64,000 nt of DNA from Stegostoma tigrinum (Eukaryota), in NCBI RefSeq assembly GCF_030684315.1, contig NC_081371.1, positions 5,721,550 to 5,785,549 of the forward strand, in the 5' to 3' direction. Below the pieces are notes generated by a model that made no database searches, was not told the origin of the DNA, and saw nothing but the letters and a program-made list of their open reading frames with translations. Shown in pieces: positions 1-64,000 of this stretch. Position numbers and translations under genes: made by a program. Within the stretch, counting starts at the first letter, position 1, and each line of letters begins with the position of its first letter.

Positions 1-654
1 GTACAATGCCTTAAAGAGGGATTTGTTCTGTGCTGTTTCTTTCACAGTGATGTTATCATGCTAGAGATGGAATGTCTGTTTCAGAAGCATTGAGTAAACA
101 GCTTTAGCTAGCTGAGTGTTTTTTTTTAAAATTAAACAAAAGAAGCATGAGTGGGTGGTGTCAGACTCGCTCAGAGCCGGGGTTTTAGTTTTGCTTTCAG
201 CTGAAGTTTAGGTTTGTAGAGTTGAAGCTGTTAGGCACAGATCTTTTTGCTGCAGCTAAAAGTTTGAGTTCTTTCTCTGCTGCTAGATTGTTAACTTTTG
301 ATTTTCCTTTATCCTGGACTGGAGGCGACAGCAAGTAAGGAAAATCTGTTTTGCTCAATTTGCCAAGGGTGTGTTTATGGGATGCTGCTAAATTAGAACA
401 AGCTGATGTTTCATAATTAAATAGTAGTTAAAGAAACTAAGTATTGTAACACAGTTAAATATATGTCAATTCTTCATTTTGTCTTTGTATTTTAAGTGCC
501 AAGAATAAAGTGTGATTTGCTTAAAGTCTAGTAGTTTAACCAATCGAATCACATCTGGAACATGGTGTCTAACACTTGCCTTTAAATAAGATAAAAGTTA
601 CAGTCTAGCGTATCTCCTTGCTATATTTTGAGGGGTTTAGTCTGGCTCATAACA
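1..654 (+). mobile_element. LTR-like segment (probably Gypsy/Gmr1-type), 5' end outside window
   Basis: Non-coding, has AATAAA near 503 and ends in ...CATAACA at an abrupt junction with a CR1 fragment. The terminal TAACA matches the LTR ends at 41321 and 43465. Confidence 0.45.
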
Positions 655-940
655 GTTGAGAAAATTTTTCTACGAGGAGGAGACACTCGGACCCAGAAGT
701 ACAGCTTCACCGTGAAGGGATGACCTTTTAGAACTGAGATAAAGAGGAATTCCTTCAGCCAGAAGGTGGTGACTCTGTGGAACTCTTTGTAGCAGAGAGC
801 TGTAGAGGCCAAGTCATTAAGCTTATTTAAGAAAAAGACAGATAAGTTCTTGATTGCTAACAGGGTCAAGAGTCATGGGAATGATGGAATGGCAAAGTAG
901 ACTTGATGGGCTGAATGGCCTAAGTCTGTTTCTATCTCTT
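655..940 (+). mobile_element. CR1 LINE 3' end fragment
   Basis: Decayed CR1 ORF2 C-terminus (..FRTEIKRNSFSQKVVTLWNSL..) plus 3' UTR, similar to the other CR1 tails in the window. Confidence 0.75.
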
Positions 941-2525
941 CTGATAAACACTGCCACATAGTGCATTTGAGCCAAAAAGCAGAGATGCTTAAGGGAGACC
1001 TGGATAAGCAAAAGGAAGAGAAAGGGGAAAAAAAAATTTGTCTATATTGTTAAGTGGAGTCGGAGGAGGCACACAGGAACATAAATGCCATCATAGACCA
1101 TTCTGCCCATCTGGTCTATGTGACATAGACTCGGGATTTTCATCACAGAAGCGGGCATCTCAATTAAGAAAACTTCTTATTTTGCTGTACACTCCTCAGG
1201 AGAAAGAAATGTATCCTCAAATGGTTCAATTTGCATTCAAGGTTCAGTGTGGAGGTGTCCATCTATAGAACAGATTTAGGTCTTCCATTCCACACCCAAA
1301 CTGAAGGCAGGCACATTAGCTGCTGAATGCTAAGGTGGACTGGTTAAAAGGCTTGTCTCAGTTCCAAATAACTTTGCATCATGTTTTGTTAAATATTAAC
1401 TGGTCTAACCCTCACCCATTCATCAGTCATGCTAAGCCATGACCTTCCACTCAACCCCAATGGTCCCTCATTTGTCCATGTCAACATATCCCTTCAGTCA
1501 TCCCCAGGTTTCCCTATAAGCCCTTTGTCAATTTATCCCAACACATATCAACACATGTCTCCAAGCCACCAGCCACCCTTTGCCGTTTCAGCTTCCATGC
1601 CAACTCAACTAGCAACCATCATGGGCAAAATTCAAAAGTTATGCTGAGATGCAATAAAATAAAATTTCTAAACATCTGTCACAGACTTAAAGTATATAAA
1701 AGAAAACATTCTCAGTCAGGAAAGACCACTCAATACATTTAAATCTTCTCAAGTGCTCAATAACGTCTAAAAACAAAAAATTGTATCCAGAAACTCGCAT
1801 TAAAAATGGTTGTTGTTTATTCCTTTATTCAAATGATGCAAGTGTTGCCAGGCAGGTTTCATTTCTTAGCCATTACGTTGTTTGTGCACTTCATGCTTTA
1901 CCTGATTGTCTCTACCAGTGAAAATGGAATTTTGTGGAAACGGTATTGGGACTTCTACATCATCATTATTTTATGTTCATAGGTCTCTATGACTCTGCAA
2001 GAATCTAGCCTATGTCCCACCCTACTAGACACAAAGTAAGATTTGTCTGTCCCCCTGACTACAGGAGTAGGTTTCTTTTCTAAGTTCCCCAAATATTCTC
2101 AGTCCTGTTCCTGGCCTAATGTGCTCTCAGCAAATCTCATCCTTGGCTCTTAACATAAACAAGCCTCACAGGGCAATGACAGTTATGGACCTAGCATAGC
2201 AACTCTCCTTGTTGAAATAGTCAGGTTTTTCTGTGAACTTCACTCACCAAGCATAATCAGGCACATGCATACACGCATACTCCACAGTTGGCAGCAGTGC
2301 CTCTCAGTCCCATTTGTCTCCAGTAGTAAATGGGTATTTAGTAAAGATAAATTAAAAATGATTGGTTTGAATGCAACATGCCTGAATGTAGGAGATATTA
2401 AATTGATGAAAGCAATGAGAAATCAGACTACCACATCTAACTGCTTTCCATGCTGTTAATGGTGTAACCCACTGTTGTTTATCACAGCAGATTTCTGACG
2501 GTTTGCAAAATCAGATCAGAAAATG

Positions 2526-2620
2526 TCTCTGAAGAAGGGTCTAGGCCCGAAATGTCAGTTTTCCTACTACTCTGATGCTGCTTGGCCTGCTGCGTTCATC
2601 CAGCTTTATACCTTGTTGTC
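2526..2620 (+). mobile_element. Solo PLE 3'-end fragment (family A) starting at the hammerhead motif
   Basis: CTGAAGA-AGGGTCTAGGCCC-GAAATGTC at 2529-2556, homologous to 34846-34935. Flanked by direct repeat TCAGAAAATG (2516-2525 / 2621-2630). Confidence 0.85.
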
Positions 2621-3194
2621 TCAGAAAATGCAAGTATGTTTGTAATAAAAAAATAAATTCACCATGCTAGGCCATTCCTGAGCACCTGTCCTAGCTTATC
2701 TTTCTGCTGTGATTAGACTTCCCTACTCTGTTTGGACATGTTCTTGGAGCTTTCATAATGTAACATCATCACTCCACCTCTCCCGCCACAATCTCAACGT
2801 TGATGCCCAACATGTCCAGTACAGAATAACCTTACTATGCCAATAACAATAAAGGGAGTAGGCTTCATCACCCAACCACTGATTTATTATGAATCTTTTT
2901 GTCCCTCTGTCAAATTTTTAACAACATTTTTTGGACACAAGTTACAAAGATTTTCTTCTAATAAGACAATTTTTAAATGCCACCTTATCATATTGTTCAT
3001 ATGTTTCTTCCAATAGTTTTCCTTGCAAGGACGTTTATGAAAAATGCCAGCCAAATTTGAACAGTTAGCAAGTTTCTATTATTGAAGAGGGGCTGCACTG
3101 TGTTTGTATCTAGCAGTTTCTTCAAAATGACATTATCTACTGTCCAGATTGTAAGCATTGTTGAATTCTCACTGCGACAATAGGCCAACAATAT

Positions 3195-3435
3195 CCAAAT
3201 CTCACTCTTGTCACCACAGGCCAGTATCCCATCGTCACGTCATCCACTATTTACACATGAAGAGTCCTTGACTCTAGTACTACCTCTTCAGAGCCAGCTG
3301 TCAGAGTGCCAGAATCCCTGACAGTCCTCTTTTTATCTGCCAGCTTTGGCTCCCTGATTGGACCAGATTAACAGCTCTAATCAGGGGACTCATTTTCTGT
3401 GACGTCCTGCTGGCTGACCCCAATACAATCTCCAA
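3195..3435 (-). mobile_element. Solo Gypsy LTR
   Basis: Reverse complement resembles the TG..CA LTR at 44992-45223 (e.g. GGGATACTGGCCTGTGG vs GGGATACCAGCCTCTGTGG; AATCAGGGAGCC). Confidence 0.65.
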
Positions 3436-4242
3436 ACCCACCCAACAAGATCCCACACCCCAACAATATCCCCGTCTCTGACATGTTGATTTCATTCAGA
3501 ACCAGTATGGTGGATGAAAATTCTCTTTGTGGTCACTATGCACCAGTGTTGTTCTTAAATTTTCATTGGGAAATCTAAAGAGTTTGACTGCTCTCTCCTC
3601 AGTTTCTTTGGTTTTATACTGTAAGACCACCTTAATCAAACACTTGAACTCCTCACATTGTTTTGTCTGATGTATGTGGTAAAGTTTGCATATGGCAACC
3701 TAGCGCAAACCAGTAGTAACTTTTTTTCAAAAAAATGAAGGTAATGGCCACATATGCTGTTCTAGACTATCATGTTTGTCTGGTCGAAGTAAACTGTAAC
3801 TTTAGGCACAACCTTAGGATCACGATCAAATTTTAGCCTTTAAGCCTGTGTCACCATTCAGTTAGATAAGTACGAATCTGTATTTATAACTACACTTATA
3901 CACCTTTGATCCCACACTTAGCCCTCAAAAATCCATCAACTTCAATCTTCAAAATTTCTATTTACCTATAATCTACAACCTTTACAGGAGGAAGTTCCAG
4001 ATTTCTGCTACCTCATTGTGTGATAGGAACATAGCTGCATAGGAACAGGGGGAGAGTGTTCAGCCCTGTGGGTCTGTTCTGCTGTTTAATGAGAAATGAA
4101 GAATTTGAGGATAATGAGACTGGGAGAAAATGTCAGGATAGAAAGTGAACAAAATGACTATGATCTATGGCCTAATTCCAAATACCTGCCTTTGGTCCAT
4201 ACCTCTTGATACCTTTGCTTAAAAAAAAACAACTAATCCCAT

Positions 4243-5375
4243 AAAGTCAAAGAATTATACAGCACAAAAACAGACCCTTCAGTCTAACTCGTCCAAGCTG
4301 ACCAGATATCCTAAATTAATCTAGCCCCATTTGCTAGCATTTGGCCCATATCACGCTGAACCCTTTCTATTCATATACCCAAACAGGTGCCTTTTAAATG
4401 CTGTAATTGTACCAGCCTCCACCACTTTCTCTGGCAGTTCACTCTGCAAACGCACCACCCTCTGCGTGAAAAAGTTGCCCCTTAGGTCCCTTTTAAATCT
4501 TTCCCCTCTCACCTTAAACCTATGAGCTCTATTCTGGACTCCCTATCCTGGGAAAAGACTTTGGCTATTCACCCTATCCATGCCCCTCATTGATTTTATA
4601 GACCTCTATAAGCTCACCTCCCTCAACCACCAATGCTCCAGGGAAAGTAGCCACAGCTTATTCACCCTCTCCCTATAGCTCAAACCTTCCAACTCAGCCA
4701 ATATCCTCGTATTTCTTTTCTGAACCCTGTCAAGTTTCACAACATCTTTCTTATATCAGGGAGACCAGAACTGAATGCAGTATTTCTAAAGTGGCCTCAC
4801 CAATGTCCTGTCCAGCCACAGTTTGACATCCTAACTCCTACATGCACTGACCAATAAAGGCAAGCATAGCAAATGCTTTTTTCACTACCCTGTCTACCTG
4901 TGACTCCACATTCAAGGAACTATGCACCTGCATCCCAAGATCTCTTTGCTCAGCAACGCCTCCATTAATCTACAAGTCCTGTCCTGGTGTACCTTACCAA
5001 AATGCAACACCTCACATTTATCTAAATTAAACTCCATTTGCCGGTCATCAGCCTAGTGGCCCAGCTGATCAAGAGTCCATTATATTCTGAGATAACCTTC
5101 TCCACAGTCCACTATACCACCAATTTTGGTGTCATGTGCAAACTTACTAACCACTCCTCCTATATTCACATCCAAATCATTTATATAAATGACAAAAAGC
5201 AGTGGACACAGCACTGATCCTTGCAACATACTGCTGGTCACAGGCCTCCACTCTGAAAAACAACACTCTATCACCTCCCTCTGTCTCTTACCTTCATGCC
5301 AATTTTGTATCCAACTTTCTATCTCCCTGGATTCCATATGATATAACCTTGCTAACCAGTCTACTATGTGGAACA
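4243..5375 (-). mobile_element. CR1 LINE, 5'-truncated, decayed RT
   Basis: ORF 5080-5337: WIQNW..RQR..SEWRPVTS..QGSVL.PLLFVIYINDLD..SKFAHDTK (CR1 RT, FADD-type), followed by C-terminus and 3' UTR. Confidence 0.9.
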
Positions 5376-6094
5376 GACTGAAACTAATATCTGAATTTCA
5401 CTCCTAAATGGCTTGGCTCCAGGTGAGGAATTTGGGAGAAATTACTTGGAAAAGGTGGCTGCTCTCAGCTGCTCTTATTAATGATGGTCAGTGCTTAACA
5501 TAGGATTGTAGTGGTACATCACAAATTTCATTTTATTTAATTTTATAGATCAAGAATAGTGAAGAAAGATACAGACCAATGACAATAAATACCAATTCTA
5601 ACATGACCCATCTTTTGGCTTCTTTGAATGAGATTTCCAAATTAATGTAATAAGCAGTTGAATTTAAATCATCTAAAGTCACGCTTGTAAGTTTTCTATC
5701 CAAACATTTCCTCCCAGTCTTGCCAGAACCACCAAACTCTCCAATTCTCTGAATCTGGCTTCTTGTAAATAACAACATATTTTTTCCATAGGATTAGTTC
5801 CCATGAATTCAGCCAGCTGGACTTATGCACCAGAATTCCTTCCTATAAATCAACTTCCTCTCCATCCTTTCCATTTCTCTTCCTTTCACACCTTCCTTAA
5901 AACGCACCTTGTTGGCAATTTCCTAATGTCTCCAACACGTTGATCCTGACTCAGATGTAATAATCTCCTCTCTGGATCCCACTCTGAAGGCTTGATAATT
6001 TTAAAAAAAGTGAGAAACTGCTACTGCCAGCTTTTGGGTCAATCATTAAACTGAGTTGCCTTTCTCACTGATGTAAAAAAATCCCATGGTACAG

Positions 6095-8750
6095 AATTTC
6101 AGAATTTGTAAAGACCATTCAGGAGAGTTTCTTGACACAATATGTAAACAGTTCAACCAGGGAAGGTGTTATACTGGACCTGGTTTTGGAAGATGAGCCA
6201 GCCAGGTGAGTGAAGTTTCATTGGGGGAGCATTTAGGGAGTAGTGACCATAATTTCGTGAGTATCTTAAAGCTCACGGTTAGGGGTAATAGCAATCCTCG
6301 GGTGAAGGTGTTAAACAGGGGAAGGCAAATTATAACAATATTAGGCAGGAACTGGAGAATGTTGATTGGAGGTAGCTATTTGAAGGTAAATCTACATTGG
6401 ACATGTGGGAGTATATTAAACAGCAGTTAATAAGAGTTCAAGAACAGCAAATTCTAGTGAGAATGAAGGATAGATATGGCAAGTTGGACGACTAGGGATA
6501 TTATGACCTTGGCCATAAAGGAAAAGGAAGCATATGTAAGGTCTTGGAGAATGGGACCTGATGAAGCCCTTGAATTAAATAAGTAGGAAAGAACTTAAAG
6601 AAGGCATTAGAAAGGTTAAAAGGGATCATGAAAAGTGATTAGCAAACAAGATTAAAGAGAATCCCAAGACACTTTATACATATATAAAAAGTAAGAGCAT
6701 ATCCAGGGAAAGAGTTGGCCCAGTCAAGGGTAAAGGTATGAAGCCAGAAGAGGTAGGTGAGGTCCTAAATGAATAGTTTGTGTCTGTATTTATCAAAGAG
6801 AAGGAATTGATGGAGGATGATCTCAGGGGAGTGTCAAGGATCTAAGCCAAGTTGCTGTTAAAAAGGGAGAGGTGTTGTGCATCTTTAAAAAGTATTAAGT
6901 AGATAATTCCCTGGGTCCTGATAGGATCTATCCCAGAATATTGAAGGATGCAAGAGAACAATTTGCTGGAGCATTGACAGACACCTTTGCATCTTCTTTG
7001 GCCACAGGTGAATTCCCAGAAGGCTACAGAATGGCCGACATTGGTCCATTGTTTAAGCAGGGTAACATGAATAATCCTGGAAAATACAGGCCTGACAGTC
7101 TCACATCGGTGATAGGGAAATTATTAGAAAAGATTCTCAGGGACAAGATCTATATGCATTTAGAAGCAATTGGACTTATTAGCTATAGGCAGCATGGTTT
7201 TATGCAGGGACATTGTTCCTCACTACGTTGATTGAGTTTTTTGAGGAGGTGACAAAGATGATTGATGGGGGAAAAATGGCTAATGTTGTCCACATGGACT
7301 TTTTAGTAAAGCCTGTGACAAGGTCCCTCATGGCAGACTGGTACAAAAGGTAAAGTTATATGGTATTCAGGAGTGAGCTGGCAAGATGGATACAGTACTG
7401 GCTTAGACAAAGGAGGTAGTGGGTAGCGGTGGAAGGATGCTTTTCAGAATGGAGGGCTCTGAATACTGATACTCCACAGGGATATGTGCTGGGACTTCTG
7501 CTGTTCATGATCTACATAAATGATTTGGAGGAAAATGTAGCTGGTCTAATTATTAAGTTTGCAGGTGATACAACGATTGGAGGAGTTGTAGCTAGTGAGA
7601 AGGACTGTCAGAGGATACAGCAGGATCTGGATCAGTTGGAGACATGGGTAGAAATATGGTAGATGGAGTTAAATCAAGACAAATGTGAGGTGATACATTT
7701 TGGAAGGTCAAGTAGGGGTGGAAATTATACAGTGAATGGCAGAACCCTTAGGAATATTGGTATGCAGAAGGATCTAGGTGTGCAGATCCACAGATCATCG
7801 AAGGTGCTGGTGTGGGTAGATTAGGTACTAAAAAAGGCTTATGGCATGTTTGCCTTGATTGGAAGGGGCACTGAGTATGAGAATAGACAATTTATGCTGC
7901 AACTTTATAGAACTTTAGTTAGGACACACTTGGAATATTGCATACAGTATCAATCACCACACTACCAATAGGATGTGGATGCTCTGGAAAGGGCAGAGAA
8001 AAGGTTTACAAGGATGTGTCCTGGTATGGTGGATTTTAGCTATGAAGAAAAGTTGGATAGACTGGATAAAAACTGAAGGAACCGCAGATGCTGTAAATTA
8101 GGAACAAAAACAGAGTTGCTAGAAAAGTTCAGCCGGTCTGGCAGCATCTGTGAAGGAAAAAAAAAAGAGTTAATGTTTTGTGTCCAGTGACCCTTCCTCA
8201 GAACTAATTCTGAGGAAGGGTCACCAGGCCCAAAACATTAATTCTGTTTTCTCCTTCACAGATGCTGCCAGACCTGCTCAGCTTTTCCAGCAACTTTGCT
8301 TTTGTTCCTGAGTTGGACAGACGGGTTTGTTTTCACTGGAACGCAAGAGGTTGAGAGGCAACCTGATAGAAGTTTATAAGATTGTGAGTAGCATGGATAG
8401 GTTGAAAAGTATGAAGCTTTTTTCCAGGCTGGAGGAGTCAATTACTAGGGGATACAGTTCAAAGTGGAGGGGGTGGGGGGTAGGAGTTTAAAAAGAATGT
8501 GCGAGGCAAGTTTTTCCACATGAAGGGTGGTGAGTGCCTGGAACACGTTTCCAGATGGGTGGTGGAAGCAGACCTGCAACAGCAACATTCAAGAAGCACC
8601 TAGATGAGTACATCATCAGGAAGGGAAGAGAGAGATACAGATCCTGTAAATGAAGACAGCTTTAGCATGGAACAGCAAAATGTGTTAGTACAGGGTTGGA
8701 GAGGTAAAGGGTCTGTTCCTGGGCTGTACTGTTCTCTGTTCTTATACTAT
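6095..8750 (+). mobile_element. CR1 LINE ORF2 (end of APE domain, RT, 3' UTR), decayed, interrupted by a PLE palindrome
   Basis: LGSSDHN motif (ORF 6206); PLFKQG..PGKYRP.SLTSVIGKLLEKI..QHGF (ORF 6941); PQGYVLG.LLF.IYINDL..KFAGDT (ORF 7429). Confidence 0.92.
8066..8310. mobile_element. Palindromic mini-PLE (family B), two head-to-head 3' ends
   Basis: Inverted arms meet at CCTCAGAA-ctaa-TTCTGAGG (~8196-8215). TSD AGTTGGATAGACTGG / AGTTGGACAGACGGG (8051-8065 / 8311-8325). The host CR1 sequence resumes after it. Confidence 0.88.
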
Positions 8751-9029
8751 GCAGAAAAAAAAGAGCTAGGTGGCCTTCCTAACAGCCAGTTCAGTGATTA
8801 CACTTCCAAAGTACTTCACTATCTGTGAAGGACTTTAAAACATTCTTATCTTAGGAAGAGTACTAAATAAATGCATGTTCTGCCTCATCCAAATTTTAAT
8901 TAGACCCAAGTGCAAACCTTGAGTTATTTTTCCACATTAACGCCACTGGTCTGTGCCTTTCCTCTGGGAGTTTGCAGACAACTTTTAAAAAAAATTATGA
9001 GTTATTAAAATTTTGTTCAGGGTTTAAGA

Positions 9030-10080
9030 TTTATTACCAGTCCTAACTGCCTTTGAAAAGGTAATGGCGGCTCCTTCTTGAACACTGTAGTCTGTTTGTG
9101 CTATTAGTGAGGAAGTTTCGTGATTTTTGACTCAGCCACAACAACAGAGTGCCAAAATGGTTCAAAATGGTAACGCTGTGTGAGAGGAAAGGCAATTTTC
9201 AGGTGGTGTTTTTATGTGGTTGTTCCAGTTGCCCTTCTAAATGTAAGAGGTCATTGTTTGGAACAAGATGTAAAAAAAATGCCTGACTAGTTGCTACAGT
9301 GTATCAGTATTGTCATAGTGCACAACTGGTAGTGGGACCAAATGTTTAAGCTGATGGATAGTATGTCAGTCAAGCAGCTTATTTCGTCCTCAATGAACTT
9401 GTTAAGCTACTTGAGGTTTGTTGGAGTTGCACTTATCCAGATGCATACGGAGTATTTCACCTCTTTTGATCTTTGTAGATGAAGGAAAGGCTCTAGAGAG
9501 TCAGGAGTATTACTTACAGCAGAATATGTAGCCTCTGACCTACGCTACAGTCACATTATTCACGTGGCCTTGAACTTAAGCAATGCTCGTGGAGAAGGAA
9601 ATTCCAAATGCTGGTGTCCTCTTGGTAAGGTACTTCATCCCTCATATCTATAAAACTCATACTAAAGGGCTCATTTGGTGACACAAGTTGATCTTTTAAG
9701 GATTCTGCAGCTGCCTGCCACTAGATGGAGTTTGCTCGCATCTAAAATTACAGTTTACTATATTCTTCTATTTTTAAAAATAGAATAGTATTGTACCACT
9801 TTATTGTATCTATTATATAGATCCAGTTGGGCTTCTCACCAATGGTGACTCTTCCGACGTTGTTGATGATGATGATGAGATGATAATGCAACTAAATGGT
9901 CTGACTCTTGTGCTGGTGATGTCTATATGTGCAGTACAAACATTACTAGCCACCTATTAGCTTAATTAAAAATAATTTCCAGGTATTCCTTTCTGAAAGC
10001 ATAGATGGCTTAATATTTGGAGAACTGTGAATGGAACTGAACACTATGCAATTATGAATGAACATTCCCACTTCTGACCA
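9030..10080 (-). mobile_element. Old, highly decayed CR1/L2-class LINE fragments
   Basis: Similar to relics at 12790-13700, 17300-17505, 23760-24370 and 38570-38680 (shared AACATYCCCACTTCTGAC and TGCCTTTGARAAGRTRRTG segments). Confidence 0.55.
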
Positions 10081-10885
10081 CATAGAGTCACACGGCACAG
10101 AAACAGACTACTTAGTCCAACAAATCCATGCCATACATAATCCCAAACTAAACTAGTCCCACTTGCCTGCTCCTGGCCCATGTCCCTCCAAACCTTTCCT
10201 GTGCATGTATTTATCCAAATGTTTTTTAAACACTGTAATTATACTTGCATCCAGCACTTCCTCATGGAGTTCACTCCAGATGCATACCACACACTGAGTA
10301 AAAAATTTAGCCATGTCTTTTTTAAATCTAGTGGGGAAAAAGTTTCTGACCGTCCAAGCTGTCCATGCCCTTCACAATTTTGTAGACCTCTATCAGGTCG
10401 CCACTCAACCTCCGTCGTTCCAGTGAGAAAGACCCAAGTTTCTCCAACCTCTCCTCATAGCTAATGCCCTCCATACCAGACAACATCCTGGTCAATCTTT
10501 TCTATACTCTCTCCAAAGCCACCACATCCTCCTGGTAGTGTGTCAATCAGAAATGAACACAATATTTCAAATGCAGCCTAACTAAGGTTCTACAAAGCTG
10601 CAACATTACCTGCTAATTTTTAAATTCAGTACCCTGGTCGATGAAGGCAAGCATGCCATATGCCATGTTGACTACCTTCTCCACATGAGTTGCCACTTTC
10701 AGTGATCTGTGTACCTATACACCCAGATCCGTCTGCCTATCAGCATTCTTAAGGGTTCTGCCATTTACTGTATATTTTCCACCTGGATTAGACCTTCCAA
10801 AATGTATTACCTCACATTTTTCCATATTAAACTCCATCTGCCATCTCTCTGCCCAAGTCACCAACCAATCTACATCCTGATCCTT
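10081..10885 (-). mobile_element. CR1 LINE 3' portion with internal deletion
   Basis: Homologous to 4243-5050 and to the reverse complement of 7650-8060. Confidence 0.8.
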
Positions 10886-11112
10886 GATTCCCAGTGATTC
10901 AACTTTTGGTGCAGCTCCTTAGTCAGAAACTGCCTTGTTGTCAACAAGTCACATTCATATGAACTCTGATATTCATATCTTATATGCATGTTTGGCTCGT
11001 GGTTGTAACAAGGGCTGGAGCCAAATGTCCTGGCAGATTCAAAACTGAGCTGCTTGATAGCATTGACTCCTCTACATTACTTGAGATCAAAAATGGACTG
11101 ATAAAGTGCCAA

Positions 11113-11242
11113 TTTCTGAAGAAGGATCCGGACACAAAACTCACCTTTCTTGCTCCTCTGATGCTGCTTTGGCCTGCTGTGTTCCTCCAGCTCCACACTG
11201 TGTTATCTCAGACTCCAGCACTGGCAATTCTTACTGTCTCTG
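11113..11242 (+). mobile_element. Solo PLE 3'-end fragment (family A) with tail and decayed hammerhead
   Basis: Begins TTTCTGAAGAAGG; contains TGATGCTGCTTTGGCCTGCTGTGTTC..GTTATCTCAGACTCCAGCA, homologous to 34890-34975. Confidence 0.8.
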
Positions 11243-11871
11243 AATTAAACAGATTAGATTTGTTCTGCTTTCAGTGGACTGCATATACTTGGGTAACTTT
11301 TGACAACATTGGTAATCTTGTGTTGTACCTGTCTACAAGTTGCCCCACTTAATAGGATTTCCATTTTTAATGTTTTCTATTACAAGACCATGTTTTTTTC
11401 AAATTACATTTGAGATTTTTGATTTTATGCTGTTGCTACCCCATCATCTGTGACCTTTCTCCCAGAATAAACAACCTCCTGCCCTTGCTTCCTTTCCCTG
11501 GTTTTATCTCCTTCCAATCTCACCAGATCTTTCCCTGTCAACTTGACCACTCCTGCTATTGCTTCCTCCTGCCACACTGCACTCACCCTTTTGTCCTTAT
11601 CTTCCTCTGCCCTTACCTTAGGCCACTCCCTTCACCATTGAAGCCATTCACTTTTCCTGACTGTGATTCCAAATTCATAGTGAAAGGCTCCTCCTTGTGA
11701 CAGGCAGCGCACGGACATTGCAGCTTCCTGCAATTATCATTTGCTACCACTAGATAGAGCTTGATCAAAAATGCTGCTGAGTATATTTAAATTGTTTTAA
11801 TACTATATTGTTATAGGCATATAATATTATCTTAATTAAGTATTAAGTTATTTCAACTAGAAATTTACAGT

Positions 11872-12037
11872 AGTTGCTGGAAAAGCTCAGAAGGTCCGGT
11901 AGTATCTGTGATCTCTGAGGAAGGGTCACCGGACCCGAAACGTTAACTCTGATTTTCTCATCACAAATGTGCTGAGATTTTCCAGCAACTTCTGTTCTTG
12001 TTCCCGATTCACAGCATCTACAGTTCTTTCAGTTTTC
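11872..12037. mobile_element. Asymmetric palindromic mini-PLE (family B)
   Basis: AGTTGCTGGAAAA..CTCAG is inverted relative to CTGAGATTTTCCAGCAACT. TSD AGAAATTTACAGT / AGAAATATACAGT (11859-11871 / 12038-12050). Confidence 0.85.
11915..11944 (+). ncRNA. Minimal hammerhead ribozyme motif (PLE type)
   Basis: CUGAGGA-A-GGGUC(ACCG)GACCC-GAAAC-GUU: intact core boxes, perfect 5-bp stem II, palindromic AACGUU in place of stem III. Confidence 0.7.
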
Positions 12038-12789
12038 AGAAATATACAGTGCTGTAAATGGTGGTTCAGTATTACAGCATACAGGCTGCATAACTAAGCG
12101 AAATTCCCTTCTCCTGCACATGCACTGTGATGAATCCCTGCCTTTAAAAAGCAGACTGAAATTCTGGAGGAGAACCACAGACAGGAAAATTTTGCAGCAC
12201 ACTCTCTCATTGTTAGGGCATACTCATAGCGGTTGATAACCACTAATGTATAGTACAGTGCTTCACTTTGTATACTGTTCTTTTCCAGACACAAAATGTC
12301 CAAACAAATTCCACTCTATGGAACCTATGATTCATTTAGAATCATTTCTCTTAAAGTCACAATTTTCAAGAACACAATCATAACTTGCACCGAGGGCCTG
12401 TGGTCCTTGAAAAGCTTGGCTAGTTCTAGAGCACGAGTCTTCAGCATTACAATCAGGTTGTTGTTAGGATTCACAGCCTTTACTGTAACCAGAGCGTTCT
12501 GCACTTGTCCAGTGAAGTGCATCTTATTGGTTAAAGACTTGGCATCTAGACTGAGGAATGCAGGACAAGGCTGAGATGGATTATTCACTCAGTATTACTG
12601 GTTGAAGACATGCTTCAACACTGTTTATTATGCACACGTTGGGTTGCAATAAAATTGACAATACAGATGTTTACAGAGCTTTATACTACCTTTTTTTTAA
12701 TCTAGTATCATCTGTGACAGCTCTGATCTGGTTAATTGGTGTTGGATTGCTTAGCTCTGTCTACGACATGCAGTTTAGCATGCTTGCAG

Positions 12790-13950
12790 TCCTGTGCTTA
12801 GCTTCAACTTTTTGGTATGTTTTGTGCTGTTCCTGGCAGGCTTTTCTCTACACCTCATTGAATAAGAGTTCATTCCCTGGCTGGATGATTAGTGTATAGT
12901 GAGAAATATATCAGATGATGTGGTTATGGATTATGATTAAATGCAATTCTGCTGCTGGTGACCAAAGTGCCTCACAATTAACCAGTTTTGAACTACCAAA
13001 TCTCAAGCCCAAATACAGATAATGAACGGTAAACTCAGTATAAAGCAAAGACTTCATCACCCTATAACTATAGAGTGGGCACTCCTAGTATAAGAAACAG
13101 ATACATCATGGATGGATTGATGAGGACAAGGTAAAATAGACTTTTCCTTCTTTGGTTCTCGTATCACTGCCACTGATATATTCTGGCACTCGTCATTACG
13201 AATGGGCTTGCGCAAGTAGTAGGAATGCTACTGAGGCAATCTCAGTGATAACTTCCCCAGCAAGGGCCCATTCTCTGTCCTTGCTACCCTTAACTGTTTT
13301 TCCAAGTGGTATTCAATATGAAGAAATATTCATTCATCAGCTCAAAGAGGGCAGGTTAATCATTGGAGATTAGCCTGTCTCTGTTTCAACTGATTTCATC
13401 AACCTTCATGAGCATTCCCAATGTATACCATCACAGTACCTGCTCTCATGAGTATGTTCTTCCAGCAGGGCAGGGTCATATTTAGGTTTAGTAATGCAAG
13501 GGTCTGAGACCAACTGGTATGATTTTCAGATTGTGACCATGCCAGAGAGGTGCTTGATTAGTGTGTGGAACAACTCTCCCAATTTTGGCTTTCCCCACTT
13601 GCTAGTGAGGACTTTGCAGGGTTAATTGGGCTGTTTTCTCCTAAGGTAGATAGTATGTGGCTTCTCTAGTATTATTCATATTGAGCATTTTCATAGCAGT
13701 TGCCGCCCTTTCAAAAGCCAGTTAATAGTCAACCACATCGTTGAGAGAGTTTGGAGTCTCGTCGGTCAGACTAGGTGATGATGATAGATTTATTTCCTTA
13801 AATAATATCAGTGAGCTAGAAGTTTTTAAGTAGCTTCATTGTCTTTATTACTGCACACCAGTTTTCTTTTTAAAACTTAACTAATTGAATTTAAATTTCC
13901 CAGTCATCACAGATGGATTTCAGCTCACGTCTTTTATTCATTAGATCATT
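12790..13950 (-). mobile_element. Old LINE relic followed by SacSINE1/DeuSINE-like segment
   Basis: CAGTTAATAGTCAACCACAT..GGAGTC..GGTCAGAC..AGATTT..TTCC at ~13720-13800 matches 22470-22550; upstream part resembles the 39240-39800 relic. Confidence 0.5.
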
Positions 13951-16666
13951 CAGTCCTCAAGAAGTTTTACCAAGTCTGGTAAAACAGCTGTAATTTTTCC
14001 TTTTTGGGACTAATTGTGAGAGTGGACTACTTTACGTATGAATTAATACGCCACTTCAACCACCTAGAAACCTTGCCCGATCTCAGTCCAATCCCCTTCA
14101 ATGTTGACTGGCAAGCTTTGGTGAATTTCCACCTATTGTAGGCCTTAGCACTTTGTCCCAGGTCACCAGAAGCTGCAGGTCAATCAGAGTCCAGCAACTT
14201 CTGGCTTCTAAAAATTGTTGTTCGAACATAACTCCTCAGGGGATCCAACAGCATGAAGTTAAATGTTTTATTTCTTGTTGAGGAAATGGGTCTGGGGAGA
14301 GCGAGGTCAAAGGGATCTCAGGCAAAGACAGGGGATGGCTTTCAGAGGACCTCTACCTATGCCTCTTATTGCACCCAGGTTGGAGTAATTAGAGACCCTC
14401 CCCCTAACCCAGTAGATAGATCATCCTGGTCTCTCAGTTGGGAAACTAGCCACATTTTATATCCAGTTGGAAAACAGGTAATTAATGAGGTGGTGAGTTC
14501 AGGCACTTATGATGTTAATTCACATTCAATGATCTTGTGCCGGGTCAAGCAAGTTCCTTATGGTCCTTCTGGCATAGAACTACATACTGGGGATGTGGTA
14601 AAAGAGGCCAAGTATTTCTCCAAGTCCAGCTCATCCAATTATTTCCCCCTTTTCCTCATCTCTCTTGCCACCTCCAGGGAGAGGAATATTCTTCCATTAT
14701 TACGGTGTGAAACAGAGCTCTATAACAACATTATTCCAATTATACTCATATTCTTAAGGTAGATCACGACCAATCTGACATTTTTACTGCTGATCCAAAT
14801 AACTGAGTACAAATTAAATATCACAGTTGGTACTTCAGCTGCTGCTATTTTAATGAACACAGATCATGCATCAAAGACTGGCCTAGTCTGCCTATATGGT
14901 TAGTCACCTGCTGGCCTTGCTAACTGAACTAGTGTAGGAGCTTGCTACCCTTGTGTGTCATGTATAGAAAGTTTCCAAACTTTTCTTCAGAGGTGCCTCT
15001 GACCGATGAGAAAGATGCGGATGAAATCACACAGCTGACCATGTATCATTGCAGTCAATGATAAAATATGGCAATATCATGGGAAAACATGGAAACTGAA
15101 GCACCAGAGGAGGAATATAAAAGCTGCCACTGTCCAAGTTAGCAACAATTTTGTTTTTGTTGGCCCGGGCCTTACATGAATACCTAAACTTGCCAATTCA
15201 GTGGTTTCTCAATTGCTAGTAACTACTGGCTGTGACCAACCAGTGGGGAGATTTGGCAGTCAAACAATCAATACGCGCACTTTAAATTTACAGCAAGCTG
15301 GCAAAATTATTCAGTATAATTCCCGAAATGTGCAGAGATGCTCACATTAAGGCAGATTTTCCAAGGGTCCTCGCAGCCTGTCAGAAACAAGATTCAGTAA
15401 TTGAATTTGCTTTTAATTGTAGAGAAGTCTTTGTATTAATTGATGCCTCACAGACACTGCTAAACAGATCATGAAAAGGCTGTTCCAAGTTGGTAGACAA
15501 AACTAACAGCTGACTGGAGCTTCTCTGACTGAAATATGATGCTTTTCAAGTTCTCAGTGGATAGATAGCAGTTACCAGGTCAGTTTTTGTACTAGCTGCT
15601 TTTGAGACACTCAAACCAGCATTTTGATTTCTACCATGCTAATCCTTGGGTTTTAATTTTGCTGGCATGACTCTTGTGCAGCAAGCTTTATCAGAAGTGT
15701 TTTGAAAGTTCATATTGACATAATAAATTTTATTCCATCAACTTCTGTCATTGGATCAGAGAACTTCATAATTTGATCAGAAAAGATGTTCCTTTAATAA
15801 ATCCTTACTGGCTGTCATTTATTGTCCCACAATCTACTAAGTGACAATTAATTTTTTGCTGGATTACAGACTCTAGATGTTTCTCTTGTACAATCTAACT
15901 AGTCATAATGACTGAGTATATTCCATATTCCTGTTTTCAGCAGATATGCAACAGACCACTCATGTCCAATGCAGATTTAAAGGTTGTAGGGCAGAACCCC
16001 AATATTTCTATTCTTTCTTCACTCAACAAGCTAAATGCATCCCCTCAATCTGCTGAAATTTTTTTTTCCATCAATACCTCAATGTCACTGGTCCTTCAAT
16101 ACTTATGGCAGTGGGAGAAATCCTGTCACTGTATACAGCTGGTGGATGGAAAAAATGTTTAAGTTGGATGATGTATATAGTGTGAAGGGTTTGTCTGAAT
16201 ATGTAAATAAGGTAGTCTACATCATCAGAAGAATTATAGGACTGTTGAGAGGTAGTTCTTTCTGGAAGCCCTGTATGAACATGATACCAGAATGAGAGCT
16301 GTGCCATAATACTTACACAATCAAGACTTTAACAAATTTAAGGTTTCACAAAAAGTTATTCTGTGGCACACTGCACATGCATCAGGATCAGAATGAATGC
16401 TAAATAAACAAGAATGATTCATGAATTTTAATCTTCTCCAAATATGCCAGAGCTTCAGTAATTTATGGGAATGGTGAATCAAGTGGGGATGTTCTTCTTA
16501 ACACATGAATCATTTTGTAAGGGAAGACCATGCATGGCGTTAGGAAGAGATCTAACAGGTCATTTCAGATGATCAAGAAAACATTAATTTCACTGTACAT
16601 ACTGGCTCTGTAATCCAGAACCACAAATGCATCATTGACTGGACTAGGAGATGTACTTTTCCAAAA

Positions 16667-16980
16667 GGGGTGGCACAGTGACTCAATGGTTAGCACTGCT
16701 ACCTCACAGCACGATGGTCCTGCGTTTGATTCCACATTCTGATGACTGTCTGTGTGGAGTTTGCACATTCTCCCCGTGTCTGCGTGGGTTTCCTCAGGGT
16801 GATCCAGTTTCCTCCCACAATCCAAAGATGTGCAGGTTAGGTGGACTGGCCATGCCAAATTGCCCATGGTGTTCAGGGATGAGTCAATGAGGGGGATGGG
16901 TCTGGGTCTGGGTGGAATGCTGAGGGTCAATGCGGACTTGTCGGGCCGAAGGCTGTTTCCACACTGCAGGGCTTCTATGA
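16667..16980 (+). mobile_element. HE1/V-SINE-like tRNA-derived SINE
   Basis: tRNA-like head (GGTGGCACAGTGACTCAATGGTTAGCAC; B-box-like GTTTGATTCC), V-domain core GTGTGGAGTTTGCACATTCTCCCCGTGTCTGCGTGGGTTTCCTC, CR1-like tail ending TCTATGA. Confidence 0.88.
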
Positions 16981-17518
16981 ATAATGAAATCAGAGGTTTG
17001 GTAAATGTAAACTGAAGTGTTTATGTATTTCATTCTTTGCTGAAACAACAAAGGTTTGTAGCCTTTGAAAAAAGGCTGGGCTTAAGAGGTTTGTAGACTA
17101 CATTATGATTCAACAGGCCATAAATATTAGATTATTCTATTGAATGTTCAGAAAACAGCAAAGATACCACCAACAAAGCAGAGATGTCATTTGAGATTGA
17201 TGGGATTTGACACTACAACCGATGTGTAAGGGAAGGAACAGATTACAGCAGATTGTTGTGTGTTCCTACAAGCAAGGCACGAACAAGGTTATTGCACAGA
17301 CCCTGTTGAATTTGTTTTCAGTATGAGTAATGAATGGTGCTGAACATTGTGCAGTCATCAGTGAACATCCCTATGTCTGATCTTATGATAGTGGAAAGGC
17401 TATTAATGAAGCAGCTGAAGATGGTTAAACATAGGACACTATCTTGAAGAACACTTGCAGAGATATGCCTGAGATCAGATGACTGACCAACAAACACAAT
17501 CATCTTCCTACGTATCAA

Positions 17519-20500
17519 AGATAGTAGGAACTGCTAATACTGGAGAATCTGAGATAACATGGTGTGAAACTGGATGAACACAGCAGCCAAGCAGCATCAG
17601 AGGAGCAGGAAAGTTGGCATTTCAGGTTGAGACCCTTCTTCAGAAATGGCGGGAGGGAAAGGGGATTCTGAAATAAATAGGGAGAGAGGGGGAGGCGGAA
17701 ATAAGATGGATAAAGGAGAAGATAGGGCGAGAGGAGACAGACAGATCAAAGAGGCGGGGTTAAAGCCAGTGAAGGTGAATGGAGGTGGGGAGTGAGGGAG
17801 GGGATAGGTCAGTCCAAGGAGGACAGACAAGTCAAGGAGGCGGGATGAGATTCGTGAGTAGGAGATGGGGATGGGACTTGAGGTGGGAGGAATGGTTAGG
17901 GTGGCGGGGACAAGCTGGGCTGGTTTTGGGATGTGGTCGGGGGAGGAGAGATTTTGAAGCTTGTGAAGGTCACATTGATACCGTTGAGCTGCAGGGTTTC
18001 CAAGCAAAACATGAGATGCTGTTCCTGCATCTTTCGGGTGGCGTCATCGTGGCAATGTAGGAGGCCCAGGATGGACATGTCGTCCAAGGATTGGGGTAGG
18101 CGTTGAAATGGTTTTGCGACGGGGAGATGTAGTTGTTTGTTATGAACTGAGCGTAGGTGTTCCGCAAAGTGGTCCCCAAGCTTCTGCTTGGTTTCCCCAA
18201 TGTAGAGGAGGCCACAACGGGAACAGCGGATACAGTATAGCACATTAACAGATGTGCAGGTGAACATCTGTTTGATGCAGAAGGTCTTCTTAGGGGCTGG
18301 GATGGAGGTGAGGGGGGAGGTATTGGGGCAGGTGAAGCACTTGCTTCGGCTGCAGGGAAAAGTGCCAGGGGTGGTGGGGCTGGAGGGGAGTGTGGAGCGG
18401 ACAAGGGAGTCATGGAGAGAGTGGTCCCTCCAGAATGTAGATCAGGGTGCGGGGGGGGAAACATGTCTTTGGTAGTGGGGTCAGATTGCAGATGACAGAA
18501 ATGATGGAGGATGATACATTAGATTTGGAGGCTGGTGGGGTGGTACATGAGGATGTGGGGTATTCTGTTTTGGTTATTATTGCGGATAGGGGGTGTGAGG
18601 GATGAGATGCAGGAAATGCGGGAGGCACGGTTGAGGCCATTTTCGATCACTGTGGAGGGCAAGTTGTGGTCTTTGGGGAAAATAGGACATCTGGGATGTT
18701 TGGGAGTGGAATACCTCATCCTGGGAACAGATGCAGTGGAGGCAAAGGAATTGGGAATGGGAGATGACCTTTTTACAGGAAGGTGGGCGAGAGGAGAAGT
18801 ATTCTAGGTAGTTGTGGGAGTTGGTAGGCTTAAAATAGATATCTATTTCCAGGTGGATGCCAGAGATGGAGACAGAGAGGTCCAGGAAGAAGAGAGAGGT
18901 GTCTGAGATGGTCCAGATAAACTTAAGGTTGGGATGGAAGGTATTAGTGAAGTGGATGAACTGTTCGAGCTCCTCGTGGAAACAGGAGGCGGCGCTGAAA
19001 CAGTCATCAATGTAATGGAGGAACAGATGGGGGGAATAGGGCCAGAGTGGCTTTGGAAGAGGGATTGCTCCACATATCCTACAAAGAGGCAGACATAGCT
19101 TGGGCCATGCGGGCATCCATGGCCTACCCCTTTGTCTGTAGGAAATGGGAGGAATTAAAGGAGAAGTTGTTGACGGTGAGGATGCGTTCGGATAAGCAGA
19201 TGAGAGTGCCAGGGGAGGGGGAACTGGTTGGGCCTGCGGGACAGGAAGAAGCGGAGGGCCTTTATACCATCTGCATGGGGAATGCAGGGATATAGGGACT
19301 GGACGTCTATAGTAAAAATGAGGTGTTGGGGACTGGGGAATTGTAAGTTCAGGAGGAGGTGGAGAGCGTGGGTGGTGTCACAGACGAAGGTAGGTAGCTC
19401 CTGGGCCAAGGGGGAGAAAATGGAGTCAAGATAGGTGGAGATAAGTTCAGTGGGGCAGGAGCAGGCTGAGACAATGGGTTGACCAGGGCAGTCAGGTTTG
19501 TGGATTTTGGGAAGGAGATAGAAGCGGTGCCGGGTTGGGGAATGATGAGGTTAGAGGCTGTGGGTGGCAGGTCATGAGGTGATGCGGTTTTGGATGGTTT
19601 GGGAGATGATGATTTGGTGCTCAGCGGGTGGAGTCATAATCAAGGGGGGGCGATAACAGGAGGGGTCAGAGAGCTGGCATCTGACCTCTGTGATGTAAAG
19701 GTCAGTATGCCATACTACTACTGTGCCTCCCTTATCTGTGGGTTTTATGGTGAGGTTGGGATTCGAGGGATGGCTGCAGGTTCTGTGGGGGAGAGGGTGG
19801 AGTGGGTGAGGGGGTGGAGAGGTTGAAGCGATTGATGTCTCGATAACAATTAGAGATGAAGAGGTCAAGGGAGGATAGGAGGTCTTGGGGTGGTATCCAG
19901 GAGGAGGGGGTGCATTGGAGGTGGGTGAAGGGGTCAGGAGGAGGGAGGGTTAGGCACATAGTTAAAAAAATAAGCACGGAGGTGGAGGCAACAGAAAAAC
20001 TGCTCAAAGTCCAAACGAGAGTTGTATTTGTCGATGTGTGGGTGGAGGGGGACAACGGTGAGTCCTTTATTGATGGCTGACCGTTCATCCTCAGTAAGGG
20101 GGAGGTCTGGGGGAACAGTGAAGACTCGGCAGGGCTAGGTACTATTGTCTTGACTGGAGACTCTGGCTGTGAAGGCAGTGAGTGGAGCAACGGCCGCTAA
20201 ATCGAGGATGTCGGTGGTAGCGGCGTCCTCAATGTCTGCGTTGGCCTCGGAAACGGATGGCATCGGTTGTACCGGAAGTGGCGTACAAACAACTACACCT
20301 CCCAATTGTGAACCATTTCAACTCCAACCCCACTCCTTGGACAACATGTCCATCCTGAGCCTCCTGCATTGCCACGATGATGCCACCCAAAAGATGCAGA
20401 AACAGCATTGCATATTTCGCTTGGGAACTCTGCAACCCAAGGGTAGCAATGTGAACTTCACAAGCTTCAAAATCTCCCCTCCCCCGACCACATCCCAAAA

Positions 20501-20870
20501 CCAGCCCAGCTAGTCCCCGCCTCCCTAAACATTCCTCCCACCTCAAGCCCCATCCCCATCTCCTACTCACTAATCTCATCCCCCCTCCTTGACTTGTCTG
20601 TCCTCCTTGGACCGACCTCCCCCCTCCCTAACTCCTCATCTCCATTCACCTTCACTGGCTCTAACCCCGCCTCTTTGATCTGTCTGTCTCCTCTCACCCT
20701 ATCTTCCCCTTTATCCATCTTCTCTCCGCCTCCCTCTCTCTCCCTATTTATTTCAGAATCCCCTTTCCCGCCCCCATTTTTGAAGAAGGGTCTTGACCCG
20801 AAACATCAACTTTCCTGCTTCTCTGATGCTGCTTGGCCTGCTGTGTTCATCCAGTTTAACACCGTGTTAT
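17519..20870 (-). mobile_element. Penelope-like element (Neptune-type, family A): decayed RT + GIY-YIG on minus strand with ~586-bp inverted terminal copy
   Basis: RT motifs IFTIDVQSLYPCIPH, LHYIDDCF, FLDLSV. GIY-YIG NVLYCIRCSRCGLLYIGET..HFAEH. Arms 17554-18140 / 20285-20870. Degenerate TSD TTCCTACGTATCAA / TTCCTATGTGTCAA (17505-17518 / 20871-20884). Confidence 0.93.
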
Positions 20871-20959
20871 TTCCTATGTGTCAAGTTTATCGCCAAACAG
20901 CAGAGATTTTGCCCCCTAATTCCCACTGATTCCAGTTTCGCTAGAACATCAATGGTTGT

Positions 20960-21640
20960 TTCCATGACTGTTTTTAGGGGTCTTGCTATTTGTGGTGTAC
21001 ATTAATGAACTGGACTTAAACGTAGTGGGTACAATCAAGGAATTCACAGATAATGCTAAAATTGGGAGGGTAATAAATAGTGAGGAGGAGAGATATAAAA
21101 TGCAGGAGGATCTCAAATTGCAAGTGGAATTCAACCATGAAAGTTTGTGATTAAGGTCCTTGGGGAGGATTAAATAGGCAAGGAATGATACTATGAATTG
21201 AGAATGCCTGCAAGACACTTAAATTTATTAGCTAAGGCAGAGAATATAAAAGCTACGAACTGCCAAAAAGACTGGTTAGGCCATAGCCGGAGTATTGCAT
21301 GCAGTTCTTGCAACCACATTATAGGAAGGATATGATAAAACTAGAGAGGGTGCAGAAGAGATTTACCAGACTGCCGTCAGGCTAGAGGATCTGAGCGATG
21401 AGGACAGATTAGATATTCTTGGGTTGCTTTCCTTGGAACAGCAAATGTTGAAAGGGATCCAGTAGAGGTATATAAGATTATGAGGCTCATAATGAGGATG
21501 GATAGTAAAGAACTTTTCACCTAGTAGTGTCAATTTAAGATCAAAGCTGAAGAGAAAGTTGAGGGTGTAGGGAGTCTGGATCAAACTGCATGAAAGGCAT
21601 GATGAGCCAAATTTGTCTCCTCTGTGCTGAAAACGCCTAT
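20960..21640 (+). mobile_element. Decayed CR1 3' part
   Basis: YINELD..KEFTDNAKIG and GAGTATTGC..CAGTTCTTG..CCACATTATAGGAAGGAT..GAGAGGGTGCAGAAGAGATTTACC, as in other CR1 copies. Confidence 0.75.
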
Positions 21641-21807
21641 CAGTCTACGAGTAAGAGGTGAATTCCAATTGCTTCACACATGTAATCTATCAACTGGAGC
21701 AAAGTCATTAGTAGTATCTTCATTTCCATCTGGTGTTGGAAGAAAGGAGTACTGCTCCAAATAAGCAAGGAACTATAATCATTGTATTGCAATCTACCAG
21801 AATTCCA

Positions 21808-22053
21808 GAGACAAAAACAGAAATTGCTGGAAAAGCCCAGCAGGTCTGGCAGCATCTATGGAGAGAAGTCAGAGTTAATGTCTCGGGTCAAGTGACCTTT
21901 CCTTCCAGAACCAGTTCTGAGGAAGGGTCACTCAACCGGAGATGTTATCTCTGATTTCTCTCCACAGATGCTGCCAGACCTGCTGGGCTTTTCCAGCAAT
22001 TTCTGTTTTTGTCTCTGATTTACAGCATCTGCAGTTCTTTTGGTTTTTATTTA
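21808..22053. mobile_element. Palindromic mini-PLE (family B)
   Basis: ~105-bp inverted arms meeting at CCAGAA-ccag-TTCTGAGG, ~36-nt tail on right arm only. TSD CTACCAGAATTCCA / CTATCAGAATTCCA (21794-21807 / 22054-22067). Confidence 0.9.
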
Positions 22054-22379
22054 CTATCAGAATTCCATCGTAGAGACTGTGGGCACGCATGACCAAGCCA
22101 GGTTCTTGGAAAAAAAAACTGCACTGAAACTCCTATTCATGGAAGTTAGAAATGGGTGAGTTAGAAGAAACAAGAGTGCATTCCTTTCTTTAAAAAACAG
22201 AAGCAACCAGTTTATTCAGGAGACCTGGAAGACTACCTGAATAGCCAACTGTTATAATTTGACAACTTACATTCCACCCAAAAGTATTTGAAAAAAGCAT
22301 GGACAACTGGAATTCCCAATGTCCTAAACATTTGAGGATATGGTCCAGTTTCACTTAATAAATAAAAAAAAATCCACAA

Positions 22380-22765
22380 AATGTGAGCATTGCTGGTATT
22401 TCTTATTTATCCCTAACTGCCTCTTGAACTGAATGTCTCACTTTGGCCATTTCAAAGGGCAAATGGCAATTAAGAGTCAACCACATTGCTCTGGGTCTGG
22501 AGTTACATGTCGGTCAGGTCACATAAAGGTGGCAGATTTCCTTCTTTGAAGGACAGTAATGAACCAGATATGTTTTCATGACAATTAAAGATGATTGTCA
22601 CAGTCACCACACACCACGAAAACTAGCTTTCAAGTCTGGATTCTATTAAATGAATATCAATTCTCTTGACTGTCGTGGTGATATTTGAGCCTGTGTTCCC
22701 AAAACATACTTCTGGGCCTCTGGGTTGCTAATTCAGTGATATTATCACAATGTCACCATCTCTTC
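22380..22765 (-). mobile_element. SacSINE1/DeuSINE-like SINE
   Basis: TTAAGAGTCAACCACATTGCTCTGGGTCTGGAG..GGCAGATTTCCTTC..GAACCAGAT; the opposite-orientation copy is at 61010-61310. Confidence 0.65.
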
Positions 22766-23474
22766 TTTAACTGGTAGACTAGTGAAATTGGGGATGAAGT
22801 CACAGACTTTGAAAGAGATGTAAGATAAGCAAGATATAAATATAAATAATGAGTAGAATGAGAGATTTAGGTGCAACGTGATGTAAAAGTTTAATGTCAA
22901 AATGCAAATGGCTACTTCAGTGAAAATGATGTAACCCCTGACTACTGGATTATGGTTTTCTCTAGAAGCCTCATATGAAGTCTAATTCTGTACATTTTAC
23001 ATATTTCATGTTGAAAAAAAGGTCAATAACCAAAAACTTCCTGTTTTATTATTATGTGAACTGGAGACCAATAATCAAGCTAGAAAAATTTAAGTTTTCC
23101 ACTTAAGGCTCTGTAGCTTCTAGGAACATCAAGTTCAATAATTTTAAAGCTTGGTTCTGTCCTTTCTTCTTTTTTATTAACCCACCCCTATACCCTGGCC
23201 CTGTCATGACATGGATTGCTTTCAGCACAGCCTACCCATACTTGCCTACACTAGGCTCTCATTGTCATTTGTTTGGCTTCTCTTCAATCTTGGCATACTA
23301 TTCACAATTCCCTCATGTGCCTACCTAACCCTTTCATAATCTCTCTCTCTGGGCTCTGTCTCCACCTGTCTGCTCACATCTTCCCACCAACCCACTGCTT
23401 AAAACTTAGTCTTCAGCAGAAATATTTTTTCCTAAATGCGGTTCTGAAGAGAAATCATGGGACTTCACATGTTA

Positions 23475-23645
23475 AAAATGGGAACTGCAGATGCTGGAGA
23501 ATCCAAGATAACAAAGTTCTGGGCTGGAAGAACACAGCAGGCCAAGCAGCATCTTCGGAGCACAAAAGCTGATGTTTCGGGCCTCGACCCTTCATCAGAA
23601 AAGCTTTTCTGATGAAGGGTCTAGGCCCAAAACGTCAGCTTTTGT
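23475..23645. mobile_element. Palindromic mini-PLE (family A) nested in an older PLE 3' end (~23170-23750)
   Basis: Perfect centre CCCTTCATCAGAAAAG|CTTTTCTGATGAAGGG (axis 23603/23604). TSD ACTTCACATGTTA / ACTTCAAATGTTA (23462-23474 / 23646-23658). Confidence 0.88.
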
Positions 23646-23661
23646 ACTTCAAATGTTACCT

Positions 23662-23721
23662 TTGCTACCAGACCTGTTGAGTTTCACCAGCTTGCTACCA
23701 GACCTGTTGAGTTTCACCAGC
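23662..23721 (+). repeat. 30-bp perfect tandem duplication
   Basis: TTGCTACCAGACCTGTTGAGTTTCACCAGC x2. Confidence 0.95.
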
Positions 23722-24951
23722 AATTTGTTCCATTTCAGATCTCCAGGTTTTTGTTTTATTATAGAATAACAGAATACTGCGATGAATTCCCAATCAAGCA
23801 GGGTGCTGTCTCTCGGATGGAGTCTATTGAGAGTTATTCCATCACACTCCTCTCTTGTGCCTTGTTGTTAGTGGAATGGCTTTGGGAGTTAAATGAGTTA
23901 CTTGCGGCAGAATTTCCAACCTGTCTTGCTCTTATAGCCATTGTACTTTTCTGGCTGGTCCATTTATATTTCAGTTTAATGAAGCACCCCCACCCCAACA
24001 CAAATGACAGTGAGGGATTTCAGGTTGTAATGCTGTTGAACATCATGCAAAGATGGATAGATCTCACTTGTAAAAATCAGTTCTGGGCCAACATTTGTTC
24101 AACATGAATATCACTTGTTAATTATCAGCATTAGACTAATTGGTGATTCAGATTATTTCAATTTGAAGGGTTGCAAATGCTACTGAGCACTGTACAATCA
24201 TCAGCAAGCATTCCCACTTCTGCATTTATGATGGAGGCATTGTCACCGCTGAAAATGTCTAGGACTAGATCAATTTCCTGAAGAAGTCCTGGGACTGAGA
24301 TGGCTTCCTACAACCACAACCATCACCATCTTCCTTCATAACAGTTATAGTTCCAGTCAATGGGGTTTTTTCCACATTTAGCTGTAGTACTCAGGAACGT
24401 GTAGGCTAGTTGGATTACTATGATAAATAGGGGGTTATGGGAATAGGGTGGGAGGATGGCTGAGTCAGTGCACTTTGAAGGGTCAGTACAGACTCCATAA
24501 AGTCCATTTAGTCTATCTGCAACGTAGGGATTCTATGGTCAGCAACCTAGAATTTAAGATCATGTGTACAATTCTTCATGAAAATCTTTAATTCCTTTTC
24601 ATTTTGTACAAACCTCTTTCGATTAACCTTGTTTAGAACTTAACTAAGTGAATTGTCATAATCTCTTAATTCTCGGCTTCAGACTTAATGACGCAAGATC
24701 TTGGGAGTGAAGCCTTGAAGATTTTATGACCAAGGTGAGATCAGAGTGAGATTTAACAACATGAGTGGGAACATGAATAGCTAGGTTACAGGTATTACAG
24801 AAGTGGGTCCAAGTTATAATGGACACTAATAATCAGTATCATTTGAGAACACGTCATTGGCCAATAAAAACCATTTCATTGGTGGCATTGTCTAACTGTC
24901 TGTCTAACAGTGTAGCTGGAACACATATAATTAACTGCTAAGCCAACTGTT

Positions 24952-25063
24952 GTAGTTGGTCGGCTCGCCGAGCTGGTTTGTTGTTTTTGCAGAAAAACAA
25001 TGAACTAGCTTGGTGAGCCAACCAACCATGACCCAAGCTACAAATCTACTCTAAAACCTTACA
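24952..25063. mobile_element. Palindromic mini-PLE (family C)
   Basis: GTTGGTCGGCTCGCCGAGCTGGTT inverted to AACTAGCTTGGTGAGCCAACCAAC. Tail CTACTCTAAAAC shared with 44466-44478. TSD AAGCCAACTGTT / AAGCCAACTATT (24940-24951 / 25064-25075). Confidence 0.75.
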
Positions 25064-25529
25064 AAGCCAACTATTCAAAATATAAAATAAATTTCGCATT
25101 ATGTAAAAATGTGAAAGCATTGGAAGCATAGCTTCAATGTCTTTTAAGCTTGTTAATTGGGATCTCTATGGGTACGTAAACTATTTTTTCCCCCTTTGAA
25201 TCAAGACCTATGAATACTGATTGTATGAAGATATGAAAATGTGAATATAATTATTGTTTGTGTCCATTTCAAATAAAGATCGTACATCCCAGGGTAGGAA
25301 TTTAAAAACATCTGAATTACAGCTGTGGATTTACAATGGGTTTTGATATAACATGAATCAATATATCATTACTTGGCTTAGGGTGTGGAAGTCTTTTGTT
25401 ACGAATATGATGGGAATGCACTCTCTCCCTAGCCACACTGTTTCACAGGGCACAACAGGGTAAACATTTATACTTCCATATTACAAACTGTGTTAAACAA
25501 GTTTTGCTACCTTACTGAATAAATTTTAA

Positions 25530-26215
25530 GACCATGAAGATATCAGAGTAGAATTAATCCATTTGGCCCATATGAGCCATTCCATCATGGTTGCTATGTT
25601 TCTCAACCCATTCTCTTATAGCCCTTTGATCCCCTTATTAATTAAGAAACTCTCTCTCTCTTAAATACACTTGATCTCTTGTCCTCCGTAGCCTCCTATG
25701 GCAATAAATTCTACAGATTTACCATGCTCTGGCTGAAGTAATTCATCCTCATCTCAGTTCTAAAGGATTGTCCCTTCACTTCGAGGCTGTGCCCTTGGAT
25801 TCTAGTCTCTCCTACTGTGAAAACATGTTCTCCACATCGACCCTATACAGGTCTGTAGTATTTTAAAGTTTCACTGGATCCGTCCTCTTCCTTCTAAACT
25901 CAATTAAGTAGAGACCCAGCGACCTCAACAGTTCTTCAATATATCAAACCCTCATCCGTGGGATCATTCTTGCAAACCTCCTCTGGACACCCTCAAACAC
26001 CAACACGTCCTTCCTTATATACTGGGCCCAAAATTTCCAAATGTTGTCTGACCAAGGCTCTATATAACCTCAGCAGTACATCTCTGCTCTTGTACTAAAG
26101 CCGTTTTGAAATGAATACTAACATAGATTTTGCCTTCCAACTGCCCACCAGCCTGCATATTAACATTGAGAATCCTGAACTAAGACTTAGACTCCTAAGT
26201 CCCTTTGTGCCTTTT
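25530..26215 (-). mobile_element. CR1 LINE 3' portion
   Basis: Homologous to 59365-60050 and to the reverse complement of 655-940. Confidence 0.8.
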
Positions 26216-26429
26216 ATAATACATCAATACTTTGTTATTCATTATTTGTTATTCAATGAGCAGGGACAAGAAGTGGAGGCTGAAGGAGTAGTGAAAACAA
26301 AGCAGAAGGAGGCCAGGACAGTTGCCACATTGAACATCCTACCATCAGGTTATATTGTTCTATTAGAAAAGTTAGATACTATGGTTCGCACACAAAGCAG
26401 AACAATGGCTTTTTTGTAAATTAACAGTG

Positions 26430-28480
26430 AAAGTCATATCAGAACTTGAGTAAAGCCAATTAAATTTATCTTACTTATCTTTGTAACTTTCTTGATAATT
26501 CAAACAAATTACACTCTTGACAAAGTATCAGCACCACATTGTTCACATGATAGGGAAATGTAAAGGCTAAGGCCATAATAACAAACCCCTCTGAAACAGC
26601 ATGGCATTTTGGTTTTAGATATTTCCCATAGAGGATGGGGGATTATAATCAGTTTACACCGATGTACCCATGATGGACATTAACTTCAAAATGTTTAAGA
26701 TCGAACATTAATTCCAATGTTTCCACCACAGAATATCCCTTTAGGAGTAGATTTAGTCAATAGAAAAATATCCTACTGGCCTCCCAACTTACCTTCTTAC
26801 AACAGGACTGTATCTAACCTCAAGTTACTAGCACTGATTGCTACTTTGAAGTGAAATTAAGAGCAAGTAACACCGCTTCATTGATCAAAATGGTTTTCTG
26901 CCTGTCAGGCACTGCTTGACACTGCTCTGACTATACGATGTTATCTCTCTTTACAGTCGGTTTGTCAGTGGGGCAGCAATAGTACTGAAGTTTATATTAA
27001 ACTGGCAATGTAAACCACAAATCTCCCAATACTTTATAATTCTTTGTTTCATTTTAGTGGTAGGAATTTCACCGAATCTTATGATTGGCTGTTCTTGACA
27101 GCTTCTTTCCTTGCATTACTGTCTATCCTAGGTAGGTTGTTTGTGCTTTTCTGAACTCATTTTTCAGGAGCTTTATTATTAAATCAGCTGACCACAATAT
27201 TTTAAAGATAGTATCTAACTGTTTCAAGTGCTTCTTCCAAGTGTTAGTGCATACTATCATTTCATCAGGGTAAACTACAGTATTTCCGGTTACTGTTTGA
27301 TTTGTCTCTAGAATACGGCCTGCCATTTTTTAGCTGAATGGCTTAACTAGACACTGGAAAAGACCAGCTGGGACTGACAGTGATTGACATCTCCCTGGCT
27401 CAAGATATTAAAGGAACTTTCAATTAACAAATCTATTCTGGTATGAAATATTCCACTACTGACTTTGTCAATACAATCTTCTAAAACGAGGAATTGGGTA
27501 GTAATTTGCCTTTTGCAATTGCATTTCTATAGCGAATGCAGAATCTCCGAGCCATCAGGCACGGGCAGGAAAATGACTGTGGAAACCAGCTACTTAAATT
27601 GCATTAAATTAGGTGATTTTTCAATATGTATTGGATTTCTCTTTTACTCAGGCAGTTAACTGGAGCTGGATAAGGATGCTGTTTCATTGCAGAGGTTATT
27701 CCTACATTCATATCGTATATGGCTAAATTTGTGGACACTAATTTGTTTCTAGAGATTCCTTTAAATTCTGAGAGTAACCATGTTAGGTGTCCTCATTGTT
27801 CTGCTTTGTGTGCGAACCATAGTATCTAACTTTTCTAATAGAACAATATAACCTGATGGTAGGATGTTCAATGTGGCAACTGTCCTGGCCTCCTTCTGCT
27901 TTGTTTTCACTACTCCTTCAGCCTCCACTTCTTGTCCCTGCTCATTCTCCTCCCAGCGATTCAGTCATGACACGGTTTGAAATGCCACAGCCAATTCCTT
28001 TCCAATCTGTGGTATCAATAAAAAAGTTACTTTACCGGTACTTTCAGCTACCTTATGTGGACCATGAACTATGTTTTCAATGGCATATCCTGTAAAGGAC
28101 TAACACATCATCTCCTGATTGAAATGATTTGGTACTGGTTATTTCTTTGATGTTGGTTCAAAAGTTCAAAGATGTTCCTGAGCCACTTTGCAGGCTTCTA
28201 AGAGCCACTCGAGAACACAAATACAAAATCTAATGTGGTGGAATAAATCCTCTAAGTTCTTTTTTAAATCTCTGATTAATTTCAGAAGACCTCATTTCAT
28301 ATCTATAAACAAACTGAATAAAAGAAATGAAACTGGTAGACCTCTCAGGTGAATCTCTAGCCCCTCATTCTAATAATGAGATTATTAATGCAATTACGTT
28401 CCGACCACAGTTTTGAGGATTTGATCGTTCCATTCTAAAGTCCATTGTATCGGTGAGTGATAACGCAAGGCATACAATTC
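26430..28480 (-). mobile_element. Decayed Gmr1-like Gypsy pol (integrase C-terminus, then RT, then RNase H)
   Basis: ORF 27123-27326 VVYPDEMIV..TWKKHL..L..ADLII...K.EF......YLG (RT); ADTLSR at ~26515-26535 (RNase H end); integrase GPY-type FQSGDDVLVL..GP near 28050-28130 lies upstream of RT. Confidence 0.7.
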
Positions 28481-28489
28481 ATAACATCT

Positions 28490-29800
28490 TCTCATCAACC
28501 TACTTTATCTGCATTGCTAGTGGGGTTAGGCAGGGTTTAAACAAAATTGGCAGGGGTTGTGAACCCATGCAAACAGTCAGAGAAGAGGAATCAAGGACAA
28601 GACCAAACAACACAAAGGGAACAAGAGAAGTGGTAGGCAGAGGAATCAAAGGGCAGAATCAAACAAGGCTACAGCAAAAAGAAAGTGGGAATGGGACAAG
28701 GAATGTTAAAAAGATAAGCATTAATATTTTGTGCCTGAACACACAGAGCATTCGAAATAAAGTGGATTAATTAATTGCAGAAAGAGATGTAAATCGGTAT
28801 GATATCATTGGGATTAGAGACTTGAATGTAGAGTGACAAGGGAAAGGAACTGAACATCCAGGAGTATTCAATATTTAGCAAGGATGGATCAAAAGGCAAA
28901 GGCAGTGAAGTTGCATTATTGGTAAAGTGGATATAAACACAATATTGAGGAAAGACATTAGCTCAAGCAATGTGGAATGTGTGTGCGAATTGAGAATTGA
29001 GAAATGCCAAGGGGCAAAAAACATGAGCGGAAGTGATATGTAAACTGTTGTGGTGATGTAGGGAATGGTATTAAGCAGGAATTCAGAGATGGATATGATA
29101 AAAGAACATCTGTAATTATGGGTGATGTTAATCTGGATAGAGGCTGGGGAAATCAAAATCATCGCAGTACTGTAGAGGAGGAATTCCTAGAACGGGATGA
29201 TTATCTAGACCAATACATTGAGAAACCAAGTACGGAATAGGCCATCTTAAATGGGGAATTACATAATCAGAAAGGAATAACTGAAAACAGCTGAGAGGCC
29301 CCGAACCCCTTTGGGGATGAGTAACAAAAATATGATCAATTCTTCATCAAGACAGACAGTGATGTAGTTGATTCTGACACTCAGGTCTGAATCTTAATAA
29401 GGGAAACCGGAATTGTCCGAGACAGGAACCGGCCATGCTGGACTGGGAAATGTTACTGAAAGGAACAACAGTGAATAGGCAATGGCAAACATTGAAAGAG
29501 TGAATCGGTGAACAGGAATTGTTTATTCCCATCTGGGACAAGAATGAAGAGAAGTGTGATGAAACCATGGCTTGCGAGGTAAGTTAGAGACAGTATTAGA
29601 TGCAAAAAAGAGGCATGCAAATTGACAAGAAAAATCAATAGGCCTGAGGACTGAAAACAGTTCAGAAGTCAGGAAAGGAGGTTCAAGGGATTGATTAAGA
29701 AGGGGAAAAGAGAGTACAAGAGTAAACATGTAGGGAATATAACTGATTAAATGTAAAGAGAAAATGACTGGTGAAAACTAAGAAAGGTCCCTCCTGTCAA
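28490..29800 (+). mobile_element. CR1 LINE fragment (ORF1 end and APE endonuclease)
   Basis: ILCLNTQSIRNKVD (APE domain start), followed by decayed YDIIGI, IMGDVN and tether-region sequence. Confidence 0.8.
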
Positions 29801-29869
29801 ACAATTCTTCTGCTTCATATAGAACATAGAACAATACAGTGCAGAACTTTGGATCATGATGAGAGGTAC

Positions 29870-32800
29870 CTCCCATCAGGTGATAGCAGCAACCGCAGCA
29901 AGCAGACCAGTGGCATCACAGCTAGCCCTGTATAGTGGAGAGGACAAAACATAGTACAGCAATAGTAACTGGAGATTCAATAGACAGGGGCAAGATAGGT
30001 GCTTCTGTGGCCATGACAGAGACTCTAGGATGGCATGTTGCCTCCCTTGCACCAGGGTCATGCATGCCTTTAAGCAGGTATTGGGCATCTTGAAATAGGA
30101 CGGTAAACAGTCAGAAGTCATTGTCCACACTACACAAATAACATGGGTAGCAAGAGTGACAAGTCCTGCAACAACAATTCAGGGAGTTAAGTAGTAAATG
30201 AAAAGTTAGGAACTCTAGAGTAGTAATCTTAGATTACTGCCCATGCAATGTGCTATTAAAACTAGTAACAGAGACGTAGTACAATTGAATGTGGTTAAAG
30301 AGCTCGTATGGGGGATTGGGAAGAACGGAAGGGCTTCGGATATGTGGGTCATTGGGATGTCTCCCAAGAAAGGTAGGATCTGTACAAGGAGGGTTGCACC
30401 TAAACTGGAGGGGCGCCATTATCCTGGCAAGGAGATTTGATAATGCTGCTCAAGAGGGTTTAAACTAGTGCGGCAGAGCGTGGGAACTGGAGCAGTAGGT
30501 AGCTAAGTATAGTGACAGCAGAAGACCTTGAGTCTAAGGCAAATATAGCTATGAGGAAGAGCAGTCAGGGAGAGATTGCTGAGTTCAACAGAACTGGAGG
30601 CTTGGACTGTATTTGCTTCAATGAACTTGGAGTCTGGATTAAGGCATGCAATTATGATGCTGTTACTATCACAACAGACATGGTTGAAATAGGGACAGGA
30701 CTGGCAGCTTAATGTTCTGGGATATCAATGTTTCAGATGAGTCAGAGCAGGAAGCAAGCAAGGTAAGAGCGTTGCATTACTGGTAAGGGAGCATATCAGA
30801 GCTGTGTTGAGGAAGGACATCCTGAAGGGATGAACACACTGAGGCATTATGGGTACTGCTCAGGAATAGGAACAGTGCAGTACACGTTAAGATTGTACTA
30901 CAGACATTCCAGTTACCTGCAGATCGATGAAGCGATGTGTAATCAGATCTTGGAAAGATGTGAAAATAACAGGGCTGTTGTGGTGGATGATTTTAACTTC
31001 TCCCATATTGACTGGGGCTGCCTCAGTGCCAGGGTTTGGTTGTGGAGCAATTTGCTGTCAGGTGTGTTCAGCAGGGATTTTTGAAACAATATGTGGGTAG
31101 TCCAACAAGGAAGGGACCAGGTATTGGGAAATGAGCCTGGCCAGGTGATCAAAGTTTCAGTGGGGTAACATTTTGGGAATATTGACCGTAATTACAAAAG
31201 TTTTCAGATTCTTCTGGCAAGAGTGGACCTTGGTTGAAGGCCAACTATAACCAAATTAAGTAAGAATTAGAGAATATGGAATGAAAGCAGCTGTTTAAAG
31301 GTAAATCCACATCTGACATGTGGAAGTCTTGTAAAGACCAATAGATTATTTGCAGGATTGGCACGTTCCTGTGAAAATGAAGGACAGAAATGGCAGGATT
31401 CGGAAACTTTGAATGACAGGGGAAATTATCAGCTTAGTCAAAATAAATCAAACCATACCCAAGGTCTAGAAAACTAAAAAACAGACCAAATCCTGGAAGA
31501 ATGTAGAGTAAGTTAGAAGGAGCTTAAACAAAGGGTTAAAAGGCACATTGAAATGTCCTTGGCCAGTAGGATTAAGGAGAAACCCAGGCATTTCATACAA
31601 TATATAAGGAGCAAGACAGTAGCTAGGGAACGAGTAGGCCCGTTCAAGGATAAAAGAGGGAGGTTGTGTATGCAGCCAGAGAAATGGGCGAGATCCTTAA
31701 TGAGTACCTTACATTGGTATTCACCAAAGACAGGGTTGTGAGGGTTGTTGATGTTAGAGGAAGGTGTGTGAATATTCTCGGTCAGGTCAACATCATGAAG
31801 GAGGAAGTGTTGGGTATCTTGAAATACATTAAGGTGCATAAGTCCCAGAGCCAGGTAGGATCTATCTGATTTTACTGTGGGAGGCAAGGGAGGAAACTAC
31901 TGGAGCCTCAAAAGATGTCTTTGTATCCTCTTTGGCCTCAGATGAGGTTCCAGAGGACTGGAGAGTAGCCAATGTCATTCCTTTGTTTAAGGGAAACAGA
32001 TAAGCGAGGTAATTACAGCCAGCGAGCCTGACATCAGTGGTGGGGAAGTTGGTGGTGAAGATACTGAGAGACAGGATTTATTCACATTTGGAAGTGAATG
32101 GACTTGTTAGTGATAGCAGCATGGGTTTGAGAGGGATAGTCATGCATCATCAACTTCATTCAGGAAGTGACAAGAATGATTGATGATGGAGCAGCAGTGG
32201 GTGTTGTCTACGTAGACTTTAGGAAGGCATTTGATAAGATACCTCGTGGCAGATTGGTACAAAAAGGTACAGTCTCATGGAATCCAGATCAGCTGGTTAG
32301 ATGGATACAAAACTGTTGTGCCATAGAAGACAAAGTAAGTGGAATGGCGCTTTGCAGAATGGAAATCACTAACTGACAGTGTTCTGCAGGGATCAGTGCT
32401 GGGACTTTTGTTGTTTGTAATATATGTATATATACTGAAAGTGTGGATAGTCTGTTTACTAAATTGTGGATTACTAAAATTGTGGACACTCACTGGATCA
32501 TCGGAGGTTGAGGGGCAATCTCACAGAGGTTTATAAAATCATGAGGGGCAAGAGTAGGGTAAATAGGGAAGGTCTTTTCCCCAGGGGTGGGGGTATCCAA
32601 ACCTAGAGGGCATAAGTTTAAGGTGAGATGAGAAAGATATAATAGGGGTCTAAAGGGTAACTTTTTCACGCAGACTAGTGCGTACATGGAATGAGCTAGA
32701 AGAAGTGGTGGAGGCTGGTACAATAACAACATTTAAGAGGCATCTGGATGGGTATATGAAGAGGAAAGGTTTAAGAGGGATATAGGCTACATTCTAGCAA

Positions 32801-32884
32801 ATGGGACTCGATTTATGTAGGATATCTGGTAGGCAGAGATGAGTTGGACCAAAAGGGTCTGTTTCCATGCCATATATCTCTAAC
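29870..32884 (+). mobile_element. Long decayed CR1 LINE (ORF1 SGNH-esterase part + ORF2 APE/RT + 3' UTR)
   Basis: ORF1 IVTGDSI..DR.FCGHDRDSRMACCLP; ORF2 VVVDDFNFSHIDW, IKEKPRHFIQYIRSK..RERVGP, VVYVDFRKAFDKIP, QGSVLGLLLFVIY. Confidence 0.9.
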
Positions 32885-32994
32885 TTTTAAGGCTATGAGC
32901 CATGTGCTGGAAAATGGGATTAGAACATAGGGTAATAAAATGTGAGGCTGGATGAACACAGCAGGCCAAGCAGCATCTCAGGAGCACAAAAGCT

Positions 32995-33022
32995 GACGTT
33001 TCGGGCCTAGACCCTTCATCAG
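32995..33022 (-). ncRNA. Minimal hammerhead ribozyme motif, left arm
   Basis: Minus strand CUGAUGA-A-GGGU(CUAG)GCCC-GAAAC-GUC. Confidence 0.72.
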
Positions 33023-34845
33023 AGAGGGGGATGGGGGGAGGGAACTGGAATAAATAGGGAGAGAGGGGGAGGCGGACCGAAGATGGAGAGTAAAGAAGAT
33101 AGGTGGAGAGAGTATAGGTGGGGAGGTAGGGAGGGGATAGGTCAGTCCAGGGAAGATGGACAGGTCAAGGAGGTGGGATGAGGTTAGTAGGTAGCTGGGG
33201 GTGCGGCTTGGGGTGGGAGGAAGGGATGGGTGAGAGGAAGAACCGGTTAGGGAGGCAGAGACAGGTTGGACTGGTTTTGGGATGCAGTGGGTGGGGGGGA
33301 AGAGCTGGGCTGGTTGTGTGGTGCAGTGGGGGGAGGGGATGAACTGGGCTGGTTTAGGGATGCAGTAGGGGAAGGGGAGATTTTGAAACTGGTGAAGTCC
33401 ACATTGATACCATATGGCTGCAGGGTTCCCAGGCGGAATATGAGTTGCTGTTCCTGCAACCTTCGGGTGGCATCATTGTGGCAGTGCGGGAGGCCCATGA
33501 TGGACATGTCATCAAGAGAATGGGAGGGGGAGTGGAAATGGTTTGCGACTGGGAGGTGCAGTTGTTTGTTGCGAACTGAGCGGAGGTGTTCTGCAAAGCG
33601 GTCCCCAAGCCTCCGCTTGGTTTCCCCAATGTAGAGGAAGCCGCACCGGGTACAGTGGATGCAGTATACCACATTGGCAGATGTGCAGGTGAACCTCTGC
33701 TTAATGTGGAATGTCATCTTGGGGCCTGGGATGGGGGTGAGGGAGGAGGTGTGGGGACAAGTGTAGCATTTCCTGCGGTTGCAGGGGAAGGTGCCGGGTG
33801 TGGTGGGGTTGGAGGGCAGTGTGGAGCAAACAAGGGAGTCACGGAGAGAGTGGTCTCTCCGGAAAGCAGACAGGGGAGGGGATGGAAAAATGTCTTGGGT
33901 GGTGGGGTTGGATTGTAAATGGCGGAGAAGCCTCCGACACTTCCGCCATTTACAATCCGACCCTACCACCCAAGACATTTTTCCATCCCCTCCCCTGTCT
34001 GCTTTCCGGAGAGACCACTCTCTCCGTGACTCCCTTGTTCGCTCCACACTGCCCTCCAACCCCACCACACCCGGCACCTTCCCCTGCAACCGCAGGAAAT
34101 GCTACACTTGTCCCCACACCTCCTCCCTCACCCCTATCCCAGGCCCCAAGATGACATTCCACATTCAGCAGAGGTTCACCTGCACATCTGCCAATGTGGT
34201 ATCCTGCATCCACTGTACCCGGTGCGGCTTCCTCTACATTGGGGAAACCAAGCGGAGGCTTGGGGACCGCTTTGCAGAACACCTCCGCTCAGTTCGCAAC
34301 AAACAACTGCACCTCCCAGTCGCAAACCATTTCCACTCCCCCTCCCATTCTCTTGATGACATGTCCATCATGGGCCTCCTGCATTGCCACAATGATGCCA
34401 CCCGAAGGCTGCAGGAACAGCAACTCATATTCCGCCTGGGAACCCTGCAGCCATATGGTATCAATGTGGACTTCACCAGTTTCAAAATCTCCCCTTCCCC
34501 TACTGCATCCCTAAACCAGCCCAGTTCATCCCCTCCCCCCACTGCACCACACAACCAGCCCAGCTCTTCCCCCCCACCCACTGCATCCCAAAACCAGTCC
34601 AACCTGTCTCTGCCTCCCTAACCGGTTCTTCCTCTCACCCATCCCTTCCTCCCACCCCAAGCCGCACCCCCAGCTACCTACTAACCTCATCCCACCTCCT
34701 TGACCTGTCCGTCTTCCCTGGACTGACCTATCCCCTCCCTACCTCCCCACCTACACTCTCTCCACCTATCTTCTTTACTCTCCATCTTCGGTCCGCCTCC
34801 CCCTCTCTCCCTATTTATTCCAGTTCCCTCCCCCCATCCCCCTCT

Positions 34846-34873
34846 CTGATGAAGGGTCTAGGCCCGAAACGTC
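34846..34873 (+). ncRNA. Minimal hammerhead ribozyme motif, right arm (predicted cleavage after C34873)
   Basis: CUGAUGA-A-GGGU(CUAG)GCCC-GAAAC-GUC; palindromic ACGU replaces stem III; stem I only ~2 bp (CU/AG). Confidence 0.72.
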
Positions 34874-37029
34874 AGCTTTTGTGCTCCTGAGATGCTGCTT
34901 GGCCTGCTGTGTTCATCCAGCCTCACATTTTATTATCTTGGAATCTCCAGCATCTGCAGTTCCCATTACCTCTGATACTATTAGAACATAGGCTGCTTTT
35001 TTTTTGACTTGTGCAGACTTAATGAGCTGAAAAGCCTTTCACTGTAAACCTCTATGACTTTGTTGTTCTGATGTTTTGATGTGCATGGTCAAGCCACTAA
35101 TCAGTGATTTGTGAAGTGTTGCAGGTGTAGGAGCTCGGGAATTACAATCTTGATTTATCCTCCAATCACTCTTTAAAAAAATACAAGTAAGTTTCACTCT
35201 GACCTAAAAGAATCCTTTAGAAACGGGTGAGATCAGCTGAGTGGCTTGTTCAAAGCATGCTTTGCCCCAACTCAGGTTGCTCGTAGCAGGCTTCCCTTGA
35301 ATTGGAAAAGATAAAAACAAAAATATCTCAAAGCCAATTGCTACTGAAAACAACTCAACAGGCTCTACAGCAAAGCAAGCAGTATCAATCATATAATTTC
35401 GAGGAAGGCTTGTTTAAAAACATCAGATATCCACAGTGTACATTTAATGGCTCTGTTTAAAGAAAGCACTCTAGGTAATTCCTTTGAATAAACTCTATTT
35501 TCCATAATCCTACAATCTCCAGCCCTCAAAAATATAATTCTCATCTGGGTTAGTGACAGTGCAGTATTTCAATATTTAAGCATTTCTATTCATGTTAATA
35601 TGATTAATAATTTTAACTTGGTCAGTTGCTGAATATGGAATAATAGCTATTTTAAAATAACAGTACTTCACTTAGGACCCTATTGTCATACTAAGCTTTG
35701 CAGCTGCAGTTTGGCTCACAGCCGACAATTCAGACTGAAGTATGTTGGTGAAAAGGAACTCAATGCACTTCGCCCAGTAGATAAACTTATTGATTTCACA
35801 GTCACACAGCTTATTCCACACCCCAGTATGAGTTCCCCTTTATATTTTTAAGTCACTTAATTAATCAATTAATCTCAGTCAGTAGCATAGTAACTGACAG
35901 GGCTATTACAATTATTATGCCACTCATAATACTTGTATAAATATGGTGCAATGAATTATTTAAAGCAGCAATTGCTGAAAGGGGCAGATAATTTGCACCT
36001 TACTCAGCATTTTAGTTAAAGTAAATATGATAAATTACTTTCAACTCGGTTAGTTGCATGAAAATGAAGCAATAGCAGTTTTAAAAACAGAGTACAGCAC
36101 TCGGCACCCTGTTTCCATCTTAATCTTTCAAGGGTACAGTTTTGCCTTGGGCTATTATAATTTTAATGCCAGTCAGGCTCTGTATAGTAACAATGATGAA
36201 TACACAGCCTGTTAAATCTCACCTTGTGGATGGTATATATATTCTGCAGCAGTATTATGCATCCACTTGACAATAATTAGGACTATTTAAATATTATATG
36301 ATTATTTCAAAAGTGCAGCTTCATTTGCTGGATACCAACACCCCATGTTATAGTCAACTTATGCTGTATTTTCATGCATATATATGCAGGAAGTAAAATG
36401 TCCAAAATTAAAAATGTGATAGTTGTAAGCATAGCCTAAAGGAATAGTGTTGATGTTGGGACATGAAAATGATGAGACAAGTCATTATAGCAGTTCCAAA
36501 GGTTTGAAATGAGAGAAGGACTAGAACATTGAAAAAGATCATCATTTCCCTCATGATTTTTAAAAAAAATTAAAATGGTATTGTACGTTTAGTATATATC
36601 AGATAAAAGTGTTTAATTTAGCAGGTGATAATGGGGTGAGGACACAGACTGGAAATGGAACAATATGGATAACATTAAAATTTTGAAAATAGTTTGAGAG
36701 AAGGATAAATTAATTTTTATTGGAATAAAGGAGCAACAGAAAAGATTCTGCTTCCTTTGCTATTGTTTGGGATTGTAATGTTGCAATAAACATTGCTGAA
36801 AAGAGTCATGCTGTCAAATCTTTTCAAAAGAATCACAAGAACACTAAATTTCAGAGTGTAGAACAGTTTGTACTACATGAAAAGAGTCACATTGGTTAGC
36901 AAGTGGACTCTTGATTGATCGCGTACTTGTCATGGAGAATGGATTTTATAATGTGCTAACTTCAGCCAGAAAAGCACACTACACTTAAAGAGAAGTGGGA
37001 GGATATTTAGAAAAATCAGAATTTACAAT

Positions 37030-38310
37030 CAAAATTAATGTGGTTTAACATATTTAGAGTTCTTTGAGAATGTAACAACCACTGTTGATAAAAGGGGAAC
37101 CAGTAAATAGAATGTACTCAGACTTTCAAAAGGGGTTTTATATGGTGCCACCATACAGATTACTACTTAAAATAGGAGCCTACATGTTGTGGTGTTATAT
37201 CACCTTGTATTAGACTTTGTATTGGTTAATTAACAAGAAATTGAAAGTTGGGATAAATTATCAGATTAACAAACCCTAATTAGTGCAGTGTTGCAAGAGA
37301 TCAGGCCAGGGCCTCAATGATTGTATTGAACAGTTGTATCATGAACTCGTTTGGCTAGCCAAATGTTAGTCAGCACAGTTGGGGGCGGACACATTGAAAA
37401 CCCCACTCTAGCACATTCTGAAGGAACGTCACAGGAAACTGAAATTTCTGCTGGGCAATTCCTCTATGCTTTTCAGGGCTCTGACCTGATAACCGTTCAG
37501 ATCCTCTCCCACTTCCTTCTCCATCCATGTCTGCTCCGCAATCAACCTGAACCACCTGGTTTGGTCACTGGATTCAATGTCTCCCGCCACTAGAACCAAC
37601 CTAATTTCTTCTACCCCCATTGGGCCTGACACCCTACCACAAATACTTATCAATGTTAAACCCTTCTACTCCTCACCATGGCCTACAAAGAATTTGCCTC
37701 ATAGGTAAAGTCACAAGCAAAGTATTCATTTAATACCTCAGCAATCTCCAACTCCTCCTTTTAACACCTTCTTACTATTAATGTGCATACAGATGACTTA
37801 GGGATTTCCTTTTGCGTTACTTGCCAATCTTCTTTCATTGTTCAGCTCTACTTCTTGTATTAGTTTTTTTTGCTGGCGAACAAGATAGGCTTTCTTTTTG
37901 ACAACTGACAATATTTTCATGGTCACTATTACTGAGTTTAGATTTCAACTCCACTTATATCAATGGAATTCAAATTCCATCAACTGCAATAGTGAGATCT
38001 GAATGTAAGCTCACAGAACACAAGCATGATGCTTGCAATGGCTAGTGGATGACATTACCACCCTAACCTTAACCAGTGGATATTATGGGAAGACATTCTC
38101 ATCAGAGTTAAGAAAGTGGATGTAACAATGGCCGAATGATAGGACACAAAGTAATGATCAACTGTTTTTTTGGGCTGAAAGCGAGTTTGTAGTGGAGGCC
38201 CCCAGGGATTGGTATTAGGATCCCTACTGTTTTGATTTATAAGTGATCTTTATATTTGTGTGTAGGAGACAATTTCAGAATTTGAGGGCAGCACAAAACT
38301 TGAAAGGACT
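37030..38310. mobile_element. Patchwork of decayed CR1 fragments (both orientations) and a SacSINE1-like piece (~37870-38065)
   Basis: YSDFQKGF..VP RT motif on + (~37110-37150); minus-strand endonuclease-region sequence ~37470-37860; GGPQGLVLGSLLFLIY on + (~38195-38245). Confidence 0.6.
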
Positions 38311-38420
38311 GCAATGGATGTACTTCACTGAACTTTTAAGACAACATCTGATATTCTGCTCACTTTCCACATTTGCATTAGACCTTGCAGTAAAAGATAA
38401 GCAAATATCTTTAGACAGAC

Positions 38421-38509
38421 AAGGGTCTCGGCCCGAAACGTCAGCTTTCCTGCTCCTATGATGCTGCTTGGCCTGCTGTGTTCATCCAGCTCTACACCTT
38501 GTTATCTCA
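38421..38509 (+). mobile_element. Solo PLE 3'-end fragment (family A) truncated inside the hammerhead
   Basis: AAGGGTCTCGGCCCGAAACGTCAGCTTT..GATGCTGCTTGGCCTGCTGTGTTCATCCAGC; lacks the CTGATG box. Confidence 0.85.
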
Positions 38510-40399
38510 AACCCTCCAATTGTGTTTTTTAAAAATAGATTAGTTAAATGTTAGTTATTTTTTAAAAAATCACTCATGGAATGTGGGCTTCGCTGGCTAG
38601 CCAGCATTTATTGCCTAGCCCTCGTTGCCTTTGAGAAGATGGTGATGAGCTGCCTTTTTGAACCGTTGTAGTCCACATGCTTTTTTAACCAACAGTCCAG
38701 CACAAAGTAGTTATTGCGCCAGTAGAGCAAGTTTATGTTCCCTAATTAACCAGGCAGAGAAAACTAATAACAGACAAATATGAACAAACAAGACTCCTAG
38801 AATATCTTGAAGGGAGAAGGTAGAATTTAAGGAAGTTTTTGAACTGTTTATAGAAAATGGAAAGGATAAGGGATGCACTCCTAAGCACTTGAGTGCACGA
38901 AGTAGACCAAGGAAGGTAATTAAAGGCAGTCTGTTGTCTCCATGGTCGAGGTAAATAACATATTTTTGGACATTTTGCACAAAGGGGAACATTTACAAGA
39001 TAATATAGCCCAATCAGATCCACTGCTGGAAAAGTGGCATAAAAGACAGCAAATGAAACTCATCAGCATCACGGTCAGAACTGATTAACCAGTGATGGAG
39101 AATTTAAATTCTTATTTATAATTCTTCATGAAACTCATGAGGCCTCAGTGACTTTTCATTCATTTAAGTAAGCTTACCTCTTCGAGAAGAGTTTGTGTCT
39201 GAACGATTTGTCAATATCTTGTGTTGTCCTAGGTACGAACTTCATGAAGTGAAGATTCAGGAATGAGGCATGCCCTCCTAAACTCCTCACTGAACCAGGG
39301 TTGGTGGCTTGTTTTGACAGTAATGGTGGCATGGCAGATACGTTGGACCATGATGCTACAGATTGTGATTCAGTTCTCTTCCTGATGACCTTTATAGATA
39401 CAGGTCTAACAACTAAAATCTGGGTATTAAACATATCCCATTTAGCTTAATGATGGTTCTCACGGCATAATAGTGGATGCCCTTTGTGTAAAGGTAGGCC
39501 TTACACTCAATTTAGACTGGTGGTCAATCCTATCATGGGTAGATGCACGTGCAGCAGATATATTGGTTGGCATGTAATCAAATAGGTTTGCATTTCTTGT
39601 TGATTTCACTGCCACTTGTTGCAAGCTCAGTTTAGCACTCTTGACAATGAACATTGAAGTCCCCCATGTATAATACATTCATTGGCCTTGCTACTCAGTG
39701 TATCACTTAAATGATGTTCAACATGAATGAATAGTTATTCACCAGTTGAGGGATGCGGCTGGTTATAATCAGCGGTAGGTTCTTTTGCCCATGTCTGAGC
39801 TAAGGATAAGACAGCTACGGGCTCTTGGACAGACAGCCAATGACTTGCAGCAGGGAGCAATTAGTACAGCACGTTGTAGGGCTGAGAAGCAAAACAGTAA
39901 ATATGTCAGTAATAATGCCGCCATGTGTATTTTAATCTTTTCACACATCAGCTGTTCTATGGTCAAAGGACTGTCAGTCTGTTTGCCAGTTACTTTCTAT
40001 AATTCAGAAAATCAATTTGTCAGTGAATGGAATAGGACATTGAATTCGCTGAAGTTGAAGCAGGAAGGAGAAAACAAACCAGCTAAGAGTAGGTTCTCAG
40101 AATTAAATCCTAAAGCATATGAAATTCAGGTAAGGTAACTCTACAACAATTGAGAGAAGTCAGTAACAAACCCGAAGGAATATACTTGGAATGATGGAGC
40201 TTGTTGGTTGATCAGTCAGTCAGTCAGTACGGCCCACAGCCTGTCCCAATTATCAGCTCCTTCACTTCAGACACACAACAGGAGACACGTCAACTAATGC
40301 AACACTAATGCAAGGGATAATTTAAAAGCACAATCGTTAGTAATGTTAAAAGTGGATATTGATGGGTTTCTAAATACTCATGACATCAAGGGTATGAGG

Positions 40400-41320
40400 A
40401 GTATGAGAGACCCAGATGACAATAGAGGACAGCACATTATAATGGGGAGCAAGAACGATTATCCCGAGCAAAAGTCACCACCAGATAATGGCTGAATTCA
40501 ACTAGGGTAATCCAAAACGATGATGTCAGCAAGAAGTTGTACCTGGTGGCTAGGACTGGATGCAGACATAGCCACGTTGGTGTGGCAGTGCTCAGTGCCA
40601 GCAAGGTCAAAATCTACTGCCCACATTTGTGGGAATCTCTGGGTAAACCCTGGGCACATCGACTATGCAGGTTCTTTCATAGATTCAATGTTCTTAGTAA
40701 TTGTGGACACTCACACAAAGTAGCTGAACATACAGAGTTCATTCGTCAAATACAGTGATTACGAGAGAACAAACCTGTACGCATCTTTTACAATATACAA
40801 ACCCCCAGAAGCATTGATCACGGATAACCTGCCATTTGGAAATATTCAGATGATCTGGCAAATAAAGTCAAATTGCATTTGACACACAAAGATAACTCCA
40901 TGCCTTCCATCAGCCAATGGTCTCACAGAAAGAACAGTTTAAACTTTGAAGTCAGACTTAATGAGACAACCTACAGCTTCACTCGATACCAAATTGATAA
41001 TAGGACCACCACCCCTCATGCAACTACAGGGACAGCAGAATTATTAACAGGGAGAAGACTCCATACCTCAGATTAGATCTGATCATCCTGGACTAGTGGG
41101 GAGGTGAGAGGTAATGGTGGTATGAAATGGTATCAAAATTCCAACACTGAACAAAAGACTCCACTAAGCAACAGAGACAGTTTACAGAGGATGAAGTTTG
41201 GTGTGGGAATCATGGGAATAGCCTTATGTGGATAAGGGACATGGTTGACACGAGGTCAGGTCCAGTGATGAATAAAGTTCAGGTAAATGCGATGGTCTTG
41301 AACAAACACGTGGATAATAT
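40400..41320 (+). mobile_element. Gypsy LTR retrotransposon integrase relic (continues at 44695-45223)
   Basis: ARSCTWWLGLDADI...C (HHCC region), HIDYAGSF.DSMFLVIVDTHTK (DDE core start), TTPHATTG..AELLTGR. Confidence 0.85.
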
Positions 41321-44300
41321 TGTTATGGAGAAGAGGTGAAGAAGTGGACACTTCTTTGATAACTAAAACCAAAATACCCACAGAAGCTTGCCTCACAATC
41401 TGTTAAAGGAAGTGTGAAAATACTTTTGTATCTTAGCCTGAGTCTTCCTCGCTCCTGGATAACCTCCTACAGGTAATTGTGAATGTATATACTTCCTGTC
41501 TGTATGATACCATCAACACAATCTGGTGAACTTCTGCCCATTTTACCTCTGCACTGACCTGCCAAGGTCTCCATTTCCACCTTAAGGCAAATAACATTCT
41601 GAAATACACTCTGGTTCCTTATCCGAGTAGGCTTTATGACACAAATCCTTTATCATCGCATCTTTTTGTTAAAACTCCATTACCCTTTCAGGACTAGACA
41701 CCTCTGCCTGATCCTCTCGCTTTTCTGGTTTTTCCTTTACTGTTTCATTAAACAAGGCATCAGCTAAGTGGACCTCAACTCCTTTGTCTTTCTCTTCACT
41801 TTTCCTTTCTTGCTTTAACTTATGACTGTGGGATCTTGTCACCATAACATTCAGAAGAAAATCCAGGGTATTTTTCTTGTAACTCCTTAGTTTGCTGGTT
41901 TTCTTTCCACTTCTCCAGTACAAGGGGCATCACTCCCACCTTTGATCCTGCTTGGCCGTTTCCAGGAATAGACACTCTTTCAGTCACTCCCACTATCACC
42001 TCCCCAGTCTTGATTTGGCTTTCCAGTCTTATTTTACACAGTGGAACGCTAAATCTCCCTCCATTTATTCCACAAACTATCACTGTCTTGAGTAACATTT
42101 TGGGAGGAATGCAAATATTTTCATCCCTTCCTTTCATGAGAAATTGACCAGCTCTCATGCTTTGCAATATTTTCACATCCTTATCTTCAACCCCGTTCTT
42201 CCTGATTAAACCTCACCCACGGACTTGAAGTCTTTGAAGAGACAGGACACGCTCTTACTAACCAGTCTTTGACTAGGCTGTGCAATCTCCTGCAGTTCCT
42301 TCACTTCTCTTGGGATTTCCTCACTACTTCAATTAACTCCACTGGTTTAGCCTCTTTTACTACATCCTCTTCCCCCGTGCCTGACGAGACCAGTGGTACT
42401 GTGGTTTTAGGTGACACACTCTAACAGTTGAAGCACCGAAATCCCTTTATCCCTTTTTCACCCTCAGGTTTCTTTTTCACATTTGGTAAACTGTTCAGTG
42501 CAATCAACTTTTTGTTTCTCATTGAAGGATCTCCCTCTTTACCAATTTCTATCCCTCATGGAATGAAATTGCTGTCAGAAGCTAGATTTTGATTTATGCA
42601 CTAATGCGTATTCATCTATTATGTCTGCAACTCTTCTCACTGTTTTAACTTGCGGTTCCTCAATGAGTTCTAGTTACTTCTGCAAGTGAGTTTTTGAACT
42701 CCTCCATCAGCAGAATCTATAATCTTCATATGTTTTTTCTATCTTTAATGAGTTCACCCATCTACTGAAGTTTCTATGTTTAATTCTTTCAAATGCAACA
42801 AATTTGACCTGGTTCCTTCCTTATACTTCTGAACCATTGTCTATATGCTTCTGGTACTAATTTATAGGCATTCAAAATAGCCTGTTTTACTTCTTTGTAT
42901 TCTCCTGACACCTCATCTGACAGCACTACAAACACCTCATTAGCCCTACTTACCAACTTAGTCTGAATTAACATTACCCACTTAGTCTCTGGCCAGTTCG
43001 TCTGGTCAGTCAATTTCTGAGAGGCAATAAAAAAGGCTACAACATCTTTTTCATCGAATTTTGGTAATGTTTAGATATATTTGTATATATCCCTGATAAG
43101 CTGTTGGCTACAATGAGTTTGCTCATCCCACTTCTATGTTGTACCTTTACTTCTGTCACTAAGTCTTTTTGCTTCAAGTTCCAACTTCATCTTCTCCAAC
43201 TTGAACATTCTTTCCCTTTCGCCTGCCCTGGCTCTTCTTTCATTTTCTTTATCTTCAAACTCCAATTGTCTAGTTTTCAATTTAATTTTTTCTAACTCCA
43301 CTGCCCTTGATTGTTTTTCTGGTACATCTAAATGCTTGACTAACTCGTTTACAATTTCAGCTTTCCTCTTTTCCCGAGTTGAACCTAAATCATGCCTATT
43401 CGCTAAGTCTAAAAATATACCCCTTCTCTGTCTTTCTAAACATTCTTGGCAAATTTGGAAAGCATGTTACGAAGGCGAAATGATGAGGTTGAATCTCTCT
43501 GATAATTAAAACCAAACCACCCAGAGAACCTTGCCTCACCTCATAATCTGTTAAAGGAAACGTGAAAAATGGTACAACCTGCCTCTCCCCCACCCCTCTC
43601 CCCCAGTTATAAAGAAGTGGTTAAACGAAAGAAGTCCTATATACTCACTTTAAGCAAAAAGTAACAATTTACTTATATAATGCTAATAGTTGTATTATGC
43701 TAATAGTTAACAAATTAACTGAACTACTAACAAAGTGAAGAATTCCCCCTTAACTACTAAGTATTCCCCAATAAAACAATATTAATAAAAATTACAGCTT
43801 AATCTCAAAACTACAGCCAGGATAAATCTTCCAGAATGTTCTTTGCCTCCAGCCAGGAACAACTTTCTCCATCGAATGTCAGGACCATTAGCAAAGAGTG
43901 CCACAGTACCTTTACTTAGATGATGCTTACTCTCAGATCTTAGAGATTTTTGTGAGATTCAGTGATTTTCCCTTTCTTTAGAGCTGATGGCTATTGACAG
44001 CCATTATTGCTCTCACACAGATTTTCAAATGACCTCTTCTTTTATATCCTTGATGGCCTATCAAGTTCTTACAATAGGATTGGTCCTAGGCCCAACTTAG
44101 GCTGAATTGGTGGTTCTCCATGATGAAAATGGGAGAACTACGTCACCCACAAAACAACTCTACTTCCAAAAAAGGAGAACGACCAACTCAACTAGGACAA
44201 CATCAAGATCCCGAGACAAGCAAAACAGAGACAAGCCTGGTATTCCACGAAGAAAGCCATCAACAAACACAGAGCTCAACTCCATATACACGCCACCGTA

Positions 44301-44694
44301 AAGGAAAACTGGAAGTGAGGTAATCCAGCTCAACAGACTCCAGAGTTTAAACAACAGGCGGGAAAACAATGGCACTTTGTTGGAGGCTGCACTGACAATG
44401 TTACCCGGCATGGTAATGAAACATCTGTGAAACAAATCAGCTTGGCGAGCCAACCAACTACAACCCTACTCTAAAACGTTAGCGTTCTGCTTTGCCTGCT
44501 AACAGTATAGCCCCTTGATACAATGTTTCAATTTTGAGAACTTTGTGTCTGCTGCTGCCTGCAAACATTTTTGTAATCTCCAAGCATTAAAAAACATCTT
44601 TTAAAGGGGACCACACACTCTTTCCCCACTATTTTAGAAACAAATTCTAATGTCCTGCCTTCCAATTCAGAAGTACCATTTGAAATTCGCAACA
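41321..44694 (-). mobile_element. Internally deleted Gmr1-like Gypsy element (LTR, SCAN-like gag, Zn knuckle, protease region, partial LTR)
   Basis: Gag WPETKW..LIQTKL..A.EVF..LS......Y..VK.AILNAY.LVPEAYRQ.FR...K.PGQ; CFNC knuckle remnant ~42440; GEVIVGV protease region. LTR 43465-44694 (TG..CA on minus); LTR-end copy 41321-41425. Possible 4-bp TSD ATAT/AGAT. Confidence 0.8.
44100..44482 (+). mobile_element. PLE 3' fragment (family C) inserted in the Gmr1-like LTR
   Basis: Frameshifted GIY-YIG C-terminal-like DNIKI..QAKQRQAWYSTKKAINKH..SIYTP; decayed hammerhead CTGACAA-TGTTACC..GGTAAT-GAAAC-ATC (44392-44425); tail shared with 24952-25063. Confidence 0.72.
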
Positions 44695-44978
44695 AGATGA
44701 AAGCTGCAAACTCAAACACAAAACATGCTTGGCTCAACAACCATTCTCTTCCAGAACCCAAGCACTGAAGTTACCTCAGAATCTGAGTTGGACATAATGG
44801 ATGTCACCGCCTCAACACCTTCATCACCTGACCAAATGAATTTCTTCTGAGATGGTCCAGGCAAGCTACTGTGCATTACCTGACACCTGTAACAGTGGCA
44901 CAGTCAGAGGAATGTAGCCTGTGGCAAAAATATTCCAGGAGGAGCTACAAAAGATTAGAAGCCTATGTCCTCAGTTTC

Positions 44979-45223
44979 AGAGGGGGAGGGATGCCATGAT
45001 TATAATGAGGTCAGCGAGATGAACTCGGAATGAATTCCCTGATTTGGCCAGCTTAACAGCCCCAAACAGGGGAGCCCTGGCTGACAAATAAGAATGTGAA
45101 TGTCAGATATCCTGTTCATTCTGACAACTGGTTCCAAGGGAGCTGGTTCAGTGTCATGGACTCTCCACATTTAAATAAAGGGTGACCTGGTCATGGGATA
45201 CCAGCCTCTGTGGTATTATGTCA
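44979..45223 (+). mobile_element. Polypurine tract and 3' LTR of the Gypsy element beginning at ~40400
   Basis: PPT AGAGGGGGAGGGA (44979-44991) directly followed by TG (44992)...AATAAA (45174)...TCA (45223); related solo LTR at ~3195-3435. Confidence 0.8.
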
Positions 45224-45287
45224 CTTATATCCAGCGAACTTCCTTCAGTTATAATGCAAACCTAACAATTAAGTAATTTAAAGCTAA

Positions 45288-45372
45288 CTGCCGAAGAAAT
45301 TCAGCAGATCCGGCAATATTGTGGACAGAGAAACAGAATTAACATTTTGAGTCTGAAAGGACTTCTTCAGAG
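45288..45372 (-). mobile_element. Old PLE 3'-end relic (family B-like); similar relics at ~48930-49010 (-) and ~53630-53700 (+)
   Basis: Minus strand CTCTGAAGAAGTCC..GACTCAAAATGTTAATTCTGTTTCTCTGTCCAC..TGCCGGATCTGCTGA. Confidence 0.6.
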
Positions 45373-48300
45373 CTTATCCTATGATTCAGAGTTCTTTTCT
45401 CTTGCAGGCATAATAACAGAGTATCAATCTGATGGGTGCATATTTACAGTTTGAGATCCTTCTAGATGTCAATGTGCAGTAACTACATAGTGTCACCTAC
45501 CTTTTGTCAGCAAGTTGTTAATTCTTTTTAGGCATTCAGCCCATGTTCTTGTGTGAGCCCCAACTGTGCTAAACTGTACTGCCACCTTTTTTCAGGCTAC
45601 TTTGGTCAGACAGAAATGTCACCTGCTGCCATTCAGAACAAGGAGTCCTGCCTTTCTCAGATGGCTCAGAGGAGAACCTGAAATGGGGCCATTTGTCTAC
45701 AAAATGATCTGAACATCCAGGTGCAATCTGAATATCCATTCAGAATGAAGCTTCTGGCTTTCAATGAATGAATATTTGGTCATGTGCCTTTTGAATATGG
45801 CACCCAAATCTTTCAGACCCCATTAGTTGGCCATTGATTTTCTGCCTGCCTCTACCACATTTTACCACGGTCCTTGTGTATGCATAACTATTTGGCTGCT
45901 CAACACCACAATACGTGGAAGCCATTCTGTCCTGAAGTGGCGATGTCGTTCATTTCTGGTCCTGCGACTGACAATCTTGCAACTAATTTTTGATTCTCAA
46001 CATTGTCAAGGTAACACGTTAAGTGAAATGTATGCTGCAAAAATAATTTAAACATTATTGATACTACTCATTTTGTGCCAGAAACTTATCATAATTAAGC
46101 AGCAATTCTGAACTGAAAGGACATTGCAGATAATGTTAATAAGAAGCAATTCAAGTTTTCTTGTTGCTTAGGTCCAGAAATGGAAATACACTGTGCTGAT
46201 ACCACTGTTACACCTTAAATCTTAGTGAGTTTTCCTAAGAGAATGCATGTTAAATAACATCTATTATTTAACAAATAAAAATGTTACTAAAAATCAATAT
46301 TTAATCCATACAATTCAGTAATGAAGAAATAAATTTGTAATAAGCATTTGATAGTTCCAACAATGTGTCAAGGAACTGGGACACCTTAAGAGTAACAATG
46401 CAGAAATTAATATCGAAAGAAGTAGGGATTTATACTAAACTTTTATTTGTGGTTAAAGTGGTGAGAAATGTGAAGAAGAATCTGCTCATTAGATCCCATG
46501 TATTATAGTAACTTGAACATTAGAGGGAGGAATTTCCCTACTGGAATTGGTTCACCTCCCTCTCCCACTGCTCAGCAAACCTGTCAGTGAATGATTGATT
46601 CACTAGTGGGCTAATTTCAACAGCAATTCCCACTCTTAATCAATTTGAGCGAGAGTAAACTTTACAGATATTAATTGGAACACAATTAATTTATTTATGT
46701 TTGCTGCAGTTTCAGTTTAGCTGGGCTATGAATTGGCAAAAAAGTCATGTGGTTGCCCTGAGCATTATGAATCATGAAGAATTTGTGGTGAGATTGTCAG
46801 CACCAGGACCCAAAGTGAAGAACACTTCCACTTGGAGATGCGATGGCTGCCGAGCACTATCATGTGTTCAACAGCCTATTAGTTATAATGGTCAGTAGCA
46901 CAGAAAAAAGCCTTGTGGCTCAGAGTCTACACATATATGCATAAATGAAGAGCATGGTGAAACATGTGGTCAAGTCAGGCAAGAAGTCACTGCCCCATTG
47001 TTACGGGGTCAAAGGTAATGGCACATATAGAAAGAGCACTTGGGAAGGTTTTCAATCTTTGAAAGCCAGGAGGATCACTTTGGCTGAGCAGACATCAAGC
47101 TGTCCACAGGACCTTCACATCTCTTGGAGGTGGCTACTGTACACAAAACTGGTCCTCCTCCAGCCTAGGAAAGGTAAGTATCCTGCTTCCTGAAATAGAA
47201 ATTTCTTCGCTAAAATAAACTCTCATCATTACAAAAGATGACAAGAGAAAGCATTCGAAATTGCTGTCTATTTTAAAGAGAAAAAAATTTGGAGAAGTCT
47301 TTATTTTCTATTCTTCAATTTTCCATCCTCAGTGAAAATCCACCTGGTCACTCATGACCGGGTATCCCTTTCTTGCTAGTTACTCTAAGATCCATCAGAT
47401 AAGAGCATTTCAATTGTCAGGCAGCCTTAAGTGTAGATCAGTGATTATTTCCAGGTGACAGCATCCATAATAAGAACACTGCTTTCAATGATGGTTGTGC
47501 ACAGTAATTTCTAAGCTGGAGGGAAATATCTCCAAATGCAAATAATAGACTAGGGTCAGAACAATAATCTATTGATATTTTGTGACAGTCTAGTGATTTC
47601 TGAGTCACAAAGTTAACAGAACTGAAAATGGTCCATGTCAATTGTGAGGAACAGGTTCACGGTAAATCAGTACACCATGCCTAATCTCCTCCAAGTGAAC
47701 AACAAGTTAGTTGACAGAGCTCACGTAAGAGGGATAAGATATTATGTAAGAAGGTTCTGTAAGAAGGTTCTAATTTTATTTTAATCAACATGAGATTTGA
47801 TTACATAATATGTTGTACCTGCATTTACTCTCCAGAAAATAGAGCAGCCTGTACTTTTAAACCAACTTGTCTGACTCAAGAGTTTCAGTCTATGCCAATC
47901 AAAATTAAATGAAGACACAAAGTCGTGTCCAAATCACACAGAACATTTATTGTGGTAGCATGACCCATAAACAAAACTAGATATTCAGCTGCATAGGTGA
48001 ATTCATGAAGCAAAGCTATTTGGTCCACTCAGGAATGTGACCTGAAAATACAAGAAAACACCTGAAAACGTTTGGACACCAGAAAAATTTGGAAAGAAAT
48101 AAAGATAACATTTTATTTCTGATGCTTGTTGCTACAACTGACTAGAACATTTCCTGGTTCTTTCTCTGACCGTGATGGGTAGAAAAGAATGTTATTTTAG
48201 GAAAAATTGTATTTTAAAATAGGATTTTTTTTCCCGCAGAAATTTCATGAAGCATTTAGATTGGAATTTAGAATAAAAGCTAATTAGAATTTTGCCGCAA

Positions 48301-51300
48301 ACTTGAGCAGAGAAGTTCTTAGTGGCTTTTTTTTCCCTGATTTGTGAATTAATTATTTTTCAGGATAAGGATCTCAGCCCTGGAAATATACTCTACTTCG
48401 TCACTGAAAATTGCATAACGTCAGCTACAGCATAGGTTAACAAAAAGAATTATCTTTGTGCTCCAGATTATCAGGAACATCCATTCCTACGTCATTGTCC
48501 AATTTTTCACTGTTCATTTAATCCAGTTTGAGTTTTTTGATGAAAGATCTGCTGCTTAAGTCCATGGCTTCTCCTGTTTGTTAATTTTAAGCAATAGTAA
48601 CAAGGAATTAAAAAAACAATGATTAATATTTCTACTTAGCTGTATGCTAAAGATATAGAGGCATGACAGGATGATTTCATTTTGCATTTCTGAGAATCAA
48701 AGAACCCAAAAGACATAGCTCACAATTTTGGATGCTGACACTTTGTGCTGAGCTCATCCATCAACCCGTGTCAGATTTAAATTCAGTTTCCTAGAATTAA
48801 AAGAATCATTTCAATGTTTTTTTTACACCACACAACTAGGTCATAACACAATTGGCACCGCCCAATTACGTGATTTCTGTACAAGTTAAAATTATGGTGA
48901 AATGATGCACTTGTTTTAAAAAGCATTTTGCAGAAACTCGGCTGGCAACAGCTGTGGAAAGGGAAACAGAGTTAAATGTTTCAAGTATGATCGTACTCTT
49001 CTTTAGAAGTGCAGAGATGTGGAAAAGTGATGGATTTTATACACTTTAAATGGGTAGGGAATCAGTTGATATAGCTGGTAAAGAAATACCTTACTCCTAA
49101 CTTTCAAGATTCAAGCTTTGTTTCAAATGGATCCAGTGAAATTGAACTTTGTTTACAATTGGCCAATATGCTGCAAAGATGACTGCTGAAGGTCAGATGT
49201 TCTGGCTTGTGTGTTCAAAAACTATCTTGCAGTCTCACAGGAACAAACAGATGCATTCTAGTTTGAATGGTGTCAACTACATGCATCCTGTTACACTCTG
49301 CAGACATTCCTGAATTGAATGTTATTTTTGAAACAAAAGTGATTTTCTTAATCGTCTCAGGATAAATAAATTCAAACAATAAATCAGGTTATACTTGATC
49401 AATTCAAAACCACCATGTTTAGGAAAGGAACTTCAATTGTAAGGAGTCATGTGGCAAGGCAGCCATGTTTGTTCCTCTGTAATCTTTAAATATTGACTTA
49501 GGAAGTAAGATAAAGCAGCAGAAATTGAAAAATAATTATACCTGCAGGACTGGACATTTAACTTCACAAGGGCTCTAAATCTGTTCCGTTTTTGGTGTCT
49601 ACTAAAATAGAAAATTGGTCTCCTGGCTTTGAGACCACAATCAACTAGCTGTGACCGGAGATAATCAATCTCTGAGGGAATCCTTAAAATTATTTTGGCA
49701 TTAGATTTTGGCTATCGAGTTCACCAAATCTATATTTCGTAAGTGAACCTGCCGGTCAAAAAAAACCTACAACTTGCACTTATAAGAAAAAGGCAATTGT
49801 GTGAATTATGAACTGTTCCTTTTTTTTTAAGATGACTTGTAAACTTCCCTTGAACTGTTGTTTCCTTAAATGTTTGCATGTGCGCTTAAGAGTGTATGCC
49901 ATAGCATTTGATTTGAGTGCCTAAATATTCATCATTTTTGTTTAAACCCAGGTAAAGCTTGCTGGTTATTCAAATTGCCCATACACTTAAGGGTTAAACT
50001 CACAGACATCTTCCTCTCAAAAGCACATTGATTATGGACAGTTGGAAAGGAAACAGGAATTCCATCAGTTCTCTCTCACCCTGCCCAAAACAAACGTTTA
50101 AGTACAGGCATAGCATTTAAATTACACCACATATTTGGATTGCACATTAGGAAACAAGAGAGAAACTTATGTAAAATTAGCTTCAGAAATAGTAGAGAAG
50201 AGATGGAAGAAGATTCTGCTTGATGGTTGGGGAAAGAAAGGAAGTAACAGATAAGCCAAAGAACCACTCAGTCCGACTGAAAAAGAAATCTGTGTGTTGG
50301 TTAAGTTTATTGTTACAGGTGACAGTGATAGATGCAATGAAGATGAATTAAGGAGATGGTCAGATTTGGAGAAATTAAGAATGGCAGATTGCCAGAAGTG
50401 GGGTCGGTGGGGGGCGGGCAGTGAGACCTATTAACATTTACTATGGTCCAGCCTACGAATGGATGGTTATCTATGTATCTTGGACTAATGGAGTGAACAT
50501 TGGCCATAATGGGAAAATAATCACAACAGAAGAGAATAAAAATATTCCTGAGGACAAGAACATCAAAGGGAGAATAGATCAACAACTGCAGAAGAATCAA
50601 GGTAAATGGAGAGCCAAAGCTATGCAATTGTTAACTTGCCCTCAAAGTAAATCGGTTTTCTGGTCTAAGCACACAGATTCTAAAATGTCATAAATCCTTA
50701 GGGCATTCTAAATTTAAGTTACTTTATTTAACATATTATTTTAATGTGGACTGCTTCATGGCACCATAAAAGCACATGAAATATTATACAAAGTTCACAG
50801 AAGAAAAAGTCACAGTTAAGGTACAAAAATTATAATGTGCCACAGAGTATTGTGAGAACAGTTTCATGACATGGTGCCTCAAGATTTTCTTTTTCAATCT
50901 CGGCTTTTGTGGACTAAGATGATCCATATTTCATATACTGTTAACTTTTTTTGAAAGACAAACATCTAAAATTTAATTCTTGTGCCTTTCTTGAGACTTG
51001 TAGATTAAAATTGCATTGATCTGTTTATGAAATTCCTGATATTTTAATTTTAAATTTTAACACATTTGTTCATTAAATAATATCCAGATGGATTATACAT
51101 ATTTTAATCTATTGGTCACTCACTGCCATTAAGTAGAACAGAAATATAAGTAATCACCTTTCATTTCATTCAATTTCAGTTGAAGGTCTCAAATCAGAAC
51201 TACATTTTGGATGTTCTTCCCCCAATATCTGTACATTTTTAGTTTAATCAATTCAGTTTTTATGCTTTGGATTTTTCTCTTTCATTTCACTGTGTGATTT

Positions 51301-52564
51301 TTTTTCTGTTAATTTTTCCAATCTTACCTGCAAATAGGGCAAATCTGACTTTATTACACAGTTAAAATTTAAAGCTGGCAGGAAGGAATACCGATCATTA
51401 GAGCAAAACATCCAAAATTCTCACTTTGATTTTGCATCCTATTTATTCCTGAATTTTGACCAGTGCATTACAAATTTGTGCCACATATTCCAAAATATAA
51501 TTTGTAAGTTGTATGAGATTAAGCAATTTTGCTATATCAGACCTTCCTGATAGTTTTACTGGGTGATGTTCAAAAAGAACACAATATAAATACAATAAAG
51601 GCGACCATGGTTATCTGTGCTCAGCCAGAAAAATCATACATTTTCAAGCATGGCAGCTTAGAGTTTCTCAAAAATTCCCAGGGCTTTCGTCTCCAGTAGA
51701 TGGCCTGCATGTCCATTTTATTTGCAATTCACCACTTTTATAATCAAGTGTTATCTAACATCCATCTAATTTGTTTCTAATCAGTTGAACCTGTACCCTC
51801 AAGTCCAAAGTCATATTTCAGTTTCATCAGTGATAAATGCCCAAAAATTCTGTGACAGTTGAGTTTAGTCCTTCGGGAAATGTATTTTCAGAAATTAATG
51901 CTAAGGATGATTTGTACTCTCTGCTGTATTCAAATATCAATGACACTTATTTTGGTCTTAATCATGCCTCTTTCCATTTCAAAACACAAAAACATAAGAT
52001 GGCATGAAATGAGCAATGTCTACTGATCATTTCCTGGTTTCCATCCAGAAAGTGTTGTCCTCTGTTTACTTGAGTAAATTAATCTCTTGAAACAAGTTTC
52101 TCCATATTTCCTGCTTCAGCTGAAAAGCTGATCAATAAAAATTGCAAAAGCTCTGCCTGACCACAAACGTAATATAATTCATCTTTGAATACAGCATGAC
52201 ATTTATACGTAGTTCAAGAACTATGACATTGCATGGATTGCCTGATCATCATCTCGATAGTTGAGTCCATTTCTTGAGAGTTGCTCATATATTGTAAAAA
52301 CAAATCAACAGAGTCAACTTAGTGATTTATTTTTCCAGAAGAAAGCTCCAAATATTCATTACATTTTAATTACCTTCATCTTTAGTCCCTGTGGATAATT
52401 TTTAATGTTTTGTTTGTGTCCTGAACTCTTGCACCTTCACTGCATCTGCTTGGTAGGAACTAGGCAACAGCTCTCTGAAAAATCACTGTGCTGAACTTAC
52501 TATTTTATTCCTGCTTCAGATCTGGTACAGCCATTTCAAACCTCATTAAAGCACAGGAATTGTG

Positions 52565-53410
52565 GTCTTGCACCAAACTGCACATAATATTCCAAGTGTG
52601 ATCTCACCAAGGTCCTGTTTAGCTGCAGCATGACACACCTGCCCCTGTGTTTAAATATTCTTGTTACAAGGACATATGTACCATTTGCCTTCTTTACTAC
52701 CTGCTGCACATCCATGCTTACCTTATGCAACTGGTGTAGGAGGACATCCGGGCTTTGTTACATATTCCCCTCAATTTCTAGTCAAGTAATAATCTGCCTT
52801 GTTTTTGATAGCAAATGTCACATTTGTCGTCATTATACTTCCTCTGCCATGTATTCGCCCATGTACTCAGCTTGTCCAAATCACATTGAAGCTTCTTTGC
52901 ATTGTGCTCACTGCTCACCCTCCCACCGAGCTTTGTGTCATCTGCAAATTTGGAATATAATATTTCGTTCACTCAGCTGTATCATTAATGTATATTATGA
53001 ATAGTTGGGATCCTAGCACTGATTCTTCAGATGCTCCACATGGAAAAAGATCCATTTATTCTTACACTTTACTTCTTGTTTGTCAAGCAGTTTTTATCCA
53101 TCTTAATACACTACCCTCAATCCCATGTAGTTTATTACTTTTACATGCCAATCTCTTCTCTGGGACTTTTAAATTGACTTTAGCATTTTCCCCACTACTG
53201 ATCTCAGGCGGACTGATCTACACTTCCTGGTGTTCTCTCCACCTCCCATTTGAAATACAGGGGTTACAATAGCTAGCCTGTTTGAAATGTTCCAATGTCT
53301 ATGGAAGTTTAGAAGATGACCAATGTATCCACTACTTTCAGAGCCACTTCCTTAGTTACTCTGGGGCATCGATCATAAGGCCCTAGAGGATTATCAGTCT
53401 TCAGTCTTGA
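52565..53410 (-). mobile_element. Decayed CR1 RT region with internal deletions
   Basis: SKFADDTKLGG..LQCDLDKL..WA..WQ (ORF 52778); LVRSHLEYYVQF (ORF 52536). Confidence 0.85.
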
Positions 53411-53847
53411 CTTTGACAAAATGAATATGAAATGATATTATTTTGTTCAAAATCTACTTGCATGGCAAGTCCACATCCGTACAAATGCACTTAATCTCCA
53501 TTATAGGGATTGTATTACTGCAAAACCTGGGTGCCAATAGTCAACAGTGTGCTAATATTGGAAGTACTGATCCAGTGGAGTTCAAATTCATGTAAACCAG
53601 ACAGGATGTTTTGGGAGTTACTATGAGGCCTACTGAGCTTTGCCAGAATTTTCTGATTTTATTTCAGATTTCCAGCATCCACAATATTTAGCTTTTATTT
53701 GATTTTTATCATCATTTTGGTTACCTTCTTGTTGTTCCAATTTTCTCCTTCCTCTCTGAGAGGACGGGCAATTACTTTACTGGAGTAGGTCTATCACAGG
53801 TGCAACGGCCATAATCAGCATCTTCTGTCATAGCTCCTTCATTATCT

Positions 53848-54168
53848 TGATTAGATTAGATTCCCTGCAGTATGGAAACAGGGCCTTTGGCCCAACAAGT
53901 CCAAATTGCCCTTTGGGACATTCCACCCAGATCCATCCCACTACAACCCACCCACCCCCGAACACTACAGTCAATTTAACATGGCCAACCCACCTAGCGG
54001 GCACATCTTTGGACTGTGGGAGGAAACCGGAGCAACTGGAAGAAACCCACGCAGACACGGGGAGAATGTGCAAACTTCACACAGACAGTTCCCTGAGGCT
54101 GGAATCGAACCTGGGTCCCTGGCGCTATGAGGCTGCAGTGCTAGCCAATGAGCCACCGTGCCACCCAA
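53848..54168 (-). mobile_element. HE1/V-SINE-like SINE, well preserved
   Basis: Minus-strand head GGTGGCACGGTGGCTCATTGG, B-box GGTTCGATTCC (54101-54111), V-domain core, (ATCTA)n tail. Confidence 0.92.
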
Positions 54169-55062
54169 TTGGTGCTGTGGCTTCTTGCGGTGTGAATTCA
54201 GTCGTTATTCAAATATTATAAAGATGACTCTCAATCATCCTCAATGGCCCAAAATGTCCTCCACTTCAAGCCATGCCCATCCCACCACAATTGGCCCCTC
54301 ACATCCTCCATGCCAAATTACGCCCTTCACTCGTCCCCAGTCATCCCAACATCCCACCAACCCAACCCACGCTTGGCCACCCTAAATGGCCACAATTCTC
54401 CTTCATAACCTGTGCCTGAAACTCACCTCCAGCACAGTCCCTTGTAGCCCATCTGTCAAATCATAAACCGCCACTCATTTTCATGGTTCCTTTTGATTCC
54501 TATGTCAAATCATGCCAACCCACATTCTCCAATTATTACCCTTTTCCCTGGCAACCTCCATTAAACATCACAGTAACAAGACAAGCTCAGATAAAATAAA
54601 ATTGTAGTTTCTATTTGTATCCATTACCGATGGAAGATATTTTTAAAAACTCATTTACGCAGCCTATTCAATACACCTAAATCCTTTACAATCTTCCATC
54701 CCTTATTAAATTAGTTGTATTCACAACTGAAATTAAAGACAGTGTAAAGCTCACGTCTTTTTTAAATATATTTTTGATTGTGGACTGGAAAAGGACTGCT
54801 TTATTTAAAAAAAAGGATTGTTGAAGGACAGTTGAACTTTTGCAAAAGGAAGTAACCGGATATTATAATAAGCACTATTTACTCTATAGTGTGTTCAAGC
54901 AATGGGGGGAGTCTTGGACAAACCAAACCCAAGGGCAAAGTATAATCAGGGACAGTAGCTAGCAACAAGTAGCTGATTAGTCTGTGGACTGGTGACTACT
55001 TACCAAAAATAAAAAGGTCTTCTATCTGCCAAAAACTGTGTGAATGACTTACAGGTACCCAA

Positions 55063-57809
55063 ACAAAGTCAAAAATCACACCAGGCTATTGTCCAACATG
55101 ATTATTTGAAATCACAAGCTTTCAAACCGCAGCCCCTTCATCAGGTGCAGTGAGAGGAGAGCACACAGAATTGCATTTATAGACAGAGAGATCAAAGGAT
55201 CATATAACTGGTGAGTGGGGTGAACAACCCTAAAATGGCTGACTGACTGCCTCCTGCTGAATCTTTAATGGTTCATACATTCTTGCATTCTAGAAATTGC
55301 AGACGCAGAGTAGGGAGAACTCTGCTAGAAAAGAGACGCTAGGTTTGATTGATTAAGATGCAAATTCCAGAACCTGTTTCAAGTCACTGCCCCAAAACAG
55401 TTAAAGGTTTCATCAGAGCCTGCATAACTGTTCAAACTTCAAACAGACAGCTGACATCTCAGGTCAGAAACTGAACTGAGGGTGTGAGGCCTTGTCTAGA
55501 ATCTGTCTTAGAGTTTTAGCCTGGGATCAGGTTTGTTTTATTCCGAAAACAGGAATTTATAAAATGGCACACTGACTGATTGTGACTACAAATTGTATGT
55601 TTCTTGAACAAAATAGAGCGTATCCGCAAATAAACAAACAGGTTAGATGAAATGATTCACCCCATTGGTTTATATCTGTGTAAGCACAAGAGGGAGACAG
55701 TACGCTTACGACAGCACACGACTGCTGAAGTGTTCCCTGACTGGGAGGAAGCACTTCTGAATGGTGACTGTTGGACAATGTTGATTCATCCATTGTCATA
55801 GCATCTGCATGGTCTTGCCAATATACCATGCCCTGGGGCTGCTTTGCCTGCTGTGCATGAAATAGACAACGTTAGCTGAGTCACAAGTATCTGTTGCGTA
55901 CATGGTGGGTTGCGTTCCCATGTGCGATGGTAGCATCCAAGTTGACGATCTGACATGTCTTGCAGAGATTGGCAGGATTGTGCGATGATGTGGCTGATGC
56001 TGTCCTGAAGACCGGGTAGTGAACAATGGTCTGTTAAAGGTTGGGCGGTTGTTTGAAGGTGAGAAGTGGAGGCACACGGAAGATTGGGAGTTGCACATCG
56101 TCATTGATGACATGTTGAAGGCTGCAGCAAACAGGGCATCGTTTCTCTACTCCAGGGAAGTTTTGGACAACTCTATTTGTCTTATCCTGGGCCTGTCTTT
56201 TGAGGAGGATGTTGCAGTTTTTCACCATGGCATGTTGGTAGGGACAACTAATGAGTTGAACATCATATCCCGTTCTTATGAGGACATCCTTCAAAATCTT
56301 TCAGTGTCCACTGCATTCTCATCTGAGCAGATCTTGTGTATATGCAAGGCTTGTCTGCAGTGGATGGCTTTTATTAAAAATATGCTTTGGGTGGAAGCTA
56401 GAGAAATACAGCATCATGAGGTTATCCATGGGCTTGCGGTATAGTGAGGTGCCATGGTGTCCGTCCTTGATGGAGATGCATGTGTCCAAGAATGAAACTG
56501 ATTCTAAAGAGTAGTTCATGGCAAGTCTGATGGTAGGATGAAACTTGCTGGTATTGCTATGTATTTGTCTCAGCAATTCCTCTCCCTAAGTCCAAAGGAA
56601 GAAAATGTCATCAATGTATCAGGTGTATAATGTTAGTCGGAGGTTCTGCGCAGCAAAGTAGCCCTGCTTGAACTTGTGGATGAAAATATTGAGATACTGG
56701 GGGACAAATTTAGTCCCCATGGCTGTTCCACGCGTCTGGATGAAGAATTGGTTGTTGAAAGTGTTGTCAGCAAGGATGAAGCAGATGAGTTGTAGACTGG
56801 CGTCTGGAAATTGGCAGTTGCTGGTATTCAGTACTGAGGCTGTTGCAGCCATGCTGTAATTATGGGGGATGCAGCTGTAGAGTGCCAACAGATCTATTGT
56901 GATGAAGAATATTCTGTTCGATTGGTCCGTGGGTGCCGGGTTTGTGTCAGAAATCTGTAGTGTCACAACAGAAGCTGGGAGTTCCTGGCACAATGGTTTT
57001 CCAGATACCCTCAACATAGCCAGAGAGGCTGTCACACAGGTTCCCATTGCCTGATACGATGAGATGTCCAGGTGTTTTGGCCTTGTGTATCTTTGGAAGG
57101 CAACAGAAGTCCCCTATGCCGGATGAGTGCAAGGCATACGCTGTAGGGCTGGATCAAAAGTCTTAATCAGTCTGTTGAGTTGATGGGTGTGTTCTTTAGT
57201 TGAATTAGCAGGCAGTTATCTGTAATGTTCCCAGATGTCCAGTTGTTGTTGTATTATTTTGCTGCTATCCATTATATTCTGTATGATAATGGCTCCTCCT
57301 TTGTCTGATTTGATGATAATGTTGTAATTGGTCTTGAGCATGGATGGCTTTGCGCTGTGCTTAGATGACATTCTGTGCTATCTTCTGAGTTCAGTTGACA
57401 AATCTGGCATTAACGCATCTCCTGACAACTTGAGCATACATGTCGAGCCTGGGGCGGGGCCTTCTGGAGGGGAGAGACTTGGAATGCATTCTGGAATTCG
57501 CAACTTGATCAAAACTTGCATCTCCTTTCTAACAGAATGCTCCACATCCGGCTTTTGCAATTTCTAGAATGCAGGAACAGGCGGCAGTCAGCCAGCCATT
57601 TTGGGTTTGTTCACTCCACTCATACTAGTTGTATGAGCCTTTGCTATGTCTGCCCATCATCCCTCAGCTGATAAACTTTGTGTCTGTGTGCCATCCTCTC
57701 AATGCACCTGTCAAAGGGGCTGCACTCTGAAAGCTTGTGATTTCAAATAAACCCATTGGGCCATAACCTGGCGTTATGCAAATTTTGACTTTGTCCACCC
57801 CAGTCCAAA
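55063..57809 (-). mobile_element. Penelope-like element (family D): decayed RT + GIY-YIG on minus strand with ~240-bp inverted terminal copy
   Basis: CLPKIHK..TPG..IVSG; TIDLLALYSCIPH; FIQTRGTAMGTKF.P.Y.NIF; YIDDIF; VSFLDT; CDSANVVY..WYIGKT. Arms ~55063-55305 / ~57553-57794. TSD ACAGGTACCCAAACA / ACAGGTACCTGAACA (55051-55065 / 57810-57824). Confidence 0.92.
55113..55147 (-). ncRNA. Minimal hammerhead ribozyme motif (family D); decayed partner at 57705-57739 (+)
   Basis: Minus strand CAC-CUGAUGA-AGGGGC(UGCG)GUUU-GAAAG-CUU-GUG; 3-bp stem I CAC/GUG; palindromic AAGCUU stem III; stem II partly decayed to G-U pairs. Confidence 0.62.
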
Positions 57810-58499
57810 ACAGGTACCTGAACAGCATTTGGTGGTAGTGCTGCTGATAGTGGGCAAGTGAATTTCAGGCAGAAGCCATTAGATCTGTAAAAAGTCATGG
57901 GCTCTCTATTTTCCTCTGTTTTGGAGACCACCACGAGCCTGGAGAAAGCCAGCTTGTTTTTCCATTGGTGGCTGCTGTGGTCTATATCTTGCACAAGCAA
58001 TGAGGGTTTCTTGAGAGAGAGTTGGAAAGCAGCATGTCTTGATGTTGATCTCAGTGGACCCTGTCAACTGAGACATTGAAGTGCTTCCCAGTCTTTCCCT
58101 TCCAGTTATCACATCCTTTCTTTTTCTTTACAGTGTCTCTGTATGTTTGTGCAGGGTAATGTTTTAAGTGGGATGTGGCAAAGTTTTAATGAGTGGAATA
58201 ATGTATTGACAGTTCATAATTCTTTCTGGATTAAAATGTATTTATTTATGACGTACAGAAATCATGCTGTCAACTCTGGTCTAAAAGACATGTAAATCAG
58301 GATATTTTGCCCTTTTTTTGGAAATCTTTAAGTTTTGTGACAACACCAGAATAGCAAGGCCTGATTTCCAATACGCTGCCCCAATGAGTTGTGACAATAA
58401 TTAATCCTTTCATAACTTCTCTGAGCTTGCAATCAAACTGTTACAATGACAGGTTTTTGAGCCAATCAAACTGTAACATTGCTATAGTGACAGCACTTA

Positions 58500-58797
58500 G
58501 GACAGGGCAGTGGTTAGCACTGTTGCCTCAGCACCAGGACCCAGGTCTGATTTCAGCTTTCGGCAACTGTTTAATGCTCTTCCTGTATCTGTGTGGGTTT
58601 CTGCTGGGTGCTGTGGCTTCCTCCCAAAGTCCAAAGATGTGCTGTTAGGCAGATGGGCCCTGTAAAATTGACTCGTGTCCAAGGATGTACAAGTTAGGCG
58701 GGTTAGCATCGTAAATGCAGGGGTTACGGGGATTGGACAGCATGCTGTTTGGAATGTCAATGCAGATCGATGTATTTTGCAGTATACAGACTCTATG
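58500..58797 (+). mobile_element. Degenerate HE1/V-SINE-like SINE
   Basis: CAGTGGTTAGCACTGTTGCCTCAGCACCAGGACCCAGG..TCTGTGTGGGTTTC..TTCCTCCCAAAGTCCAAAGATGTGC..CTCTATGA. Confidence 0.75.
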
Positions 58798-59361
58798 AGT
58801 CATTGTGTATTTCCTTATTTTGTCTTTCCAAATATATGACCAACCCTTTCCTGGATTGAATTCCACTTACCATTTCTCTGCCACCTGATTTATTCATTTA
58901 TATCTTGGCTTCATGGAGATTCTAATTTAGGTACTGGAAATACAATAATTACTGTAAATAACTATTTTCCTGGTATTTTTTGTCAACTCAAGTAAAATTG
59001 GTTGCATGGATTTGATTATTCTTTGGACAACAACTGTTTTTGGCTTATGCATGAAACTAAACAGCAAATCATCAGCATGCTACTTCGCGGGAGTACCACT
59101 GCCTCTCCAAATCAAATTCTGTTTTCTCATAGCGTATCAGGAATTAGTCAGATATAAGCAAGGCACAATGCGCATTTCTGTTTACCTAACACTGTATATA
59201 GAGTACCTACTGTATAAACATTCCCATCTCCACTAAAGTAACAAATTGCTTACACGTCTATTTAACTAAAATGTCATCAAACATGGCTAAAAAGCAAGTG
59301 AAGGAAGGAAAAATGATATGATGGGGTTTTGTAAAGGAAAATAGTCACAGTGTAACAGAGA

Positions 59362-60930
59362 CAAGAACGTAAGAACTAGGAGCAGGAGTAGGCCATCCAG
59401 CCCCTCGAGCCTGCCTGGCCATTCAATAAGATCATGGCTGATCTTTTTGAGACTCAGATCCACTTACCGGCTCACACGCGATAAATCTTACTGTACAAAA
59501 ATTTATCTATCCTTGCCTTAAACACATTCAGCAAGGTAACTTCAACCGCTTCACTGGGCAGGGAATTCCACAGATTCACAACCATTTGGGTAGAGATGTT
59601 CCTCCTGACCTCTGTCCTACATCTGCTTCCCTTTATTGTGAGGCTATGCCCTCTAGTCCTAGTTTCACCAGCTAGTGGAAACAACCTCCCTGCCTTCACC
59701 TTAACTATTCTCTTCGTAATCTTATATGTTTCTATAAAATCTCCCCTCATTCTTCTGAAATTCCAATCAGTATAATCCCAATCTACTCAGTCTCTCCTCA
59801 TAATCCAACCCTCTCAACTCTGTAATCAACCAAGTGAATCTCCTCTGCAGAGCTAGTATATCTCTTCTCAAGTAAGGAGACCAAAACTGCACACAGTACT
59901 CCACCTGTGGCCTCACCAGGACCCTATACAGCTGCAGCATAGCCTCCCTGTTTTTAAACTCGATCCCTCGAGCAATGAAAGAAAAAATTCCATTTGCCTT
60001 TTTAATTACCTGCTGCACCTGCAGTCCTACTTCTAGCGATTCATGCACAAGGATACCCAAGGCCCTCGACACAGCAGTGTGCTGCAATTTTTACCACTTA
60101 AAACATAGTTCATTTTGCTGTTATTCCTACTAAAATGGATGACGTCACATTTGTCAACATTGTACTCCATCTGCCAGACCTTTGCCCACTCACTTAGACT
60201 ATCTATACAGCTCTGAAGACTTTCAGTGTCTTCTGCACACTTTGCTTGACCACTCACCTTAGTGTCATCTGCAAATTTTAACACACCACACTTAGTCTCC
60301 AACTCCAAATCAACTGTGTAAATTGTAAACAATTGCGGTCCCAACACTGATCTCTGAGACACACCACTAGCCAGTGACAGCCAACCAGAAAAACACCCAT
60401 TTACCCCTACCCTTTGCTTTCTACTGGTCAACCAATCCTCTATCCAAGCTAATACATTACCTGTAATACCATGCAACTTTATCTATGTAGCAGCCTTTGG
60501 TGTGGCACCTTGTCAAATGCCTTCTGGAAATCCAGATACACCACATCCACAGGTTCCCCCATTGTCCACCATGCAAGTATGGTCCTCAAAGAATTCCATC
60601 AAATTAGTTAAACTTGACCAACCTTTGTGAACCCATGATAACAAAGTGTGAAGTTGGATGAACACAGCAGGCCAAGCATCTTGGATTCTCCAGCATCTGC
60701 AGTTCCCATTATCTCTCTTTGTGAACCCATGCTGGGTGTTTCCAATGGGACAATATATATCCAGATGTCTTGCTATTTCTTCCTTAAATGATTGATTCAA
60801 GCACTTGCCCCACTACTGAAGTTAAGCTAACTGGCCCATAGTTACCTGCTTTTTGTCTCCTTCCTTTTTTTACATTGGCTGTTTTCTAATCTGCGGGAAC
60901 CACCCCAGGGTCCAGTGAATTTTGGTACAT
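59362..60930 (-). mobile_element. CR1 LINE RT and 3' end, 5'-truncated
   Basis: WIEDWL..RKQRVG..SGVSQRSVLGPQLF.IY..KFADDTK; LVRPQVEYCVQFWSPY; LRGDFIETYKI..TRGHSL. Confidence 0.93.
60638..60716. mobile_element. 79-bp collapsed PLE palindrome (family A)
   Basis: Outer ~40 nt of an inverted arm fused directly to the forward tail TTGGATTCTCCAGCATCTGCAGTTCCCATTATCTCT. Perfect 15-bp TSD CTTTGTGAACCCATG (60623-60637 / 60717-60731). Confidence 0.9.
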
Positions 60931-61009
60931 TTGTTCACAAGAAGCTTGGCATTATTTTCAAACAACTGGTGTAGGCTATGTCATCTCTCGAATGGGTGAA
61001 CTGAATACA

Positions 61010-61310
61010 TTGGCTGAGCAGTAATTTCACTGTGCCAGTAATTCAGAGCTTTAAACTAATACTCCAAATAATAAGCCAACAGTGAAATATGAATTCAATT
61101 TTTAAAAAAAACTGGCATTGAAAGCTACTCTAATGCCTAATAGCGCCTATTGCTGATTGTTGTAAAACCCAACCAGCGCCCCTTCAGGAAGGAAATCTAC
61201 TGCCCTTACCTGGTCTGGCTTCCAGATTCAGAGCAATGTGGCTGGATCTTAACTGCGCTCTTACACTGTGTTCAAATATAATTTGGGTCAGGCGAAAAGT
61301 ACTGACTTTG
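61010..61310 (+). mobile_element. SacSINE1/DeuSINE-like SINE directly upstream of the promoter
   Basis: CCCTTCAGGAAGGAAATCTACTGCCCTTACCTGGTCTGG..GCAATGTGGCTGGATCTTAACTGC, reverse complement of the 22470-22550 core. Confidence 0.65.
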
Positions 61311-61339
61311 CACACATCAACCAAAAAAAACAAAAGAGA

Positions 61340-61935
61340 TCGGCTGAGGCGGCATCACGCTCGCTGAAATCCTTGAGAGTTTCGACTGCCGCGACTCACA
61401 ATTCCAATATGGCGCCTCCACACCCGCCTTAAGCGAAAGGCACGTGCCTAACAGTCCAGCTGTGGAGGCGGGAAAAACGCCGCAAGCTCAGGGTTGGGAG
61501 GGCGGAGGGAAAGCGGACGGATTCTTCGGGCTGGAGGAGGGAGAAACGGGGCGGGGCCAAGAAGGAACAAGGATTGGCGGCAGCCAGTGCTTTTGCGGAA
61601 GGCTTGGGGTGACGTTTTAGGTGCTCGCGAGCGCGCCCGCGCGCCGCTAGATTCCTGAAGAGGTGGCTGCGCTTGCGCGATCTTTCCGATGTGAGAGGGA
61701 GAGGGAGAGGTAGCGGTAGCGTGAATGTGAGTGAGTGAGCCACCGGGGAAGAACTATGGAAGGGGTCGCTAATCGGTGGCGATGGCGGCTCTGTCCCCGG
61801 TACACGGGGTACGGACTCTCGATGAGACGTCTCATCGGCATCTACAGCTCCTTCTCGCTGGTGGCTTCGCTGCTGTTATGTCTCCCTGCTCCTGGCAGCC
61901 TGACTGGTGAGTAGCGGTCCCTGCTCCGTTGTTCG
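61340..61935 (+). promoter_or_regulatory. CpG-island, TATA-less promoter / 5' UTR
   Basis: Densest non-repeat CpG cluster in the window. YY1-like CAATATGGCGCC 61405-61416; GC box GGGGCGGGGC 61548-61557; inverted CCAAT 61573-61577; CRE half-site TGACGT 61610-61615; GCTCGCGAGC palindrome 61623-61632. Confidence 0.85.
61756..61906 (+). CDS. First coding exon of an unidentified secreted or type I membrane protein (long signal peptide); intron runs beyond the window
   Basis: Kozak actATGG; MEGVANRWRWRLCPRYTGYGLSMRRLIGIYSSFSLVASLLLCLPAPGSLT (basic n-region, hydrophobic h-region, small residues) ending at a consensus phase-1 donor CTG|GTGAGT; lies within the CpG island. Confidence 0.72.
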
Positions 61936-64000
61936 TTTTAAGATGTAAATCTATTACTTCTGCTTGTATCCCCCACATCTTGCGTTCCTTTTTGTGTTCT
62001 CTTGGCCCACTTGTACCGCATTTAGTTCTTCATTTGCTTTGCGATCCCTTGGTCTGTGTGGCATAAACGGTATTGTTTAAAATCCCATGGAGTTTGTTAA
62101 TTGTCCTGAACAGCAGTGATGTGGCTAGCTGGTGATCTCCAATTTTTTTTCGCTGCTGCTGATCGGGTCGTATTATTTGCACCCGTAGGTTTTGTAATGT
62201 GGGAGTGGTCACGATTTTGCTTGTGAAGTTTATTGGGAGGGTTGGGGTTGAAATTAAGTGCAATAGGTACTGTGTGTATCCTTTGTGATATGTTACCAAC
62301 TCTGCAATATTTGCGCTTATTTTGTGGCCAAAATTGTGGCTCTGCCCCTCATTATCTTGAATTAAAGATAAAACTATGCCAATGGTTGGGTGAGGAAGTC
62401 CACATGGTGATGTTGCGTGAAACCGCACATAAGTGTGCCAGGATTGCTTTATCAGTCTTGGCAGATCTCTGTCCAGCTGACTGTAAAATTGGTTTTGGAT
62501 GACGGGTGGAAAAGATCAGCCTGAGTTCCAGCTTCTCTGTTTGCTCATTGACTGACTCACGGTGGCTAAGGCAGACGTGTGCATCAGATGAAGGCAAACG
62601 GTTTACACTTCCCATAGTGTCAATACTTATTGCCTGGACCATGCATAAAAAATGTCAGTTGGCTGAGGTAACTGAAGGGCTGCTGACAACATGCAGCACT
62701 TTATCCCAATCATTTCACTGGTTCTCACGTCTGGAGAGGAGAATGACAATTTGAAACTAAAATGAACAAGAACATTTGTGGACATTTAATATCTATGTGA
62801 GGTGTATAATTTTAATCAGCTTGCAAGCTTTCTTGGAAATATCTGTTGCAAGATTTGTTCTTTGCTAGTTTGTTCTACTTGACGTAGGGAATGTGAAAAA
62901 AAAGGCAACCCTTATTTTTCAGTGTGAGAGCACTCCTATGTTTTCTGTATCCTGTTTTTTGACTGCAAATGTCTAGGGAGACTTTTTTTTCTCCTAAGCA
63001 ATTTAGATTGATTTATTTTTGAAGTTTACACCCAGTATTATTATTCCTACAGCTAATCTGTATCCAATGATTCCATCTTGGAAGTACAGAGATTATTCTC
63101 CTATCTGAAATGATAGTTGAACTTAGTAGTTGGGTCTTTTTTATCACTTAGCACAGTTATGAAGTTGTGAAATCAATAGAAAATGTTTACATATAGACTC
63201 AGGTGAGCTCCTGCCAAAAGTTGAAGGCTCCTTAGATTGGAATAGCAATCGTATAAACTTGGTTTTCATGGCAGCAATGGACAAATTTTGTGAACCTCTT
63301 TTGGAATAACTGCATGTTTGATCCAAGTCCTGAGCATTTAACAAAATGATATGTCCATTTGTTTCTCTTCATATTTCTGTGTAACATATGAATTGGTCAT
63401 GTGTCGCTTCTTTAGGGCTGATGAGATATTCAGACACTTAAAAAACACAATGGAATAGCAACATTGAATACATGTGGATTAATGAATATAAGTATTGAGT
63501 TGCAATGTTATTATCTAATTGGTGGCTGCAGATATCTTAGACTTATAAATATCATGTTCACTTGCTGGGATAGGTTACTGTTATTGAGCCCTTTATCAAG
63601 TATCCTGTTTACGGTGGTGTTAAATGCTGTTTACTTTCTTGAAAGTAAGAGGTAAATTGAATTTTTATTGCTGTGCTACTTCACTGTTTTAAAACCATAA
63701 CATGGAAGATAGGTCTATTAAACCCAAGTAATATCAGCATTATAATTGTTCTTCCCAATGAGGAAAGCTATCTATAAAGGTGCTACTTTTATTTTGCTAG
63801 TCCCCACTCAATAACTTCACCTTGAAGTCATTTTGTACTGAATATCCATGGTCCTTCACTCACCTGATTTGCTGTCAATCCATAATTCTTTCTAATACAA
63901 TTCAATCCCTTCTATGAGAATAACTTCTTTCTCCCACAAATCTCTTTTCACTCTTCCGACTAGTCAATGTCCTTTCCTGCTCTACACTCTCTTATCAATG

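Follow-up and report, generated by a model that had tools for sequence, protein, structure and literature searches.

The double-ended insertions of Penelope-like elements (PLEs) in Stegostoma tigrinum are probably made by an element protein that primes both cut strands from two fixed tail sites, and the palindrome of the minimal hammerhead ribozymes carried by these elements would have its role in pairing hammerheads for self-cleavage. This reading, drawn from sequence comparison, departs from that of the first-pass annotation of the window (the whole stretch of 64,000 nucleotides analysed here), which took hammerhead-linked RNA dimers as the cause of the double-ended insertions. The observation from which that annotation started, minimal hammerheads in four PLE families (A to D), is confirmed, and all five motifs are present in the window at the positions it had given (Table 1). 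The copy that it extended to near 57739 is a second family D hammerhead in which the palindrome is kept and the core is broken.

Hammerhead motifs and their carrier elements

The motif copies are not a matter of chance, since a descriptor of core plus stem II gave 94 matches in 1.064 Mb of unselected sequence as compared to 3-7 in five dinucleotide shuffles. The bases after GAAA are CGU in 51 of these 94 matches, CpG-decay forms of CGU in 27 and GCU in 2. Genome-wide (3.2 Gb), the family A 31-mer has 89,060 exact copies, and the patterns of families B, C and D have 9,463, 2,079 and 789 matches, respectively, with 0 matches to the reversed-pattern control of each family. The comparison with Rfam hammerhead models that the annotation had proposed gave no match, neither in the whole window at E up to 5 nor in 34800-34980 at E up to 10; the Rfam miRNA matches in the window are the palindromes.

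The hammerheads sit in PLE terminal repeats. The family A protein comprises an RT bearing the DKG motif, a CX5CxxC linker and, at its C-terminus, a GIY-YIG endonuclease (Pfam E 0.013-0.052, below the cut-off); in family B the part covered is the endonuclease, which is 56% identical to that of A; family C, which is Poseidon-type, shows the RT end and the endonuclease; and in family D the RT is 32-39% identical to that of family A and the endonuclease is decayed. A CX2-5CxxC linker before the endonuclease, by which Neptune/Nematis-type PLEs are recognised, is present in A, degenerate in the single B copy covered, absent in C and decayed in D. The insertion hallmarks of EN+ PLEs are found, namely an inverted truncated copy, a one-sided tail and a target-site duplication. 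Tandem head-to-tail units, the layout of non-LTR retrozymes, do not occur among the window copies, which are inverted or single. One short tandem was noted at locus L178.

Table 1. Positions of PLE-related features in the window; offsets in the remarks count the C of CUGA as 0, as does the text.
Feature	Position	Strand	Remark
Family A minimal hammerhead	34846..34873	+	Includes core and ACGU palindrome; stem II of 4 bp; cut predicted after C34873
Family A minimal hammerhead, opposite arm of same insertion	32995..33022	-	
Family B minimal hammerhead	11915..11944	+	Inside mini double-ended insertion 11867-12036
Family C (Poseidon-type) hammerhead	44392..44425	+	Decayed at G8 and at stem III CpG
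Family D hammerhead	55116..55144	-	AGCU palindrome
Second family D hammerhead	57708..57736	+	Palindrome kept, core broken
Double-ended family A insertion	32933..34979	.	GIY-YIG end of ORF in both arms
Short-tail arm of family A insertion	32933-33926	-	
Long-tail arm of family A insertion	33931-34979	+	
13-bp target-site duplication, left copy	32919..32931	+	
13-bp target-site duplication, right copy	34980..34992	+	
TATA-like box, family A copy	34812..34818	+	34 nt before hammerhead
Family B mini palindrome	8066..8317	.	Arm starts lie immediately before hammerhead; tails unequal (one long, one short)
Family B mini palindrome	21811..22053	.	Layout as 8066..8317
Family A mini palindrome	23477..23648	.	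Centre just upstream of core
Family D decayed RT and endonuclease reading frames	55560..57113	-	RT 32-39% identity to A
Older family A double-ended element	17512..20873	.	RT and GIY-YIG decayed
Hammerheads of older family A element	17643; near 20780	-; +	
Tiny family A insertion	60633..60716	.	Arms nearly non-overlapping (+50..+95, +89..+127); 15-bp target-site duplication

The CUGANGA core, GAAA and the UH cleavage triplet are present in families A to D, the window copies at 44392 and 57708 being decayed. The claim that the monomer has no closed stem III is borne out in all four families, and positions 15.1-16.1 are palindromic, with ACGU in three of them (A, B and C) and AGCU in D. With stem III left unconstrained, GAAA is followed by CGUC in 138/178 copies of family A, by CGUU in 13/39 of family B (plus 19 CpG-decay forms), by CGUC in 18/40 of family C (plus 20 CpG-decay forms) and by GCUU in 23/33 of family D, and the family majorities for stem III with the cleavage base are ACGU-C (A, C), ACGU-U (B) and AGCU-U (D). 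Family C is hence a decayed ACGU, as the annotation had it. The further claim of a palindrome differing from family to family holds for D against the rest and fails among A, B and C; families A and B share ACGU, and only the cleavage base (C or U) sets them apart. An active hammerhead core leaves A14 and position 17 unpaired. A 6-nt stem III (AACGUU or AAGCUU), absent in A and C, was rejected because it would use core A14 and U17 for pairing. Given these majorities, there is one CG-to-GC swap only, in family D. The palindrome is maintained in four families despite CpG decay. The swap is weak evidence of selection on dimer pairing: it sets D apart from A, B and C and so counts as one event, and 3/9 outcomes of a double base change remain palindromic.

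An extra base between A9 and stem II is nearly invariant, as A in 177/178 copies of family A, 39/39 of B and 33/33 of D, and as U in 39/40 of C; the G (of a G-C pair) that opens stem II was fixed by the search patterns. Stem I, given before as 2-3 bp, has 2 bp in family A as stated, but is longer in B and D (4 bp each) and in C (3-6 bp). It opens with a U-A pair in A and in B, with A-U in C and with C-G in D. Stem II varies in sequence with its pairing kept, as had been noted, and compensatory pairs occur in stems I and II across unrelated flanks. Between the four family representatives, the 11 core bases compared are identical, and no alignment is obtained for the 40-nt flanks other than that of A with B on the downstream side; the comparison is partly circular, since part of the core had served to retrieve the copies.

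Judged by these features, the four families carry minimal type-I PLE hammerheads. It appears unlikely that the motif is no longer a ribozyme here and persists as promoter-downstream DNA, as a protein-binding site or as a passenger, the 5' pile-up described below then reflecting an RT stop at RNA structure. The 2-bp stem I of family A, the burial of its palindrome in a hairpin of -12 kcal/mol (an inactive fold), a cleavage base of U in families B and D, and the failure to find RNA reads ending at the cut site in PMC11167929 all speak for such a loss, against which stands the retention of the core, the extra base before stem II and the compensatory pairs of stems I and II across flanks that are unrelated.

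Two tails and two arms in one insertion

The 3' ends are bimodal in families A, B and C (about +92/+130, +98/+136 and +72/+112) and less clearly so in D; the two tail ends are separated by about 38-40 nt, and every insertion typically has one long and one short. In a set of 545 terminal arms from selected and unselected loci, 114 direct head-to-head junctions were identified, 113 of them within one family. Long-tail and short-tail ends are joined in 103 of these 113 same-family junctions (independent choice 50%; p = 1e-20), likewise in 55/61 from the unselected 1.064 Mb and in 64/68 of a larger family A set, where the cut-offs between long and short tails were chosen by the analyst from the 3'-end distribution and old copies align incompletely. 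One B-D junction lies at locus L144. The double-ended insertions have target-site duplications of 13-16 bp. Among 47 young A pairs, 36 are flanked by a duplication of 13-18 nt (three rows being one segmental triplicate), which marks them as single events; the cut was most likely staggered by about 14 nt.

With regard to upstream reach, the long-tail arm extends further in 36 of the 103 pairs, the short-tail arm in 40, and the two end within 5 nt of each other in 27. Because either arm can reach further upstream, both are separate RT products. That the second arm should instead be a copy-back of the first cDNA, or arise by self-priming on an antisense transcript, with one RNA and one priming involved, is decidedly unlikely. 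Self-priming on an antisense template has been proposed (PMC3846280, partial text), and perfect palindromic centres are common, near-symmetric long pairs occur in some excess and lineage variants are common to both arms; yet the short-tail arm alone has upstream sequence in those 40 pairs and the long-tail arm alone in those 36, so that neither is a copy of the other there, and in most long pairs the two ends are separated by hundreds of bases. The ends are exactly coupled to a modest degree: at -604 there are 38 near-symmetric junctions, of which about 26 are independent, where uncoupled ends would give roughly 9 and full coupling 180. Some half of the long A arms lack a partner.

The arms of a pair disagree at 48 of 753 lineage-diagnostic sites (6.4%), as compared to 34% in shuffled pairs, which assigns both to one source lineage; private variants shared between arms number 0-2 per pair. 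Arm lengths are also matched, with 27 long-long, 24 short-short and 6 mixed pairs where 28 mixed would be expected, thus like with like in 51/57, in a long-arm sample that was partly selected (15 both-long pairs were chosen and some 20 single long arms of the same list left out).

It is in these comparisons that the model of the first-pass annotation, two RNAs paired through their stem III palindromes delivering two templates to one cut, becomes very unlikely. Two templates are possible, given that the arms are separate, overlapping RT products either of which may be the longer; the palindrome has outlasted CpG decay in four families; the hammerhead is intact in most short arms; and the catalytic mutants of PMC11167929 do not test the model because they left the palindrome unbroken. 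A symmetric dimer, however, predicts like ends or free choice between them, and 103/113 junctions are unlike. The rarity of pairs mixing long with short arms (6/57 against 28) counts against it as well, as does a duplex energy for the 4-bp palindrome of only -1.7 (ACGU) to -2.5 (AGCU) kcal/mol, set in family A against the -12 kcal/mol hairpin, and so do the Naiads, which lack canonical hammerheads and have inverted copies with tails (PMC8557442, partial text). A-B, A-C or B-C hybrids number 0/60 among unselected junctions, where about 28 would be expected under free mixing, and, with one nested insertion and four cross-hits discounted, none occurs in a set of 397 A arms; this point is weak because the families differ in age. 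An apparent A-B hybrid at locus L275 was rejected as a nested insertion.

The RNA start and the use of the hammerhead

The 5' ends of short copies pile up about 30 nt after a TATA-like box, which lies at -34 in family A (115/178), at -33/-34 in B (3 copies), at -45/-48 in C and at -37 in D (4 copies). Mini-palindromes of family A centred within 30 nt upstream of the core occur at 7,031 loci, and their ends fall mostly at 0 to -6 (by eye, among 50 listed of the 7,031), in agreement with the larger A arm set. For family C, the box predicted a start near -16 in advance, and 27 of the 50 mini-palindromes listed (of 237) centre exactly there, by eye. In 100 listed non-C copies of family B, the start is preceded by G in 50, by A in 31 and by T in 19; the extra G at 50/100 exceeds the roughly 26% expected from base composition (p = 2e-7), and among 30 B copies inspected, 15 of the 16 with G have foreign upstream sequence. 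An extra 5' G is a known trace of cap copying in other retroposed RNAs.

We infer starts at -4 in A and B (near 34842 for the A copy of the window), at -16 in C and at about -7 in D, with the +1 base of family B forming the outer base of stem I. The pile-up is likely the capped transcription start, making the hammerhead the first structure of the RNA. Since the starts follow the TATA-like box and family B shows the extra G, the RNA used for insertion probably carried a cap and had not been cleaved. An RT stop at RNA structure accounts less well for a pile-up that tracks the box (-16 in C) rather than the hammerhead and that carries an extra G. The TATA-like spacing, the family C start at -16 and the family B extra G are additions of the present analysis.

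Some junctions may record cleaved templates. Both arms end just downstream of the core at 1,375 A loci, and among 50 listed of these, 27 junction centres fall on the four bases after the predicted cut (by eye), 1 on ACGU and 7 on GGCC. As proof of cleavage, such 5' ends were rejected, microhomology or a pause at the hairpin base fitting them as well. In family D, 5/24 junctions centre on the stem III palindrome and 0/24 exactly on the cut.

In the mechanism that we favour, priming of both strands from two fixed tail sites, the protein would make the staggered target cut, and an asymmetric protein-RNA complex would begin the two cDNAs at different tail sites, the far one and the near one. The RNA for both cDNAs would come from one source, and the cDNAs would then be joined head to head. 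Short arms would represent the 5' repeat of an uncleaved RNA copied from tail to cap, giving palindromes of about 230-250 bp, and long arms would be copies from the 3' repeat. One RNA read twice and two sibling RNAs would fit the data equally well; the single-RNA scheme needs strand displacement, because most long arms overlap by hundreds of bases. The palindrome, by analogy with other PLEs, would serve dimer cleavage assisted by protein, in the simplest case between a transcript's own 5' and 3' hammerheads. Cleavage at the hammerhead would remove the cap and would accordingly belong to RNA processing and not to template delivery. A combined scheme, in which cap-proximal hammerheads (of sibling RNAs or of one RNA's two ends) pair through ACGU or AGCU inside a PLE protein dimer, stay uncleaved during copying into one cut and are cleaved later with loss of the cap, is highly doubtful.

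Relation to known elements and significance

Minimal hammerheads of metazoan PLEs with palindromic 15.2-16.2, covariation and low dimer cleavage were described by Cervera and De la Pena in 2014 (PMC4209133, partial text), and dimer cleavage through these palindromes, which the annotation gave as already proposed, is indeed published there; a review repeats the account, and work on such hammerheads by Lunse et al. (PMC5785218) is cited in PMC6765202 and PMC6466107. The motifs analysed here resemble it, so far as that part of PMC4209133 extends, in being type I with no monomer stem III, in the palindromic 15.2-16.2, the extra base before stem II, G10.1-C11.1, the family-wise covariation, the pseudo-LTR location and the proposed dimer cleavage. 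The stems of family A (2 and 4 bp) are shorter than in its Schistosoma examples, and its results and discussion name fish, coelacanth, frog and reptiles, with families A-D unnamed in these sections. With motif and palindrome already known, the finding as first written adds four families.

The closest functional parallel is the Poseidon element PAc of Anolis carolinensis (Frangieh et al. 2024; PMC11167929), which has two internal RT starts matching the tail, cuts and extends both target strands, is predicted to use a protein dimer, and shows protein-assisted hammerhead cleavage alongside insertion from unprocessed RNA that catalytic mutants leave unaffected. It shares with the present families a pseudo-LTR hammerhead that lies upstream of a tail delimited by two RT start sites, and, as proposed for them, the cutting and extension of both target strands and the use of unprocessed RNA. 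The main text on PAc does not assign its two start sites to the two arms of one insertion, a pairing seen here in 103/113 junctions. The PAc ORF begins inside the hammerhead; in family A the corresponding frame stops after 13 codons.

For EN+ PLEs, inverted copies with one-sided tails have been reported, also in Naiads without canonical hammerheads (PMC8557442, partial text), and their repeats carry TATA and Inr motifs, with antisense self-priming proposed (PMC3846280, partial text). The present insertions agree with the inverted pseudo-LTR insertions of these partial texts in the head-to-head copy, the 30-40-bp tail at one end, the target-site duplication and the TATA/Inr-like motifs. They are unlike those descriptions in that many are only about 230-250 bp long, and whereas antisense self-priming or endonuclease resolution is the explanation offered there, two primings on sense, capped RNA are favoured here. 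A literature search, with most subscription papers outside its scope, found no model of PLE twin-priming or of a cap-proximal hammerhead.

Lastly, both the function of PLE hammerheads and the manner in which inverted insertions form are called open in PMC8557442 (partial text) and PMC11167929, and in this respect the insertion anatomy and the predicted start matter more than the motif itself. The genome offers testable coordinates, with a capped start predicted just ahead of the ribozyme and two proposed fixed priming sites, each used once per insertion; the natural ACGU/AGCU pair allows swap tests, and family A alone provides about 89,000 identical motif copies.

A second palindrome within the family A hammerhead

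In young copies of family A, one of four Penelope-like element (PLE) families (A–D) carrying minimal type-I hammerheads, stem II and its loop together constitute a near-perfect 12-nt palindrome (34854-34865), which is absent from the older A subfamilies and from families B and D. Cofolding predicts that two young copies would pair through it into a much stronger strand-swapped duplex, at -39.8 kcal/mol compared to -24.6 kcal/mol for two monomers. The duplex so formed is likely inactive.

Head-to-head insertions elsewhere in the genome

Among 114 direct head-to-head junctions between terminal arms, drawn from selected and unselected loci, a single one crosses families: it joins D to B (L144, G000:C1 near 738667), two families with mismatched stem III palindromes. 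An older family B mini palindrome, a short insertion of two head-to-head arms, has its centre interrupted by an inserted family A element (L275, G000:C1 near 3829546). One double-ended insertion is present three times at a spacing of ~158 kb (L203-L205, G000:C4:13.21-13.53 Mb), and this is a recent segmental triplication or an assembly repeat.

Other repeats in the window

Palindromic and repeated features in the window
Feature	Position	Remarks
Short palindrome	24952-25029	Weak matches to miRNA models; outside families A-D
Dispersed repeat, ~300 bp, three copies	16668-16977, 53857-54166, 58508-58687	73-77% alike
Repeat pair, 1.4 kb each	6118-7505 and 31067-32415	65% alike
Inverted repeats, 153 bp	26255-26407 and 27794-27946	100% identical, ~1.4 kb apart

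The dispersed repeat is probably a SINE, and the 1.4-kb pair probably represents old LINE fragments. The inverted repeats could be the termini of a young DNA transposon.
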